Source: Cyanophora paradoxa CCMP329 (taxonomy: Eukaryota; Plantae; Glaucophyta). Taken from it: DNA of 64,000 nucleotides. The first letter of the stretch is position 1. Each line of letters starts with the position of its first letter. The stretch spans positions 1 through 64,000 of the forward strand of contig QPMI01000134.1 in the NCBI GenBank assembly GCA_004431415.1, in the 5' to 3' direction. A program made the translations under genes and the position numbers. Shown piece by piece: positions 1 to 64,000 of the stretch. Below the pieces are notes generated by a model. It had not been told where the DNA came from. It saw nothing but the letters and a program-made list of their open reading frames with translations, and did not search any database.

Positions 1-241
1 GCGCGACGCCCGACCCCCGGCTCGCTCGGGAGCCCTGCGCCCGCGGTCGCTCGCCCCCGAGCTCCGCTCGCGGCCCCCGAGCCGAAAGCTAGGCGGAGCC
101 CGCGGCTGCTAGAAAGGAAGCTAGCCGCCCCACGCCACGCCTGCGCGCCGCCCTGCCCGCCCCGCCCCGCCCGGCCCCCGGCTCGCTCGCTCGCCCGCGC
201 CCCTCGAGCCGAGCCGCCGCATGGGGCGGGCCCGGGCGCAG

Positions 242-3200
242 CCGGAGCAGACGATGTACGCGAAGGAGTACTACAAGCGGGAGGCCGCCGACGCCCTCCT
301 CGACGTCCGCCGCGAGGTGAGCGAGACCCAGTCTCGATGATCCGATCTGGCCCAGACTAGTCTAGCTAGGCCTATCCAGTCCGGTCCTCCGGTCTAGTCC
401 AGCTGGCCCCTTGTCTTAGCTTGCCTAGCATAGCATCTGCCTCTCTTTAGGCCCTAGCTGACTCCTCCTCGCAGTTCTCGGGTGCCGATTCTGCTCTGGA
501 CGGACCACGGGCCGCTTCCGGGCGAGAAGGTCAGGCCCTTACCCGCGGGCCTCTACCCCCGCCCCCTCGCGATCCACTCGCCCCCGGCCATCTTCCACGC
601 CGTGCCGCTCCTTATGCGCTCACGTCGGACTCTAAACCGCGGCCTCCACCCGGGCTACCTACCCACGCCCGGCGTCCCTCACGCCACTCACCGCCCCTCA
701 CGCGCCCCCGCGCCCGCCCGCCCCAGATCCGGCGGATGCACGGGAGGACCCCCTCCCGAACCGGCCCCCGATCCTCAAGTCCGCCCTCGTCATCCGGTCC
801 GTCCGCTCCGCCCGCGCCGCCCGCCCGCCCGCCCTCCTTTCGCTCGTCTACATTAAAAGCTCCTTAGCTTCCATTTCTAAAGTCTCGGAAACTTCCATAG
901 CTATAGCTAGAGTCTCGAACAGCGTCAGCGCGCCCTCCCGGCCGGGCCCTTGAGCAGCCAGCACGGATCATCTGATCTCTGAACTGGCGCGCAGGCGCCG
1001 GCGTGGCGGACGGCGAACTTCCTGTGGGACCCCACGAGCCGCACCAAGTGGGACAAGGTGCCCCGTCCTCGAATTTGATCCTAGATTGGATCTCGTGGAT
1101 TCTCGTGGATTCCGTGGATTTCCTCAGCTCAGATCCCAGATCGTTCTTGAATTTGATCCCTAGATTGGATTCTTTAGAAGATCCGATAGCGGAGCGCTCG
1201 TTTTTCCGAGCGCCCTCAGAGTTTTAGCTTCCTAGCTAGCTTACTTCCCAAGCTCATCTAACCAATTGTTCTCCGGCCCCCCCTCGCCCGCTCGCCCGCG
1301 CGCGCAGCTGGCGCTGCGGTGCGGGGTGGTTGACGAGCTGGAGCGGACGACGCGGGTCGACTACGTCGAGGAGACGAACCTGCTCCCGGGTCACCTCCCC
1401 CGCAACATGGTCCTCGTCGCCACCGTCCAGGTGGGCGCCAGCACCCGTCTGGCTGCCGGGCTCTGGGGCGAGAGGGCGGGCGGGCGCCGGTCCCGCTGAC
1501 ACGGCTCCCTCTCTGCAGCGCGACCTGCACGCGCGCATGTTCGTCATCGCCTACCGCTCCGTCATCCACAAGAAGGGTGCTTCGCTTAACCCTGCTTCAC
1601 CCTGCTTCTCTTTTTCCGCGAGCTGCGCTGTTCTGAACCGGGGCGCGCAGTCAAGGTGGAAGGGCAGTTCATCCGAGCGCACGTCTTCAAGGGGGTGCGC
1701 GACGTGTGGCGGGGCGGGGGGCGGAAGACGGGGCGCGGCACGGCGCGAAGCGAGAGGGGGCGCGGCGCGGAGCTTCGCAAGACTGGGCGGCAATACGCCG
1801 AGCGGCGGGGCGGGGCGGGACGCGGCTATCGATATCTCCCTTCCGGCGCAGCGCAGCTCCGCTAGCTCGCGTCTCGACTCTGGAGCACTAGCAGGAGAGC
1901 CTGACGGGGCGGGGCGCGGGGCGGCAGGGCTTCATCGTGCGCGAGGTCGACGAGCGCAGCAGCGAGCTGACCTACGTCATCCAGATGGACGTCAAGGTAG
2001 CCTACCCCCCCCTTTTCGTCCCCTCCCCGTGACGTCACGCCCACCGTGACGTCGCGCCGCTCGATTAGGGCGTCCTATCGCGCGTCACGGCGGAGCATTA
2101 CTTCGCGCGGCGCATGCTGGCGCCGCAGCAGGCAGGCTTTCCCGTACCCCTCTTGTCTTCCTCCCCGCTCTTCCTCAGTGCCGCCCCCCTCCCCGCTTTG
2201 CAGATCGGGTACGCCCTTAGGATCGAGTACCTGTCCAACTGCGGGAAGGTGTGTGTACCCCGGCCGGGCTCCGCGGGCCCCGTACCCCGTCTCGCGGGCC
2301 GCGCTGACGCCCCTGGCAGTGGATCAAGGGCGGGCTCTTCCCCCCCCGCTCCCTTGTCTCTGAGTCGCGGCACATCCAGGGGGCCCTGAAGAAGGTACGA
2401 GCTGGAGCACGCTCTTGTTTGTTCCCGCGCGTTTCCTCGCTCGGGAGCTGACGGGTACGCGGCAAGATCCGGGGGATGAAATCGCTGGTGTCGTTCCTTC
2501 CGGGGTCCTCGTCGGGGCAGCCGTCGCCCACGGCTCCGAGGAGGAGCAGCCGGGGACCGCGCCCCGCCCCGCCGCACGAGGGCGCGGAGGCGCCGGGGGG
2601 GAGGCCCGCGGGGGGTACGGAATCCGGGCCCACGAGGCGGCGGCGCCCCGCGAGCCCAGGCGGACCCCGAGAGGGCGCGCGTACCCTCCCCGGGCCGGAC
2701 GCCGACGCGCCGTCGCCGCAGCCGTTGCCGGGCCGCCCGAGTCGGCGCAGCCGTCGCGGAAGGCTGCGCGGCTCGCCGCACCGCAGCCGCTCGACGTTGC
2801 GGGCGACCGTTCCCCCTCCCCTTCCCTCCTCCCCGTCGCCGTCGCGGCGGCGGCCGGGGCCGCGCGGCGGCCGCAGCGAAGTCGCCGCAAGGGCAGGGCC
2901 GGCGGGCGTGCAGAGGGGCCAGCGGTCCCCGGCCCTGGGAAGGCGGCGCCCTCGATCGGGAGCGCTGCCTCCCTAGAGGCCGCCCCCGCCCCGGACGCGG
3001 CGGGGCTCCTGGCGACCCTCAAGCCCCGCCCCGCGCTGCCGCCCGCCGCCGGAGCCGGAGCCGGAGCCGGCGCCGGGTCCTCCCTCGCCGCCGCCGCCGG
3101 CGCCGCCGTGCCCCGCCCGTCAACAACGGCGGCGGCGGCGTCGGCTTCTCCCCCGCCGCCGCCTCCGTCCCGGGCTCTTGCCCGACTCCTTCAGCTGGCA

Positions 3201-5276
3201 GCAGCCGGACCAGCGGCGGCCCTCGACGAGCGATGGCCTCGCCGGCTCGAGCCTCCTCCGCCGGGCGCGGTCATCGCGGGCATCAGGTCCGTCCGCCCGC
3301 GCGCCCGCTGCGCTGCGCCGCACAGAAGATGCTTGCTGGCCGCTCTGTCTACCCTTCCATCTCTGCGCACCTGTCCTTTACCCGCCCGCCTCCCGCCCGC
3401 GCGCAGGCGGGCGTCGACGGCGGCGAGCCTGCCGCGCACCTACTCCGGCACCTCCCTCGCATCCACCGTCCTCCTCAACCCGCCCCAAGTGAGAGAGAAT
3501 CTGCTGAGCCTCCTCTAACAGACCCTTCCTCTCTCCTCCCTCGAATCTTCTTCCGCCCCTCACGCCCCTCGCAGACGGCGCCGGCGGGCCGCCGAAGCGG
3601 CCGAGCGGCCTCAGCGCCCTCCAGGTCCCCCCCCCCCCCCCAGAGGCCCCGGGCCCGAGAGGCTCGAATCTGGCCGGACCTGGGCCTGGATCTAGCTCGA
3701 ACTTAGAGAACCTAGAGGACCTAGAGAACGCTGGCGGCCTCCGCGCCTCCTCCTCATCGCGCCGGCAGGCGCTGCTGGACGCGAGTCCGGTGGTCTTCGA
3801 CGCGGAGGAGCTCGCCCGCGAGGAGCGCCGCCTCCGCCGCCGCCGCCGGTGCGAGCCGCCCGCCCCGCCCCGGCCCAGCCCGGCGCCACGTCGTCGCTCG
3901 CTGTAGCTATCTACACCGTGAGTGCTAGAGAACGAGGTCTCTTCTGACGGTGCTGCGCAGGCTGGCGAGGCAGGCGGCGGCGGAGGCGCGGGCGGACGCG
4001 GAGCGCGTGGCGACGCCGGCGGCCCTGCAGCAGCTGCAGCTGCAGCACTCGGCGACGGCCCCGGGGGCGCTCGCGCCGGGCCTGGCGGGGCGGTGGCGCA
4101 GCTCGCCGCGCGGCGCATGTCGCGGCGCATGTCCCTCATGAAGCTCGCCGAGCTGGCAGCGCAGGGCGCCGAGGTCTCCGCCTTTCTGAGGTGCCGCCCT
4201 CCTCCCTCTCGCGCCTCCGCAGAGCCTCACTTCGTTCGCCGCGGCGCAGCTCGGACGGCTCGCCGCTGCGGCAGTCGGCGGGCGGCGGCGGCGGGGCGGG
4301 CGGGTGGAGCGAGGAGAGCAGCTCGGGGAGCAGCGCGGAGGAGGCGGCCGCCAACTCGGCGCAGGAAGAGGACGAGGCCGAAGAGGAGAGGATGCGCGAG
4401 GTGCGCCGCCGGCGCCGCTGTTCGCCTTCGTTCGCTTCTGTCTGCCGTCCGCTGAGGGCGGTCCCGGGTACAGGAGGACCCGCTTAACCTCACGGGCTGG
4501 GCGAACGCTCGCCAGGCGAAGAAGGCGCGGCACCGGGGGGCGGGGGCGGGGCCCGCGGCCCCCGGGCAGGAGGGCAGGGCGGCCGCCGCGGCTGCGGCGA
4601 AGGGGCCGCTCAAGTCGGGCGGGGTGGGGGCCCGCCTCTTCCGGAAGTATATGGCGGTACCCCTCCCGTCCATGCGGCTCCTCAGGGAGCGCGGCTCCGC
4701 TCGCCCTCCCCGGACTCCGCTCGGCTTCTCCCCCCCGGGCCCAGACCGCCGCCGGCCGCGTCCGCGTCTCTACCCCCCTCGACCCCGTCCACCAGGCGGT
4801 GCGCGTACCCCATCCCGCCTCCGTCTCACCCGCCGCCCCCTTGACCGGGTACGGCAGGCTCTGGACTTTGCGAACGCGCGGGCGGAGGCGCGGAGGCTGC
4901 GGCACGAGGCCGGCGTGAGCGCGTCCGCGGGAGCCTCTCCTTCGGCGACCTACCCCCCGCCGGCGACCTCCCGCCGGGCCTCAGATACGTACCCCGCCGC
5001 GGAACAGGCGGGCGTCCACGGCGGACGGGTACGCCGCTCCTCCGCGTCGGGCGGGGGCGCCGGAGGAGCAGCATACTGGCGCCCGCCGGATCCGAACCGC
5101 CGCTCGCCGGCGCCGGGGCCGGGCCGGGGCCCCACGGGCGCGGCCCCGGGCACCTCTCCGTCGCGCAGTCGGCCCCCTCGCTCGGGGGCCTGGGCCTGCG
5201 CTCCGGCGCCCGCCCCGCGACGGTCCCTGCGGAGCCCGCCCGCCCGCATCTAGGCCTGCCCCCGGGGGCGGCGTGA
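242..5276 (+). CDS. START-domain (StAR-related lipid transfer) protein with long low-complexity C-terminus, copy 1 (5' end outside window; many 1-nt homopolymer indels)
   Basis: Same exon chain as copy 2 (position 1 corresponds to 9395). It differs mostly by single-base deletions in C/G runs that break the frame, so either consensus error or pseudogene. Confidence 0.7.
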
Positions 5277-6071
5277 CCCTCTGGTACTAGTGTCCCTGCC
5301 CGAGTCTGAGCCCAGGCTCAAGCTCGCTCTTCTGTGCACTATGGTTTTGTCCTTATTCTAGTAAGCGTTGTGTCTTATATATTTCGGCATCCCACTGATC
5401 CTGCCCCGCAGCCCACTCGCGCCGCACGCCCATGCCAAGCCCGAGTCTGTTTTTCTGCTCCGCTCCCAAGGCCGAACGATAACCCGAGCCCCGTGCCCAA
5501 GCTACCCTAGCCCCGAGCGCTAGCCCGAGCTACCCTCGCAGTCGATCTCGCCGAAAAACATCGTACGTATATACGGACAGACTCGTGATCAAAGACAGAA
5601 TCTTAGGCAGCTAGGATAGAACCGCTAGACAAGAATCACAATTTGGAAAGACAAATTACGCCCAGCCGCCTGAATCACTCAACCGAATTCGAAGGGAAAT
5701 TAAAGACTCTGGCGAATGCAGAGTGCCGGGCCCGCGGCCGGGCCCCCTCGTCGCAGGCCTCGTCGAGGGGGGCGGGGGTGCCACGGTGCTCAGGGAGGGC
5801 TGAACCTCGGGAGCACCGAGAGCACCCGAGGCATCCTCCAGGGGGGGGGGGGGGGGGGGGGGGGGGGGGAGAACGGCGGGGGAGGGGGAGGGGGAGAGGG
5901 AGGGCCTCTCCAGGGGCCCGGGCGCCGCGGAGCGCCGCGCCGCGCGGGCGGGCGGAGGCGGAGGCGCTGACGGCGGGCGGGAGGAAGCGAGCGAGCGACG
6001 GCCTGGGGCCCGACCGGGGCTCGCCGCGGCGCGGGGGGCGAAGCGGAGCCGGGCGGAGGCGGGCGGGGCCG

Positions 6072-6240
6072 TCAGCGGCGGGCGGCCTCGTCGCAGGCCT
6101 CGAGCAGGATCCGGACGCTGACCTGCCGGGATCTCTCCAGCTGGCACACCGGTCGGTTTCTTTGGCCGAGAAGCCGGGGAGGGTGGCGGCGCACAGGCGG
6201 GGAAGCGGCGGGACTTCTCGTCGTGGAGGAGCACGAGCAA
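6072..6240 (-). pseudogene. Remnant of last two TIR exons of the LRR-TIR gene
   Basis: Reads VLLHDEKSRRFPA / GEIP...VSVRILLEACDEAARR*, homologous to 58178-58410 with internal deletions; no upstream exons are present. Confidence 0.75.
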
Positions 6241-6989
6241 TTTTCACGTATATATACATACGTAGGGGCAGCCGGCGGCCATAAGAAAAATGAATTGGAA
6301 AATGGGAGCCGGGGGCGGGGGCGGGGGCGGGGCGGGCGGGGCGGCGCCAAGAGGAGTGGATTGGAAGCCGCGAGCTGTTGGTGCGCTGCCGATGGCGAGG
6401 CTCGGGCCTCGGGTCTCGGGGGAGGCGGCGCGCGCCCTCAGAGTCAGCGCGGGAGAACTCGAGGAAGAGGAGTCGCAGGCTGAAAGGCCGCGATCGGGCG
6501 CAGGGGCGCGGGCGGGCCCGCGCCCCGCTGGCGGGCCCTCGCGCCCTGCAGCTGCCTCCAGATCTCTCATGATCAGTCTATCGGGCCAGTACTATAGCTA
6601 GAACTAGTCACGTGCACTGGGCCACTGCATGGGGAAGGGGAAGGGGGTCCTTCCCCAATGATAGCGCTAGCCTAGTACACGTATACGTAGCTAGCTATAG
6701 CTATAGCTATATAGCTATAGCTGCCACGGCCTCAGCTCTTAATTCGGCCCTTCCATTTCGCTGCGAAAATCGGGCGAGTCTTTTTATGGAAAATCGGGCG
6801 AGTCCCGTCCCGGTTTTTTGTATGGGCCAGTTTGCAACGTCAGTGGGCGCCCGCCATAGTAAAAGACCGGGAATTTTCCCGGTTTTTTGTGGTAACGAGC
6901 TCGGATCCCGCGGGGCCCGCTTTTCAAACAAAGCCGCATTCGCGTCGCTGCGCACGCGGCACACGATGCGACGTAGCTACAGCGCGCGG

Positions 6990-8385
6990 AGAGGCGGTAG
7001 AGAGGCCGGGGCGGCGTGCGGGCGGCCGGTGGACGCCGGCGCAGCGCCCCCGGGTAGCGGCGGGGCGGGCCGGGGCGCGGGGCGCGGGCGCGGGGCGCGG
7101 GCGCGGGGAGAGAGGCGGGGGCGCTGCTGGGGACGGCGGCGGCGGCGCGGGCCGATCGGCGGCGCAGCGGCCTCAACCTCCGTCCCCCTCCGCCGGGCCC
7201 GGCCCGACGCGCCCGCCCCGCCCGCCCCCGCGCCAGTCCTCCTCCCGCGGCTGCGGGCGGGCGGCGGTGAGCGCGGGGGCCGCGGGGGCGGGGCCGGTGT
7301 CGGGGCGCGCACCGCGGGCGGGCGCCGGGGAGGCGCGAGCGGCGGGCGGGCCTCGGGCTCCGCAGCGGCTACGGTCGCTCCGGCGGGGGCGCGCGGCTCG
7401 GCCGGGGCCGCCGCGAGGCGCTCCTCCGCCAGCGCGCCCGCCGGCGGCCCCGGAGGCGAGGTCGAGGAGGGCGGGGGCGGGCGGGGTCGGGGAGGGCGAG
7501 GGCGGCGCCGTCCGCGGGGCGATCGGCGGGGGACGAGGCGGGCGAGCGCGGCGCCCGCCGGCCGGCCCTCAGCTCCGGGCACCGCCTGCTCCGAGGGCGG
7601 CCCTGCTTCGTCCTGCTTCCGCCGCCGCCGCTCCTCCGCCGCCCCCGCGCCCGCGCCGCCGCAGCTCGGGCCGCCGTCCGATGCCCGCGCCTTTGCCTGC
7701 GGCCGCTGCGGCGTACGCGCCGGAGAGCCTCGGCCCGCCGGCGCCGCCTCCGCGCCCACGGGCCGCGCGCCGCCGGGGCGCACGCGCGGCGAGGGCGGCG
7801 CCCTGGGGCGGGCGGGGCGGCGGGAGGGGAGTGGCGGCGGGGGGCCGCGGGGCGCTGCGGGGGCCGAGCTGCGGGGCGGCCGCCGGGGGAGCGCCCTGTG
7901 CAGAGGAGAGCGGACTCCGGGCGCGAGGGCCGTACGCAGAGGCCGGCCGCCGCCTCACAGCTGAGCGGCGCCCCGTGCCGCGCCGGCTCCGTTGGATTCG
8001 CGGCGGTTACTAACTGCCGACAGCCGTTAGGCTAACTGCCGCGCAGCGGAGGGGGCGGCGCTTCGGGGCTTCGGGGCACACGCTGCTCCTCGCTGGGGAC
8101 CGATGCGGGGCGGCCTCCGTGCCGCGAACCGCGTCACGGGCAATGCCGAGCCGTGCTCCACGGGCTTCGTGCTCCGCGCCCCACTCACGGCGACTCCGCC
8201 CTTCGCCCGCCAGTCCATTCAAGCGCGGCGCGGCCATCCGGGGCGACCTGCCGCGGGCGTGCGTCAGCTTCGACTTCGCCGCATGCAAATGCACGACGCT
8301 GTGCGAACCAATGCCCTCCGCCAAGGCCGCCGCCGCCGCCGCGCCTCCGCCGAGCTCGCGACGACCGCGAGCGGCCATTGCGGCG
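6990..8385 (-). other. Possible low-complexity spliced gene divergent from START copy 2; its homolog upstream of copy 3 (~24085-24959 + 50373-51055) is split by the TG...CA element
   Basis: Block conserved between repeat units with intron-like GT..AG segments; no recognisable domain. Confidence 0.25.
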
Positions 8386-9135
8386 CTTCCAAGGGAGGCT
8401 GATCGTGCTCCAGATGCGTGGAGGAGCGCATTCTGTTGGCCAGCTGCTCGCCCGCACGCTGTGGAGCGAGATCTCGTCACGATTTCTGTGCCGGCTTGGG
8501 GTACAGCGATCGCCCGCTTCGCCACCTTCGCTCCTCGGGCTTCGATGCGCCTTGCGGCGCGGCGCCGGTATACGTGCATTCTATCTCTATCGACGGCATG
8601 TGCTGGTCTAACACGCGCCGCTCGCAGCCTTGCGATCTTGTGCGACTCGGCGATGCGGTCGATTGCAGGGATCAGCGCGCGCGCAGGCGCGCGGCTCGAT
8701 GCGAGTGCGATGCGATCCCGGCGTCGAGCGGATCCAGGTATGCGGCTCGGCCGCGCACGGACGCGCCCATCCTGCGCGACTCTGCCCGACTCTGCCGCCT
8801 CCGCTCCCAACGAGCCGGCCCGCGTCGACGTCACGCCCGCGCGCAAGCTCGCTGACGTCCGCCTCGAGCGGCGCCCCGCGGGCCCCTCGGACCCGCCGGT
8901 CGCCCCGCGCGAGAGGCGCCCCCGCAGCGCCGCGCGCCCCGCCTCCGCGCGCCCCTCGAGCTCCCGCAGGGCAGCGGCGGGCGCCCGCGACTCCTCCTCC
9001 TCCTCCCCGCGCGCCCGCCCCGCCCCGCCCGCGCGCCCCGCCCCGCCCCGCCCCGCCCCGCCCCGCCCCCGCAGCTTAGCTTACTGAGTCTTTGGCCTTG
9101 GCTCTCTGGCTGTTTACTCTCCGCCCAGGTTCGAC

Positions 9136-12100
9136 ATGGCGCACGTGCTGTTCCTCGGCGTGGACCGCGGCGAGGCGCACGGGGCCAAGAAGGTCGCCAC
9201 GGTGCGCGCCCCTCGTCTTATTCTTCTATAAGATTCTTTTACAAGAGCCGCGAGTATTGCTGTTTTTATTCTATCTAGATCTAGACCTTTATTCTATCTA
9301 TCGGCTCGAAGAGGGTCGCCACGGCGCGTGAGCGCGCCTACGGTCGAGGGCGAGATGAAGCTGGGCGGGGCTCGCGGCTGCTAGCAAGCTAGCCGCGCGA
9401 CGCCCGACCCCCGGCTCGCTCGGGAGCCCTGCGCCCGCGGTCGCTCGCCCCCGAGCTCCGCTCGCGGCCCCCGAGCCGAAAGCTAGGCGGAGCCCGCGGC
9501 TGCTAGAAAGGAAGCTAGCCGCCCCACGCCACGCCTGCGCGCCGCCCTGCCCGCCCCGCCCCGCCCGGCCCCCGGCTCGCTCGCTCGCCCGCGCCCCTCG
9601 AGCCGAGCCGCCGCATGGGGCGGGCCCGGGCGCAGCCGGAGCAGACGATGTACGCGAAGGAGTACTACAAGCGGGAGGCCGCCGACGCCCTCCTCGACGT
9701 CCGCCGCGAGGTGAGCGAGACCCAGTCTCGATGATCCGATCTGGCCCAGACTAGTCTAGCTAGGCCTATCCAGTCCGGTCCTCCGGTCTAGTCCAGCTGG
9801 GCCCCTTGTCTTAGCTTGCCTAGCATAGCATCTGCCTCTCTTTAGGCCCTAGCTGACTCCTCCTCGCAGTTCTCGGGTGCCGATCTGCTCTGGACGGACC
9901 ACGGGCCGCTTCCGGGCGAGAAGGTCAGGCCCTTACCCGCGGGCCTCTACCCCCCGCCCCCCTCGCGATCCACTCGCCCCCGGGCCATCTTCCACGCCGT
10001 GCCGCTCCTTATGCGCTCACGTCGGACTCTAAACCGCGGGCCTCCACCCGGGCTACCTACCCACGCCCGGGCGTCCCTCACGCCACTCACGCCGCCCCTC
10101 ACGCGCCCCCGCGCCCGCCCCGCCCCCCAGATCCGGCGGATGCACCGGGAGGACCCCCTCCCGAACCGGCCCCCGATCCTCAAGTCCGCCCTCGTCATCC
10201 CGGTCCGTCCGCTCCGCCCGCGCCGCCCGCCCGCCCGCCCTCCCTTTCGCTCGTCTACATTAAAAGCTTCCTTAGCTTCCATTTCTAAAGTCTCGGAAAC
10301 TTCCATAGCTATAGCTAGAGTCTCGAACAGCGTCAGCGCGCCCTCCCGGCCGGGCCCCTTGAGCAGCCAGCACGGATCATCTGATCTCTGAACTGGCGCG
10401 CAGGCGCCGGCGTGGCGGACGGCGAACTTCCTGTGGGACCCCACGAGCCGCACCAAGTGGGACAAGGTGCCCCCGTCCTCGAATTTGATCCCTAGATTGG
10501 ATCTCGTGGATTCTCGTGGATTCCGTGGATTTCCTCAGCTCAGATCCCAGATCGTTCTTGAATTTGATCCCTAGATTGGATTCTTTAGAAGATCCGATAG
10601 CGGAGCGCTCGTTTTCCGAGCGCCCTCAGAGTTTTAGCTTCCTAGCTAGCTTACTTCCCAAGCTCATCTAACCAATTGTTCTCCGGCCCCCCCTCGCCCG
10701 CTCGCCCGCGCGCGCAGCTGGCGCTGCGGTGCGGGGTGGTTGACGAGCTGGAGCGGACGACGCGGGTCGACTACGTCGAGGAGACGAACCTGCTCCCGGG
10801 TCACCTCCCCCGCAACATGGTCCTCGTCGCCACCGTCCAGGTGGGCGCCAGCACCCGTCTGGCTGCCGGGCTCTGGGGCGAGAGGGCGGGCGGGCGCCGG
10901 TCCCGCTGACACGGCTCCCTCTCTCTGCAGCGCGACCTGCACGCGCGCATGTTCGTCATCGCCTACCGCTCCGTCATCCACAAGAAGGGTGCTTCGCTTA
11001 ACCCTGCTTCACCCTGCTTCTCTTTTTCCGCGGAGCTGCGCTGTTCTGAACCGGGGCGCGCAGTCAAGGTGGAAGGGCAGTTCATCCGAGCGCACGTCTT
11101 CAAGGGGGTGCGCGACGTGTGGCGGGGCGGGGGGCGGAAGACGGGGCGCGGCACGGCGCGAAGCGAGAGGGGGCGCGGCGCGGAGCTTCGCAAGACTGGG
11201 CGGCAATACGCCGAGCGGCGGGGCGGGGCGGGACGCGGCTATCGATATCTCCCTTCCGGCGCAGCGCAGCTCCGCTAGCTCGCGTCTCGACTCTGGAGCA
11301 CTAGCAGGAGAGCCTGACGGGGCGGGGCGCGGGGCGGCAGGGCTTCATCGTGCGCGAGGTCGACGAGCGCAGCAGCGAGCTGACCTACGTCATCCAGATG
11401 GACGTCAAGGTAGCCTACCCCCCCCTTTTCGTCCCCTCCCCGTGACGTCACGCCCACCGTGACGTCGCGCCGCTCGATTAGGGCGTCCTATCGCGCGTCA
11501 CGGCGGAGCATTACTTCGCGCGGCGCATGCTGGCGCCGCAGCAGGCAGGCTTTCCCGTACCCCTCTTGTCTTCCTCCCCGCTCTTCCTCAGTGCCGCCCC
11601 CCTCCCCGCTTTGCAGATCGGGTACGCCCTTAGGATCGAGTACCTGTCCAACTGCGGGAAGGTGTGTGTACCCCGGCCGGGCTCCGCGGGCCCCGTACCC
11701 CGTCTCGCGGGCCGCGCTGACGCCCCTGGCAGTGGATCAAGGGCGGGCTCTTCCCCCCCCGCTCCCTTGTCTCTGAGTCGCGGCACATCCAGGGGGCCCT
11801 GAAGAAGGTACGAGCTGGAGCACGCTCTTGTTTGTTCCCGCGCGTTTCCTCGCTCGGGAGCTGACGGGTACGCGGCAAGATCCGGGGGATGAAATCGCTG
11901 GTGTCGTTCCTTCCGGGGTCCTCGTCGGGGCAGCCGTCGCCCACGGGCTCCGAGGAGGAGCAGCCGGGGGACCCGCGCCCCGCCCCGCCGCACGAGGGCG
12001 CGGAGGGCGCCGGGGGGGAGGCCCCGCGGGGGGGTACGGAATCCGGGCCCCACGAGGCGGCGGCGCCCCGCGAGCCCCAGGCGGACCCCGAGAGGGCGCG

Positions 12101-14727
12101 CGTACCCTCCCCGGGGCCGGACGCCGACGCGCCGTCGCCGCAGCCGTTGCCGGGCCGCCCGAGTCGGCGCAGCCGTCGCGGAAGGCTGCGCGGCTCGCCG
12201 CACCGCAGCCGCTCGACGTTGCGGGCGACCGTTCCCCCTCCCCTTCCCCCTCCTCCCCGTCGCCCGTCGCGGCGGCGGCCGGGGCCGCGCGGGCGGCCGC
12301 AGCGAAGTCGCCGCAAGGGCAGGGGCCGGCGGGCGTGCAGAGGGGCCAGCGGTCCCCCGGCCCTGGGAAGGCGGCGCCCTCGATCGGGAGCGCTGCCTCC
12401 CTAGAGGCCGCCCCCGCCCCGGACGCGGCGGGGCTCCTGGCGACCCTCAAGCCCCGCCCCGCGCTGCCGCCCGCCGCCGGAGCCGGAGCCGGAGCCGGCG
12501 CCGGGTCCTCCCTCGCCGCCGCCGCCGGCGCCGCCGTGCCCCGCCCGTCAACAACGGCGGCGGCGGCGTCGGCTTCTCCCCCCGCCGCCGCCTCCGTCCC
12601 GGGCTCTTGCCCCGACTCCTTCAGCTGGCAGCAGCCGGACCAGCGGCGGCCCTCGACGAGCGATGGCCTCGCCGGCTCGAGCCTCCTCCCGCCGGGCGCG
12701 GTCATCGCGGGCATCAGGTCCGTCCGCCCGCGCGCCCGCTGCGCTGCGCCGCACAGAAGATGCTTGCTGGCCGCTCTGTCTACCCTTCCATCTCTGCGCA
12801 CCTGTCCTTTACCCGCCCGCCCTCCCGCCCGCGCGCAGGCGGGCGTCGACGGCGGCGAGCCTGCCGCGCACCTACTCCGGCACCTCCCTCGCATCCACCG
12901 TCCTCCTCAACCCGCCCCAAGTGAGAGAGAATCTGCTGAGCCTCCTCTAACAGACCCCTTCCTCTCTCCTCCCCCTCGAATCTTCTTCCGCCCCTCACGC
13001 CCCTCGCAGACGGCGCCGGCGGGCCCGCCGAAGCGGCCGAGCGGCCTCAGCGCCCTCCAGGTCCCCCCCCCCCCCCCCCAGAGGCCCCGGGCCCGAGAGG
13101 CTCGAATCTGGCCGGACCTGGGCCTGGATCTAGCTCGAACTTAGAGAACCTAGAGGACCTAGAGAACGCTGGCGGCCTCCGCGCCCTCCTCCTCATCGCG
13201 CCGGCAGGCGCTGCTGGACGCGAGTCCGGTGGTCTTCGACGCGGAGGAGCTCGCCCGCGAGGAGCGCCGCCTCCGCCGCCGCCGCCGGTGCGAGCCGCCC
13301 GCCCCCGCCCCGGCCCAGCCCCGGCGCCACGTCGTCGCTCGCTGTAGCTATCTACACCGTGAGTGCTAGAGAACGAGGTCTCTTCTGACGGTGCTGCGCA
13401 GGCTGGCGAGGCAGGCGGCGGCGGAGGCGCGGGCGGACGCGGAGCGCGTGGCGACGCCGGCGGCCCTGCAGCAGCTGCAGCTGCAGCACTCGGCGACGGC
13501 CCCGGGGGCGCTCGCGCCGGGCCTGGCGGGGGCGGTGGCGCAGCTCGCCGCGCGGCGCATGTCGCGGCGCATGTCCCTCATGAAGCTCGCCGAGCTGGCA
13601 GCGCAGGGCGCCGAGGTCTCCGCCTTTCTGAGGTGCCGCCCTCCTCCCTCTCGCGCCTCCGCAGAGCCTCACTTCGTTCGCCGCGGCGCAGCTCGGACGG
13701 CTCGCCGCTGCGGCAGTCGGCGGGCGGCGGCGGCGGGGCGGGCGGGTGGAGCGAGGAGAGCAGCTCGGGGAGCAGCGCGGAGGAGGCGGCCGCCAACTCG
13801 GCGCAGGAAGAGGACGAGGCCGAAGAGGAGAGGATGCGCGAGGTGCGCCGCCGGCGCCGCTGTTCGCCTTCGTTCGCTTCTGTCTGCCGTCCGCTGAGGG
13901 CGGTCCCGGGTACAGGAGGACCCGCTTAACCTCACGGGCTGGGCGAACGCTCGCCAGGCGAAGAAGGCGCGGCACCGGGGGGCGGGGGCGGGGCCCGCGG
14001 CCCCCGGGCAGGAGGGCAGGGCGGCCGCCGCGGCTGCGGCGAAGGGGCCGCTCAAGTCGGGCGGGGTGGGGGCCCGCCTCTTCCGGAAGTATATGGCGGT
14101 ACCCCTCCCGTCCATGCGGCTCCTCAGGGAGCGCGGCTCCCGCTCGCCCTCCCCGGACTCCCGCTCGGCTTCTCCCCCCCGGGCCCAGACCGCCGCCGGC
14201 CGCGTCCGCGTCTCTACCCCCCTCGACCCCGTCCACCAGGCGGTGCGCGTACCCCCATCCCCGCCTCCGTCTCACCCCGCCCGCCCCCCTTGACCGGGGT
14301 ACGGCAGGCTCTGGACTTTGCGAACGCGCGGGCGGAGGCGCGGAGGCTGCGGCACGAGGCCGGCGTGAGCGCGTCCGCGGGGAGCCTCTCCTTCGGCGAC
14401 CTACCCCCCCCGCCCGGCGACCTCCCGCCGGGCCTCAGATACGTACCCCCGCCGCGGAACAGGCGGGCGTCCACGGCGGACGGGGTACGCCGCTCCTCCG
14501 CGTCGGGCGGGGGGCGCCGGAGGAGCAGCATACTGGCGCCCGCCGGATCCGAACCGCCGCTCGCCGGCGCCGGGGCCGGGCCGGGGCCCCACGGGCGCGG
14601 CCCCGGGCACCTCTCCGTCGCGCAGTCGGCCCCCGCGCTCGGGGGCCTGGGCCTGCGCTCCGGCGCCCGCCCCGCGACGGTCCCCGCGGAGCCCGCCCGC
14701 CCGCACCTGCCCCCGGGGGCGACGTGA
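9136..14727 (+). CDS. START-domain protein with Pro/Ala/Ser-rich C-terminal tail, copy 2 (~19 exons; a further upstream exon is possible)
   Basis: GT-AG splicing gives MAHVLFLG..|PEQTMYAKEYYKREAADALLDVRRE|FSGADLLWTDHGPLPGEK|IRRMHRED..ILKSALVIP|APAWRTANFLWDPTSRTKWDK|LALRCGVVDELERTTRVDYVEE..PRNMVLVATVQ|RDLHARMFVIAYRSVIHKK|VKVEGQFIRAHVFKG|GFIVREVDERSSELTYVIQMDVK|AGFP|IGY.. This matches START motifs (R..WD, PR.F/M, S..H, RA....G, TY....D..G..P). Stop TGA at 14725-14727. Confidence 0.85.
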
Positions 14728-15282
14728 CTCTCTAGTGCGAGTGTCCCTGCCCGAGTCTGAGCACAGGCTCAAGCTCGCCCTTCTGTGCACTACGGTTTTG
14801 TCCTTATTCTAGTTAGCGTTAACGTTGTGTCTTATATATTTCGGCATCCCACTGAGCCTGCCCCGCGGCCCCATCGCGCCGCGCCCAAGGCCGAACGATA
14901 ACCCGAGCCCCGTGCCCAAGCTACCCTAGCCCCGAGCGCTAGCCCGAGCTACCCTCGCAGTCGATCTCGCCGAAAAACATCGTACAGACAGACTCATGAT
15001 CAAAGACAGACTCTTAGGCAGCTACTAGGCTAGGACAGAACCGCTAGACAAGAATCACCGTGGCACAATTTGGAAAGACAAAGTACGTCCAGCCGCCTGA
15101 ACAATTCAACCGAATTCGAAGGGAAATTGTAGACTTTGGCGGAAGCGGAGCGCGGGGCCTCGCGGAGGAGGGCTGAACCTCGGGAGCCCCGAAAGCACCC
15201 GCGGCCTCCTCGAGGAGGGAGGAGGGGGGGAGGGAAGGGCCGGGGAGGGGGGCGGGCCGGAGCCGGGCGGCCGGGCGGGCCC

Positions 15283-15630
15283 TCAGCGGCGGGCGCTCTC
15301 GTCGCAGGCCTCGAGCAGGAGCCGGACGCTGACCCGCCGGAACGCCGCCTCCTTATGTCTTATGTACTTGTGTCTTATGTACTCTGGCCGCGTATAACTG
15401 CAAATTTCGAGGCTCCAAAGGCCAACTTCTGACCTGACCGACCTCGGAGGGCTGTGGGCGGTAGACTCGAGCCGGGGGGCGGGCGGGGCCGTCAGCGGGG
15501 GGCCCCGGCGCCGCATGCCTCGAGCAGCTTGCGGATGCTGAGAGCCCTGAGGTCGACCTCCGCGTAGTACGGGATCGCCTTGCGCGCGAAGACGAGCCGC
15601 AGGTCGGACGGGATCTCCCCCGCACGGGAA
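15283..15630 (-). pseudogene. Fragmented terminal TIR exon, interrupted by a piece of the LRR-SAM-TIR 3' flank
   Basis: GEIPSDLRLVFARKAIPYYAE.. and FRRVSVRLLLEACDESARR* match 58178-58310; the splice acceptor is altered (AG to TG). Confidence 0.75.
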
Positions 15631-15671
15631 GATCAGCTCTGGGGCGGGGGCGCACGAACGGGGTAGCGACC

Positions 15672-16000
15672 CTGCCTCACGCCCTGGTTCCACTCCCCCT
15701 CGTACTTGTCCCCGTTCGTGTACAGCATAACGCCCCGCCCTGCGCTATTTTTAGAAATGGGGGTGGAAGAGTCGAGGGGTACAGGCTCGCACCGTGCCGC
15801 ACGTTGCGGCGCCAGTCGCCGGTGTACACGCGGCCGTCCCAGTACGTCATCGTACCCCCCGCCCCGTCCATCGCGCCCTCCCTCCACGGGCCCTGCACCC
15901 CAGGACGGTTCAGGGTGGGGGGGGGGTGAAGACGAAGGGGGGGTACGGGAACCTGGTAGACGTCGCCGTTGGAGAACTTCATGAGGCCCGAGGCCCGTCT
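15672..16000 (-). pseudogene. MORN-repeat gene fragment (three exons)
   Basis: GLMKFSNGDVYQ|GPWREGAMDGAGGTMTYWDGRVYTGDWRRNVRHG|GVMLYTNGDKYEGEWNQGVRQG fits the MORN consensus YxGxWxxxxxHGxG. Confidence 0.85.
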
Positions 16001-16139
16001 ACCCACGGCCCCTCGTAGACCTGTACCCCCGGGGAAACAACTCATAAGCCTCTCAAAGGAGTGGGGGGAAGGAGTTAAGGAGGGGTACGCACGTCTCCGC
16101 CCTGGAAGCGGCCCCCTCCACACCCCCCCCCCCCCCCGT

Positions 16140-16350
16140 CGCCAGGGTCGTCGCTAGCTGTAGCCGTCTTGAGCTTCTACACCGTGAATGCTAGAGAGCG
16201 AGGCCTCTTCTGACGGTTCCCCGCAGCCTAGAGAGGCAGGCGGCGGCGGAGGCGCGGGCGGACGCGGAGCGCGTGGCGACGCCGGCGGCCCTGCAGCAGC
16301 TGCAGCTGCAGCACTCGGCGACGGCCCCGGGGGCGCTTGGCCTGGCGCTT
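16140..16350 (+). pseudogene. Isolated fragment of one START-gene intron/exon (QAAAEARADAERVATPAALQQLQLQHSATAPG)
   Basis: Near-identical to 56283-56480 and 13330-13520. Confidence 0.85.
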
Positions 16351-16587
16351 CGGGAAAAAAAGATAGTCCTTTCGTACTTGAAAAGTAGAACTTGCTGAAT
16401 TGCAGCTGACAGCTAACTGCATATTGCTAGAAGAAAGCGTCGGCCTGTCAGCCAAGACGCAAGACAATGGACGAGAATCTTGAGCAGTAGTAACTGCAAC
16501 TTCTGAGGCTCCAAGTGCGAACTTCTGACCTGACCGACCTCGGAGCGCTGCGGGCGTCCAGGACGGGGAGGAGGGGCGGCCGCCGGC

Positions 16588-18505
16588 CTACGCGAGCGGA
16601 GGCGGCAGCGACTCGTACGGCTGCGTGTGCTGTCAGCGGCGGGCGAGGGGGAAGGGGGGGAGGGAAGAGGGCGGACGGCGGCGTCGGCGACGGCGGCGTC
16701 GATGAGGGCGCAGAGGCGCGCGATGGCCGCCTGCTGGTACATGTTGCTAAAGAAGACCGCTGAGGGCGGCACCGCGCCGGGACGGGGCGTCAGCGGCGCG
16801 CGGGCCGGCCGGCGCGGCTTCGGAGGGCGCGTGGGGGCGGACCGTTGTGGCGGGAGAAGGCGGCCATGTCGGCAGGGAGGCCGTCGCAGGCGGGGAACTT
16901 CTCGTTCGGATCGTCCACGAAGGGGATGATCGCCTTGCGCAGGCGCGTCCCCTCCGCCAGCTCCTTCCGCACCCTGCGCCCATCCGCGATCGGCGGGGGC
17001 GGCGCGGCGCGGCTTGCGGGGCCGCCGGGCGTTTGGGCGGCACCAGTCGGTGGAGAGGGCGGCCGAGGGCGCCTTGTCCTCGAAGCAGCGGTCGAGGGTG
17101 CCCGGCGTGAGCACGAAGACTGCGCGCGGGCGTCAGGAGCGGGCGGGCGATTCGGCGGGGGTCGCCGGCGGGACACGCCGTCGCAGCAGGAGGCGCGGAG
17201 GGATTCGAGGATCTTCGAGTCGAAGACGCCGCCCTGGAGGGTCTGCAGGTCGAAGAAGGTCTTGTAGCTGCCTGTGGATCAGGCAGGGCGCGCTTCGGGC
17301 GCGAGGCGGGCGCCGGTGGCCGCACCCCGTCTTGTCGAGCGCCTCGCGCACAAACGATGCGAGGTGGTTCCTCCCGTCCAGCCGCCGGTACGTGATGCTG
17401 CGCAGGCCTCAGGGGCGAGCGAAAGGAGCGCGGAGGAGGCTAGGCGGCGCACAAGGCGTGGAACTTGTAGCCGGGGGGCAGCGGCGGGGCGCGGCGGGCG
17501 GCGGCGCTCTGCGGGCGGGCCCGGGGCGCGTTCGGCGCCGCGCTTGAGAGGCCGTGCTCACTCGCGAGGTCGGCGATCTGGCGGAGGGGCCTCAGCCGGG
17601 CCAGGTGAGAGCGAGCGGACGGGAGGGCGGCGGGGCGGGGCCGGCGCGCCTCCTTGAGGACGCGGCGGCGGACGAGGCCCGACTCCACGCCGAGCTCCTC
17701 GCGCAGGTCGCCCTCGGTCAGCTCCAGCAGCATCTTACCGTCCACGGCGCAGCCCTCGAAGGCCGGGGCCAGCTTGCCCAGGTCGAGGGAGCGGAGCCAC
17801 TCGCAGACGTCGGCCACGCGCATGCCCCGCGGGTCCCGCGCCGCGCTGGCGGGGCGGGCGCTGCCGGCGCGGGGCCGCGGGGGCGAGGCCGAAGGGCGGG
17901 GGCCGCTGGGGACGGGCTCGCGTCGGGGGAAGGGAAGCACGGGAGGGGTACACTGACCGGGGGTGGAAGGGGCCGGGGCGGCGGAGGGGCGCGGGGCGGC
18001 GGGCGCAGCGGGGCGCGGGGCGGCGGGCGCAGCGGGGCGCGCGGCGGGGGCGGGCTGCGGTGGCGGGTGAGTGCGCGGTGGAGGACGAGGGGTGAGGGGC
18101 CGGGAGTGGGGCGCACTGCGGGGGCGGGGGCGGGGAGGGAGCGGAGGTAGGCGAGGCGTTCCGCGGTGTTCTTCTTCTTGAGGAGCTCCGGCATGGCCGT
18201 GAAGGGGTTGCCGTCCGCGTGCAGGGCGGCGAGGCGGCCGATCTCCGGCGGCAGCGCCGCCAGCTGGTTGCCACTCACGTCCAGCGTATGCAGGGCGGCG
18301 AGGCGCCCAATCTCCGGCGGCAGCGCCGTCAGCTGGTTGCCGCTCGCGGATGAGGACGAGCACGCGGATGTTCGCCGTTCCCCCTGAGGACGAGCACGCG
18401 GATGTTCGCCGGCCCCGCCGCCGCGATCTCCGCCGCCGGCCACTCCGTCCGCCCCTCCTTCTCCAGGTCCAGCCTCCCCTCCGCCGGGATCCACCCCTTG
18501 CCCAT
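16588..18505 (-). CDS. LRR-SAM-TIR protein with SARM1-like TIR (putative NADase); LRR exon frameshifted as assembled
   Basis: Spliced product: MGKGWIPAEGRLDL..LPPEIGRL x2; SAM (VADVCEWLRSLDLGKLAPAFEGCAVDGKMLLELTEGDLREELGVESGLVRRRVLKE|IADL); TIR (FHAF|ITYRRLDGRNHLASFVREALDKTG|YKTFFDLQTLQGGVFDSKILESLRAS..VFVLTPGTLDRCFED..DW|VRKELAEG..KAIIPF..LPADMAAFSRHN|AVFFSNMYQQAAIARL). A duplication at ~18351-18411 shifts the frame. Confidence 0.85.
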
Positions 18506-21500
18506 GCCTGCGGGGCGGTCAGCGGCAGAAGCGCGCTGCGGGGAGCGCGCCCCCGCCCCGCCCGGCGGGTCCCCAGCCTGCGGGGGGCCGCCCGGCCCGC
18601 GCTGAGCCCCTCCCGCAGGGGCGGTGCACGCGCGCGCCGGGCTCTGCCTTTACCGGCCGCCCCGCCCGCCCGAGTCGCGGCTCGGGGGAGCGATGGCGGC
18701 CTATGGGAGATTGCACCCCACGCCCGGGCGCGCGCTGGGTCCTCCCCCCTCCCCCGTTCGTGGGTTGGCGAACGAGGCAGCAAGCGACGCCGGAGCGTGG
18801 GGCCCCCCCCACAGGCCCGGCACCGACAACTCGCCCCGCATCTTAGCCAACGTCCGCGCGCCCGCCGCGTCGCTTGGTGGGATCAGTGCGACCCCTCGCA
18901 CGCTGCTAGGTGGACCGTGCGGCCCAGAGCGAATTCGAAGCGATTCGTAGATTCTAGACCGGCGGGGTCCGCCCAGCGGCAACTAGCGAGCAACCGGGGT
19001 TCTGCGCCCGCCCGGAGGAGCGCACCTTCGACGGATCGCCTTGCAGAAGCAGAGCCGAGCTTTCGGAACCGACGGAGCCCGCCCGGTCAGAAATCCTCGC
19101 CGGTCGCGTGCTGCCTGCTGGCTGCTCGCCCGCTGTTCTGTGCAGGGGCCTGCGCGCCGGTACAAGCAAGCAATGAGCAAACGACAGGCGAGCGATGCCA
19201 TAAACCCGTCGGCTTCGCACCTGCCGCGATGAATGCCGATTCACCGAAGCGCTTGGGTACGGCCACGTGCACGCCGAAGCGCCGGGGTACGGTCGCGCCG
19301 CAGGCCTCCGCTGCTTTCTTGGCAGGCGGGCGGGTCTGTGAGTTGCATATACCTATAAACGGCGTTCCGTACCGGTGCACTACTGCCTGTCCACTTCAAC
19401 ATGCGCCAGCCTTCCAGAGCGATCATGATCAGGACGCAGGCGCAGCTGCAGCTGCAGTCATCAAGATGCAGCTGCGCCTGCGCACCGGCAGCTGCCGCCT
19501 GGCAGCCGGGCCCGAGGCCATGGCGGAGCACAGCGCCGTCCGCGGTGGCGGGTCGACCCGCTCCTCGTTCAGCAGTACTTCTGTAATCCAGCAGCACTCA
19601 GGCGAATCATCAGCGAAGTTCCGGCGAACGGGGCGCGGGAGAGACGCGGACCAGCTCGATGCGCGCCGGCAACGCGGCGCCGCGCGCGCGCGGCCTGCTG
19701 ATGCACATGGGCGCACGCGTGCACGCAGGCGCCGTCCAATGATGCTTCACCTGTTGACGCTGTACCTGCCTAGGCCTGCAGCTGCGGCTCCCGCGGCCAG
19801 CGCCCCGGCGCCCGGCGCGAGCTGCAGCGCGCCTCTCGGGGCTCCCCGGCGGATCTGCGGGCGCCGGGCCCCGCCCCGCCGGGCCGCGCCGTCGCCGCGG
19901 CGCGGCCCTCGCCCAAACCCCGCCCCCGCCGCCCGCACAGCGCAGCGCCCCGCCGCCCGCCCGCCCCCGCCGGGCGCCCTCCCCGAAGGGCCGCGTTCGC
20001 CCCGGCCCCGCCCCGCCCCGCCCCGCCGCGCGCCTCGGATCCCCTTCCCGCCCTCCCTCGGACGCCTCGCGCGCCCCCGCACCCCCGCCCCGCAGGCCCC
20101 TCGGACCGTGCGCCGGCGCCCCTTCGCACGGGCCGGCCCTTCGGATCCCCCGCCCTCCTCCAGGGGCCCGAGGCGAGCCCGGCCCGCCCCGTGCTTCTTC
20201 TGAGGCTCCAGAGGGATCTCCTCGGGCTGCACCTCAGGTTCACCTGAACATGACAAGAAGCCCGGCCCGAGGACGCCGTCCTGTCGGCTGTCCCCGCCGC
20301 CCGCCGCCCGCCGCCCGCCGCCCGGCCCGCCTTCCCTCCCTCCGAGGCTCCTCGCTTCGAGGAGAGCCGTCTCCCGCCTCGTACCCCCCCGACCCATTCC
20401 TCTCGCGAGCCCAGGGCCTGCCTCGTCCCTCCCCCTTCCCCCCCCCTCCCCCGGGCCTCGAGGTGGGCCCCCTCCCTCCCTCCCCCTACCCCCCCGCCTT
20501 ATCCCCACGGTCTGGCCCCCTCGCCCTCGCCCCCGCCGATCGCAGGCGCGTGGCGCTGGACATCCCTTCCCCCCGCCTTCCCCCCCGGGGCCGCCCCCCT
20601 TTCTCCCTCCGCGGCGGGCCGCCTGCCGCCCGCCCGCGCGCCCCTCCTGCGCCCTCGGGCCGCCCGGCCTCGCCCCCCGCTCCCCCTCCCTCCCCCCCCC
20701 CTCCCCGCTGGCTCGGGCCGTCTGAGCCGTCTGAGCCGTCTGAGCCCTCTTCCTCCGCCCCGCTCCTCCTCTCCCTCGCGCTGCCCCCGCCTGCCCCGCC
20801 CCGCCCCGCCCCGCCTCTCGATCTACGCCGCCCCTCTCTTCGCCCCCTCCTCCGAGGATCCCTCGCGACCGGCCCCCCCTTCGGCCCTCCTCCCCGGGCT
20901 TGCCCTCAAGCTGCTTCCCGACGCCCCCCGGCCCGGCCCCGGCCCGGCCTCCGGCCTCGCGGGCCGCGCTGACGCCTCTGGCGGTGGATCGAGGGCGGGC
21001 GCCGGCTCCCTGCCCCCCGCGCCGTCGCTTCCGAGTCCTTCCTCCACGCCGCCTCCCCGCCGGCGCCTCCCGGCCCCGCCCGTCCCCGCCCCCCGGACTC
21101 CGGACTCCGGGAGGACCCCGGCCCGGGAACCTGCAGTTCATTGTTGCAGTTGGACCCGGGACTCAGACATGATTACTAAGTCACTAGCCTAGTAGTCATG
21201 GTCATGATCACGAGCGCTTGTCCCTTTCAGTGATCATGACTGTCCATATGCATCATGGCATGTGATCGTGACGTCAACATGTACAAGCCTTGAAGTACAA
21301 ACCGTCGAACTATGCACCGCGGCACAGATGTGCAGGGCTCCCGAGGCCTGATCACGAGCACCGGGGGCTCGGAGTTCACTGCAGTGCAGTAACTCCAGCC
21401 TGGCAGAGACTCGTATGCATGCCGCGCTGCATGATCATAATCAGGGCCTTGTTATGCATATGACTGTGAGGCTCTTTGTAGCTCGGCGGCCTAGTACGAC

Positions 21501-21585
21501 GCGAGCCTCGGGAGCCCCGAGAGCACCCGCGGCCTCCTCGAGGGGGCGGGGGAGGGGAGAAGGGCGGGGGAGGGGGGGAGGAGGC

Positions 21586-23700
21586 TTTTTTTTAGTAATC
21601 CCTAGTGTATTAGGGGACTGGTGCCCCAAGTTGACAAACAGCTAATGCTATCTGCCTACCCTAGGCCTAAGCCTACAAACACACGACAAGTCTAGCTTAC
21701 CTCCCCCCTATTGGGTCTCCAGCTAGACTAACCCCGAGGGAATCTCCCTACTGCGAGCCCTACCCCCTAAAGCCACTCTTGCGGCCCTCGGTGGGGCCTC
21801 CCCCAGCGACCGCGCGAGCGCGGCCGTTGGGGGGGTGGGGTTGGGGGCGGGGAGCTGGGGCCGGAGAGTTTATTGGGGCAGGGCCCCGGAGGATTTATTG
21901 CGCACCGCCTCTGCGGTGCCGGCGCCGCCGGGCGCGGGGCCCCCGAGGGAGGGGTTGGGGCCGGGCATCCGGCTGCAGGTCCCGCCCTGCAGGCTGCCAA
22001 CGGCGTAGCGGCCTGCACCTGCGCGAGCGGGACCGGACCTGGCGCGGGCAGGCAGGCCACGCCCGAGGGGCCTGCTCTCCTCCCGGAGCGGGCCTCTCAA
22101 GCGCGAGCGTGGCGTCAGCCCGGCGCGCGCGGGCGGGGAGTGCACACTTCGGGCTCAGGGTCTGTAGCCCAGCGGGGAGAGGCCGAAGATGAGGAGGGAC
22201 TGGATGAGGTCGCCGCGTTGGAGCAGGGGGTGGTACCTTGGGGGGCAGAGAAGGGGGTACGGGGCTCGGCGGAGGCGGCGGTGACGGCCCAGGGGATGTA
22301 GGCAGAGGGGACATCGGTCTGGGGGCGGGAGTGCCTCGGGGTGGAGCTGGCGGGCGCGGGCGGAAAACTCGAATGGGGGCGGTGGTGCGGGGACCGGGGG
22401 TGGCGCCGGCGGCAGTGGGGGGGCCCGGCGGCGGGGGGCGCGGGGCTGGCGGGGCGGGGCCGGTCTTGCGGTTCGACGGGTGACGGCGGTGTGGGGGGTC
22501 AGAGAGGCTCGCCGAGGCGGGGGGTCCGGGGGGGGGGCGGTCCTGTGGATCAGGGGCTGGGACAGCCGGACCTGCACGTCGGGCTCCGCGGTCTCCACGT
22601 GCAGGAAGGTTGCTGCGGGCGGAGGTGAAGCCGGCCGAGTCACGGAGGGCGGCCAGCTCACGCTCACGGCGCGTGAGGCGGCGGGTTCGCGGGGCTGGGC
22701 TGCGGGGAGGGGAGGAGGCTGGGAGGTGTGGGAGGGAGGGGGCTGGGGGGTAGGGGGGGGGGGGGGGAGACGGGCCGGGGGCGGTGGAGGGCCGGTCGGG
22801 CAGGCGAGGGGAGGGGCCGGGGTGACGGAGGGCCCGCTGGGGGCAGGGCGGAGGGGAGTCCGGAGGGGAGAGGGCAGTTGCGAGTCGGGGCCGGGGGAAC
22901 GGGGAGAGACCGACCGCGGACCGGAAGTAGGATTGGAGGGGCGCATCGCCACGGTCATCCCTCTGCCGCGACCTTTGCCGCGGCCCTTGCCGGATCGAGC
23001 TGTGCCGGCGCCTAGTCGGGAGGAGGGGCCTGCCGCCTCCGGTCGGCCTGTCGGAGGTACCTTGATTTCCGTCGAGGCGGGGCGGGGGGGGGGGGGGGGG
23101 CGGGGGGTCCGGAGCTCGCGGCGGCGAGGGTGGAGCCGGGGCCGGAGGGAGCTGGGGCGGACCTCTGGGGCCGGGCCCGGGTGTTGGGGGCCGTTGGCTT
23201 GTGGCTAGGATTCGGGTGAGGATGAGGCTGCGCCAGTGCGCGCAGCACCTGCTGCTGCCATCGAAGGGCGAGTTGGGGTCCGTGAGCACGTCTTCTTGGC
23301 CCCGGACCAGGGCGTCTGCCAATGCACAGACGATTACACCGCAGCTGAAGCGGTCCCGTTGTTCGGGGATGGGGTACCTGGTGGCCGACGCAAGCGGCCA
23401 GGCGGTGGGGTCGTCTGAGGGGAGGTTGCGTTCCCGGCGCTCGAGCTGGAGCCAGCGGAGAATCGGGGCAAGCTTCTTTCGAGCCGACTCTGCGTTTGGC
23501 AGGTTGTAGGCATCATAGAGTTCGGCTCGACGGTCACGTACGTGGATCGCAGCGAAGGTCCAGTGGCCCGGTGAGTGGATCGGGAAGAGCAGGACATCGA
23601 AGTCGAACGGGCTGACCCCGCGGGCGACCCAATTCCCGCCCGAATTACACGGGCTTCTTGTACCCGTTGCCTGCCAACTGCCATACAACCCCAACCACCG
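21586..23700 (-). mobile_element. Poly(A)-tailed, intronless Ulp1-protease-bearing element; probably a deleted non-LTR retrotransposon derivative
   Basis: A8 tail on minus strand (T-run ~21586-21593) after a UTR-like segment; a CPLC..H remnant near 22280-22300; no RT motifs seen; 5' edge at a 44-bp palindrome. Confidence 0.5.
21895..23694 (-). CDS. Ulp1/SENP-family (peptidase C48) catalytic domain, N-terminally incomplete, followed by a Pro-rich region
   Basis: FDVLLFPIHSPGHWTFAAI..LYDAY..PEQRDRFSCGVIVC contains the His-Trp, Asp, Gln and Cys catalytic motifs of C48. Confidence 0.85.
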   Translation of the reverse strand: MGLYGSWQATGTRSPCNSGGNWVARGVSPFDFDVLLFPIHSPGHWTFAAIHVRDRRAELYDAYNLPNAESARKKLAPILRWLQLERRERNLPSDDPTAWPLASATRYPIPEQRDRFSCGVIVCALADALVRGQEDVLTDPNSPFDGSSRCCAHWRSLILTRILATSQRPPTPGPGPRGPPQLPPAPAPPSPPRAPDPPPPPPPPPRLDGNQGTSDRPTGGGRPLLPTRRRHSSIRQGPRQRSRQRDDRGDAPLQSYFRSAVGLSPFPRPRLATALSPPDSPPPCPQRALRHPGPSPRLPDRPSTAPGPSPPPPPYPPAPSLPHLPASSPPRSPAPRTRRLTRRERELAALRDSAGFTSARSNLPARGDRGARRAGPAVPAPDPQDRPPPGPPASASLSDPPHRRHPSNRKTGPAPPAPRPPPPGPPTAAGATPGPRTTAPIRVFRPRPPAPPRGTPAPRPMSPLPTSPGPSPPPPPSPVPPSLPPKVPPPAPTRRPHPVPPHLRPLPAGLQTLSPKCALPARARRADATLALERPAPGGEQAPRAWPACPRQVRSRSRRCRPLRRWQPAGRDLQPDARPQPLPRGPRARRRRHRRGGAQ

Positions 23701-23721
23701 GTGGTTGGGGTTGTATGGCAG
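23678..23721. repeat. Perfect 44-bp spacerless palindrome
   Basis: CTGCCATACAACCCCAACCACC|GGTGGTTGGGGTTGTATGGCAG. Confidence 0.95.
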
Positions 23722-26196
23722 CCTGGCAGCTGGCAGACCGAATTTCTCGGGTTGCCGACTACCAAACGCCGCTCAGACATGATAGCACATCTACACTGAT
23801 CTAAAAATGCTTCCTGAAACGCTTTCTACATGCTTTGCTGCCCCTATATGACGGGTCGAATTGACTTCCTCTCGGCCGGTCGCTGCAGAAGACGGGCGAT
23901 GCTCTCTGCTTCGCAGCTTCGCACAGCGACGCACCGATGAGCTCTTTGGCGGCGGATGCGTCCTGCCCGCTCGCTCTCAGCGTTGCTTCCCCTCCAAAAA
24001 ATGGCAGGGGGGGGTGTCGAGGGCGCCCAAGCACGCTCGGGGGGAGGGGAGAGGGGCGGGGCGAAGAAAGCTCGCACGGACCCGGCGCGGCATGCGGGCG
24101 GCCGCTGGAGGCCGGCGCAGCGCCCCGGGGAGCGGCGGGCGGGCCGGGGCGCGGGGCGCGGGGCGCGGGGCGCGGGGAGAGAGGCGGCGGCGCCGCTGGG
24201 ACGGCGGCGGCGGCGCGGGCCGATCGGCGGCGCAGCGGCCTCTGCCTCCGTCCCCCCCGCCGGGCCCGGCCCGACCCCCCCGCCCCGCCCGCCCCGCGTC
24301 AGTCCTCCTCCCGCGGCTGCGGGCGGGCGGGCGGTGAGCGCGGGGGCCGCGGCGGCCGGGCCGGTGTCGGGGCGCGCACCGCGGGCGGGCCGGCGGGCCT
24401 CGGGCTCCGCAGCGGCTACGGCCGGCGAGGTCGGCCGAGGGCCCTCGGGCGGGGCGGCGCGCGGCTCGGCCGGGGCCGCCGCGAGGCGCTCAGCGGCTCG
24501 CCGCCGCCGCCCCGCGCCGCCGCTCCTCCGCCAGCGCCCCGCCGGCTCCGGGGGCGCCGCCGGGGGCGCCCGGGGCCATCCATGGGGGTCGAGGGGGCGG
24601 GGGCGGCAGGCCGGCGGCCGCGGGCTCCGGCGGCGCTGCCGCAGTGCTCCCGGAGTCCGGGCTCGGCTCCGGCGGCGCCGGCGGCAGGAACCGGTCGAGG
24701 GGCCGGGGGCGGCGAGGCGGGCGGGGTCGGGGAGGGCGAGGGCGGCGCCGTCCGCGGGGCGATCGGCGGGGGACGAGGCGGGCGAGCGCGGCGCCGGCCG
24801 GCCGGCTCTCGCCGAGTCGGCTCCGGGCGCCGGCGGCCCCGAGGGCGGTCCTGCTTCGCCCTCCGCTTCCGCCGCCGCCGCTCCTCCGCCGCCCCCGCGC
24901 CCGCGCCGCCGCAGCTAGGACCGCCGTCCGATGCCTCCGCGCCGGAGAGCCTCGGCCCGTGTGGAGGTGCCCGGGACAGCTCCGCGCGCCCCCAGATGCG
25001 AAAATGCAGCGGCAACTAGAGAGGGCGCAGCGCAGCCCCGGAAGCGCGTTCCTGGCCGCTAGATACACATAGTATACGTAAAGATGTGCTTAATAAACAG
25101 CTATAAACGATGTGCCTGAGCCCCTGAAGTCGAGCACACACGGAACAGCTGAAAAAACAGCGAAAACGGGACGAATTCGGTATCAACATGGAGCGCGCAC
25201 CGCGAGGAAGAGGGCTAGGCTGCTCGCTGTAAGGGCTAGGGCTGCACGCGCTGCTCGCCCTTCGTAAAAAAGGTGGAGCTCGGGATCAGCCTCTGGTCTC
25301 AATTCTGACCGAAGGGAAGAAGAGACCAGAGGCTATACTGCCGACTTCGGATCCGTCACCATCGAGCAGTACCACACTTTCGAGGTTTTTGGGGTAGTAG
25401 GTATTAAGTGAATGAGTGTTAATGACTCTGGCGTAGATTGTGATTGGATGCCGGCCTGCGCTGTTTCAGCGGCTCCGTGGACCCCGAGTTTGAAACCTCC
25501 GTGGACTTCCTAGTGCCGAGATCACTACTCAAGGAGTCGTTCCGATTCCCGGCTCACGGTGCCTGAGTTTGACTTACAATGGTTGCGAAGAGATTCTGGG
25601 GGGGTACATTCTTTGTGGTAAGTTCCGCAATGGGGTCGTAGCGGACTTGGCAGGCATGTCGAGCTATAGCAGCTGCCGGCCCTTGGAGTCGATATCGGTA
25701 GCCCTGTTTGGGTTGAGCCTAGCTAGTGGTCTCTCTAGTGGAGACGCTCTGTTTCTGGGCGCCGGCGTACGTCTGCAGCCGTCACATACTTGGTCTGTTA
25801 TAGTATGCCATTTGTGTGCTGCCCGCACTGCCATATGCGCCGATTGGGTATCGAGCGGCCGAAAGTTGTCCGCCCTGCGCAGCGGTAGACGCTTAGGCCT
25901 GGGGCGGTCGTCGTTGCGCGTTTCCGGTGCGTTCATGTCCCGGCATATTGTCCGCGCTGGACGTGTGATGCTTATGCTCAAGCACTTCCCGTTAGTAAGT
26001 GCACTTCGCTGTCCGTCCTGCGCAGGAGCAGCGGCAGTTGCAGTCGAAGCTGACGGTCGGCGCTGGTTTGAGAGTTCCAATTGGATCGCTCCCCTGACCG
26101 TGCATCTCGTCCGTGTTGTTGGTGTGATGTCCGCCTCCTGCATCTTTCTGGGCTAAGCATCGTCCCGTTGGCCGCCCCGCGCAGATTAGTCTGCGG

Positions 26197-27282
26197 ATGC
26201 CAGCCGGGAAGAGGTCTAGATCCCAGTTGGAGCCGTGCCACGTACGTCTGCCTAGATTTGCTTCCACTGTCTTCGTGGGCATAATCTCGAATTTTTGCAG
26301 TTGACTGCATGCGTGTGCACGTCTGGACACGTAAGCGATCTCGTGGACTGGCTACGTCGCAGTCGAACAATCGTCGTGGACGGCGGCGCTGCGTGGCAAG
26401 ATTGGCATGCAACGATAGTATCGCTCCTCAAGTCTATGGGCCGCATAGCTCCTTCACGTCTCGCGAAAATCATGATGCAGCCAAGGCCTGTGTGCCCTGG
26501 AAAGGACGCGCTTCGTGACGTGGCATGGAAGGTGGAGGTGTTGCGGTTCTTGCTCGTCGTGGACGAGTCATCCATCGATGATTTAGTCAAAGGGGCGATC
26601 GAGCAGTACATCATATACGAGGATGAGTTGCACGATGCAGACTGTTCGTTCAGAGCACAGAACGGTGATGTGATTGGTTGCCCTGTCTCGGGTGCGTCGG
26701 TTCCTGCTCTCTACTTTTAGGCCTATCTATTGCTGGTTTTGACGCCGATGTAGCGCCGGATTGCACTCTGGCATCGATGGCCTCTCCTGGCAGGGGGATG
26801 ATGACTGCTGGAATCTTCGATCGTCTTCTTCAGCAGCTGAGCGTTTTCATGAATGTGTTCCCCAAGTCGAAGCAGATTGTACACGAGGATAGCTCTGGCC
26901 GAATGACGGCCTCTGAGAAGACTGATGCAGAACTTCTGATTGACTCTGCCACGGAGCTCTTTGTGAATGTTAGGAATTCCCTAGGCGTGCTAGGCTGGCA
27001 TCTTGTTCATCTTACCAACATCGTTGCTGGGCACATCAAGGAAAGGTGTGCAATGCGTGGACGTGTAACCTTAGCTTTTGTAGTATGCTCACTGTTTTGT
27101 AACGAGCAGGAAGGAGGATTTGGATACTATTCTTCGCCGTACAGCTGATCTTGAGGCTCAGGTGTGTGTGTCTTATACATATGTGCTCCATGATTATGGA
27201 CTGACTACCTTAGTGCATGCAGGCGTCGCTTCTCCGAAAGAAGCTTGAAGCGCTTGAGAAGCAAGCTTGTGCTGGTGAATAG
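26197..27282 (+). CDS. Helentron cargo gene, unknown function, 5 exons, C-terminal coiled-coil
   Basis: MPAGKRSRSQLEPCH|LTACVCT..QNGDVI|GLSIAGF..AGHIKE|RKEDLDTILRRTADLEAQ|ASLLRKKLEALEKQACAGE*, joined in frame by canonical GT-AG introns. Confidence 0.65.
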
Positions 27283-28781
27283 GACCGTCTTTATTGGCGG
27301 AGTGGTTGTGTAACAGTTATCACTCGGTGCAAGCTAGTGCTTTCTTTCTCATGTACGAACGGGCGCGTCGGCAGGCTGGGCGGTGTGCATGCCACAATCT
27401 CTAGTTCTAGAAATCAGGATGTACTGCTAGGTGGCACCATCATGATCTTTTGAAGAAGCTTAACGAGTCGATGCGCATAATACGTAAGTTTCTCCCTGCG
27501 CAGTCTTCTCATAAGATGTATATATATGTGCTATCACTGTCTGCATGCACGGGTATTCTCCCTTATGTAACTGAAGGCCTGGCGGTGCGAATGCGCATCT
27601 CACAATTTCTAGCCTTGATCACTGGAAGCAGCTTGATGGGCAGCATAAGCAAGCTTCTGCTGGCGGATAGTACTGATCGAATAGGTGCAGTCGTTGTATA
27701 ACAAGCATAACTGTCAGTATTGGAGGGATTCGGTGGTGTTTTGCAAGCAGTGTTAGTCTTCCTTCTATCCACGTAGCATAAATCAGGGCTGCGCTTTCGG
27801 TCATGATCATAATTGGGTTGCTGTTAGGGGTGTACAGGTTGCAGGAATGTGGCGCACGTCGCTTTAACTTGATCCACTCTGGTGGCTCTTTAGTACCTCG
27901 TTCCCGACACCAGCATCTGACATAGTAGCGTGCTTCTCGTTTGCTGCGCTGCGGTCAGGTGCATATCGGGTTTATGCCCGAGCGAGTGTACACACATGGA
28001 GGCCCGTGACACACTACGCTCTCCTGGTTGGAGCGTGCGCCGCTGCTTCCGATATGCTCGCCATGCTATCTTTACTGGCCAATTGCGCCACCACCTGCCG
28101 AGCTCGTCCTCGTGAGCCTGTTTTAGCGCGGCATGATCAGCGACTGTAGTGAGTTACAGGAGCGCCGCGCGCGAGGCGGAAGCGGCGTTCTAGGAATTCC
28201 GCGCGGGGGAGTCATTACCGGTACTGTCCATGGCACTGGCATCGTTTGAGTGCCACCCTGTACGGCGTATGCGCGCGGGTCACGCCTGCGGAAGCGTGCG
28301 CGGAAGTGTCTGCGCTGCAGCGCTCTATGCAGGCTTCGCACGCGTGTAGTGGATGTGTGCATTAGCTGGCGCGACGCCTGGCCTCTGCGTCTGTATGCGA
28401 GGGATGGATAGACATAACGTGTACCCGTACGCTGGTCCACCCCCCCCCCCCGTGCTGAACAGGTCCGCACGTCGGATCCGTCGAGTGGCATACGGCTGCA
28501 GTGATCGGGCGGGCTCACCTTCGCCTTCTGGTGTAGTGTCCGTGTCGAGTGATGCCTCCCAAGAGAAGGTGTGTAACCGTAGCGGTTTCAAGCTCATTAT
28601 GCAATGAGAGCTGATTGCCGATCCGTAGCTCGTCGGTCTCGAACGCGTCTGGACGCGAACCTGCCGGGTCTGGCCCTGCTGGGGGCCACGGTGGAACTGA
28701 CGAGCATGTTGACGTGTGTCTTTCCATGTGCCTCAGCGGCCTGCGGCTGGGTGTCTTTATTTCTGATGCACTTTGGACTAG

Positions 28782-29640
28782 GGAATTGAGAATGCGCGTG
28801 GAGTCCCAATTGCGAAGCGCGGAAGGGTGGAGCAAGCGCGGAAGAGGACGACCAGCCGGTCGCATACAGAACAGACAGTCCCAACGCCCAAGGATTGGCT
28901 AACGGTGAAAGCCGCCGGATTACGTTTGATCATGTGTTCTGAGCCTTGCGTTCTGATATGATACACGCAGGACGTTCACGTTGCCTGCACGACATCTGGT
29001 GCTCTCAAGTCCAAGAAGTACAATCACTTTCGTCAGCGTGTGATGCTCGTCTACCCGATGCACGAGCAGCTGTTCCTGCAGTCTCTACGCAGCATGAGCA
29101 CTCCAGAGAGAGCGGCGGACCTTATGTTGAATGGTGGTAGTGCTGTGTGCTTTTCGTGTCCTGTTACTACAGGGGACAACGTTGATCCCCGCGGATTTGG
29201 AGAGCATTTTTGCCTGATGTCCATAATGAAGGAGTTGAAGCAAATTCGCTGGTTCGATTCGAAAGGAGACGGTATGCCGGAAGAGCTTGATGTAGAGCTA
29301 CAGCGTCTTTTCCCAGATTATAGCTGCACTCTTGTAGTTCCACCTGGCTTCAAGCTGCAGACTGGAGTGATTAATTGCGCCGATTGGGTCTGTACGTGCT
29401 TTGAAGCTACGCTGGACGAGCTTGATAGTGGCATGAACTGGCCTGTTTGGCCTGCGGAAGTCGACTGGATTGCACTCGATATCTCAAACTCCAGCGTTGA
29501 GGAGATGACTAACGTTATGACGATATCAAAAACGAACCACACGTTCATCTCGCGCAAGCGCAAGACTTACATCGCTCTGATGGAGGCGCAACTGAGGAAT
29601 TCCAAGGACCAAGTTCCTGCGCTGGACTTTTCTGCATGTC
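28782..29640 (+). CDS. Helentron cargo: divergent Ulp1/SENP-like cysteine protease (gene ends uncertain)
   Basis: Splicing 28905-28970 yields PKDWLT|DVHV (the Ulp1 WLxD motif), then GEHFCL (His ~29205), IRWFDS (Asp ~29256) and LQTGVINCADWV (Gln, Cys ~29376). Confidence 0.75.
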
Positions 29641-31699
29641 CGCCCCGTTTATATCGATATATGCATACTGTCTTCCCACTCATTATCTGCTGGCCTCCTT
29701 GCGGCAGGTCTGATGCACTCCTCTATATTTCCGTCGGATTAAAATTACGCAAGCACAAGAGTTATGGCTGCGGCGAGTCCGTCCTGCATTTACGTGACAG
29801 TGATTATAGCCCAACATGATTTGTATTCTAGTAGGTGCTTTGATTCGAAGGCCAGTGCTGCGGTAGGCTGACCTCCGCCCAGTGTGAGTCGTGGCCCCAG
29901 CGGTGGACGCCCGCCGCCACTGATAGCTGGTGGCCAGCGTTAGCAGTGAGCTTCAAAGCCAGAAACTGCAACCTGCGTCCGTAGAGAGCACCAGGGTATG
30001 AAGGAGTCGATGTGCCACGGTGTTCTTCTTTAGAATGCCAGCGGCTCTCGCAGGACTTTGGCAGCTCAGCCCGGCGATGTACTGGTATAGTTCATCGAGA
30101 CTCGCCGCGGGCGCAGTGGTGGTGCACTGTCTGCAGCTTCTGTACTGCCAGTACTGGTGGATCAGACTCTGAGAGTGAGGGGCGCGTAGCGCAGAGCTTG
30201 GGCTGGGAGGCAGAGCGCAAAGTCACTTTTAATACGGAGAATTATAAGCACGCACTTCCGTTCGGATGGTTTCAGTCTCTAGGGTGGTGGTCGGTGAACC
30301 ACCTCCCGTCACTCTTTGATGCGGGGCGCGCCACACGCTGCGCGGGGGTAGTTCAGAAAGTGCGCGTTGATAGTTCTCATGTACGTTGTAGTGATGGTGT
30401 ACCGGAAGGTGCACCTTTCGTCGGTGAACAGCGAGGCACGCTGTCCGGCTGCCGATGATCCGCTGTCTGACTGTCGGGCATGCCTGAAGCGCCCGAAAGT
30501 GAGGTACTACGCCCGGATAGCGACGAGCCGAGCTGATCGGGGGGTGATGTGAGCTCATTGTTCTAGCTGTATTGCTAGCTTCCGTGCACGGGCGCACCTT
30601 CCACTGCGCATGGATTGTGTTGGACGCGCTCACATGGCGTGCTGTCTTCTTCCGCGCGTTGTGAGTGGGGGCGGACGTCGACTGCATCGCATGCGGAAGC
30701 GCCTGCGGAAGCGCCTGCGCTGCTGATCTAAGCAGGCTTCGCACGCTTGTAGTGGATATGTGCTTTAGCGGGCGAGACTCCTGGCTTTTGGTCATATTAC
30801 GCTGTACCCCTGTCGAACTGCATCCCTGCGCCAGTCGGACATCGCCGTCGGTCGATTGGCGCAGTGCATGTGGATGCTGAAATGGCTTGTACTTGTCTGA
30901 CTGAGTATGGCGTACAGTATGCGTGCCCCCAGATCGTGATGTTCGATTCGTGCGGCCGGATGGAATTGGTGTTGTCGTACCCCGGTACAAGATCGCCCCC
31001 GCGCCAGTCGGACGTCGACGGTGCTCGACTGGTGCGGTCACTGAGGTGGGCTAACGTTTTGTTTGCCTTCGGAGAGTGATCTTCAGCGCGGACGACTCTG
31101 CTGGAGTTTCAAGTGCACTGTACCCGTGTATGTGTTCATCCCGGTTACTGGTTGTATGTAGTACCCCACATGAGGGCAGCCGCATCTCGCGGCTGCTCGT
31201 CCTCAAGTGAGGATTTGCTTTTACGTTATTGGTTGTTCGAGTAACGCGCAGATTGAACGAAGGATGTGACCTGTCTGTGCTGCGTCGAGCGTGGTGCCTG
31301 TAACGGGTGCGTGTAGAGTTCTCCATTCCGCGCTTACTTCGATTGATTAGTTACTACCAGGCGATACGCGTGGACACGCCGCGTGGATGCGCACCGCTCG
31401 GCCACCTGGTGACCGCTGCCGTCTGCGTCGTGGCGGACGCATCGGTCCTCGGTCGCGGTCGCCGCTCCGATCGTGTAGGAGGCGTGGGGTGATGGCGGGA
31501 CTCGCTGTCTTCACCGGGTCCGTACCTTTCTCTCGAGATAGCTGGCTGAGTACTGTTCGAGCTGATGCACGATTGCGCTGTACGTGCAGATTGTACGGGT
31601 GAAGTAGCTGTCCACGTGACGTACCGGCGCTTGTCGCCTGGAGGCTGGTACGAGTCTTCGTATGTTGCAACCGCGCTTTCGTTCTTCCTGGTAACGCCG

Positions 31700-32880
31700 T
31701 CGTGCTGTAGAGATGCGATGGAGTGCGGATTGCATCCCCAGTGTATATCCTCCCTGCTCTGCCCGGCACTGCTCCGCCCTGCCCCGTCCCGTCCCGAGGT
31801 TGATCGGAGGATTCATGTGCAGATGAGCACCCGGTCTACGGTTGTGATTCAGGTCAGCCCGGGCGCTATGGGTGCAAGGATGATTGGCCAAGCCCCAGTG
31901 TGCGCCCCTACCCGGCTTTTCTGTGGCCCTGTCGCTCGTGTCTTATGCGCTGCTCTCGCGCGCCCTCCCGCCGTTGCCCGCCAGAGCTTCGTCTCCCCCC
32001 AAACCCATTCCCATGTCACCCGTATCAGCGTCGTGCTGCCCTAGTGCCCCGCCGCTATCTATGGCCCCACCCATGCCGTCCATCTCAGCGCCCCATCACC
32101 CTAGTGCTCTGTTGATCTCTCGTGCGCAGCTATTGCCGCGTGTCCAACCTGGGCATGCGAATGTTTCAGTGCCTGGTGCATCCCCTTGGTGATGCCCCTC
32201 CCCTGTCGCTGCTCTTCCGCCATAGAGTCACTGCTATATCCCTTTCGCTGCTCTTCCGCCATAGAGTCACTGCTATATCCTTAGCCCTCCAGCGGCCCTC
32301 TAGCTGGTTCGGAGTCGCGTTGGCCCCGTAGAGTTGCAGTGGAGTATGTACTGCATCTCCATGTCATAGCCGCCATGACCCGCCGCGCCCCGCCCCTCCC
32401 TTCCCTGCCCTGCTGCGCGGCTGATTGGAGGACTCATGTGCAGATGAGCGCCCGGTCTACGGTCGTGCTTCAGATCAGTGCGGGCGCCAGGGATGCGCGG
32501 ATGACCGGGTAAGCCCCACTGTGCGCCTCTACCCGGCTGTGCTGTGATTCTCTGGCTCGTCTCTTCTGCGCTGCTCCCACGCGCCCGTCGTCCGAAGCCC
32601 CCCATAGCTTTTACGCCCCTCAGAGCCTTTTCCACGTCACCCGTATCAGCGCCCCGCTGCCCTACTGTCCCGGCGTTATCTATCACCCCACCTCCGCCGT
32701 TCTTCTTAGCGCCCCATGACCGTAGTGCTTTGCTGATCTTTCGTGCGCAGTGGTCGCGGCGTGTCGACCTTGGGTATGCGCATGCCCCAGTGTCTGGCTC
32801 CTGCCCCAGGTGATGCCCTCTCGACCTAGAGTCACGGCTATATCCTTCGCCCTCCAGTGGGTCCCTAGCGGGGTCGAAGT
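31700..32880. repeat. Two degenerate tandem units of ~620 bp with an internal ~39-bp tandem duplication (32201-32280)
   Basis: GGAGGA(T/C)TCATGTGCAGATGAGC(A/G)CCCGGTCTACGGT at ~31806 and ~32427, with collinear downstream similarity. Confidence 0.85.
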
Positions 32881-33959
32881 CGCGCCCCCCCCCCTCCCCC
32901 CTCCCCCCCCCCCCCCCCTTCCCCTGCACCTCTCCCGATCCGCCCTCAGGCCCGATCAGATGGCGCCCTAGATCTGGAGTGTAGCGCCCTCCGAGCCCGA
33001 GCAGATACTGCCATAGCATTCCTAGATTTGGTTCTAGCGCTTTTAGACCGAGCCCGTTGTGCATGTACGTATTACTGTGTGTGTATAAAGTTGAAGTGGA
33101 TGTTTATGGTGCGCCGAGTGCTGGCCGTGGACGGGGATGCAGGGTCCAGATCTAGACATCGACGAAGCTATAGATATGAACGCGGATGCGCCTATTGTGC
33201 AGTTGTCGAGGTTGCCGCCTGTTGGGGGCGCCGCCGCTCTTGCTGTATATGTATTCTGGCCAAGTGCCACTGTGGGACTGAAGCGACGACGTACCCGGGC
33301 ACACTTGCCAGCTCTGTCAACGTCGCAGCTGCCCGTCCTCAACCACGTGCCGACGCGCACAGTGCGGCTGCACGACGACTCCTCGTCCTCAAGCTCGAAG
33401 TGAGGCTATCGGAGCTGGAAGCCGGCGCGGCCGGCTGCAATCTGCTTCACGCCTCGGTTGCCTCCTGCTTCTGGAGCACTCGCCGCCGAGTGAGCTCGTA
33501 GTGCATCATGGATGGACATGAACCAGGTAAGCGGTCGCGGTGGGTGCGGTGGCTGCCGTCGCTTATGGTCTGGTTGCCGCGCGTGGCGGCTAGTCATTAT
33601 TTGACACTATCAGCGTTCTCCCGGGGCTCACGTCGTGCTGCACTCTTCCACTACGCGTATTGATCAGTCGCCATGCTCGCGCGATCCCGCAGGACACAGC
33701 GCGGGTAGTTCTGGGTCCGGACATGTGGGCGCGGTAGGAAACGGCTCGTCTGGACCAGGTGCATGTGAAGGTGGTGCTGAGCGCCTCTTGTAAGATTGCA
33801 TCTTATCCTGAACTCGCGCCCGGGTCGCGCCGTTGTCGCAGGGGGTGCAGCTGGAGAGTTGCCTCTAGCAGGAGCCGTGGATCCGGATGTGACACCGGCA
33901 AATGGCAAGTTGTCTCTTTTTCGTCTGTCTGCCTTAATCTTCACCCACACTCGTACATA

Positions 33960-35100
33960 TCCTGTCTAGCCCGCCTTGGAAGGGCCGCCAGTGGGGCATA
34001 TCGAGCTTATCTCATGCTGAATTGGGTGCTTCTGCGGCTCAGTTGGGGATGGCGGGGCTGCTGGGCCTTCAGTCCTATCTTCAGCAGGCCCTGGGGTCGC
34101 AGATCAGACACCAGGCATGTTCCATTATTCGTACATCGCCTCTCTAGCCAGCCGCGGAAGGGCCGCGATCAGACTGGCAATGCCGCGATGCAATTGTGTG
34201 TATCGTGCTGATGGCATACTGAACTGGGTGCTTATGCGGCTCAGCTGTTGAGGGTGGAGGCCCTGGTGCTTCAGTCCTGCTGGCAGGAGTTTCTCTGGTC
34301 GCAGGTCCGTCACAAGGCATGTTTCCTTACTTGTACTGTTGGGCTCGCTGCCGGGTTCTGCCTCGCGAGTACCGCTATCGAATTCCCCTGTACCACTACC
34401 GTTCATCGGCCTATTCCACTGTCGCTTTCCCTGCAAAGCTTGAATTCCCTTCTGTATTAGTATCGTCCCCTCTTATGTCCAGCAGCGGCGGGCCCAGTAC
34501 ATGTCATTGCGCATCTTATGCTCCCTTCTCGTTTGCCTCCCTCTACGTTCGCGCACTAGTGCTCTCGCGAGTTTGCTGCCTATCATGAATGCACTAGTGC
34601 TCTTGCCGCCCTCTACGTTCGCGCACTAGGGCTCTTGCGCTGAAATGTGCCCTTCGTCCGCTCAGTCGGTGATGGTGGCGCGGCGGGTGCATCAGTCCTG
34701 CCCGAAGCAGTACCCACCATCCCAGTTGCGGCAGCAGGCACGTCCCCTGTTTTCAATGATGCTGCTCGTTGTCGTTCACTGCTGAATGGTTACCGGTGCC
34801 TTCTGCGCCTCTTTAATTATCGTTGCCGCTCTAGTGCTTAGATGAGTTACCTGCACGGTTTAAAATTCATCCCGTCTCGTTAATGTCCACTCCCCTCGTA
34901 GGTCTTATGTTGTGTACCAGTGCTCATTGCGACTTTTAGTACTCCGCGTTGTATCACCGGGCCGCCTCTTTAGCCTGCCCCGGAAGGGCCGTGTATAAAT
35001 TGGCCATGCCGCGACACATCGGTACATATTGTTTTCATGTCGTTCTAAACTGTGTTTCCCGGCCGCACAGTTGCTGGTGGAGGAGTTGCTGCTACATCAG
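33960..35100. repeat. Three degenerate copies of a ~200-bp module plus a short duplicated motif (34537-34640)
   Basis: TAGCC..C..GGAAGGGCCG at ~33967, ~34145 and ~34970; CTGAA.TGGGTGCTT.TGCGGCTCAG at ~34017 and ~34219. Confidence 0.7.
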
Positions 35101-35415
35101 CCCCGCCGTCAGGAGCCGCCGTGGTCCCAGATGAGCTGGCAGGTACGTTTACTTGCACTTTTTCTCGTGCGGCCCGTCGCTGTTCTCTGCTTCCCGGTGG
35201 TCTTTTTTCTAGTTATTACCCAACCGGTATTCGTTGTGCATTGACTATGGGTTTACCGCATACATTGCATGTTTTAAACTTATTCCCTGGCATTTCTCCC
35301 CCTTATTAGCTGCTTAGCGCCATTGCAGCCCCTTCGCCCCTGTCATTGCCCCCCCCTATTTTTAGGCGTTGCCGGCCCTTGGCCTGCGATTGAATTGAGT
35401 ACTGACCATACGCAG

Positions 35416-38400
35416 TTGCACGAAAGGTGTTTGAGGATGCGTTAAGGGCGCGGGTTCGTCGCGCAGATGAGTTGGACCCCGGCAATACTGGTAAATTGAT
35501 ATGTAACCATTGATATGTGTATTGTCACTTTATTGATCTTTGTGAATTACAGTTTTGCTCCGGCGACCACTGGCAATCGTAGCCTTTCTCGTCTCATTTA
35601 CGGGTCTCGAACTGCTTGAGACGTTCGCCGCGATACATTCCGCCTCTTTCTTCGAAGCGTCACGATCCAAGATGCTGGCGGTAGAGAAGTACGGTGGTAT
35701 GCGACACGCGTTCGAGTCAGTGAAGGAGAATCGAGCGTACTACTATGAGGATGTCAAGGAACGTTACTTTTCGACAGGGCTGGATCCCCGCATGTTCCAT
35801 CGTGGCCGCGTACACTTCGTCCAGGAGGTGACTCGTCAAGTGGAACGGATATGTGACCTGCCGCATGATGAAGCATTGCGTGAACTCTCCAAGATGAAGG
35901 TCACAGGCAATGCCTACTTCCGTAACGTTGAGAGCATGTGGCAGTCATCAGTCAGGAATTTGGAATTCGAGAATGCCTATCGCAGCGTCGTGAAGTCGCA
36001 CACTGCGACGGTGGAATGCTGTATCAGGTCGTTTGGGACTCTCGACGAGGCGGGTGCCAACAAATTCGACCGCTCTTACACTGCACTGGTTGATGCATGT
36101 GGCAACATGCGGACCACTATTGAGTTACACGCTTCGTACAATTCGTTGCTTGTGTCATCTCATCCGTGCCGCGACGTTCAGCACCTTGAGTCTCTGAAAA
36201 TACCGAAACTGACATCTACGCTGCAATCCCGACGCAAGCGCGTGGTGTCTGCATCTACACATCTAGACGAGTATGTCTCCAACGCAACGGACTACATTGT
36301 GAAGTGCAAGAACTGTCTTATCTCTACTTGTAAATCTGAAATACGTCGTCTGCGTGACTTACACCCTGGTGCATGAGCGGTGTATTACTGTATATGATAT
36401 TGTCACTGAATATTACGTTTTTTCGTGCAGATGGCGCGTCCAATGCAGATCATTGGGTAGTAACCCGACTTTCTTCGATTGTGTCATCGTTGGTATTTGT
36501 TCTGGTGTTGTTCTTAGTGCTTTTACATTATGTTAACATGATTGTCGAGCAGGAGAATTCGAACTGGATTGAGTTCCAGATTTCGCCTATTCATTCTGGA
36601 ACTGAATCGAAACCTGCTGCTTCTGTTGTACCTCGTCCGTCATCAGGTTTGCATCTTTGTATATCAATGCCCGCAAGGTCAGACGAGGATAATTACGGTC
36701 TTCATCTCTCGTCTTACTATGTCATCATTTTTATATGTGATTCTGAATCAGTGACAGATTCTCAGCCGGCTCCGGAGATTGTTCCGGCCTTATCTGCAGG
36801 TGTGCTGTATATCTTCCGCGATTGTATGATTTTGTGTTTTGGACGGTTACCAGCGAATGTACTGTCCTTTCCCCGCGCAGGTCCATCATCAGCTGCAGTG
36901 GCTGCGGCAAGCGCCACGTCGGCAAGTGGAATAACTGCAGATCATACTGCTGTGCTGGGTGAAAATAATTCCTCGCACGTAGAATGTCTGTTCGCATTAA
37001 CTATGATGTTCATTGCAGCGGCTCCAGCAGACGCATCTGGACATCTTGCAGTATCTGCCGGTCATCTATCGGATGGGTTAGGCGTGCCGTTATCTTCGCT
37101 CATGTCTTGCCCGAAGTCTGCCACTGAGTCTGCATGCAGCATCAGCTGTGCCATTGGTGAACGTGTCATGTGCGCTTTATATTATATGTATTAACGCACG
37201 GCAATTTACCATGGCCATTACAATTTAACTGATTGCGGCGGCCGTGCAAGCTGCTTTACCTGCCGCAGTGAGCTCAGGCGGGGAAGGGGGCGAACCTTCC
37301 GGATCAACTGGGCAGCCACGACATGGTGTAGGTGGTTCGTTTATCTGTGGTTATTCATTGATGGGTAAGCAGCATGTAATGTAAACCTGCCGGCAGCCGC
37401 AGTCGTGCATGCGATGACCGTGACAGGTGTGCAATCTACTTCCTGAATAAACGTATCGTACGCTATCGGTTTCCTTATGATTTCACTGACTGCGGCGGTA
37501 GCACCGGCTGCTATACCTGCTGCAGAGATTGCAGGCGGGGAAGTGGGAGAATCCTCCGGATCCGGTTTGCAGGAACGGAATGATGCCGGTGGTTCGTTTA
37601 GTTGCCGCAGGCGTCGCGTGTAATTAAAGAACAACATAGTAATCTTATTGATTGGTTTTCAATTTATCGCGACTTGCAATTATGGGATGCAGATACGACG
37701 GGTGCTTGCGATGGAGCGGGAGGCGGGCCGCCGGCCAAACGCTCAAGGTCGTACAGCTATGATCGGAAGGATAAAAAGAAAGATAAGAAGAAGACGGATC
37801 TGGGCGATTCGGAGACGAAGGATGATGGACAGTCGAGCTCAAACGTTGGTACGGCAGACATGCACGCAGATTCTCAATCGGTGAGTATATCTGTGCAAGC
37901 TATCCATCTTTGCACCGTGTGTAAAATGTCACGCATTTTACGTAGAGCGAGCCGCCACTCTTGGCATCTTCGGTGCCTGTTGCGCGAAAAGCTGAACCAA
38001 TGGATATCGTCGTGTGTACCTTTAATATTTGGCACCCGTGTTTGTATTGAAACATCAGCAGGCTCTGGATTCTGAACAGTTGTTGGACCCGGAGATTTGT
38101 ACAGTTGGAGATCCAGAGCCAGGTATGAGATATTTCTGCATCTCATGTTTCTGGTCTGTGTCAAATGATTTATTCCACGTAGATGATGTGAATATTGCAC
38201 GGGAGACTAATGAGAGCCGGGCGGCGCGAATCTGGTTTGAACAGCCCAACCGTATTCGGCGGCTGGTGGAGATCGTGTCCTCGAAATTGAATGTGGCTTC
38301 CAGTCATCCAGAATCTCACGGTGAACCTGATGCCGGAAGTATAACCGAAGACGTCGATGATCATCTCCTCGATGAGTTATTCGATCCAGCTCGTAGTCCA

Positions 38401-39500
38401 GCTCTGGCCTCGCTGGCATCTGCGTCGGCATCTTCCGCATCATCGTCTCCGTCTTCGGCGGTCGTCACCGGCGCAGATGCCTCGGTGGCATCTGTGTCAT
38501 CATCGGATGCATCGTCGTCTCCGTCCTCTGTGGTCGTCAATGCGACGAAATCGCACTCATTGTTCTTCAGCATTGGGATTCACCTCTCGAATATTATGCC
38601 GGCCTATATGCGGCGGCATGGCCGTTCACTTTTATCGAAACGCACCCGTGTAATTGAACGGAAGAGGATGGAAGGCTTTTTCATGGTATGTTCGATAGTA
38701 TATTTCGCTAGACTCAACCTGCTGAGGTGGAGACTGGGTGAGTGCTGTTTATCTGATGCTGGGAACGTCATCTTTTCCTTTTTGAACTCATTTGCAGGTG
38801 AGAAGGTGTATGATCCTGTGCCGAAGTTTGTGAAGAGCAAGGAAGAACGCAGGGGGCCGCGTGGAGAGTTCGCCGGAAGTATCGATTCTCTCGCCGAGCT
38901 TTCAAATCAGTGGGGCAAATGGTTTTCGGAAGTCGTCGCGCCTCATATACAGGCACCGCTTGCCCATCTTCTGGCTGGTTCTGCGTCCCTGTATGATAAG
39001 AACACTGTCGAGAAATTGAATAAACTTCTTGATATCACCCCGGGCACTCGTGATAAGACTCGACTGTTGTACAGGGTGCGAGTGCGATGAGTTCATGTCG
39101 TACCAAGTGCTCACATTGTGCTGGTTGCAGGTTGGACACTTGTTGGCTATTCGGCCAAATATGGTCCAGTCTCTGCTGGCCGCCCCACTGGCTATTGACA
39201 TTGGACTCTTCGAGATATTGGATTTTCTGAACCATCTTGTCAAGCTCGAGTCCGTCGACGTCATCCTTCCCGCTATTGCTGAGGCTGATCCTGCTGTCAT
39301 GCCTGTATTTGAGAGGGTAGAGGGGGAAGAATTGGCTTTCTTGATTGGGCGTGTGAAGCCCGGCCTGCGTCTTTTCTAGATAATTGTAGGTAGCAAGCTC
39401 ACGTGCTCACATGTGCGAGTAGCGGCAGCTCTCGGATCGTTAGTTTTTCACCCTCCGAGCTGCATTCCCCCCTGTCCAACCCGGCAGAGCATACCTTCCT
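35416..39500 (+). CDS. Large multi-exon Helentron cargo gene (or genes) of unknown function
   Basis: Long non-GC-biased ORFs 35555-36376 and 38029-39090 linked by a run of small Ser/Ala/Pro-rich exons with GT-AG borders; Lys-rich NLS-like segment PPAKRSRS..KDKKKDKKK. Confidence 0.55.
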
Positions 39501-40354
39501 ATTTTTCGGATTCCATTCCCCTTTTGTCCGTGGTTGTTGTTTTGCAATGTAAACTTTGGCTGCTTGCTTGATGAACTTGTGCAGTGCACTGCACATGGAG
39601 TCACCTCTGCCTTCCTGCGTCTTCCTCTCGCATCGCATCGCAGTGCACTGCCGTTCTAGTGCCGCGTCGTTCTCCCGCTCTCCTCGCCAGTTCTGACATG
39701 GTACAAGCTGCACGAACCATGCACCAAGTGACCGGGTGCACGCCTCCTCCTACTTTCTTCTGGTTGTTGCCCCTGCTCCAGCTGCTGCGCTGTCGGCGTC
39801 AGCGCCAGCGGGCATCGCGCCCGACGCAGTCGTGCGCTCTTCTTGTCTTCCCCCGCCCCTCACCGGTGCCGACTGACCGCCCCAGGCGCCCCCGCCGGGC
39901 CACAGGAGGCGCGCGACTTGTTGCAGGTGCTCGAGTCGCGGTTCTCGCCCGTTGCAGCCCTCCCCTTCTCGTGGGGCGCCTGCCGTGAGTTCCGCCCCGC
40001 CCCCGCCTTTTTCCACCGGCCCCTGCGCGATTATTGTTTCGTTTCTGCCGCCATCCTTCTCAGCGCCCCGCCACCCCTCTCAGCGCCGCGCCGTCCGTCG
40101 CCCTAGTGTCCCGCCGCTTCCTCGTGCGCGGTACCTCCACTTTCAGTGCCCCGCCCCGCTCTCGTTCCGTCACCCTCCGCGTCCACCCCGCCCTCGCCCG
40201 CCCCCCAGCTGCCGATCGATAGATCCCATGTATGATAGGATGGGAGTACGTCTGCAATCTATGCTGTAAAATGGGCGTGTGATGATATTGTCATATTAGA
40301 CAAGGGTTCTCGTGGTGATGTAATTAGCTATGTAGTATGCATCGTGACTAACCT

Positions 40355-42033
40355 GCATGTTCTGGTTAGGCTGGCTTAACCGCAACAATTCTGGATTATA
40401 CTGGCCGTCGACCCCGTGATTCGTCGTGTGGGTTGAATTATTAAACGCCTTGACTCTGCGGGATGCGTTAATATTTAGTTCATATTATAAGGAGTGTATA
40501 GGATGTGCACTCACACGATCAAGGAATTGTCGACTATGCCGACTTCTGACGCGCACTGGGTGCCTGTAATGGCGGTGTCGTCTAGGTAAAATTGCACATC
40601 GTTCGTTCCGAGGTGGAAACGCTCGCGCGCTGTGCGGAACAGGTCTTCAAAAGGACGTGAGTAGTCGAGCCGAACGTTGACGATCTGGTTACTATGCTGT
40701 ATCCGGACTGTCACAGTAGGCTTCTTTTCAATATTCCGTAACCTATCTTAATGTCAGGTTCAATGGATCGACCGTTCGGGATATTGATGAACATGACATT
40801 ACGCACTCTATTATTTCATCTTCACGATATCCGACATCAGATGGACTCTCGTGCACTTCCAACCCGGTCCCTCCCAGTGTGAAGTGTGCCTTACTCGGAT
40901 CGACTTTGAAGAACTCGCATGCTTTTCCAAATGCATCTTGGAATGGTACCGTAGGGTCTGTGTATAATTTGAATATACCCTCGTCATTGAGGAAGTGTAC
41001 TGAAATCGCTATGTTCATGGCATCCTGTACGATCCCTGTCATATTACCAGTGTTCGGGTGAGTTTAAGTATCACGCACATGTACATGAACTGAGTCACGT
41101 GTCTCTCGTCGAACCGGATGCCAGTGTCCGTGCCAATCGACATGGACCTCACTCACGTCCGGATTCGGGCACTGCCCTACGTTTAGGAAACACCAACTTC
41201 GCCAGCACACTGACTTAATCGAACCCCGTTTAGGATCGATAAGAAGTGTTCGTCAAGTCGAAGTTTGTTAGGGTATGCGTATGCGTTGCATCCATAGATA
41301 GGGCATAACCTACGTGTATATCAGGTCTGAATTTCCAACAATTGCGGGGATGAACAGTTAATGTTGAGGCACCACACGCTCCGGTCGACCCATTTCTTGA
41401 TTCCTTGTCTGTAATGAGCCTCTGCACATCTCCGGATATGCGATTGTCCGTCAAAGCACTGCGAGTTTGATTATATAAGTGTACGCCCAACTATATGTAG
41501 TAAGTATTGATCACCTGAGTGTGATTACACGCCGCTGTTCTCATTGGCAGCTTGATGCGTCTCCGGGATATCGCGTCTTTCAAATCGAAGATGAGCCGTG
41601 AATCGCCATCCGTTGATGCATCGGCCGGCGAGAATTGGAACCGTTTCTGATGTTTGACCAGGCACTGATGTGTCTGCTTTCTGGTCGTGGTGATTTCGAA
41701 CTCTCTCGGGCTGGTTAGGTCTTCTCCTTCGTCTGAGCTCCAACACACCGGATACTTCCCGGTCCTTGCCTCCTCCATCGCTGTCATCATGAACGCATTC
41801 AGGTGTGTGCTAATCAACTGATCGCCATTTCGTATTTGCGTACCGTGACGTTGTCCAACGTGCCATGCAATGCAGTTGATGGTGTCGGCGGCGATTTCAA
41901 GTGCGATAGAACCGTCTCGTGCTTGGTGCAGAATATCAATGGACAACCGCCCCATCGATTGTGGGCAGGTCTTTCGCGCTGGTTGTCCAGCTTTGCCTCG
42001 CCATCCGTCTGAAGTCGACTTCGTACTTGACAT
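40355..42033 (-). CDS. Helentron cargo: Siz/PIAS-type SP-RING (zf-MIZ) SUMO E3 ligase-like protein fused to two SUMO-like (Rad60-SLD-type) domains
   Basis: LIFDLKDAISRRRIKLPMRTAACNHTQ|CFDG..VWCLNINC..SDLIY|..DEHFLSILN|QCPNPDVSEVHVDWHGHWHP| then SLD1 (IAISVHF..KLYTDPTVPFQDAFGKACEFFKVDPSKAHFTLGGTGLEVHESPSDVGYREDEIIE|) and SLD2 (VTVRIQ..VRLDYSRPFEDLFRTARERFHLGTNDVQFYLDDTAITGTQCASEVGIVDNSLIV). The model needs a 1-nt correction in a C-run (~41348) and one acceptor reads CG (~41259). Confidence 0.78.
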
Positions 42034-42961
42034 CTTCTTAGATCTGTGATCGATCGCCGAAGTCGCCAATTGCAAGAATACGGATGCTGTGTAAGTTCTC
42101 GCGCGCTCTATGTCGTTGGAATATCGTTAATACCAGCTAGTACCGCCGTACTATACGCGTACCCTGGATGATGTCATACCTCCTCTCCCTGCTAGTCAGC
42201 GCTTTTCACCGTGGCCATGGTTCTCTGATAGGCGGGGCGGGCAGGCTCGTTTGAAATTGACGTAGGTCGGGTCGCGGTGCGCACTATGCGTACCGCTATC
42301 CGAAGTAGAATTAGACGGTTATTCACGTCGATCGCTACGTGCAGCTACGTACGTCGATCTGTTCGCAGCTACGTATACGTACACAGATCTGTTCATTCAA
42401 TCGGTCATCCCGCTTTCGGGTGGTCAGTTCCGCTGGATCTGATGGATCCGGACCAACGTGTTTGCTGTCACTGTATGCCGTATCTTTTAATGTCTTTGTC
42501 ATTCTCGGTCAGTGGTGGCATTACTCACACTGCTACTTGCACGCGGTTCGCATGCTTGTTTGATGCTGACGTCTCGGTTTGCCGTCTATTTCTGAGACTT
42601 GTATCAGTCGTCATCAGCGTGGGACCTGGAGTGGGAAACCAACAGCTGCCGTAAAGAATGCGATTGAAGATTACATGCTCGATATGTACTCTACTCGCCG
42701 ATGGTGTGCTTGCTGCATGGGCTTGTGTCATGTGGCCGACATGTACAAGTAAATGTAGCAACTGCCTCCTGTGCCCAGTTCATGGCGACATCTGTAGTTC
42801 ACTCCCTTTATGGTTCCTCGTCCCACATGCCCGTCATCTATGATCACACGTGATGCAGCGCCCTGCTCTTCTCATCATATTCATATTTTCTTGATTGTGC
42901 TGATATGGTGTGATGGAAATAAAAACTAGATGTTGTTCTTTTGATAATCTGTTACATATCA

Positions 42962-43830
42962 CTATGGCGCTAGCCTCGTATGCCCGATAGACGTATTGCC
43001 GCGAACAGAACGGGTGGGAATGACCTCGCGCAAATCTCGAGTGAAGTGTGACCCTGGCAGAATGCGGAAATACTTGTGGGAGTTGCAGTCGTCCGATATC
43101 TCACATAGCACTGTCGACGATGTGGGCATTGCGATGATATCCCAGTCGTCTCCTTCTGACGTCTTGGGTTCGGGGAATATCAGACTGAAGCACTCCCACG
43201 TGCCACCATGCAGCGGTCGAACGACGCGGTACGTCATACCGGAGCTCCAGAGTACGAAGGCAGTACCGTTCTCCTGGAAAATAATTGAGCGATCTCCGCT
43301 GATAACCTCCAAGAAAATGCGCTCAGTGTCGCTTGTTATCGCGATTATTGCAATCGCCCCGTCGAAGACTGCTACGTGTGCTCCTGCACTGAATCGAGTC
43401 TCCAATTCTCCACGGTACTGTTGCAAGTCCGCATCGTGTCGAGCGCTCCACATGATACTGCCGGAGGAGTTGCGATGCCTGAACTCGCTTACTGTCATCT
43501 CAACGATATGCCCGTCCGGGAACGTGTGCGAATGCACGATTTCATCTTGGAGAATTCCGTCGGGCGAATGTGTCTGCGGCACTGTTGGTTTTTTCAAATC
43601 TCCACTGATTGAAGAGTGCTAGCGCGGCGAACCTCGGTTTCTGAGCGTTGCGCGATCGGTCTCTCTAACGTAGGGCGTGCCGACTGGGTCGATGGCGTCT
43701 CCGTAGCTTGCACTGACGTGGCTCGAGCCACTGACGATCGAGTGTCAATGCTTCGACTGCTCTCCGTCGGATGTGGTCCGGCTTCTACCACGCGTGGTCG
43801 CTTATGTGCATTCGCGGCCCTCTGCATTTG
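42962..43830 (-). CDS. Helentron cargo: hypothetical beta-rich protein (211-aa ORF, probably continuous with the upstream ORF across a frameshift at ~43597)
   Basis: Intronless ORF with globular composition in non-GC-biased sequence; no family recognised. Confidence 0.5.
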
Positions 43831-44959
43831 TATGCTCCTGCTGTACACCTCGACGTGCTGACCTGTTTTCGCTGGTTCGGAAATCACTGTACCCGTGTTC
43901 CTGTACGTTGCAGTGAGTACCAGAGTAGGTCCTTGAACCGACGGTTTTGGTCAGTTCTGTGCCAGTCGTATGCAATCAAGAGTGCGTGTTTCATGAAGTA
44001 GCGAGAATCGTATCGGTGCGTGCTTTCGTCTGATCTGTACGCCCCTTGTGGACTCATCCCTGTGCGCTCCGCTCTTCGCTTTCCCCAACCTAGATCGCTC
44101 CTTACCCGGTGCGCACGCAGGTGGCGGAGTAGAGATCTTGCTGTCGCTGCCAGTTCCGTCCGATAGCCGGTAGTTTCAGTCGCCATCTCGATCCCCGTGC
44201 GTGCAATATGCTACGTGCATTACCCTGCAAGTTCTAGTTGATATCGTATCACTTTCTCGCAGCACGCGCTACTGCATATTATATTCCGGGCTCTCTTCGA
44301 CATTCTTCGCTCGCGTATACACAATGTCGAATTGTCATGGCGGCGTACACTTTTTTTATCGCCCTCCTGATGTGGTGCGTGCTACTGAGTTCGCGATTTT
44401 TCCGAGTTCTCGCGTAAGGCGGTATTTCAGATTGAACTGCCCCCTTGGGGTGTTCCACCTTCAGCCGTATCGAGTCTTCTCAGTCACGTGTGTCTGCACT
44501 TGCGATCGTAAAGTTATTCTACTTATTAACTTCCTCTCTGATGGGTGATCGTATGTAGAGCGCTGCCAATCCTTGGAATGCATCAAGTATTCGCAGCTCT
44601 CAATTTCTTATTGCAACCCCTAGTGTACCTGGCGCCGTGAGCGACCAATTACTCATTTCCCATGGTACGACTGATATTCACTCGGTGTGTTTAGACCCCT
44701 ATTTTTACATCGGGTGCTTCCCGCGCTGCTTATCCACCTACAGTGCGTCTTCCTTGGTCTGTACTGTATTTCGACTGCCTCGTACTAATTTCGTGGCGCT
44801 CAGCTTCCAGTTTATCCCCCTATTTCTGCAAGTAATTACACTGCGGCACAAACGTCGTGGTGGCCGCATCTGTTGCCTTTGTCGGCCCTCATTCCAAATA
44901 CATCGGTATGTGTACGTGTGTACATTATTTCGCTAAATCTTTGTGATTGCATTTATTCG

Positions 44960-47900
44960 TGTAACCGGGTCGCAGTGTCCTTATCGCTGTGCAATTGTTC
45001 CCTCCTGCTCTGCGTCTTTCCTTACCGAGCGAGATTGGCGGGTGCACATGGCAGCTGCGCACGATACGACCCAGGATAATATATACCCGTGTGGGTATTG
45101 TAGTGCTGTGCTGTCCGATCGTTCCAGTTGGGACGCGCATCGTAGTTCTGTGCACCGCGTAGTAAGAGCCCGGGTTCGCAGGGAGCGCAGTACGTACATT
45201 GTTGTATTCCTTCCATCTGGGTCTGCGAATTTACCCTCACGTCGGTAATGCAGGTCCCACGTATTTTCCCCGACGACGTAGTCGTTTGAATCAGAACGCG
45301 AAGCAATGTATCCGAGATTCTGATGCAGGTACGTACTATATCATGCATGTATTGTGAAAGTACGTCAGTTTGGCACGTCTTAACAATTTCCAGCTCGGCA
45401 CGCAAATGATCCTAATTGGCCGTCATCGCATGCGAAGAGTAGAAATCGGAGTTATTACACCCAACGTACTCGTCTGTTGGAAAGGAACACGAATTTTGAA
45501 TCCGTACTCGAAAAGTGCGTTGTACGTTGCCTGCTCTTGTGCTTGCCTTCTTACGTTGCGTCAGTTATGAACCGGCGCAATTTTGGCATGATATTTCTGA
45601 TCCTGCCTTAAAGGAAGCAGCTAAAGTCTACTTCCTGAAGTTATTCTGCATCCGGCGGGGGTGCAGTTGTTGTACAGAATCAAGGCGGGCTGATAAACTG
45701 CATCCAGTGTCGTGCAAGTGTCTCTCGTCTAGGGACGGCGCCTCTACGATGCCACATCAAGCGGGCTGCTCGTGTATTACGACGGATGTGTGTTGTCATG
45801 CCTGCTCTGTCATGCGCATTCATGGAATATCCAGTGACCACGCTCGGGTGGAACTGTGCACCCGATGTAATTCCTTTAAATGCTCGCCGTCGCGGACATT
45901 CTGCCCCTTTTCAAGTCTGGTGCGATTTTGTACAACTGCGTTTATGCGTATCGGTTGATCATAGCTTGCTCATAGAATCGACTTCATTGCGTTGAAGTGG
46001 ACGAACGTATCCGGAACTTGCTGTCCGATCTGACGTACCCCGAGTTGTTAATGTGCCAAAGAGTGAATAACTATCAGGTGATTGCTCGCGCCCTTGTTAT
46101 TACGGTACCCTTTCGACATATCTGCCGTATGACGCTAGTACTCAGCTAATTCATGTACGAGGACCGAAGGGGAAGAATGGGCGGCGCATCGGTGGCGGGC
46201 AACTTGGATCGCAGGGCCGTGTTATATTCGTCCCTTGCAACCCTATTAATAATATCAAATCTATATTCCCGCTCCCACCGAGAGGCAAAGTGTGTCTGGT
46301 AAACCAACGGAAACCTAAAGGTGGCGAGACATGGTACAATCGTGTCAGGCTCGACAAATGCTTCGAGGTGCTGGAGTGCTTGCGCGATACCACGAAACAT
46401 ATCTACTATCAGAATATCCAGCTACGTGATCAGAACGACCCCGAATTGTTGGCTGAAATTGACAAGTGGAATGCCGGAACTACTGATAGTGTCATCAATC
46501 CACGTGACGCTGATGACTCGGACAGCGATACTTCCGACGTTGCTGCATCTGATTCTACGCCTATGAATCGTCCAATCTGTCCTTCAGTCGCCGTTAATTT
46601 GAAAGGGACTTCTCTCAGCACGCTCCCCGTGAATTCTGGCCGAATTATACGAGCCCATTCGCCGGAAACTGACGTGTGTTCGTTTCTGTCGGTATATCCT
46701 ACTGGTGTGTTTCCCGTCCGGGAATTGTACGCCTTTCAGCCGATCGAATTTGCGCAGGCACGCATGGCTTACACGATCCGGCGAGGCCTATATCGCTCAC
46801 CGCCCGCGAATTCTTCTCCCATCGATGCCTTGCGACATCTTCTGCGCCATTTCAGCGCGACCCGGCGGCCCTTCTGAACTCAATTTCCATCATATTGGAT
46901 GATGACGCATGGCGTGGTTTTAATTTTGTGAGGGATCATATTGTGAATGCAGCATCTCTTGAAAACCAGGATACGCATGGAGTGGTACCGAATGCTAATA
47001 TGACAGTTGCGGACGCCTTGAACCTGGTGAACAGTACAGTTGAGGATCACTCGCTTGATGCTTTAACCATACGTACAAGGTGCTACCGTACAATGACACG
47101 TAATGTGATTCCGATCCGAAATATTCATCCTCCCGCGCCTTCTGAAATTTCTCGCTCGTGCCCAGGTTCGAGGAACGGCTGCTTACTGGACAAATGCGCG
47201 AAATAAACTACACAGCATGTTCACGACCATTGGTTTCCCTCACATCTACATGACACTATCGAGCGATGACCTGCACTGGCCTGATCTACTTCGGGCAATC
47301 GACCCTGTCAAATTCCAGTCCAGCACCGCCGTATCGGAATTTACAAAAAATCGTGACGACGTTGTGAAACTGCTGAATGACAACCCGGGGATTGTTGCTG
47401 AGCACTTCGATGAACGAGTTCGCGCCATGTTGGAGTTGTTTCAGTCCGAAGGTGGCGAGAGCCTTTTTGGTTGGCCAGTCGTAGATTTTTTTGTTCGGTG
47501 CGCTTTGGAATTCATGTACGTGTATTTCGCGTTGTCTCATACGTCTCCGAAGGTATGAGGTTCAGAGTCGCGGGTCGTTGCATGCTCATCTAGTCATCTG
47601 GTTAGGTGAACGTACACGGGACGGAGTATCTACCCCTCCCCCCAATTTGGATCCGGCGGATCCCGCCTTCAATGCAGAACAAGTTTGTGCATGGCTGGAT
47701 ACGATCGTCAAAACGGAAGTGCGTTGTAGCTCATGTCATTGGAGTCGTGTTTGCAATCTACCTCTAATCTAGGCTACAGCAACCTCGCACTGAAGGCCCT
47801 TTTGCACAATCGTGGGCAACAGAGCGATTGCAGACATATGTTGCTCGGTTCAACCGGCACAAGCACTCGCATACTTGTCGGATTGATCCATCGGCGAAGT

Positions 47901-48920
47901 ACAGACACCGTCGCCAACGGAAACTGGCCGTCGTCGACGAGGACGCTGAGCTTCATGATCCTCTACCAGATACGGCCCGCAACTCCGTTCTCGAGGACCA
48001 GTTGTCTGCAATGGAGAAGGCTGCTCCTTCGGAACATGTAGCCCGTTCAGCCCGGATTGCGAGATTCATGGCCGAATACAAGGAGAGGTGTAAATGTCGA
48101 TTTGGGTTCCCCCATGTGTTTGCGGCAAAGACGCACCTTCGGAGTTCTCACGAGGAGCGCTTCATGTGTCGTGGGGACAGGGAAGTAATTTTTAAACGCA
48201 CCACACAAGACGACAGATACACGAACAACTTCCATGATATAATAATCCAGCTATGGCAAGCCAATATGGATATTCAAGTGGTCACTAACCCGTACAAGAT
48301 TGCAGCGTACATCTTGGGGTATATGACTAAAGATGAGACAGAGGAGATGAAGGCGGTTGAGAGCGTGCTGTCTGATTTGCCTGAGGAGGCTTCGACCAAC
48401 CAAATCCTCTTGAAGGTTCGGTTTCCTTTTACATGACCGGATTAATTGTGATTGGTTTGTAATCGCTGCGCCGCTCTCCTAGATGCGGAACGCAATGCTG
48501 GGATGTCGTACAATGTCCAAGCAAGAAGCGGGTCTATATTGCCTAGGTGGGTGCATTCGTTTTGTCGCCGGAGTTTGCGTGATGAATACGCACATGTGCC
48601 GCTGTGATCGTGCCTGCTCTCATGTATTCATGTGCATGCTGCAGGTCTACCATTGTTTTATTCATCACGAACATCCTGTTCAGTTGGGGCGTATCTTCCA
48701 GGGAAACGCACGAAGCACCTACGTAAGAAACGGGACCTCGAGTTCCGTGTGCAGCGCAATCCAAATGATGAAGATGCATGGGCGGATGATCAAGTTGATT
48801 ATTATACTGCTCGTACTAAGGACCCTGCTGGTACGACATTCACTTTCTCGTTCTCGACGTAAATAATCTGTGCGTATACGTGCAGGCTCGGCACCTGTTT
48901 TCGAGTCCCTAACATTATCT
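44960..48920 (+). CDS. Helitron/Helentron Rep (HUH/Y2 endonuclease) with two N-terminal C2H2 zinc fingers, spliced, truncated before the PIF1 helicase
   Basis: C..C..H..H x2 (44985-45155); LTYPELLM..GQLGSQGRVIFVP; VRGTAAYW; FPHIYMTLSSDDLHWPDL; NPGIVAEHFDERV; YEVQSRGSLHAHLVIW (HUH at 47581); HKHSHTC; CRFGFP; WQANMDIQ..AYILGYMTK (Y2). Possible frameshift near 46840. Confidence 0.93.
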
Positions 48921-51807
48921 TCCCTTTTACCCGAGCTCCATCCCTATATATATAACATTTTAATTGTTTCATTATCTTCCCTTTTACTTAATTTGTCAAT
49001 TCTTCGTACATCTCTATCACGCATTTGGTATACAAAACTTAATTTATACCCATCCTGCCGTAGTGCGTGTCCCCATTTCAGACCAGAGGCTGCACTGCCC
49101 CCGGGGCAGGACTGTTTTTTTCGACTGCTTCTCCAACACTCGCAGCGATCCCACGCGGCAGGGCTAGGAGGCAGCGAGCCGGGTACAGCAACCGCAGTTG
49201 CGACGCTGGGCTCACGCCATGCAAAGCAAAGTCAAGCGTGCAAATCATTTGCGAGCTCAGTGCGCAAACCACGGCACACGCACACTGCCAGAGCCTGCGC
49301 CATAGTACACATGAGTTCACAGCAATCAAACCGGCGATCGCAATTAACGGTCCGCGGATAGCCGGGGCTGCAAGGTCCTAGAGGCCGATCGCGATCGCGA
49401 CTCATGCATATGACGCAATTCTAATTAAATAATTCGATGTGCAAAACCGGATCGCCGAGTCATCTAATTCGAATGAATCATATATATAGGCAGTTTACTA
49501 TTAATTTAGCGCTAGCATCACGAGTTCTTAAAATCCGACGCATAATAATCGCACACGCTCGGCTAATATATCGCATGTGCATGTAAAATCGAATCGCCGC
49601 ATCAGATCATGATCATGATCATAATTATAAATAGCCTCCTGTCCCATTTAGAGCATTCTAGCTTTAAATCATTAATCGAATCTAAAGATCGCATGATCAT
49701 GATCGAAGTCAGTTCTCACGCGTGAATCACGGTATAGCTACTATGGCAAGGATCTGGACGGTCCAGACCCCGCTGTCGGAGCATCTTTGATGTAGCTACC
49801 GGGCATCACCGCTGAACCGTTGAACATGCCTGTGAAGCCCAGCTGCAGCCGGCCGTAGAGAGTCTGTCGAGCCTGAGCGTCCGGCTTGAGCCCTATAGCT
49901 AGTACGTAGCGCCCAACTGAAGCCCGTTCAAGCCCGAGTGTAGCTCTGCCCAGCTCAAGCTTGACGGCAAGTTAGCAGTACTACCGCCTGGCGTCAGCGG
50001 TTACAAGTTAGAGTCCAGACTTGAGCTCTAGCCAAGTCCAGTCTGCATCCAAGGCTCCGAGCTTGAGGCACTAGTACTGGCACACACAAGTCAGCGCTAG
50101 CGCATGAGTTGCGTGTCCCTTACAGTGACCGGCGTTAACGTTAGCAGCGTAGCATTAGTAGCTCAGCGGCTAGTCGTCTTCAGGCAGCGCGGCTCCGCTG
50201 GCCATGGGCTAGGGGCTGACGGGTACAGCTCCGTCCACGATGTGATCCGTCCGAGCGCTAGTTAAAGGGATGATCCGCTGAGGCATTAACATTGCTGCTT
50301 GAGCCAGGACGTAGACCGGGGCAGTTGCACGATCCACGAGAAGCCATAATTAATTATCGAATACACACTACACCCGCCGGCGCCGCCTCCACGCCCACGG
50401 GCCGCGCGCCGCCGGGGCGCACGCGCGGCGAGGGCGGCGCCCTGGGGCGGCGGGGCGGCGGAGGGGAGTGGCGGCGGGCGGCCGCGCGGCGCTGCGGGGC
50501 CCGAGCTGCGGGGCGGCCGCCGGGGCCCGGGGGAGCTTTCCGTGCTCCCGCAGGCGCCGGTGCAGAGGAGAGCGGACTCAGGGCGCGAGGGCCGCACGCA
50601 GAGGCCGGCCGCCGCCTCACAGCGGAGCGGCGCCCCGCGCCGGTCCGGCGCGCTGCCGCGCCGGCTCCGTCGCACTCGCGGCGGTTACTAACTGCAAACG
50701 GCCGTTAGGCTAACTGCCGCGCAGCGGAGGGGGCGGCGCTTCGGGGCTTCGGGGCGCACGCTGCTCCTCGCTGGCGACCGGCGCGGGGCGGCCTCCGCGC
50801 CGCGAACCGCGTCACGGGCAGTGCCGAGCCGTGCTCCACGGGCTTCGTGCTCCGCGCCCCACTCGCGGCGACTCCGCCCTTCGCCCGCCAGTCCATTCAA
50901 TCGCGGCGCGGCCATCCGGGGCGACCTGCCGCGGGCGTGCGTCAGCTTCGACTTCGCCGCATGCAAATGCACGACGCTGTGCGAACCAATGCCCTCCGCC
51001 AAGGCCGCCGCCGCCGCGCCTCCGCCGAGCTCGCGACGACCGCGAGCGGCCATTGCGGCGCTTCCGAGGGAGGCTGATCGTGCTCCAGATGCGTGGAGGA
51101 GCGCATTCTGCTGGCCAGCTGCTCGCCCGCACGCTGTGGAGCGAGATCTCGTCACGATTTCTGTGCCGGCTTGGGGTACAGCGATCGCCCGCTTCGCCAC
51201 CTTCGCTCCTCGGGCTTCGATGCGCCTTGCGGCGCGGCGCCGGTATACGTGCGTTCCAACTCTATCGACGGCATGTGCTGGTCTAACACGCGCCGCTCGC
51301 AGCCTTGCGATCTTGTGCGACTCGGCAATGCGGTCGATTGCAGGGATCAGCGCGCGCGCAGGCGCGCGGCTCGATGCGAGTGCGATGCGATCCCGGCGGC
51401 GAGCGGATCCAGGTACGCCGCTCGGCCGCGCACGGACGCGCCTAGGCCTATCCTGCGCGAGTCGCAGGGGGCGCGCGCGCGGACGATGCGGTCCTGCGGG
51501 GCCTCTGCCCGAGCCTGCCGCCTCGGCTCCGGACGAGGCGGCCGGCGTCGCGCCCGGGCGCACGCCGACAGACGTCCGCCTCGAGCGCCGCCCCGCGGGC
51601 CCCTCGGACCCGCCGGTCGCCCCGCGCGAGAGGCGCCCCCGCAGCGCCGCGCGCCGCGCCTCCGCGCGCCCCTCGAGCTCGGCGGCGGGCGGCGGCGACT
51701 CCTCCTCCTCCCTCCCCGCGCGCCCCGCCCCGCCCCGCCCCCGCAGCTTGGCTTACTGAGTCTTTGGCCTTGGCTCTCTGGCTGTTTGCTCTCCGCCCCG
51801 GCTCGCC

Positions 51808-54800
51808 ATGGCGCAGGTGCTGTTCCTGGGCGTGGCCCGCGGCGAGGCGCACGGCGCCAAGAGGCTCGCCACGGTGCGCGCCCCTCGTCCCAGTCTTCTA
51901 TGAGATTCTTCCACAAGAGCCGCGCGTACCGCTGTTTTCATTCTATCCAGATCCAGACCGTTATTCTATCTATCGGCTCGAAGAGGGTCGCCACGGCCCG
52001 TGAGCGCGCCTACGGTCGAGGGCGAGATGAAGCTGGGCGGGGCTCGCGGTCGCTAGGGAGCTAGCCGCGCGACGCCCGACCCCCGGCTCGCTCGGGAGCC
52101 CTGCGCCCGCGCTCGCTCGCCCCCTAGCTCGCTCGCTCACGGCCCCCGAGCCGAAAGCTAGCCGGAACCCGCGGCTGCTAGAAAGGAAGCTAGCCGCCCC
52201 ACGCCACGCTTGCGCGCCGCGGCCCGGCCCGCCCCGCCCCGCCCCGCCCCGGCCCCGGCCCCGGCCCGCCCCCAGGCTCGCTCGCTCGCCGGCGCCCCCC
52301 CGACCCGAGCCGACCCGAGCCGCCCCGCCCGCGCAGCCGGAGCAGACGATGTACGCGAAGGAGTACTACAAGCGGGAGGCCGCCGACGCCCTCCTCGACG
52401 TCCGCCGCGAGGTGAGCGGGCGAGGCCCAGCCTCGACGATCCGATCCGGCCCAGCCTAGCCCAGTCTAGCTAGCCCCCTTCCTAGTCTAGTCCAGCTGGG
52501 CCCCTTGTCGTAGCCTGGCTTGCTTTGGCGCCTTGCACCGCAGGTTTAGCTAGCTAAGCAGATTAGCAGGTTCTCGGACTCCTAGCAGCCACGTCTAGCT
52601 TTAAGCTCGGGACCTTAGCTTGCTTGCTTTCTTCCTAGCCACTGCATCAGCCCAAGCTGACTCTCTTTGAACAGTTCTCGGGCGCCGATCTGCTCTGGAC
52701 GGACCACGGGCCCCTCCCGGGCGAGAAGGTCAGGCCCTTACCCGCGGGCCCCTCCCCCCCGCACCCCCTCGCGATCCACTCTCCCCCGGGCCATCTTCCA
52801 CGCCGTGCCGCTCCTTATGCGCTCACGCCGGATTCAAATCCGCCGGCCTCCACCCGGGCTACCTACCCACACCCGGGCGCCCCGCGCGCGCCCCTTACGC
52901 GCCCCTCACGCGCCCCCGCGCCCGCCCCGCCCCCCAGATCCGGCGGATGCACCGGGAGGACCCCCTCCCGAACCGGCCCCCGATCCTCAAGTCCGCCCTC
53001 ATCATCCCGGTCCGTCCGCTCCGCCCGCGCCGCCCGCCCGCCCGCCCTCCCTTTCGCTCGTCTACATTAAAAGCTTCCTTAGTTTCCATTTCTATAGAGT
53101 CTCAGAAGCTTCCATAGCTATAGCTAGAGTCTCGAACAGCGTCAGCGCGCCCTCCCGGCCGGGCCCCTTGAGCAGCCAGCACGGATCATCTGATCTCTGA
53201 ACTGGCGCGCAGGCGCCGGCGTGGCGGGTGGCGAACTTCCTGTGGGACCCCACGAGCCGCACAAAGTGGGACAAGGTGCACCGGCTCCGATCGTCCTCGA
53301 ATTTGATCCCTAGATTAGATCTCGTGGAGTCCGAGCCCCCTCAGCGCAGATCTCATAGATCTTAGCTAGATTTTCCTAGCTAGCTATAGCTATCTAGCTT
53401 CCTTCCTTAGCTAAACTAACGAACTGACTTCGCACCAAGTGGGACAAGGTGCGCCGGCAGGCGGCGGGCGGGCGGCGGGCGGCCCCGCGCGAGCTAGCTC
53501 CGACCATTCTTGAATTTGATCCCTAGATTGGATTCTTTAGAAGATCCGATAGCGCAGCGCTCGTTTCCCGAGCGCCCTCAGAGTTTCCTCAGCTCAGATC
53601 CCATACATCTTAGCTCACCACTCGAGAAGACGCTTAGCTTAGCTAACTGACTCCGGTACCCCCCGCGCAGCTGGCGCTGCGGTGCGGGGTGGTGGACGAG
53701 CTGGAGCGGACGACGCGGGTCGACTACGTGGAGGAGACGAACCTGCTCCCGGGTCACCTCCCCCGCAACATGCTCCTCGTCGCCACCGTCCAGGTGGGCG
53801 CCAGCACCCGTCTGGCTGCCGGGCTCTGGGGCGAGAGGGCGGGCGGGCGCCGGTCCCGCCGACACGGCTCCCTCTCTCTGCAGCGCGACCTGCACGCGCG
53901 CATGTTCGTGATCGCCTACCGCTCCGTCATCCACAAGAAGGGTGCTTCGCTTAACCCTGCTTCACCCTGCTTCTCTTTTTCCGCGGAGCTGCGCTGTTCT
54001 GAACCGGGGCGCGCAGTCAAGGTGGAGGGGCAGTTCATCCGAGCGCACGTCTTCAAGGGGTGCGCCGCGCGGCGGGGCGGGGCGGGGCGGGGCGGGGAGC
54101 GAGAGGGGCGGGGATACGCCGAGCGGTGGGGCGGGCGGGACGCGGCTATCGATGTCTCCCTTCCGGCGCAGCTCAGCTTTACGTCTCGACTCAGGAGCGC
54201 TAGAACAAGGGCCTTCTGACAGGGCGCGGCGCGGCGCGGCAGGGCTTCATCGTTCGGGAGGTCGACGAGCGCAGCAGCGAGCTGACGTACGTCATCCAGA
54301 TGGACGTCAAGGTAGCCTACCCCCTCCTATTATTCCCCTCCCCGTGACGTCACGCCCACCGTGACGTCGCGCCACTCGATTAGGGCGTCCTATCGCGCGT
54401 CACGGCGGAACATTACTTCGCGCGGCGCATGCTGGCGCCGCAGCAGGCAGGCTTTCCCGTACCCCTCTTGTCTTCCTCCCCGCCCTTCCTCAGTGCCGCC
54501 CCCCTCCCCGCTTTGCAGATCGGGTACGCCCTTAGGATCGAGTACCTGTCCAACTGCGGGAAGGTTTGTGTACCCCGGCCGGGCTCCGCGGGCCCCGTAC
54601 CCCGTCTCGCGGGCCGCGCTGACGCCCCTGGCAGTGGATCAAGGGCGGGCTCTTCCCCCCCCGCTCCCTCGTCTCTGAGTCGCGGCACATCCAGGGGGCC
54701 CTGAAGAAGGTACGAGCTGGAGCACGCTCTTGTTTGTTCCCGCGCGTTTCCTCGCTCGGGAGCTGACGGGTACGCGGCAAGATCCGGGGGATGAAATCGC

Positions 54801-57681
54801 TGGTGTCGTTCCTTCCGGGGTCCTCTTCGGGGCAGCCGTCGCCCACGGGCTCCGAGGAGGACGAGCCGGGGTACCCGCGCCCCGCCCCGCCGCACGAGGG
54901 CGCGGAGGGCGCCGGGGGGGAGGCCCCGCGGGGGGGTACGGAATCCGAGCCCCACGAGGCGGCGGCGCCCCGCGAGCCCCAGGCGGACCCCGAGAGGGCG
55001 CGCTTACCCTCCCCGGGGCCGGACGCCGACGCGCCGTCACCGCAGCCGTTGCCGGGGCCGCCCGAGTCGGCGCAGCCGTCGCGGAAAGCGGCGCGGCTCG
55101 CCGCGCCGCAGCCGCTCGACGTGGCAGGCGACCGTTCCCCCTCCCCTTCCCTCTCCTCCCCGTCGCCCGTCGCGGCGGCGGCCGGGGCCGCGCGGGCGGC
55201 CGCAGCGAAGTCGCCGCAGGGGCAGGGGCCGGCGGGCCGGCAGAGGGGCCAGCGGTCCCCCGGCCCTGGGAAGGGGGCGCCCTCGATCGGGAGCGCTGCC
55301 TCCCTAGAGGCCGCCCCCGCCTCGGACGCGGCGGGGCTCCCGGCGACCCTCAAGCCCCGCCCGCGCTGCCGCCCGCCGCCGGAGCCGGAGCCGGCGCCGG
55401 CGCCGGGTCCTCCCTCGCCGCCGCCGCCGGCGCCGCCGCGCCCCGCCCGTCAACAACGGCGGCGGCGGCGTCGGCTTCTCCCCCCGCCGCCGCCTCCGTC
55501 CCGGGCTCTCGCCCCGACTCCTTCAGCTGGCAGCAGCCGGACCAGCGGCGGCCCTCGACGAGCGACGGCCTGGCCGGCTCGAGCCTCCTCCCGCCGGGCG
55601 CTGTCATCGCCGGCATCAGGTCCGCCCGTCCGCCCGCCCGCCCGTCTGCGGGCTGCGCAGCGCCGCACAGGAGGGCTCTCTGAGCGGCGGATACTTTGAT
55701 ATAGAAAGCGGCACAGAAGACGATTTTCTCGCCCTCTACCTGCCCGTGACCCGCCCGCACGCAGGCGGGCGTCGACGGCGGCGAGCCTGCCGCGCACCTA
55801 CTCCGGCACCTCCCTCGCATCCACCGTCCTCCTCAACCCGCCCCAAGTGAGAGAATCTGCTAAGCCTGCTCTAACCAACCCCTTCCTCTCTCTCCCCCCT
55901 CTCGAATCTTCTTCCGCCCCTCACGCCTCGGGCAGACGGCGCCGGCGGGCCCGCCGAAGCGGCCGAGCGGCCTGAGCGCCCTCCAGGTGCGCCCTTCCGA
56001 GGGGCCCCGGGCCCAAGAAGCTTGAATCTAGCCGAACCTAGGCCTAGCTGGAACTTGAGACTTGACATTCGAAGCCTAGAGAACCCAGAGAACGCCCGCC
56101 GAGGGGCCCCGGGCCCGGCCCCCCCGCCCCCCGCCCGCGCCCTCCTCCTCATCGCGGGGGCAGGCGCTGCTGGACGCGAGTCCGGTGGTCTTCGACGCGG
56201 AGGAGCTCGCCCGCGAGGAGCGCCGCCTCCGCCGCCGCCGCCGGTGCGAGCCGCCCGCCCCCGCCCCGGCCCCGCCCCGGCGCCAGGTCGTCGCTAGCTG
56301 TATCCATCTAGAGCTACTACACCGTGAATGCTAGAGAACGAGGCCTCTTCTGACGGTGCCGCGCAGGCTGGCGCGGCAGGCGGCGGCGGAGGCGCAGGCG
56401 GACGCGGAGCGCGTCGCCACGCCGGCGGCCCTGCAGCAGCTGCAGCTGCAGCACTCGGCGACGGCCCCGGGGGCGCTCGCGCCGGGCCTGGCGGGGGCGG
56501 TGGCGCAGCTCGCCGCGCGGCGCATGTCGCGGCGCATGTCCCTCATGAAGCTCGCCGAGCTCGCCGCGCAGGGCGCCGAGGTCTCCGCCTTTCTGAGGTG
56601 CCGCCCCCCTCCCTCCGGCGCGTCCGCAGAGGCTCACCTCGTTCGCCGCGGCGCAGCTCGGACGGCTCGCCGCTGCGGCAGGCGGTGGGCGGCGGCGGCG
56701 GGGCGGGCGCGTGGAGCGAGGAGAGCAGCTCGGGCAGCAGCGCGGAGGAGGCGGCCGCCAACTCGGCGCAGGAGGAGGACGAGGCCGAGGAGGAGAGAAT
56801 GCGCGAGGCGCGCCGGCGGAGCCGCTGTTTGCTGTCGTTCGTTTCTGTTTGCTGTTCGCTGATGGTGGTCCCGGGCGCAGGAGACCCGCTGAACCTCACG
56901 GGCTGGGCGAACGCTCGCCAGGCCAAGAAGGCGCGGCACCGGGGGGCGGGGGCGGGGCCCGCGGCCCCCGGGCAGGAGGGCAGGGCGGCCGCCGCGGCTG
57001 CGGCGAAAGGGCCGCTCAAGTCGGGGGGGGTGGGGGCCCGCCTCTTCCGGAAGTACATGGCGGTACCCCTCCCGTCCATGCGGCTCCTGAGGGAGCGCGG
57101 CTCCCGCTCCCCCTCCCCGGACTCCCGCTCGGCCTCTCCCCCCCGGGCCCAGACCGCCGCCGGCCGCGTCCGCGTCTCTACCCCCCTCGACCCCGTCCAC
57201 CAGGCGGTGCGCGTGCCCTCCTCCCCGCCTTCATCTCGTCCCCACCTTGACCAGGGTACGGCAGGCTCTGGACTTTGCGAACGCGCGGGCGGAGGCGCGG
57301 CGGCTGCGGCACGAGGCTGGCATGAGCGCGTCCGCGGGGAGCCTCTCCTTCGGCGACCTACCCCCTCCGCCCGGCGACCTCCCGCCGGGCCTCAGATACG
57401 TACCCCCACCGCGGAACAGGCGGGCGTCCACGGCGGACGGGGTACGCCGCTCCTCCGCGTCGGGCGGCGGGCGCCGGAGGAGCAGCATACTGGCGCCCGC
57501 CGGATCCGAACCGCCGCCCGCCGGCGCCGGCGCCGGGCTGGGGCCCCAGGGGCGGGGCCAGGGGCACCTCTCGGTCACGCAGTCGGCCCCCTCGCTCGGG
57601 GGCCTGGGCCTGCGCTCCGGCGCCCGCCCCGCGACGGTCCCCGCGGAGCCGCCCGCCCGCACCTGCCCCGGGGCGGCGTGA
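51808..57681 (+). CDS. START-domain protein, copy 3 (diverged paralog)
   Basis: Same exon chain as copy 2 with many synonymous-type changes and diverged introns; a few 1-nt indels. Confidence 0.85.
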
Positions 57682-58177
57682 CTCTCTCTAGTACACGAGT
57701 GATCCCCGGGGGCGACGTGACTCTAGTGCGATTTCTTGCTCTTCTGTACACTATGGTTTCGTCCTTATTCTAGTTAGCGTTGAGTCTTATATATTCCGGC
57801 ATCCCACTGAGCCTGCCCGGCGGCCAAACGTTAACCCGAGCCCGGATCGCGAGCCCGAGCTACCCTCGCAGTCGATCTCGCCGAAAAACATCGTACAGAC
57901 AGACTCATGATCAAAGACAGACTCTTAGGCAGCTAGGACAGAACCGCTAGACAAGAATCACAATTTGGAAAGACAAAGTACGTCCAGCCGCCTGAACAAT
58001 TCAACCGAATTCGAAGGGAAATTGTAGACTTTGGCGGATGCGGAGCGCGGGGCCTCGCGGAGGAGGGCTGAACCTCGGGAGCCCCGAGAGCACCCGCGGC
58101 CTCCTCGAGGAGGGAGGGAAGGGGGAGGGAAGGGCCGGGGAGGGGGGCGGGCCGGAGCCGGGCAGGCAGGCAGGCCC

Positions 58178-59795
58178 TCAGCGGCGGGCGCCCTCGTCGC
58201 AGGCCTCGAGCAGGAGCCGGAGGCTGACCCGCCGGAAGGTCGCCTCCGCGTAGTACGGGATCGCCTTGCGCGCGAAGACGAGCCGCAGGTCGGACGGGAT
58301 CTCCCCCGCTGAGGGGCGATCAAATTCGGTTGGCTGGCGGGGCGGGGTGGTTCTGGGGCGGGGGCGCACGGGCGGGGAAGCGGCAGGACTTCTCGTCGTG
58401 GAGGAGGACGATGTTCTTCCCCGCCCGCGCCGCGTGCCGCACCTCGCCCAGCACGTAGTGGCTCGCCAACACGTCTGCGCGGCACCGTAAGATCAGGCGC
58501 CGCCAGGAACGCGGCGGCAGCCTCGCGGACCCTGGGAGATGATGAGGACGACGCTCGCGGAGGCGTCGATGATGTTCTCGAGCCTGCGGGGCGGGGGGCC
58601 GGCCCGGGTGAGAGCGCGGCGAGCACTCCAACTCGAGAGGGGCGCACTGGTGGAGCTCGAGGCGGGAGTCGTCGGCGTCGAGGAAGACGCGGAGGCCGGG
58701 GCCGGCCTGCTCGAGCTGGAGCTTGAGGGCGAGGGCGAAGTGCCCCGCCGAGGACTGCTTGTGCGAGAGGAAGACGTCGTACTGGGCCGCTGCGGCGGGG
58801 CGTGAGGCGGAGGGGCGGAGGGGCAAACTGCTCCGGAGTGGTGCACGGACCGGGGGCCGGGGCGGCGGGGCGCGGGTCGGCGGGGCGGGCTGCGGCGGGG
58901 CGGCGGGGCACACCGCGGGGGCGGGGGCGGGGAGGGAGCGGAGGGATCCGAGGCGTTCAGGCGTTCAGAGGGGGTTGCCGCTCACGTCCAGCGTCTGCAG
59001 ACGGGAGAGGCGGCCGATCTCCGGCGGCAGCGCCGCTAGCTGATTTTTCTCCACGCTCAGCTTCTGCAGGCTGGAGAGGCGGCCGATCTCCGGCGGCAGC
59101 ACCGTCAGCTGGTTGCTGCTCACGAGCAGCTCCTGCAGGCTGGAGAGGCGGCCGATCTCCGGCGGCAGCGCCATCAGCTGGTTGTTGCTCACGTACAGCT
59201 CCTGCAGGGCGGCGAGGCGGCCGATCTCCGGCGGCAGCGCCGTCAGCTGGTTGCTCTGCACGTTCAGCCACCGCAGGGCGGTGAGGCGGCCGATCTCCGG
59301 CGGCAGCGCCGTGAGCTGGTTGCCACCCACGCCCAGCGTCTCCAGGCCGGCGAGGCGGCCGATCTCCGGCGGCAGCGCCGTGAGCTGGTTGTCACCCACG
59401 CCCAGCGTCTCCAGGGCGGCGAGGCGGCCGATCTCCGGCGGCAGAGCCGTCAGCTGGTTGTCACCCACGTACAGCGTCTGCAAAGCGGCGAGGCGGCCGA
59501 TCTCCGGCGGCAGCGCCGCCAGCTGGTTGCCCTGCACGTTCAGCCACCGCAGGGCGGTGAGGCGGCCGATCTCCGGCGGTAGCGCCGTCAGCCGGTTGTT
59601 GCTCAACCACAGCCACTCCAGGTTCGTCAGCTTGGCGAGCTCGGCCCCCGGGATGCTCGTGAGCTCGTTTCCCCAAAGCTCGAGCCAGCGGATGTTCTCG
59701 GGCCCCGCCGCCGCGATCTCCGCCGCCGGCCACTCCTCCCGATCCTTCCCCCCCAGGTCCAGCTTCCCCTCCGCCGGGATCCACTCCTTGCCCAT
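58178..59795 (-). CDS. LRR-TIR gene: 276-aa LRR exon ending in TGA, followed by a four-exon TIR domain
   Basis: Nine LPPEIGRL units; TIR YDVFLSHKQSSAGHFALALKLQLE..LRVFLDADD..|LENIIDASASVVLIISQ|DVLASHYVLGEVRHAARAGKNIVLLHDE..|GEIPSDLRLVFARKAIPYY..*. An in-frame stop at 58965-58967 separates LRR from TIR. Confidence 0.88.
58968..59591 (-). repeat. Coding tandem array, 9 x 69 bp (23-aa LRR units)
   Basis: Near-invariant CTGCCGCCGGAGATCGGCCGCCTC core recurring every 69 nt. Confidence 0.95.
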
Positions 59796-62259
59796 GCCTG
59801 CGGGGGCGCGCGGCCCAGAGCGAGCGATTCGAATTCGTTGGTTCTAGACCGGGATCCCCCCAGCGGCAACTAGCAAGCAATCCAGGCCATGCGCCCGCCC
59901 GGAGGAGCGCACTTTCGACGGATCGACTTCCCGCAGAAGAGCCGAGCTTTCGGGCCCGACGGAGCCCGCCCGGTCAGAAATCCTCGCCGGTCGCGTGCTG
60001 TCTAGATCTGCTGGACGCTCGCCCGCTGCCCTGTGGAGCTGCGCGCCGGTACAAGCAAGCAATGAGCGAACGACAGGAGCGATGCAAGAAACCCGTCGGC
60101 TTCGCACCTGCCGCGACAAACACCGCCTACACCGCCGTAACACCGAGGCCTCTGCGGCGTCGTACACGCCGTCCGAGGCCGTCCGACGCCGTCCGCGGCC
60201 GGCCGCCCGAAGCGCCGGGGTACGGGGTGCGGACGCACCTCGGGCACTGCTGCTTCCATTGCTGTGGTACCTGTCAGCGCTGCGCATGCCTTTTCACTTC
60301 AGTACTTCCACTGCAGACTGGCAGCAGCACGCAGCCGAATCAGCAGCGAAGCTCTGGTCTCCGGCTTCGGCGACCGGGACGCGGCCGCGGGCGAGACGTC
60401 GACTCGGACCCGGCAGCCGCAGCGCTAGCGGAGGCCTATAGCTAGGCTATGGCGGATCGATATCGGAGCACAGCGGCGGATATCGATCGGAGCACAGCGC
60501 CGGAGCACTCGCGTCGGCCGTCCTATTGGCGCTAGCTATTGAACTATTGACGCCGGCTTCGCGGACGCCATGCCGGAGCAGAGCGCCGGCCGTCCGATTG
60601 CCAGCGCTAGCTATATATATAGCGGCCGCGCCGCGGTACCCGGTATCGCGTAGCGCTCCGATGGCCTGCAGCTGCAGCTGCAGCTGCGCGGGCTGCGGCG
60701 CGCGCGCGCGGCGGGAAACGGCGGGGCGCCTCCGCCGCAGCGCCGATTGTGAGGGCGGCGCCGGCGCCCCTATGGCTAGGGAGAGTGGCGGTCGCTAGGG
60801 AAGCGTAGCGCGAGGCGGACTCCGGGCCGGGGCAGGGCGGAGTGGCGGCCATCTAACTTAGCACATCGCGATCGAGGCGCGAAGCGCGAGCACCCCGGGC
60901 ACGCCGCCGGACCCGGCCCCTCCCCCTCTCCCTCCGAGACTCCGCGCCCGGAGGAGAGAGGGCGCCCGCCCCGTACCCCTCCCGCCGGCCCCTCTTCTTC
61001 TCGGGACCAGGGCCCGCCTCGCCACACCGTACCCCTTTGTCCCCAAACCCCCGCTTACCCCCTCGCCTCGCCCCCCCCTCCCCCCTCGCCTCGCCCCACG
61101 CCCTCGCCTCGCCCCACGCCCTCGCCTCGCCCCACGCCCTCGCCCGCAGATCGCAGGCTTGTGGCGCCGGCCCCCGCGCCTCCCGCAGGCCTCGCTGCCC
61201 GCTCTCCCCCCGCCGCCCCGGGCCGCCCCGGGCCGCTGTCTCGGGGCCATCTGAGCCGTCTGAGCCGTCTGAGCCGTCCCGCCCCGGCTCTCCCCGGCCG
61301 CCCTCCCTCCCCCCTGCCTTTTCCTGTCCCTCTCGCTGTCCCGCCCCGGCCCGCCTCTCGATCTACGCTCCACCTCTCTTCGCTCACTTCCGCCGGCCCT
61401 CTTCGCTTTCAGCCCCCTCGAGGCTCGCCCGTTTAGCTCCCGACCTCCCAGCTGCAGTCCCACGCAGCCTTTCGGGATTTCCCCCCAAGCTGCCTCGTCT
61501 CCGAGTCGGCGCCTCGACTGAATGTAGCGGATCCAGATCCTCCCACGGAACCCCCCGGGCCCTCTAGATCCCCCCCCCCCACCCCCCTCCCCCCCCCTCC
61601 ACGCCGCCTCCGGATCCTGCACGGGCCCGGAGCCTCGGAGGCGACGCGACTCCCTTGCTCTTTATTCTGTATACCGTACTATGTTCTTGTACATGTCCTT
61701 ATTCCGAAGTTCTAGTTGTGTTTTAAGCCTATATATTCTAATCGCGCCTTGTAATTACTCTAGTTGTATTCTAGATCTGACTCCGGATCCGTGACAGCGC
61801 ATGCCGCAGTGCAGCCTCGAGATCCGAGAGGTGAACCTGCGAAGCTCTCTGCCGCAGTGCCACAGCTCCACTGCGGCACTGCAATTGCTCTGCGCCGGTC
61901 CCGGGGACGCTCATGACTCAGCCTGCAGCTGGGGGGTGTGTGATCCGATCCACTGGCCATGGGCCATGATCATCGGATGCTCAGCCTGGCAGCTGCAGCC
62001 TGGCAGCGGTCAGCTGCAGATCACGATCGCTGCCAGGCCGATCATGAGTCATGAACACGATCCGATGCCATGATGATCAGCTGCAGCTGCAGCTCCGAGG
62101 CTCGGGATCCTCAGCTATTATTCTAGATATCGTTGACTGTTTCATGATCATGATCATGATTAGCTGCATGCCCGGATAGCCCAGGTCGGCCCTCGAGCTT
62201 GGAGGCTTCCCTTTCTTCCTTCCCTTCCTTCCAATAACACTTCGCGGACACTGTCCTGC

Positions 62260-62415
62260 CTACTTCCGCTTGGCGCCGGCGGGGGGCGTCTTGCGGGCCA
62301 CCTCCGAGCGGCTCGCCGGCCGCGTGGGGGCCGCCTCCTTCGGCGGCTCGGGCTCCGCTGGCTTGGCCGCCTCCGCCGGGGGCGCCGGCGGCGGCGGCGT
62401 CTCCGCGCCGGCTGC
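62260..62415 (-). other. Probable orphan terminal exon (..PPAEAAKPAEPEPPKE..AGAKRK*)
   Basis: Host-like codon usage, upstream CAG acceptor and stop codon; no upstream exons identifiable. Confidence 0.35.
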
Positions 62416-63253
62416 GACCGGACCGGAGGCGCGCGCGGTTAATTTAACATCTCGGTATACGTACTTGTAAATATTCGTGCATGTGTCGCATGCAAGATTA
62501 TCGTGCATGCGGAGCTAGATAGTGCAGCCTTCGTGCTGCTAGTTGCTAGTGCAGCCTACGTGCTGCTAGGGCCGACGTCGGCGTCAGTACGCCTCGGCCA
62601 CCGCTTATTATAGCTACTACGGGTACGCCGGGCCTGTCCGGGTACAGATCACTCTTAGGGATACACTGTTCTAGAGAATACTACAGAGCGATAGCGATCC
62701 CTCGCGATCCCACGCGTCCCGCCGAGCCCAGGGTCGGCAGGTCGCATCCCCGCGTGCCTACACACTAATCCCGCACGCGACAGGCGCCATCCTGCCGGGA
62801 ACTGAATCTTGAAGGGTCGCATCTTGCGACACCAGGTCCGATCGCTGCGCCCCCGGCCTCGCCGCGCGTGCGCCGCGTCGCCAGTAGTGCGTAGTGTGTG
62901 TCCGCATCAGCCCACAGTAAGCGGAACGCATAGTTCCGCCGAAAAGTGGGAGCCGCGTTCCGGTATACGGTTCTGCGTGCTGCACGGGGCGATCCGTCGT
63001 CCTGAGCCTGACTGCTCGCCGGCTTCGTGCCGTGCCGCCGGCCTCGCGCCGAGCCGCCGAAGTTCCCCGCAAGGGCAACTTTGAGCCATCGCCAATCCTA
63101 AGCCCGAGGGCCTGGATTGTGCACCGGTGTGCTGCGTAAGCAGCATATCGTCGCCTGTGAAGTCGGAATCTCGCGGTTCGCGCGAGATCCGGCATCAAAA
63201 GAGCTTCGTGCTCAAATTTGATCTGTATTGAAAGTGGTCTTTGAGTGCCCGCC

Positions 63254-64000
63254 ATGTCGCGGCTCCCAATGACTGTCACTGCGAGCATGCGCGAGTACAT
63301 GATCGCTTCAAATGCGATCACTCCGGACTCCGGCATGTCCGTCCAGCAGCTCACTGCTGAGGCGCCGGCGCGCGACGAGAAAGGGCACCTTATTGTGTCC
63401 CTGCTTCCCGCGCGGCCCACGCTGCAAGAAGTGGACGCTTGGCTCGGCCAGATTGGCAACAGTGCGTCTCAGACGACGAAGTATGCCACCGAGCCCGAGC
63501 CGGGGCCCCAGGGCCCGAACTTCGCTAAGGTCGAGGCTCTCGCGGGCCACATGCTTAGCAACATGGCCCGCGGGCCAATCTCCGACCTCATCGTGCGCCG
63601 CCGCGGGCACCTTGACTCGCTCAAGGCTACACTCGCGGAGAAGCGCACCCGTGTGGCCGTGCTGGAAGCCCTCGATGAGGAGGCGCGCACGAACGAGACC
63701 GACGGTGAACTGCTCCTCCTGCAGGACACGATCCGCCGCGTCGAGGCCGAGTTTAACGCCGGCCGGGACACGTACATGCGTGCGCCAGGCCTCAAGGCTT
63801 TCATTTTGGCGGCCGCCGCGAAGGGCCTGCCGTTTGAGTCTGAGAAGGCGATCCTGGCCCCGTTCACCGGCGAGGACCCGCTGACGTGGCTTAACTGGAT
63901 CAATCCGTACCTCTGGCACACGCTGCCGCAGGGGAAAACGTACGCGGAGCACCTGCTCCACGTGCTCAAGAATGCTCTCGTGCGGCGTAAGACGGGCAAC
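63254..64000 (+). CDS. Intronless ORF running off the window end (MSRLPMTVTASMREYM..); possibly a retroelement Gag-like ORF1
   Basis: 249 stop-free codons with strong GC3 bias and a coiled-coil-like segment; absent from the ORF track because there is no stop. Lack of introns is unusual for this genome. Confidence 0.55.
   Translation, partial: MSRLPMTVTASMREYMIASNAITPDSGMSVQQLTAEAPARDEKGHLIVSLLPARPTLQEVDAWLGQIGNSASQTTKYATEPEPGPQGPNFAKVEALAGHMLSNMARGPISDLIVRRRGHLDSLKATLAEKRTRVAVLEALDEEARTNETDGELLLLQDTIRRVEAEFNAGRDTYMRAPGLKAFILAAAAKGLPFESEKAILAPFTGEDPLTWLNWINPYLWHTLPQGKTYAEHLLHVLKNALVRRKTGN

Follow-up and report, generated by a model that had tools for sequence, protein, structure and literature searches.

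A transcribed, frameshifted LRR-SAM-TIR gene copy with a SARM1-type TIR domain in Cyanophora paradoxa

Results

Structure of the Gene tig00000532_g1884

The window, the whole stretch of 64,000 nucleotides of DNA that was analysed, contains the Cyanophora paradoxa gene tig00000532_g1884 at positions 16588-18505 on the minus strand. An earlier note on this DNA had placed a SARM1-like receptor gene of a non-animal eukaryote between these bounds; the bounds (start ATG at 18505, TAG stop codon at 16590-16588) and the type of host were both confirmed. The gene comprises, in this order, an LRR stub, a Pro/Ala linker, one SAM domain and a TIR domain. A 100% match to the SAM stretch identified the public annotation tig00000532_g1884.t1 (P0001; EukProt EP00741_Cyanophora_paradoxa_P001945), whose SAM-TIR exon model was identical to the one obtained here. 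Homology searches were performed with genomic references and P0001 as queries, and the exon-joined model was translated for frame checks. Pfam detected in P0001 an LRR_14 match (residues 68-108, below cut-off), SAM_1 (residues 221-281, E 9e-13 to 3e-12) and TIR_2 (residues 319-457, E 4e-6).

Eight short, GC-rich introns interrupt the coding sequence (minus strand: 18116-18055, 17649-17578, 17452-17398, 17325-17268, 17178-17120, 17043-16974, 16842-16760 and 16676-16621), with donors and acceptors placed by motif; the second and fifth are of the GC-AG type. Their removal leaves a single open frame, which extends over 412 codons between 18341 and the stop codon at 16590-16588.

All gene features described below lie on the minus strand. 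The 5' UTR contains a probable intron of 71 nt (19150-19220) with consensus donor, branch and acceptor and a counterpart in a paralog at 60039-60107, in a bin of low RNA depth, as well as an intron of 518 nt (18508-19025), marked by an RNA-only joint whose depth includes paralogs; the paralog version of the latter measures 115 nt. An insertion of ca. 400 nt within this second UTR intron (18516-18916), which the paralog lacks, is multicopy and showed a DNA depth of about five times that of single-copy sequence. Upstream ATGs from 19610 to 19348 were rejected as start codons, as they do not reach the LRR frame after splicing of the UTR introns, and an ATG at 19201 sits inside the probable UTR intron and would be in frame with LRR-SAM-TIR only upon intron retention. 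The start ATG, the family N-terminal cap and the first LRR strand occupy 18329-18505, followed by the LRR stub (18117-18341), which holds about two 23-residue repeats, the last of them shortened, and a C-terminal cap. Intron 1 (18055-18116; 62 nt, GT-AG) is required by the frame. Exon 2 (17650-18054) encodes the Pro/Ala linker and the SAM domain (17650-17829), the latter recognised by Pfam and PDB searches and covered by RNA contigs over 17650-17842; a second linker intron at 17957-17906 was ruled out, as it breaks the frame. The 72-nt intron 2 (17578-17649) separates this exon from exon 3 (17453-17577), which carries the end of SAM helix 5, a linker and TIR strand 1.

The remaining TIR exons encode the Y-R-R motif and helix A (17326-17397), the BB loop (17179-17267), the SS loop with its D-R-C motif and a five-residue insertion (17044-17119), the catalytic glutamate (16843-16973; codon 16963-16961) and the last part of the domain (16677-16759), in which Asn occupies the position of SARM1 H685 while Y687 and Q688 are kept. 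The terminal exon (16308-16620), covered by mismatch-free RNA contigs over its full length, holds the final 10 codons, the stop codon and the 3' UTR; it lacks a C-terminal CaaX tail. A 240-nt gene fragment at the end of the 3' UTR (16107-16346) is repeated at 3868, 13293 and 56249. In addition, a 66-nt element in the 3' region (16491-16556) recurs with 88% identity at 15395-15460, in the 3' region of an orphan TIR exon described below.

Transcription and Splicing

Two RNA-type runs from different studies and two DNA-type runs were mapped over 15300-19700. The gene is transcribed and spliced, and its splicing is in part confirmed by RNA. RNA depth amounted to ca. 25-175 over the SAM-TIR exons versus 0-8 over the adjoining 15741-16181, a contrast which indicated that the signal did not derive from DNA. 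Contigs from both studies spliced the GC-AG intron 17578-17649 with zero mismatches and thereby joined the SAM domain to the first TIR exon, in agreement with the claim of the earlier note that SAM directly precedes TIR. An RNA-only joint skipped the GT-AG intron 16760-16842, and RNA contig pieces ended at the exon edges 16620, 16843, 16972/16974 and 17453. A further RNA-only skip of 65 nt (18053-18117), possibly paralog-derived, lies 3 nt from the modelled intron 1 and leaves the frame unchanged. An RNA joint at 17712-18019 was taken as a paralog or low-complexity match. DNA depth over SAM and TIR was uniform (65-89 in run X1) with zero mismatches, which fits a single copy. Among the mapped runs, none of the contigs bridged LRR and SAM, and the region 18100-18530 was swamped by paralog LRR contigs, which kept the scar described below from view.

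A Frameshift Scar in the First LRR

The ATG at 18505 corresponds to the family start, and the N-terminus was 74-79% identical to those of paralogs. Its frame, however, halts at codon 59 (TGA, 18331-18329), and in the assembly the LRR is out of frame with the start codon. The cause lies at 18345-18376, where a 26-nt unit already present at 18385-18410 is repeated and, together with six templated bases, takes the place of most of the early LRRs. This stretch is a net 31 nt shorter than its counterpart in the paralog at 59.5-59.8 kb and looks like a deletion repaired by templated insertion. Downstream of the scar, about two LRRs and the C-cap are left. A continuous frame from the start ATG across at least three LRRs, by which an intact receptor was defined, is absent from the assembly. 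As assembled, tig00000532_g1884 most likely makes no full receptor and this copy is probably degenerate. An exact look-up of the 58-residue early-stop product in public contigs gave no match and hence no independent check on the scar.

The gene might nevertheless be a functional copy with a very short LRR, if a 65-nt intron at 18397-18333 removed the scar or if the scar were an assembly error. P0001 indeed splices across the scar by means of a GT-AG intron, which is of typical size and carries a branch-like motif 22 nt before its end; apart from the scar, the gene is intact, and it is well transcribed. However, the annotated intron consists of LRR-coding sequence that is exonic in paralogs, the +5 G found in eight of the nine other donors is missing from its donor, its acceptor is an Asn-Gln codon pair, and its joint was absent among the joints listed. 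Moreover, the P0001 annotation includes a 5' exon devoid of RNA support. With respect to an assembly error, DNA contigs agreed fully with the assembly wherever the gene is single-copy, and consensus errors do not typically take the form of a templated 26-nt duplication. About two repeats would also make a poor sensor. We consider this explanation unlikely.

Alternatively, re-initiation at ATG 18194 could yield a sensor-less linker-SAM-TIR protein that acts as a helper or amplifier by co-polymerising with intact LRR-SAM-TIR proteins. This ATG is the first after the early stop, follows an upstream frame of 58 codons, is in frame with SAM-TIR and has a purine at -3. The SAM-TIR part carries no lesion, and the mRNA is maintained even though eight introns follow the early stop. 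A recent lesion accounts equally well for the intact remainder, however, and re-initiation after 58 codons is generally inefficient. Loss of the N-terminal domain renders SARM1 SAM-TIR constitutively active and lethal (10.1101/2020.08.05.238287), so that a sensor-less product would be expected to do harm, unless a single SAM requires nucleation. Overall, a role of this kind appears quite improbable.

The preferred reading of tig00000532_g1884 is that of a recent pseudogene or donor copy. What speaks against it is that the transcript is abundant and that the 412 downstream codons and all splice sites are intact, which would be unexpected for a long-dead pseudogene; in addition, neither reads nor RNA contigs showed the scar.

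The TIR Domain Resembles SARM1 in Sequence and Predicted Fold

The TIR motifs quoted in the earlier note all fell within exons and in the correct order. When compared with PDB sequences, the TIR domain matched SARM1 and TIR-1 only (E 3e-20 to 4e-18), the next matches being a plant TIR (E 0.65) and TIRAP (0.65 or worse); searches with single exons gave weak SARM1 matches (E 0.6). Identity to the TIR of bovine SARM1 (P0125) was 34%. An AlphaFold model of SAM-TIR had a pLDDT of 90, and Foldseek searches with this model returned SARM1 or TIR-1 at all of ranks 1-37 (TIR rmsd 2.0 Å, TM 0.89 by target).

Residues were numbered according to SARM1, anchored on the supplement of 10.64898/2026.04.20.719644 and on P0125. 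F565, Y568, R569, R570, L576, D594, G601, F603, D627, C629, W638, N679, Y687 and Q688 were kept, as was the catalytic glutamate E642 (E402 of P0001), whose retention the earlier note had correctly recognised. Changes were observed at W662 (Phe), E596 (Gln) and H685 (Asn), so that the second-subunit residues W662, N679, H685 and Y687 read Phe, Asn, Asn and Tyr. H685 and Y687 are required for SARM1 activation and W662 is less so, and the H685A substitution blocks SARM1 (PMC11874154). His occurs at position 685 in one of 11 Cyanophora TIRs versus 33 of 36 other eukaryotic SARM1-like TIRs; among other, bacterial-type relatives, His was found in 57 and Asn in 7 of 103. The catalytic Glu and the nicotinamide-side pocket were invariant in all 11 Cyanophora TIRs. 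Judged from these residues, the TIR is probably, though not certainly, able to cleave NAD+.

A single SAM domain was found by Pfam, by a family HMM and in the model, versus two in tandem in SARM1; the SARM1 octamer can therefore not be assumed. The best PDB match of the SAM was SARM1 SAM1, and its identity to animal SAM1 domains was 31-38%, versus 27-31% to single SAMs of protists. Cyanophora also holds a second SAM type (P0007, P0009). Together with the closer resemblance to animal SAM1, this indicates that SAMs may have been exchanged, and a piecemeal assembly of the LRR-SAM-TIR domains is possible.

Relatives and Phylogeny

Among 1.84 billion representatives searched, 4192 matched. After the Cyanophora paralogs, bacterial-type TIRs, animal SARM1 and protist proteins followed with similar scores and 33-45% identity; named relatives included SARM1-like proteins of Thrips, Bos and Macrostomum, as well as proteins from Salpingoeca, Picozoa and Rigifila. 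Word-index homologue searches returned Cyanophora proteins or few others and cannot show absence elsewhere.

Two trees were inferred from 149 columns, a quick tree of 150 rows and a careful tree of 75 rows, with rows chosen by similarity to the query; the careful tree had no distant outgroup, and P0137 and near-duplicates were left out. Cyanophora TIRs were monophyletic in both trees (98/92 in the careful tree), on a long branch. Together with animal SARM1 and protist SAM-TIRs, they were separated from 44 other, mostly bacterial-type TIRs in the careful tree (support 92/93, unstarred) and from the remaining TIRs in the quick tree (SH 95). Forcing Cyanophora beside one bacterial-type subgroup was 11.8 log units worse, although not rejected (p-AU 0.069). 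On the comparison of SARM1 with bacterial TIR_2 that the earlier note had proposed, the grouping with eukaryotic SARM1-like TIRs was thus favoured, but a bacterial-side placement was not rejected. A SARM1-type identity of the TIR, as claimed in that note, is supported by sequence and predicted fold and favoured by the tree. The bacterial-type TIR-PEGA protein P0096 was placed unstably within the SARM1 side, and two relatives from the other side had a prokaryotic gene context.

With respect to the N-terminal domain, Pfam found LRR only and no ARM domain in P0001. The single-SAM protein P0105 of Picozoa has an N-terminus homologous to the ARM of bovine SARM1 (24% identity over 239 residues, pairwise E 1e-7), and Pfam ARM matches were found in P0081 (L002) and in P0111 of the choanoflagellate Salpingoeca. 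The Rigifila protein (P0091) and P0045 seem to have no SAM. None of the non-Cyanophora relatives examined carried an LRR. The wide occurrence of ARM-SAM-TIR, set against an LRR found in Cyanophora alone, favours a history in which LRR took the place of ARM in this lineage; on the sequences compared, this would be the likeliest course. Of the sensor swap proposed in the earlier note, this history was retained; the present copy, with its frameshift and about two LRRs, is not an intact receptor as assembled.

A Family With Variable LRRs and Probable Exchange of Effectors

At least six LRR-SAM-TIR paralogs were found in Cyanophora (P0002-P0006, P0009, P0012), along with paralogs of ZZ-SAM-TIR, SAM-TIR-TIR and WW-TIR architecture. 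With its family N-cap, 23-residue LRRs, SAM and TIR, tig00000532_g1884 is a member of this family, and its identity to three paralogs was 69-76% overall and 83-90% in the TIR. Some of P0004, P0005, P0007 and P0009 have a Gly-2 myristoylation-like N-terminus or a C-terminal CaaX. Across 24 family repeats, LRR positions 2, 3, 5, 7 and 8, which are solvent-exposed on the strand, had entropies of 2.2-3.2 bits versus 0 for the framework.

A segmental duplicate lies in the same window, with 10555-15623 and 18220-20843 matching 53507-58309 and 59479-61383. Its paralog (58178-59795, minus strand) shares the promoter, 5' UTR and N-cap and encodes ca. 11 LRRs, followed by a different TIR without a SAM. 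In nine of its repeats, which are not independent, codons at exposed LRR positions differ only non-synonymously. The frame closes at TGA 58967-58965, just ahead of this different TIR, which bears the conserved Glu; the paralog may thus encode an LRR-only product or be a broken copy.

The 3' end of another TIR gene, left as an orphan (15395-15623, minus strand), matches the last exon of the paralog (58155-58309) and lies downstream of tig00000532_g1884 at 15.4-15.6 kb. An RNA joint at 15347-15557 was discounted as splicing, since it was present in DNA runs too. MORN-repeat coding fragments with a weak Pfam match and little RNA lie between the orphan exon and the SAM-TIR gene (15650-16050, minus strand). 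The orphan exon is a probable leftover of a displaced effector, and the simplest reading is that a SAM-TIR cassette with MORN-repeat fragments displaced another effector behind the LRR exon; the direction of this replacement is deduced from the orphan exon.

Elsewhere in the window, a segment of 5-6 kb occurs in three copies (1-5737, 9395-15352 and 53507-58247) that are 89-97% identical, corresponding to a tandem 9.4-kb duplication and a copy 43 kb away. The duplicated segments are separated by a low-GC block (26000-50300; ca. 0.50 vs. 0.72) with a Helitron_like_N domain at 47109-47555 (E 3e-14), which is probably a large Helitron-type insertion with cargo. A long ORF at 21895-23694 (minus strand) begins with His-Trp, Asp, Gln and Cys motifs that, by eye, recall a cysteine protease of the Ulp1/SENP type.

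The family TIR could also be a weak or non-enzymatic scaffold, or serve non-immune signalling, its likeness to SARM1 reflecting ancestry only. The H685-to-Asn and E596-to-Gln changes and the long branch would be consistent with this, and biochemical output is not fixed by TIR phylogeny (PMC13142454). Against it, the catalytic Glu and nicotinamide-side pocket are invariant across the Cyanophora TIRs, position 685 varies among bacterial-type relatives too, and immune receptors typically show hypervariable LRR faces, turnover of copies and shuffling of domains. This alternative was regarded as improbable.

Discussion

The ancestral role of SARM1 is open; a bacterial origin is thought likely, and the protein has been studied almost only in animal axons. 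To our knowledge, immunity in glaucophytes is essentially undescribed. A search of the open-access literature yielded no paper on the LRR-SAM-TIR architecture or on Cyanophora TIRs, and Cyanophora was not named in the parts of the text and supplements of two 2026 TIR surveys that were consulted. SARM1-like proteins are known from choanoflagellates (PMC6040629), and clade 8 TIRs from amoebae, green algae and dinoflagellates (PMC13142454). While SARM1-like TIRs outside animals are thus already known, the Cyanophora LRR-SAM-TIR family appears to be undescribed, as no paper on it was found.

We consider it reasonably probable that tig00000532_g1884 belongs to an expanded family of cytosolic proteins whose LRR-SAM-TIR architecture is based on the execution module of SARM1, and that this copy is a recent transcribed pseudogene or a donor copy. 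In SARM1, rings of SAM domains crowd the TIRs, and the N-terminal domain is inhibitory; SAM-TIR that lacks it is active and kills cells (10.1101/2020.08.05.238287, PMC8295901). By analogy, intact family members may be ligand-gated, NAD+-cleaving receptors. Their hypervariable concave LRR face would bind a ligand, most likely pathogen-derived, and binding would release or cluster SAM-TIR. Head-to-tail SAM contacts could then raise the local TIR concentration, a two-stranded TIR assembly could form the NAD+ site, and cleavage of NAD+ to ADPR or cADPR might lead to signalling or cell death, which would give the family a role in immunity or death. For the LRR in the role of the ancestral ARM, inhibition and mere clustering are both conceivable. 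Ectopic recombination between family copies would reshuffle LRR exons and effector cassettes, and in the present copy the deletion-duplication scar in the first LRR would have left a gene that is transcribed and spliced but yields no full-length receptor.

A wider reading, which we put forward only tentatively, is that of a modular innate-immune system that joins a hypervariable LRR exon by recombination to interchangeable effectors, including a SARM1 SAM-TIR derived from an early eukaryotic ARM-SAM-TIR, with sensor-less copies as helpers or as a recombination reservoir. If true, the SARM1 execution module would be an immune effector of ancient eukaryotic origin whose sensor can be swapped. 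The occurrence of LRR-SAM-TIR in a glaucophyte, alongside the ARM-SAM-TIR of choanoflagellates and Picozoa, suggests that the module is old among eukaryotes and serves in immunity. The Cyanophora family moreover offers natural single-SAM, H685-variant proteins with which the requirements for SARM1 activation can be probed. The value of the findings rests with the family, whereas tig00000532_g1884 mainly illustrates turnover and exchange of effector cassettes.

Several known systems share part of this organisation. Bacterial clade-8 TIR_2 proteins (e.g., CHASE2-TIR, TIR-NTPase) are 36-42% identical to the Cyanophora TIR and individually score as close as SARM1, but they have no SAM, have a prokaryotic gene context and fall on the opposite side of the tree. 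Toll-like receptors and lamprey VLRs likewise have LRRs with a variable concave face, whereas the Cyanophora TIR is far from those of TLR and TIRAP. No hydrophobic stretch indicative of a signal peptide or transmembrane segment was seen in the tig00000532_g1884 translation, and the Cyanophora LRR genes showed no sign of somatic assembly as in lamprey VLRs. Plant TIR-NLRs combine a cytosolic LRR sensor with an enzymatic TIR activated by oligomerisation, an arrangement that is predicted for Cyanophora. In contrast to these plant receptors, the Cyanophora proteins have no NB-ARC (the Pfam scan of P0001 found neither NB-ARC nor NACHT), SAM is the presumed oligomeriser, the domain order is reversed and the TIR is unrelated at clade level.

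Protist SARM1-like proteins lie on the same side of the tree, and those of Picozoa and several environmental proteins share the single SAM; unlike the Cyanophora family, they have kept an ARM-type N-terminus, and those examined have no LRR. Animal SARM1 and C. elegans TIR-1, which are ARM-SAM-SAM-TIR NADases, resemble the Cyanophora proteins in TIR sequence, fold, catalytic Glu and the presence of a SAM1-like SAM before the TIR. Cyanophora differs from them in having LRR for ARM, one SAM rather than two and Asn at the position of H685, and in a multigene family with shuffled partners, of which the copy described here is frameshifted.

Follow-up and report, generated by a model that had tools for sequence, protein, structure and literature searches.

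The first 64,000 nucleotides of contig QPMI01000134.1 of Cyanophora paradoxa CCMP329 (hereafter the window) raise the question of whether a rolling-circle transposon can carry genes that act on the SUMO pathway of its host. A first-pass annotation had described a giant Helentron with three SUMO-pathway modules (a ligase, SUMO mimics and a protease) and suggested a dedicated system. The coordinates of the features discussed here are collected in Table 1.

The element is real and of Helitron2 type (HLE2), and its termini lie where they had been placed. It differs from the surrounding DNA in base composition (53% GC inside vs. 70–73% outside). At the 5' end, a 12–13-nt repeat at 25287–25299 pairs with 25323–25335 to form a hairpin (z = −6.5), and it recurs in inverted orientation at 49080–49092, 22 nt from the 3' end, with a T7 run directly after 49114. 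The terminal motif was present in three copies vs. 0.32 expected by chance, while the 3' hairpin taken alone was not significant (z = −1.4). This arrangement agrees with the definition of Helitron2, which includes asymmetric inverted repeats (Bao and Jurka, 2013; PMC3627910): the repeats are 8–15 bp long, the 5' copy is terminal and forms a hairpin, and the 3' copy lies 20–30 bp from the end, immediately 5' of a hairpin. At the insertion point a single T lies on the left and T7 on the right, which would fit insertion between two T residues without target duplication but can also be read as A|T. The element is nested in a solo-LTR-like insert, whose own empty site is found in the window at 7723–7757. 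The Helentron label was not retained in its strict sense, since no AP endonuclease domain, the criterion for that class (PMC11417382), was found in any frame of the element, and neither a Walker A motif nor a coherent Pif1 motif set was found in its six frames. Because helicase and endonuclease were not found, this copy is classed as non-autonomous. A search of Rfam gave no match.

Table 1. Features of the Cyanophora paradoxa element and of the insert that it interrupts (positions in the window).
Feature	Position	Strand	Details
Solo-LTR-like insert, left part	24960..25286	.	1,585-bp TG...CA insert, CCCG target duplication
Helitron2-type (HLE2) element, non-autonomous	25287..49114	+	23,828 bp, 53% GC
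5' asymmetric inverted repeat and 5' hairpin	25287..25335	+	13-bp stem
Probable further orphan exons	26256..27698	+	limits approximate; no family match
Ulp1/SENP-like (CE clan) protease gene	28552..29742	+	308 aa, 5 exons; W/H/D/Q/C motif order
Protease exons	28552-28568, 28629-28713, 28782-28904, 28971-29637, 29708-29742	+	GT-AG sites, sister gene models
Large intron-rich orphan gene(s)	35049..39379	+	limits approximate; no family match
SP-RING and tandem SUMO-like-domain gene	40296..42033	-	441 aa, 8 exons; one open frame
SP-RING gene introns	41781-41843, 41459-41514, 41310-41372, 41172-41224, 41025-41078, 40743-40806, 40456-40514	-	RNA-type contigs
SP-RING domain	41225..41583	-	three exons, aa 130-208; zf-MIZ E 4.4e-4, zf-Nse E 0.021
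SP-CTD-like (Siz/PIAS) segment after RING	41079..41171	-	by eye
SUMO-like domain 1	40809..41015	-	without C-terminal di-glycine; Atlas Rad60-SLD/ubiquitin clusters 0.91
SUMO-like domain 2	40517..40730	-	without di-glycine; nearest NFATC2IP/NIP45 SLD2; Rad60-SLD E 0.033
Spliced orphan cargo gene	42965..43871	-	sister ~86% identical, dN/dS ~0.36
HLE2 Rep (HUH) gene	44324..48915	+	17 introns, C2H2 fingers; Helitron_like_N E 1.9e-14
3' asymmetric inverted repeat, GC hairpin and end	49080..49114	+	repeat 49080-49092, hairpin 49095-49109, end 49114
Solo-LTR-like insert, right part	49115..50372	.	1,585-bp insert, interrupted by HLE2 element

The Rep frame is open and runs through the 3' end of the element. 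It includes the HUH and catalytic Tyr motifs and a match to the zf-C2H2 profile, and holds no helicase or endonuclease part. Five introns in its 5' part were seen in RNA-type contigs; the remaining introns are predicted. The frame seems to shift near 46700, 47110 and 47770, but ordinary GT-AG introns of 53–61 nt restore it, and these frameshifts were dismissed as only apparent. Motifs resembling DUF6570 were recognised by eye only, single exons giving no HMM match, and no relatives of the Rep piece were found in the homologue search or among metagenome contigs.

The Ulp1/SENP-like protease with catalytic motifs that had been proposed at 28782–29640 was recovered within a longer gene, whose exons were predicted from GT-AG sites and from the models of its sister genes rather than from RNA. 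Residues W73, H154, D171, Q205 and C211 follow one another in Ulp1 order (catalytic codons: His 29205, Asp 29256, Gln 29358, Cys 29376), comprising the His-Asp-Cys triad, the oxyanion Gln and the upstream WLxD, and the motif occurred in none of 20,000 shuffles. The protein matched Peptidase_C48 in the Atlas (0.95, 187 shared features), profile and structure-sequence searches gave no Pfam (Peptidase_C48) or PDB match, and the structure model (pLDDT 31) was unusable. A third Atlas row, a Nucleocytoviricota cluster (0.93), was the sole support for a viral origin, and no relatives were found among viral contigs. P0003 and the PDB rows were rejected as chance matches. The homologue search returned Cyanophora sisters only, with at least eight gene records on at least six contigs, indicating a young multi-copy family. 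In the sister copies the protease core was better conserved than the N-tail (88% vs. 69%, p = 0.005).

The second SUMO-related gene had been annotated as an SP-RING gene with two SUMO-like domains ending at 40355; its spliced, open structure was upheld, but the gene continues to 40296. All seven splice joints, including that of the in-frame intron 41781–41843, were present in RNA-type contigs and none of the seven in the DNA run; that these runs are RNA is a guess, and their depth over the gene was low (2–6). The 441-aa chain is ordered as SP-RING, Siz-like tail and two SUMO-like domains. Because the supposed mimics are part of the ligase chain, the cargo comprises two SUMO-related genes rather than three modules.

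The SP-RING motif is complete and occurred in none of 20,000 shuffles, and its zinc ligands are presumably C148, H150, C183 and C188. We take the HxQCFD and WxCP motifs, and the SP-CTD-like segment that follows them (41079–41171; no match in the HMM search), to be Siz/PIAS-like, and the CPxxGC spacing to be Nse2-like. Unlike Siz/PIAS ligases, the predicted protein has no detected SAP or PINIT domain (no match in the N-terminal exons), carries Asp where the first Cys would be expected and has two SUMO-like domains appended. No substrate-binding domain was matched in its N-terminal 125 aa. The SUMO-like domains share 27% identity; domain 2 aligned with NFATC2IP over 64 ungapped residues (E 0.06; SUMO2 E 0.29) and keeps an Asp at the place of the conserved FxFDG Asp. 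Two such domains in tandem, neither with a di-glycine, would be consistent, if weakly, with RENi-type SUMO-like domains. The joined gene models were translated to examine frame and motifs; profile searches, run exon by exon, recovered the proposed domain assignments only in part: zf-MIZ (E 4e-4) matched half of the SP-RING, its first part, and Rad60-SLD gave E 0.03, both below the cut-off, and Peptidase_C48 gave nothing. None of the SUMO-related domains reached a curated cut-off in the HMM or PDB searches, and structure predictions made from one or two sequences, including the fold of SUMO-like domain 1, were too poor for use. The first SP-RING frame had no homologues among proteins of 95–302 aa, a range that leaves out a 441-aa relative. 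On the tentative reading set out below, its product would most likely be a SUMO E3 that is self-contained.

As had been claimed, both genes lie within one element, here a bracketed HLE2 element, and their frames are open. Their GC3 of 0.55–0.58, compared to 0.95 in a flanking LRR gene, fits the element and not the host. Recent capture of host genes, a possibility that the first-pass annotation had set against its own proposal, was rejected on this codon GC and on the absence of a close donor (for the SP-RING gene, no sister or donor at 80% identity in the single DNA run examined). The cargo further includes several unrelated orphan genes, and a variable cargo pool fits these data as well as a dedicated system does.

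Our preferred reading, held tentatively and at somewhat less than an even chance, is that of a non-autonomous Helitron2-type element with long-resident accessory genes, in which the fusion acts as a SUMO E3 and the protease has been kept. The element would have lost its helicase or never had one, and the accessory genes would have been drawn from a variable cargo pool. From the sequence features above we infer the activities, partners and substrates of the two enzymes and their benefit to the element as follows. The SP-RING would dock host Ubc9~SUMO, the Siz-like tail would hold the donor SUMO, and the second SUMO-like domain may bind the backside of Ubc9, supplying in cis the help that Mms21/Nse2 receives in trans from Esc2/Rad60/NIP45. 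When SLD2 binds the backside of Ubc9, the activity of the SP-RING ligase Nse2 is stimulated (PMC13645794, PMC7849368); because the SLD2 of Esc2 gives no stimulation of Siz1 (PMC13645794), this cis-cofactor model would not be general. The protease would be a CE-clan isopeptidase with a ubiquitin-like modifier as its substrate, SUMO being the likeliest candidate. Either gene could have been retained by shifting SUMO marks on element chromatin or on rolling-circle intermediates in favour of the element, and ligase and protease need not form a fixed pair.

On a broader version, which appears doubtful, SUMO-editing kits would have arisen repeatedly in giant rolling-circle elements of Cyanophora; each would pair a SUMO protease with a single-chain E3, an Mms21/Siz-type SP-RING fused to its Esc2/NIP45-like cofactor, and would rewrite host SUMO marks on the element. 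The presence of two same-pathway genes with open frames in one element could also reflect a dedicated, co-inherited writer and eraser, a conserved pair that strips repressive SUMO and writes permissive SUMO on Rep/repair factors. This is unlikely, however, as the sister copies of the protease are many and young, whereas none was found for the SP-RING gene at 80% identity in the DNA run examined, and 10.5 kb with orphan genes separates the two. Furthermore, a TPR-like stretch precedes the protease in one sister model but is missing from the gene described here, and cargo therefore varies between copies.

If the genes were instead old captured passengers, carried along or slowly decaying in a copy that cannot move, transcribed only leakily and of no use to the element, this would be in line with a single copy without helicase, with sister protease models that are all broken upstream of the catalytic His, and with the many sequences known to be captured by Helitrons (PMC6431247). 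The low read depth points the same way, the probably non-coding stretch 42162–42913 being transcribed at least as deeply as the SP-RING gene in the RNA-type runs. Nevertheless, the genes are whole, multi-exon and open, and full-gene capture is "exceptionally rare" (PMC6431247); the conserved protease core and the dN/dS of 0.36 in the neighbouring cargo gene indicate past purifying selection, and we consider a passenger status unlikely. The fusion could also be a decoy, a dominant-negative trap that binds Ubc9 or SIM-bearing silencing factors and lowers host SUMOylation. Since both a targeting domain in the N-terminal 125 aa and the di-glycine ends of the SUMO-like domains are missing, both genes would push toward less SUMO, and two inhibitors are easier to account for than a ligase and a protease of opposite output. 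A pure trap, though, would have no need of the zinc ligands, of the Ile that faces the E2 or of the Siz-like tail, all of which appear retained, and we consider a decoy similarly unlikely.

Compared to known systems, the element shares with Helitron2/HLE2 an HUH Rep, asymmetric inverted repeats with a hairpin near either end, and a target rich in T (PMC3627910, PMC11417382), but lacks helicase and endonuclease and carries whole spliced genes as cargo. Stable Helitron cargo listed in the main text of the HELIANO report comprises Peptidase_C48, OTU, UCH and F-box-associated domains, and that text names no SP-RING or SUMO-like domain (PMC11417382). Transposon SUMO proteases are already known: KAONASHI/VANDAL MULEs are likewise DNA transposons with a conserved Ulp1-type domain, linked to anti-silencing and unexplained in its role (PMC13317346). 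In those cut-and-paste elements, however, the Ulp1 part is joined to the anti-silencing protein VANC, whereas the Cyanophora element has a stand-alone protease gene and an E3-like gene, and no VANC-like gene was recognised in it. A Rad60-type SUMO-like domain (PF11976) is also encoded by Burro, a giant Gypsy element of planarians, described as an LTR retrotransposon polyprotein in an account that, as far as it covers Burro, does not mention SP-RING or Ulp1 (PMC6431247). The combination of an SP-RING with tandem SUMO-like domains has a parallel in Mms21/Nse2 with Esc2/Rad60/NIP45, a ligase and a cofactor whose second SUMO-like domain binds the Ubc9 backside (PMC13645794, PMC7849368); these are separate host proteins, whereas the Cyanophora protein is one predicted, transposon-borne chain in which the Smc5-binding arm was not recognised.

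The literature searched, with limited coverage of subscription papers, contained no SP-RING/zf-MIZ gene on a transposon, no transposon-encoded SUMO ligase, no natural SP-RING-SLD fusion, no report of the same cargo and nothing on Cyanophora Helitrons. The fusion of an SP-RING with tandem SUMO-like domains would represent a natural one-chain counterpart of the Nse2-Esc2 partnership and would thus make a biochemical test of the Ubc9-backside cofactor model possible, whatever the role of the fusion for the element. An element with an expressed ligase-like gene may provide a direct handle on whether transposons edit the SUMO signalling of their hosts.

Analysis of base composition set the element apart from its surroundings (GC content of 53%, against 73% and 70% in its flanks), and its ends carried three copies of a 12-nt motif, where 0.32 would be expected in the window. 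The copies at 25288 and 25323 pair to form a 5' hairpin (z = −6.5), while the third lies 22 nt inside the 3' end and is directly followed by a GC hairpin, with T7 beyond the end. The rolling-circle termini claimed by the first-pass annotation were thus confirmed, and their arrangement is that described for Helitron2 by Bao and Jurka (PMC3627910). With a single T on the left flank and seven T on the right, the target may be T|T. An independent bracket on the element was provided by the surrounding DNA, a diverged copy of repeat unit 7006-9824, since that unit is without all of 24960-50372. The latter segment opens with TG, closes with CA and carries a 4-bp CCCG target duplication; once the element is subtracted, the insert measures 1,585 bp and is probably a solo LTR that was later interrupted by the element. 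Repeats elsewhere in the window and within the element are included in the table.

Positions of the element, its genes and associated features
Feature	Position	Remark
Element	25287-49114	HLE2
TG...CA insert, two parts around element	24960-25286 + 49115-50372	empty-site comparison
Empty site for TG...CA insert	7723-7757	in paralogous repeat unit
12-nt motif	25288 (minus strand), 25323, 49080	
Protease gene	28552-29742 (+)	five exons, 308 aa
SP-RING gene	40296-42033 (-)	single 441-aa frame, 42033 to 40296
Spliced transcript	42162-42913 (+)	intron near 42546-42607
Orphan cargo gene (43-kb gene)	42965-43871 (-)	spliced
Rep gene	44324 (start)	17 short introns
Internal duplication	31707-32884	621-bp period, about 75%
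Internal duplication	28283-28387 and 30688-30790	100 bp, 83%; upstream of protease gene
Internal duplication	37218-37600	257-bp period
Short common motif	32014, 32635 and 40049-40096	
GC-rich unit, about 9.4 kb	1-15350 and 50373-58300	tandem pair (97%); third copy past element (86-89%)
Arrays of 69-bp unit	58973-59622 and 18108-18515	encode leucine-rich repeats, in two related genes

Five of the Rep introns were seen in contigs presumed to be RNA and the others were predicted; the read data covered 40200-46150. The model stays open over 1,241 codons to the element end and continues into the flank; Rep-like sequence ends near 48915 and is followed by AT-rich DNA. The model includes C2H2 fingers, a Helitron_like_N domain (E 1.9e-14), an HUH motif and the tyrosine motif. 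In no frame did the element show Walker A, a coherent set of Pif1 motifs or an AP endonuclease. Because neither helicase nor endonuclease was found, the earlier label "Helentron" had to be dropped: by the definition in PMC11417382 the element is an HLE2, and it is incapable of moving alone. The element was single-copy in the DNA run, with zero differences, and more distant Rep sisters occurred at about one-fold and four-fold depth. Two sister contigs (matching window 46022-46082 and 45048-45703) both stop at the equivalent of about 50290-50300, some 1.2 kb past the end of the copy studied here. If this stop is a terminus, a helicase would have scant space, and the family might then have Rep alone or encode its helicase in another gene; the stop may equally be a graph branch.

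For the SP-RING gene, contigs from two studies combined yielded seven splice joints, all GT-AG and on the minus strand, and removal of the seven introns left one open frame. Since the DNA run contained none of these joints, there is good evidence that the gene is transcribed, though the runs were only guessed to be RNA and their depth was low. Head to head with it lies a spliced transcript without a convincing reading frame. Residues 130-208 make up an SP-RING, of which the first part alone matched zf-MIZ (E 4.4e-4) and zf-Nse (E 0.021) in a profile search, and the complete motif occurred in 0 of 20,000 shuffles. We take as Siz/PIAS-like the motifs HxQCFD and WxCP, together with the acidic, Trp-ending segment after them, and as Nse2-like the CPxxGC spacing; neither a SAP nor a PINIT domain was detected in the protein. 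Two predicted SUMO-like domains with a mutual identity of 27% follow, neither ending in di-glycine. The second matched Rad60-SLD in the profile search (E 0.033) and aligned gap-free over 64 residues to SLD2 of NFATC2IP/NIP45 (E 0.06), SUMO2 aligning too; the Atlas neighbours of the first were Rad60-SLD and ubiquitin clusters (0.91). Individual scores are weak, with three methods in agreement. The proposed SP-RING gene with two SUMO-like domains was recovered, but the "SUMO mimics" counted as a third module are domains of the predicted ligase, because both follow the SP-RING in one spliced frame.

The introns of the protease gene agree with those of its sister gene models. W73, H154, D171, Q205 and C211 stand in Ulp1 order and spacing, a strict pattern found in 0 of 20,000 shuffles (13 for a loose one). 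The top two Atlas clusters were both Peptidase_C48 (0.95 and 0.94), and Pfam and PDB returned no match; the Ulp1/SENP-like assignment is kept as a predicted, divergent CE-clan protease, which may act on SUMO, NEDD8 or ubiquitin. Close relatives of the ORF were EukProt proteins of Cyanophora paradoxa, which places the window in this glaucophyte, and the sisters, at least eight records on at least six contigs, were nearly identical among themselves. Every sister model breaks upstream of the His, at differing positions, from either assembly error or decay. One of them, P0004 on another contig, joins the protease to a 224-aa TPR-like part that is without match in the window.

Yeast Esc2 uses the second of its SUMO-like domains to bind Ubc9 on the backside; this domain stimulates Nse2, an SP-RING ligase, but not Siz1 (PMC13645794; PMC7849368). 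There Nse2 and Esc2 are a separate pair, whereas the element's protein resembles both in one chain. On the basis of this resemblance, we tentatively favor as the best reading that the fusion would act as a self-contained SUMO E3, combining ligase and Esc2-like cofactor, with the protease kept separately as an accessory, all activities being predicted. That the fusion serves as a decoy for Ubc9 or SIMs appears the least probable of the alternatives.

It is also unlikely, though less so, that the genes are passengers. Identity of the protease to its sisters was 88% in the core, 77% in the C-part and 69% in the N-tail (core vs. tail p = 0.005), and the excess in the core points to purifying selection there. 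The 43-kb gene, without a family match, has a sister at about 86% in the DNA run, and a dN/dS of about 0.36 (p = 0.004) suggests purifying selection relative to it. Recent host capture, looked for as grounds for refutation, is opposed by codon composition: GC3 of all cargo genes was 0.50–0.61, like the element, vs. 0.95 in the flanking host gene, so no cargo gene is a recent capture. A fixed writer-eraser pair of ligase and protease, as first proposed, is improbable as well, if slightly less than the passenger reading. Cargo varies between relatives of the element, because the 43-kb gene has a sister, the SP-RING gene has none at ≥80% identity in the DNA run, and the TPR-like part of one protease sister is absent here.

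Ulp1 domains are already known as cargo of Helitrons (PMC11417382) and of MULEs (PMC13317346), and planarian Burro elements carry a Rad60-type domain (PMC6431247). Within an incomplete coverage of the literature, no SP-RING gene on a transposon and no SP-RING-SLD fusion was found. A SUMO toolkit on the element is a plausible hypothesis, and its SUMO-related cargo is a real and unusual variant among HLE2 elements.

Follow-up and report, generated by a model that had tools for sequence, protein, structure and literature searches.

A spliced and transcribed gene within a Helitron2-type transposon of Cyanophora paradoxa joins an SP-RING to two SUMO-like domains

Known designs of SUMO E3 ligases are few. 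Free SUMO, Esc2 acting in trans and engineered fusion proteins have each been shown to activate the SUMO E2 Ubc9 through its back. An E3 ligase fused to SUMO-like domains (SLDs) in nature would be a direct test of whether evolution takes this backside shortcut and of which SLD residues count. A minus-strand locus in the 64-kb stretch of Cyanophora paradoxa DNA analysed here (the window), in which exons for an SP-RING lie beside exons for two SLDs, raised the question of whether one intact gene (here the fusion gene) encodes all three domains, and what its product might do.

The fusion gene is intact, spliced and transcribed

Run contigs were aligned to positions 39300-43800, X17 and X19 being probable RNA runs from different studies and X1 and X5 DNA controls. 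Seven GT-AG introns of 53-64 nt each were seen as joints in the RNA-run contigs, and three of the seven joints were common to both studies. The joints occurred in X17 and X19 only, and because X1 and X5 were without any joint, X17 and X19, whose labels are guessed, were taken as RNA runs. With the seven introns removed, the minus strand contains an open frame of 441 codons from the ATG at 42033 to the stop at 40298-40296, organised as follows.

41844..42033, minus strand: exon 1 (coding part), residues 1-64, N-terminal region; RNA contigs reach 42126/42152, splice 41844 to 41780 in two studies
41781-41843, minus strand: intron 1, RNA-run joint in both studies
41515..41780, minus strand: exon 2, residues 64-152, N-terminal half of the SP-RING with D132, I134 and the ligands C148 and H150; zf-MIZ and zf-Nse matches
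41459-41514, minus strand: intron 2, splitting CNHTQ from CFD, RNA-run joint
41373..41458, minus strand: exon 3, residues 153-181, SP-RING segment with the CFD motif and the long helix region; X17 contig 5 joints on both sides, translation
41310-41372, minus strand: intron 3, RNA-run joint
41225..41309, minus strand: exon 4, residues 181-209, W-x-C183-x4-C188 and post-RING motif L-x-L-D-x-x-F-L-x-I-L; RNA joints, translation
41172-41224, minus strand: intron 4, RNA-run joint
41079..41171, minus strand: exon 5, residues 210-240, linker and a strand-turn motif resembling the SP-CTD (DV-x-EV-x-V ... G-x-W-x-P); RNA joints, motif by eye
41025-41078, minus strand: intron 5, RNA-run joint
40807..41024, minus strand: exon 6, residues 241-313, SLD1; protein matches, fold model, alignment with SLD2
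40743-40806, minus strand: intron 6, between SLD1 and SLD2, RNA-run joint
40515..40742, minus strand: exon 7, residues 313-389, SLD2; Rad60-SLD and NIP45 SLD2 matches
40456-40514, minus strand: intron 7, RNA-run joint in both studies
40296..40455, minus strand: exon 8, residues 389-441 followed by the stop, C-terminal tail that lacks di-Gly; spliced from 40515 to 40455 in both studies

Random seven-intron models built on the same DNA (n = 3621) never reached 400 codons (maximum, 351), and the fusion gene showed no letter difference and no insertion or deletion in any run. Contig 5 of X17, which is a short-read contig and not one molecule, has 691 nt, to which its aligned pieces (30+88+83+94+219+177) sum exactly, and it spans from 41544, with the C148 and H150 codons included, to 40564 within SLD2, crossing five introns. 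This single contig links the RING exon to SLD2, as expected if the SP-RING and SLD exons lie on one transcript. The initial annotation had also proposed that an intron splits the SP-RING signature (CNHTQ/CFD) and that another joins the two SUMO-fold segments in frame, and both were recovered as RNA-run joints, at 41459-41514 and 40743-40806, respectively. These two introns of its gene model were correct, but there are five more, and the stop lies at 40298-40296 instead of 40355; an intron at 40352 or a gene end at 40355 was not supported, as an X19 contig is unspliced across 40312-40455. Two lesions suspected at ~41348 and ~41259 disappeared, the former position falling within intron 3 and the latter within exon 4, in frame, since both had arisen from an incomplete splice model. 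The open 441-codon frame and the RNA-supported introns thus rule out that the gene is a pseudogene. Taken together, these results indicate that the fusion gene is intact, spliced and transcribed, and that its SP-RING and two SLDs share one frame.

Head to head with the fusion gene, a spliced plus-strand transcript without a convincing long frame was observed at 42223-42788 (intron 42546-42607), and a bidirectional promoter is suggested near 42150-42200, between the two.

The SP-RING and the SUMO-like domains

Searches with the spliced model used one exon at a time, and no single exon reaches the curated cut-offs. Exon 2 alone matched Pfam zf-MIZ (positions 6-25, E 9e-4) with 19.5 bits, under the curated cut-off of 33.5 because the intron splits the domain; it also matched zf-Nse (E 0.017), and its nearest clusters with a family in the Atlas were zf-MIZ, with weak scores. 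The signature P-x-R...C-x-H-x-QCFD is present, together with all four ligands of a single-zinc domain (C148, H150, C183 and C188). The spacing of I134, C148 and H150 equals that of I186, C200 and H202 in Nse2, in which we take C200 to be a zinc ligand, the C183-x4-C188 gap is that of the Nse2-type pair C221/C226, and I134, in the first loop, would be the E2-contact isoleucine, at the Nse2 I186 position. In agreement with this assignment, an SP-RING binds one zinc (PMC12751080), and in Nse2 the zinc ligands include His202, Cys221 and Cys226 and Ile186 touches Ubc9 (PMC8636563). The aspartate D132, previously read as a substitution of the first zinc ligand, occupies the first Cys position, which is not a ligand in a one-zinc SP-RING, and the Nse2 ligand spacing likewise rules out that a ligand has been lost there. 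The gap from H150 to C183 has 33 residues vs 19 in Nse2, that is, 14 more, and the predicted domain is a diverged RING.

The QCFD signature and the post-RING motifs are Siz/PIAS-like by eye only. The exon 4 and exon 5 motifs, searched separately, gave no database match, and a PDB sequence search with each of exons 2, 4, 5 and 6 found nothing. Exon 1 had no Pfam match, and neither SAP nor PINIT was detected in exons 1-2, where 130 residues precede the RING; single-sequence prediction of the N-terminal fold was uninformative (pLDDT 35), and a word search with the N-terminal piece and SLD2, which is length-limited and blind to 441-residue relatives, returned no match.

The SLDs lie directly C-terminal of the SP-CTD-like segment, SLD1 beginning ~15 residues past the Trp of this segment, and this linker is presumably close in length to that of the engineered Siz1-SUMO fusion (by Siz1 numbering). 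SLD2 (exon 7) matched Pfam Rad60-SLD weakly (E 0.033), and NIP45 SLD2 structures were among its best PDB matches (E 0.06, 64 residues gap-free). SLD1 (exon 6) had no Pfam match and just two matches among 1.84 billion proteins, both of them poly-Rad60-SLD proteins, and the structural matches of its low-confidence model (pLDDT 54) were almost all beta-grasp folds. The two SLDs are 25% identical to each other in a gap-free alignment (E 7e-8). These lines of evidence, separately weak, agree, and both SLDs are predicted beta-grasp domains homologous to each other. Among Logan contigs of other organisms, two proteins of 2263 and 2899 residues (P0001 and P0002) carry many Rad60-SLD repeats, and one of them ends in HMG boxes.

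A ligase for ubiquitin or another ubiquitin-like modifier, in which the SLDs would be generic ubiquitin-like domains, could be considered, as RBD, PB1, Ufm1 and many other beta-grasp folds fit the SLD1 model about equally well; the sequence matches are nevertheless to zf-MIZ/zf-Nse and Rad60-SLD, not to a two-zinc RING or ubiquitin, and make this reading very improbable.

SUMO contacts the back of Ubc9 via Asp68 and Glu90 (PMC8636563), and in Esc2 residues D447/D449 are needed. In the SLD2 alignment, D367 (at the SUMO Asp68 position) and D384 are kept, and S386, at the Esc2 D449 position, and V389, for Glu90, replace the second acidic pair; in SLD1, G291 replaces Asp68 and the second acidic patch (E308, E310 and E313) is kept. 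Each SLD therefore appears to retain part of the Ubc9-backside acidic surface and neither the full set. As noted initially, neither SLD ends in di-Gly, the sole GG lying inside SLD1. A profile search driven by another organism's SLDs served only to place alignment columns; by this placement, two lysines beside the SUMO2 SIM groove correspond to Asp in SLD1 and SLD2 alike, which weakens the earlier suggestion of a decoy for SIM readers.

The tandem SLDs of UAF1 are a di-SUMO mimic. The SLD pair of an active ligase might similarly be an adaptor for substrates or partners rather than a Ubc9 cofactor, a reading in line with SLDs that lie ~8 residues apart, as in a SUMO chain, and that each keep the backside residues in part. 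Canonical acidic SIMs, however, should bind poorly where the basic groove residues of SUMO2 are Asp in both SLDs, and SLD2 retains the backside Asp; we regard such an adaptor as unlikely.

The Helitron2-type carrier and its cargo

The surroundings of the fusion gene comprise the following features.

25287..49114, plus strand: Helitron2/HLE2-type (Helentron) element, 23.8 kb, carrying the fusion gene; repeats, hairpin, T-T insertion
28962..29816, plus strand: cargo frame whose His-Asp-Gln-Cys pattern follows the Ulp1/C48 order; by motif alone
44937..48860, plus strand: Helitron Rep, split by introns, with C2H2 fingers, a Helitron_like_N match and the HUH and tyrosine motifs; Helitron_like_N E 2.6e-14, motif scan
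24960..50372, no strand assigned: outer insertion around the Helitron, with TGT...ACA at its ends and CCCG duplicated at the target (4 nt); by comparison with the empty paralogous site near 7734

In the Helitron element, subterminal inverted repeats of 13 nt lie at 25287 and 49080, an inner repeat at 25323 and a 3' hairpin at 49095-49109; the insertion is between T and T. The 13-nt repeats are confined to the element ends, other tiles of the window giving at most 10 nt, and the pattern matches the definition of Helitron2/HLE2 (PMC11417382). The GC content is 53% in the island holding the fusion gene vs 72% in the host flanks. The fusion gene is thus cargo of a Helitron2-type transposon in Cyanophora paradoxa. 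No Walker A or helicase motif was found in the six frames of the element, in which an intron could split one, and the element is probably non-autonomous. A Rep frameshift near 46.85 kb was considered and dropped, as canonical introns of usual size can join the frames. The Rep ends ~250 nt before the 3' end of the element with no helicase after it, an arrangement that fits either a non-autonomous copy or a Rep-only design.

Without the Helitron, the outer insertion has ~1.6 kb (24960-25286 plus 49115-50372). No long terminal repeat was found in the outer element (24960-50372), which may be a solo LTR or a Ginger-like non-autonomous element split by the Helitron. The host flanks (1-15400, 24082-24943 and 50373-58250) consist of a multi-kb unit repeated in tandem, with 83-98% identity between copies, and were the source of the empty-site comparison.

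The Ulp1-like frame had no Pfam or PDB match. Its N-terminal part shares 89% identity with a Cyanophora paradoxa gene model, which belongs to a cluster of six members on five contigs, and no contigs encoding this sister gene were found; as judged from this match and its cluster, the Helitron cargo is partly multi-copy. Two further cargo genes were observed. One, at 42962-43900 on the minus strand, is spliced (intron 43574-43632) and transcribed, without a Pfam match and with a sister copy ~86% identical elsewhere in the genome. The other, at ~36300-39560 on the plus strand, converges on the fusion gene and is represented by 3.2-kb RNA contigs in both studies; the pieces of it that were tested had no family match. 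In addition, a 621-nt tandem duplication occupies 31707-32822; it contains short GC-rich modules, which are found again at 39750-40200, just past the 3' end of the fusion gene, as well as in other contigs of the genome.

The DNA-run contigs compared contained no copy of the fusion gene at 85% identity or above, and no paralogue of any of its exons was found within the window. Exon-wise searches of run contigs, 1.84 billion proteins, and metagenome or viral contigs returned no second instance of the SP-RING plus SLD architecture. A single copy at that threshold, in an element of a kind that shuffles captured exons, would suit a recent chance chimera of two adjacent Helitron-family cargo genes, transcribed and with no selected joint function. 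Yet the seven introns are cleanly spliced with one frame kept, the 441 codons carry no lesion, and the SLD1 linker is presumably near the engineered Siz1-SUMO fusion in length. A chance chimera is improbable.

A possible SUMO ligase with its own backside cofactor

The back of Ubc9 is not covered by SP-RING ligases, which usually dock a second SUMO at this site via a SIM downstream of the RING (PMC12751080). When a non-conjugatable SUMO was added to the C terminus of Nse2, the discharge rate was raised strongly (PMC8636563), and the Siz1 complex structure (PDB 5JNE, chain 5jne_E) was built with a SUMO fusion (PMC8636563); the work of Streich and Lima and of Yunus and Lima is taken here as cited in PMC8636563, PMC12751080 and PMC8064691. 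Esc2 SLD2 takes the place of SUMO and stimulates Nse2 in trans (PMC13645794, PMC7849368). The earlier suggestion that the fusion could hold Ubc9 at two surfaces thus has direct precedents. The SLDs are placed like the backside SIM of SP-RING ligases and like the SUMO added to the Siz1 and Nse2 constructs, and this placement supports the reading that the transposon may encode, in the fusion protein, a self-contained SUMO E3 ligase with a built-in cofactor for the back of Ubc9. Based on sequence and on analogy with these systems, we give this reading a probability of about 0.45. It is favoured by the 441-codon frame, the zinc ligands and E2-contact Ile at Nse2 spacing, the NIP45-like SLD2 with its backside Asp and the second acidic patch of SLD1, and it is weakened by the incomplete backside set in both SLDs, the diverged RING, the lack of detected SAP/PINIT and the single copy found.

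As a ligase of this kind, the zinc SP-RING would bind the front of the host Ubc9, the SP-CTD strand would keep the donor SUMO closed, and a tethered SLD would occupy the back of Ubc9, a site that canonical Siz/PIAS and Nse2 ligases fill, by way of their downstream SIM, with free SUMO or with the SLD2 of Esc2, Rad60 or NIP45. The SLD pair could then replace both SIM and cofactor and make the ligase independent of free SUMO and of a host cofactor. The most tentative step is that the element might use the ligase and its Ulp1-like neighbour for resetting SUMO, whether on the chromatin or the replication intermediates of the element itself or on silencing factors of the host.

The same two contacts could instead produce a Ubc9 sink, or dominant negative, whose RING and SLD bind the E2 with poor SUMO transfer and which lowers host SUMOylation alongside the Ulp1-like cargo as an anti-silencing device. 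Two-surface binding would give such a sink its avidity, the RING is diverged, no substrate module was recognised in the protein, and a SUMO-pathway gene found on a transposon usually encodes a Ulp1 protease. Against it, the zinc ligands, the E2-contact Ile and the SP-CTD-like motif are all kept, beyond what a sink needs, and a SUMO-like domain tethered to an SP-RING ligase activates in published tests (PMC8636563), so that a sink seems unlikely too. As to the ligase with a built-in cofactor, the wider proposal that the Helitrons of Cyanophora bring a SUMO writer of their own, namely an active SP-RING ligase with an internalised backside cofactor that needs neither free SUMO nor host Esc2/NIP45 and cooperates with element-borne Ulp1-like erasers in rewriting SUMO marks to counter host silencing, is rather doubtful.

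If true, this wider proposal would make the fusion protein the first one-chain E3-cofactor found in nature and the first SUMO ligase to be encoded by a transposon. SUMO proteases are known cargo of transposons, and no transposon-borne SP-RING or other SUMO ligase was found within the literature searched, nor was a natural SP-RING plus SLD protein. An intact and transcribed writer-type gene in a Helitron makes the idea of elements rewriting host SUMO chromatin marks testable. For the pairing of an SP-RING core with an SLD, yeast uses two separate proteins and biochemists have built fusions artificially.

The domain composition places the predicted protein outside Siz/PIAS proper, as no SAP/PINIT was detected, and outside the RENi family, as it has a RING. 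With Siz/PIAS ligases (Siz1, PIAS, plant SIZ1 and PIAL1/2) it shares an SP-RING with P-x-R...C-x-H-x-QCFD and, as judged by eye, a putative post-RING motif and SP-CTD-like strand, but its 130-residue N terminus is unrelated, its C-x4-C contrasts with their C-x2-C, its RING helix region is longer, two SLDs replace the downstream SIM, and the gene is transposon cargo. The C-x4-C SP-RING and an SLD as putative Ubc9-backside cofactor recall Nse2/Mms21 with Esc2 (PMC13645794, PMC7849368); in yeast, however, these are two proteins linked by a SIM, whereas the fusion is one chain in which no Smc5-binding helices were recognised.

Like the RENi proteins (Rad60, Esc2 and NIP45), it has tandem non-conjugatable SLDs near the C terminus, with the backside Asp kept in SLD2 and not in SLD1. 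RENi proteins lack a RING, and Esc2 is no ligase on its own, whereas here an SP-RING lies upstream of the SLDs, SLD2 is followed by a 52-residue tail instead of being C-terminal, and the Esc2 D449 position is Ser. The engineered Siz1-SUMO (PDB 5JNE) and Nse2-SUMO (PMC8636563) likewise combine an SP-RING ligase with a C-terminal non-conjugatable SUMO fold, but the present fusion, a putative ligase, is natural and has two diverged domains vs one SUMO. Finally, as a SUMO-pathway gene on a DNA transposon it resembles the Ulp1/OTU cargo of Helitrons, Mutator and Ginger, Ulp1 protease being the SUMO-pathway gene that transposons usually carry (PMC11417382, PMC2836005); those genes encode erasers, whereas the fusion gene would combine a writer-type domain with SUMO mimics.
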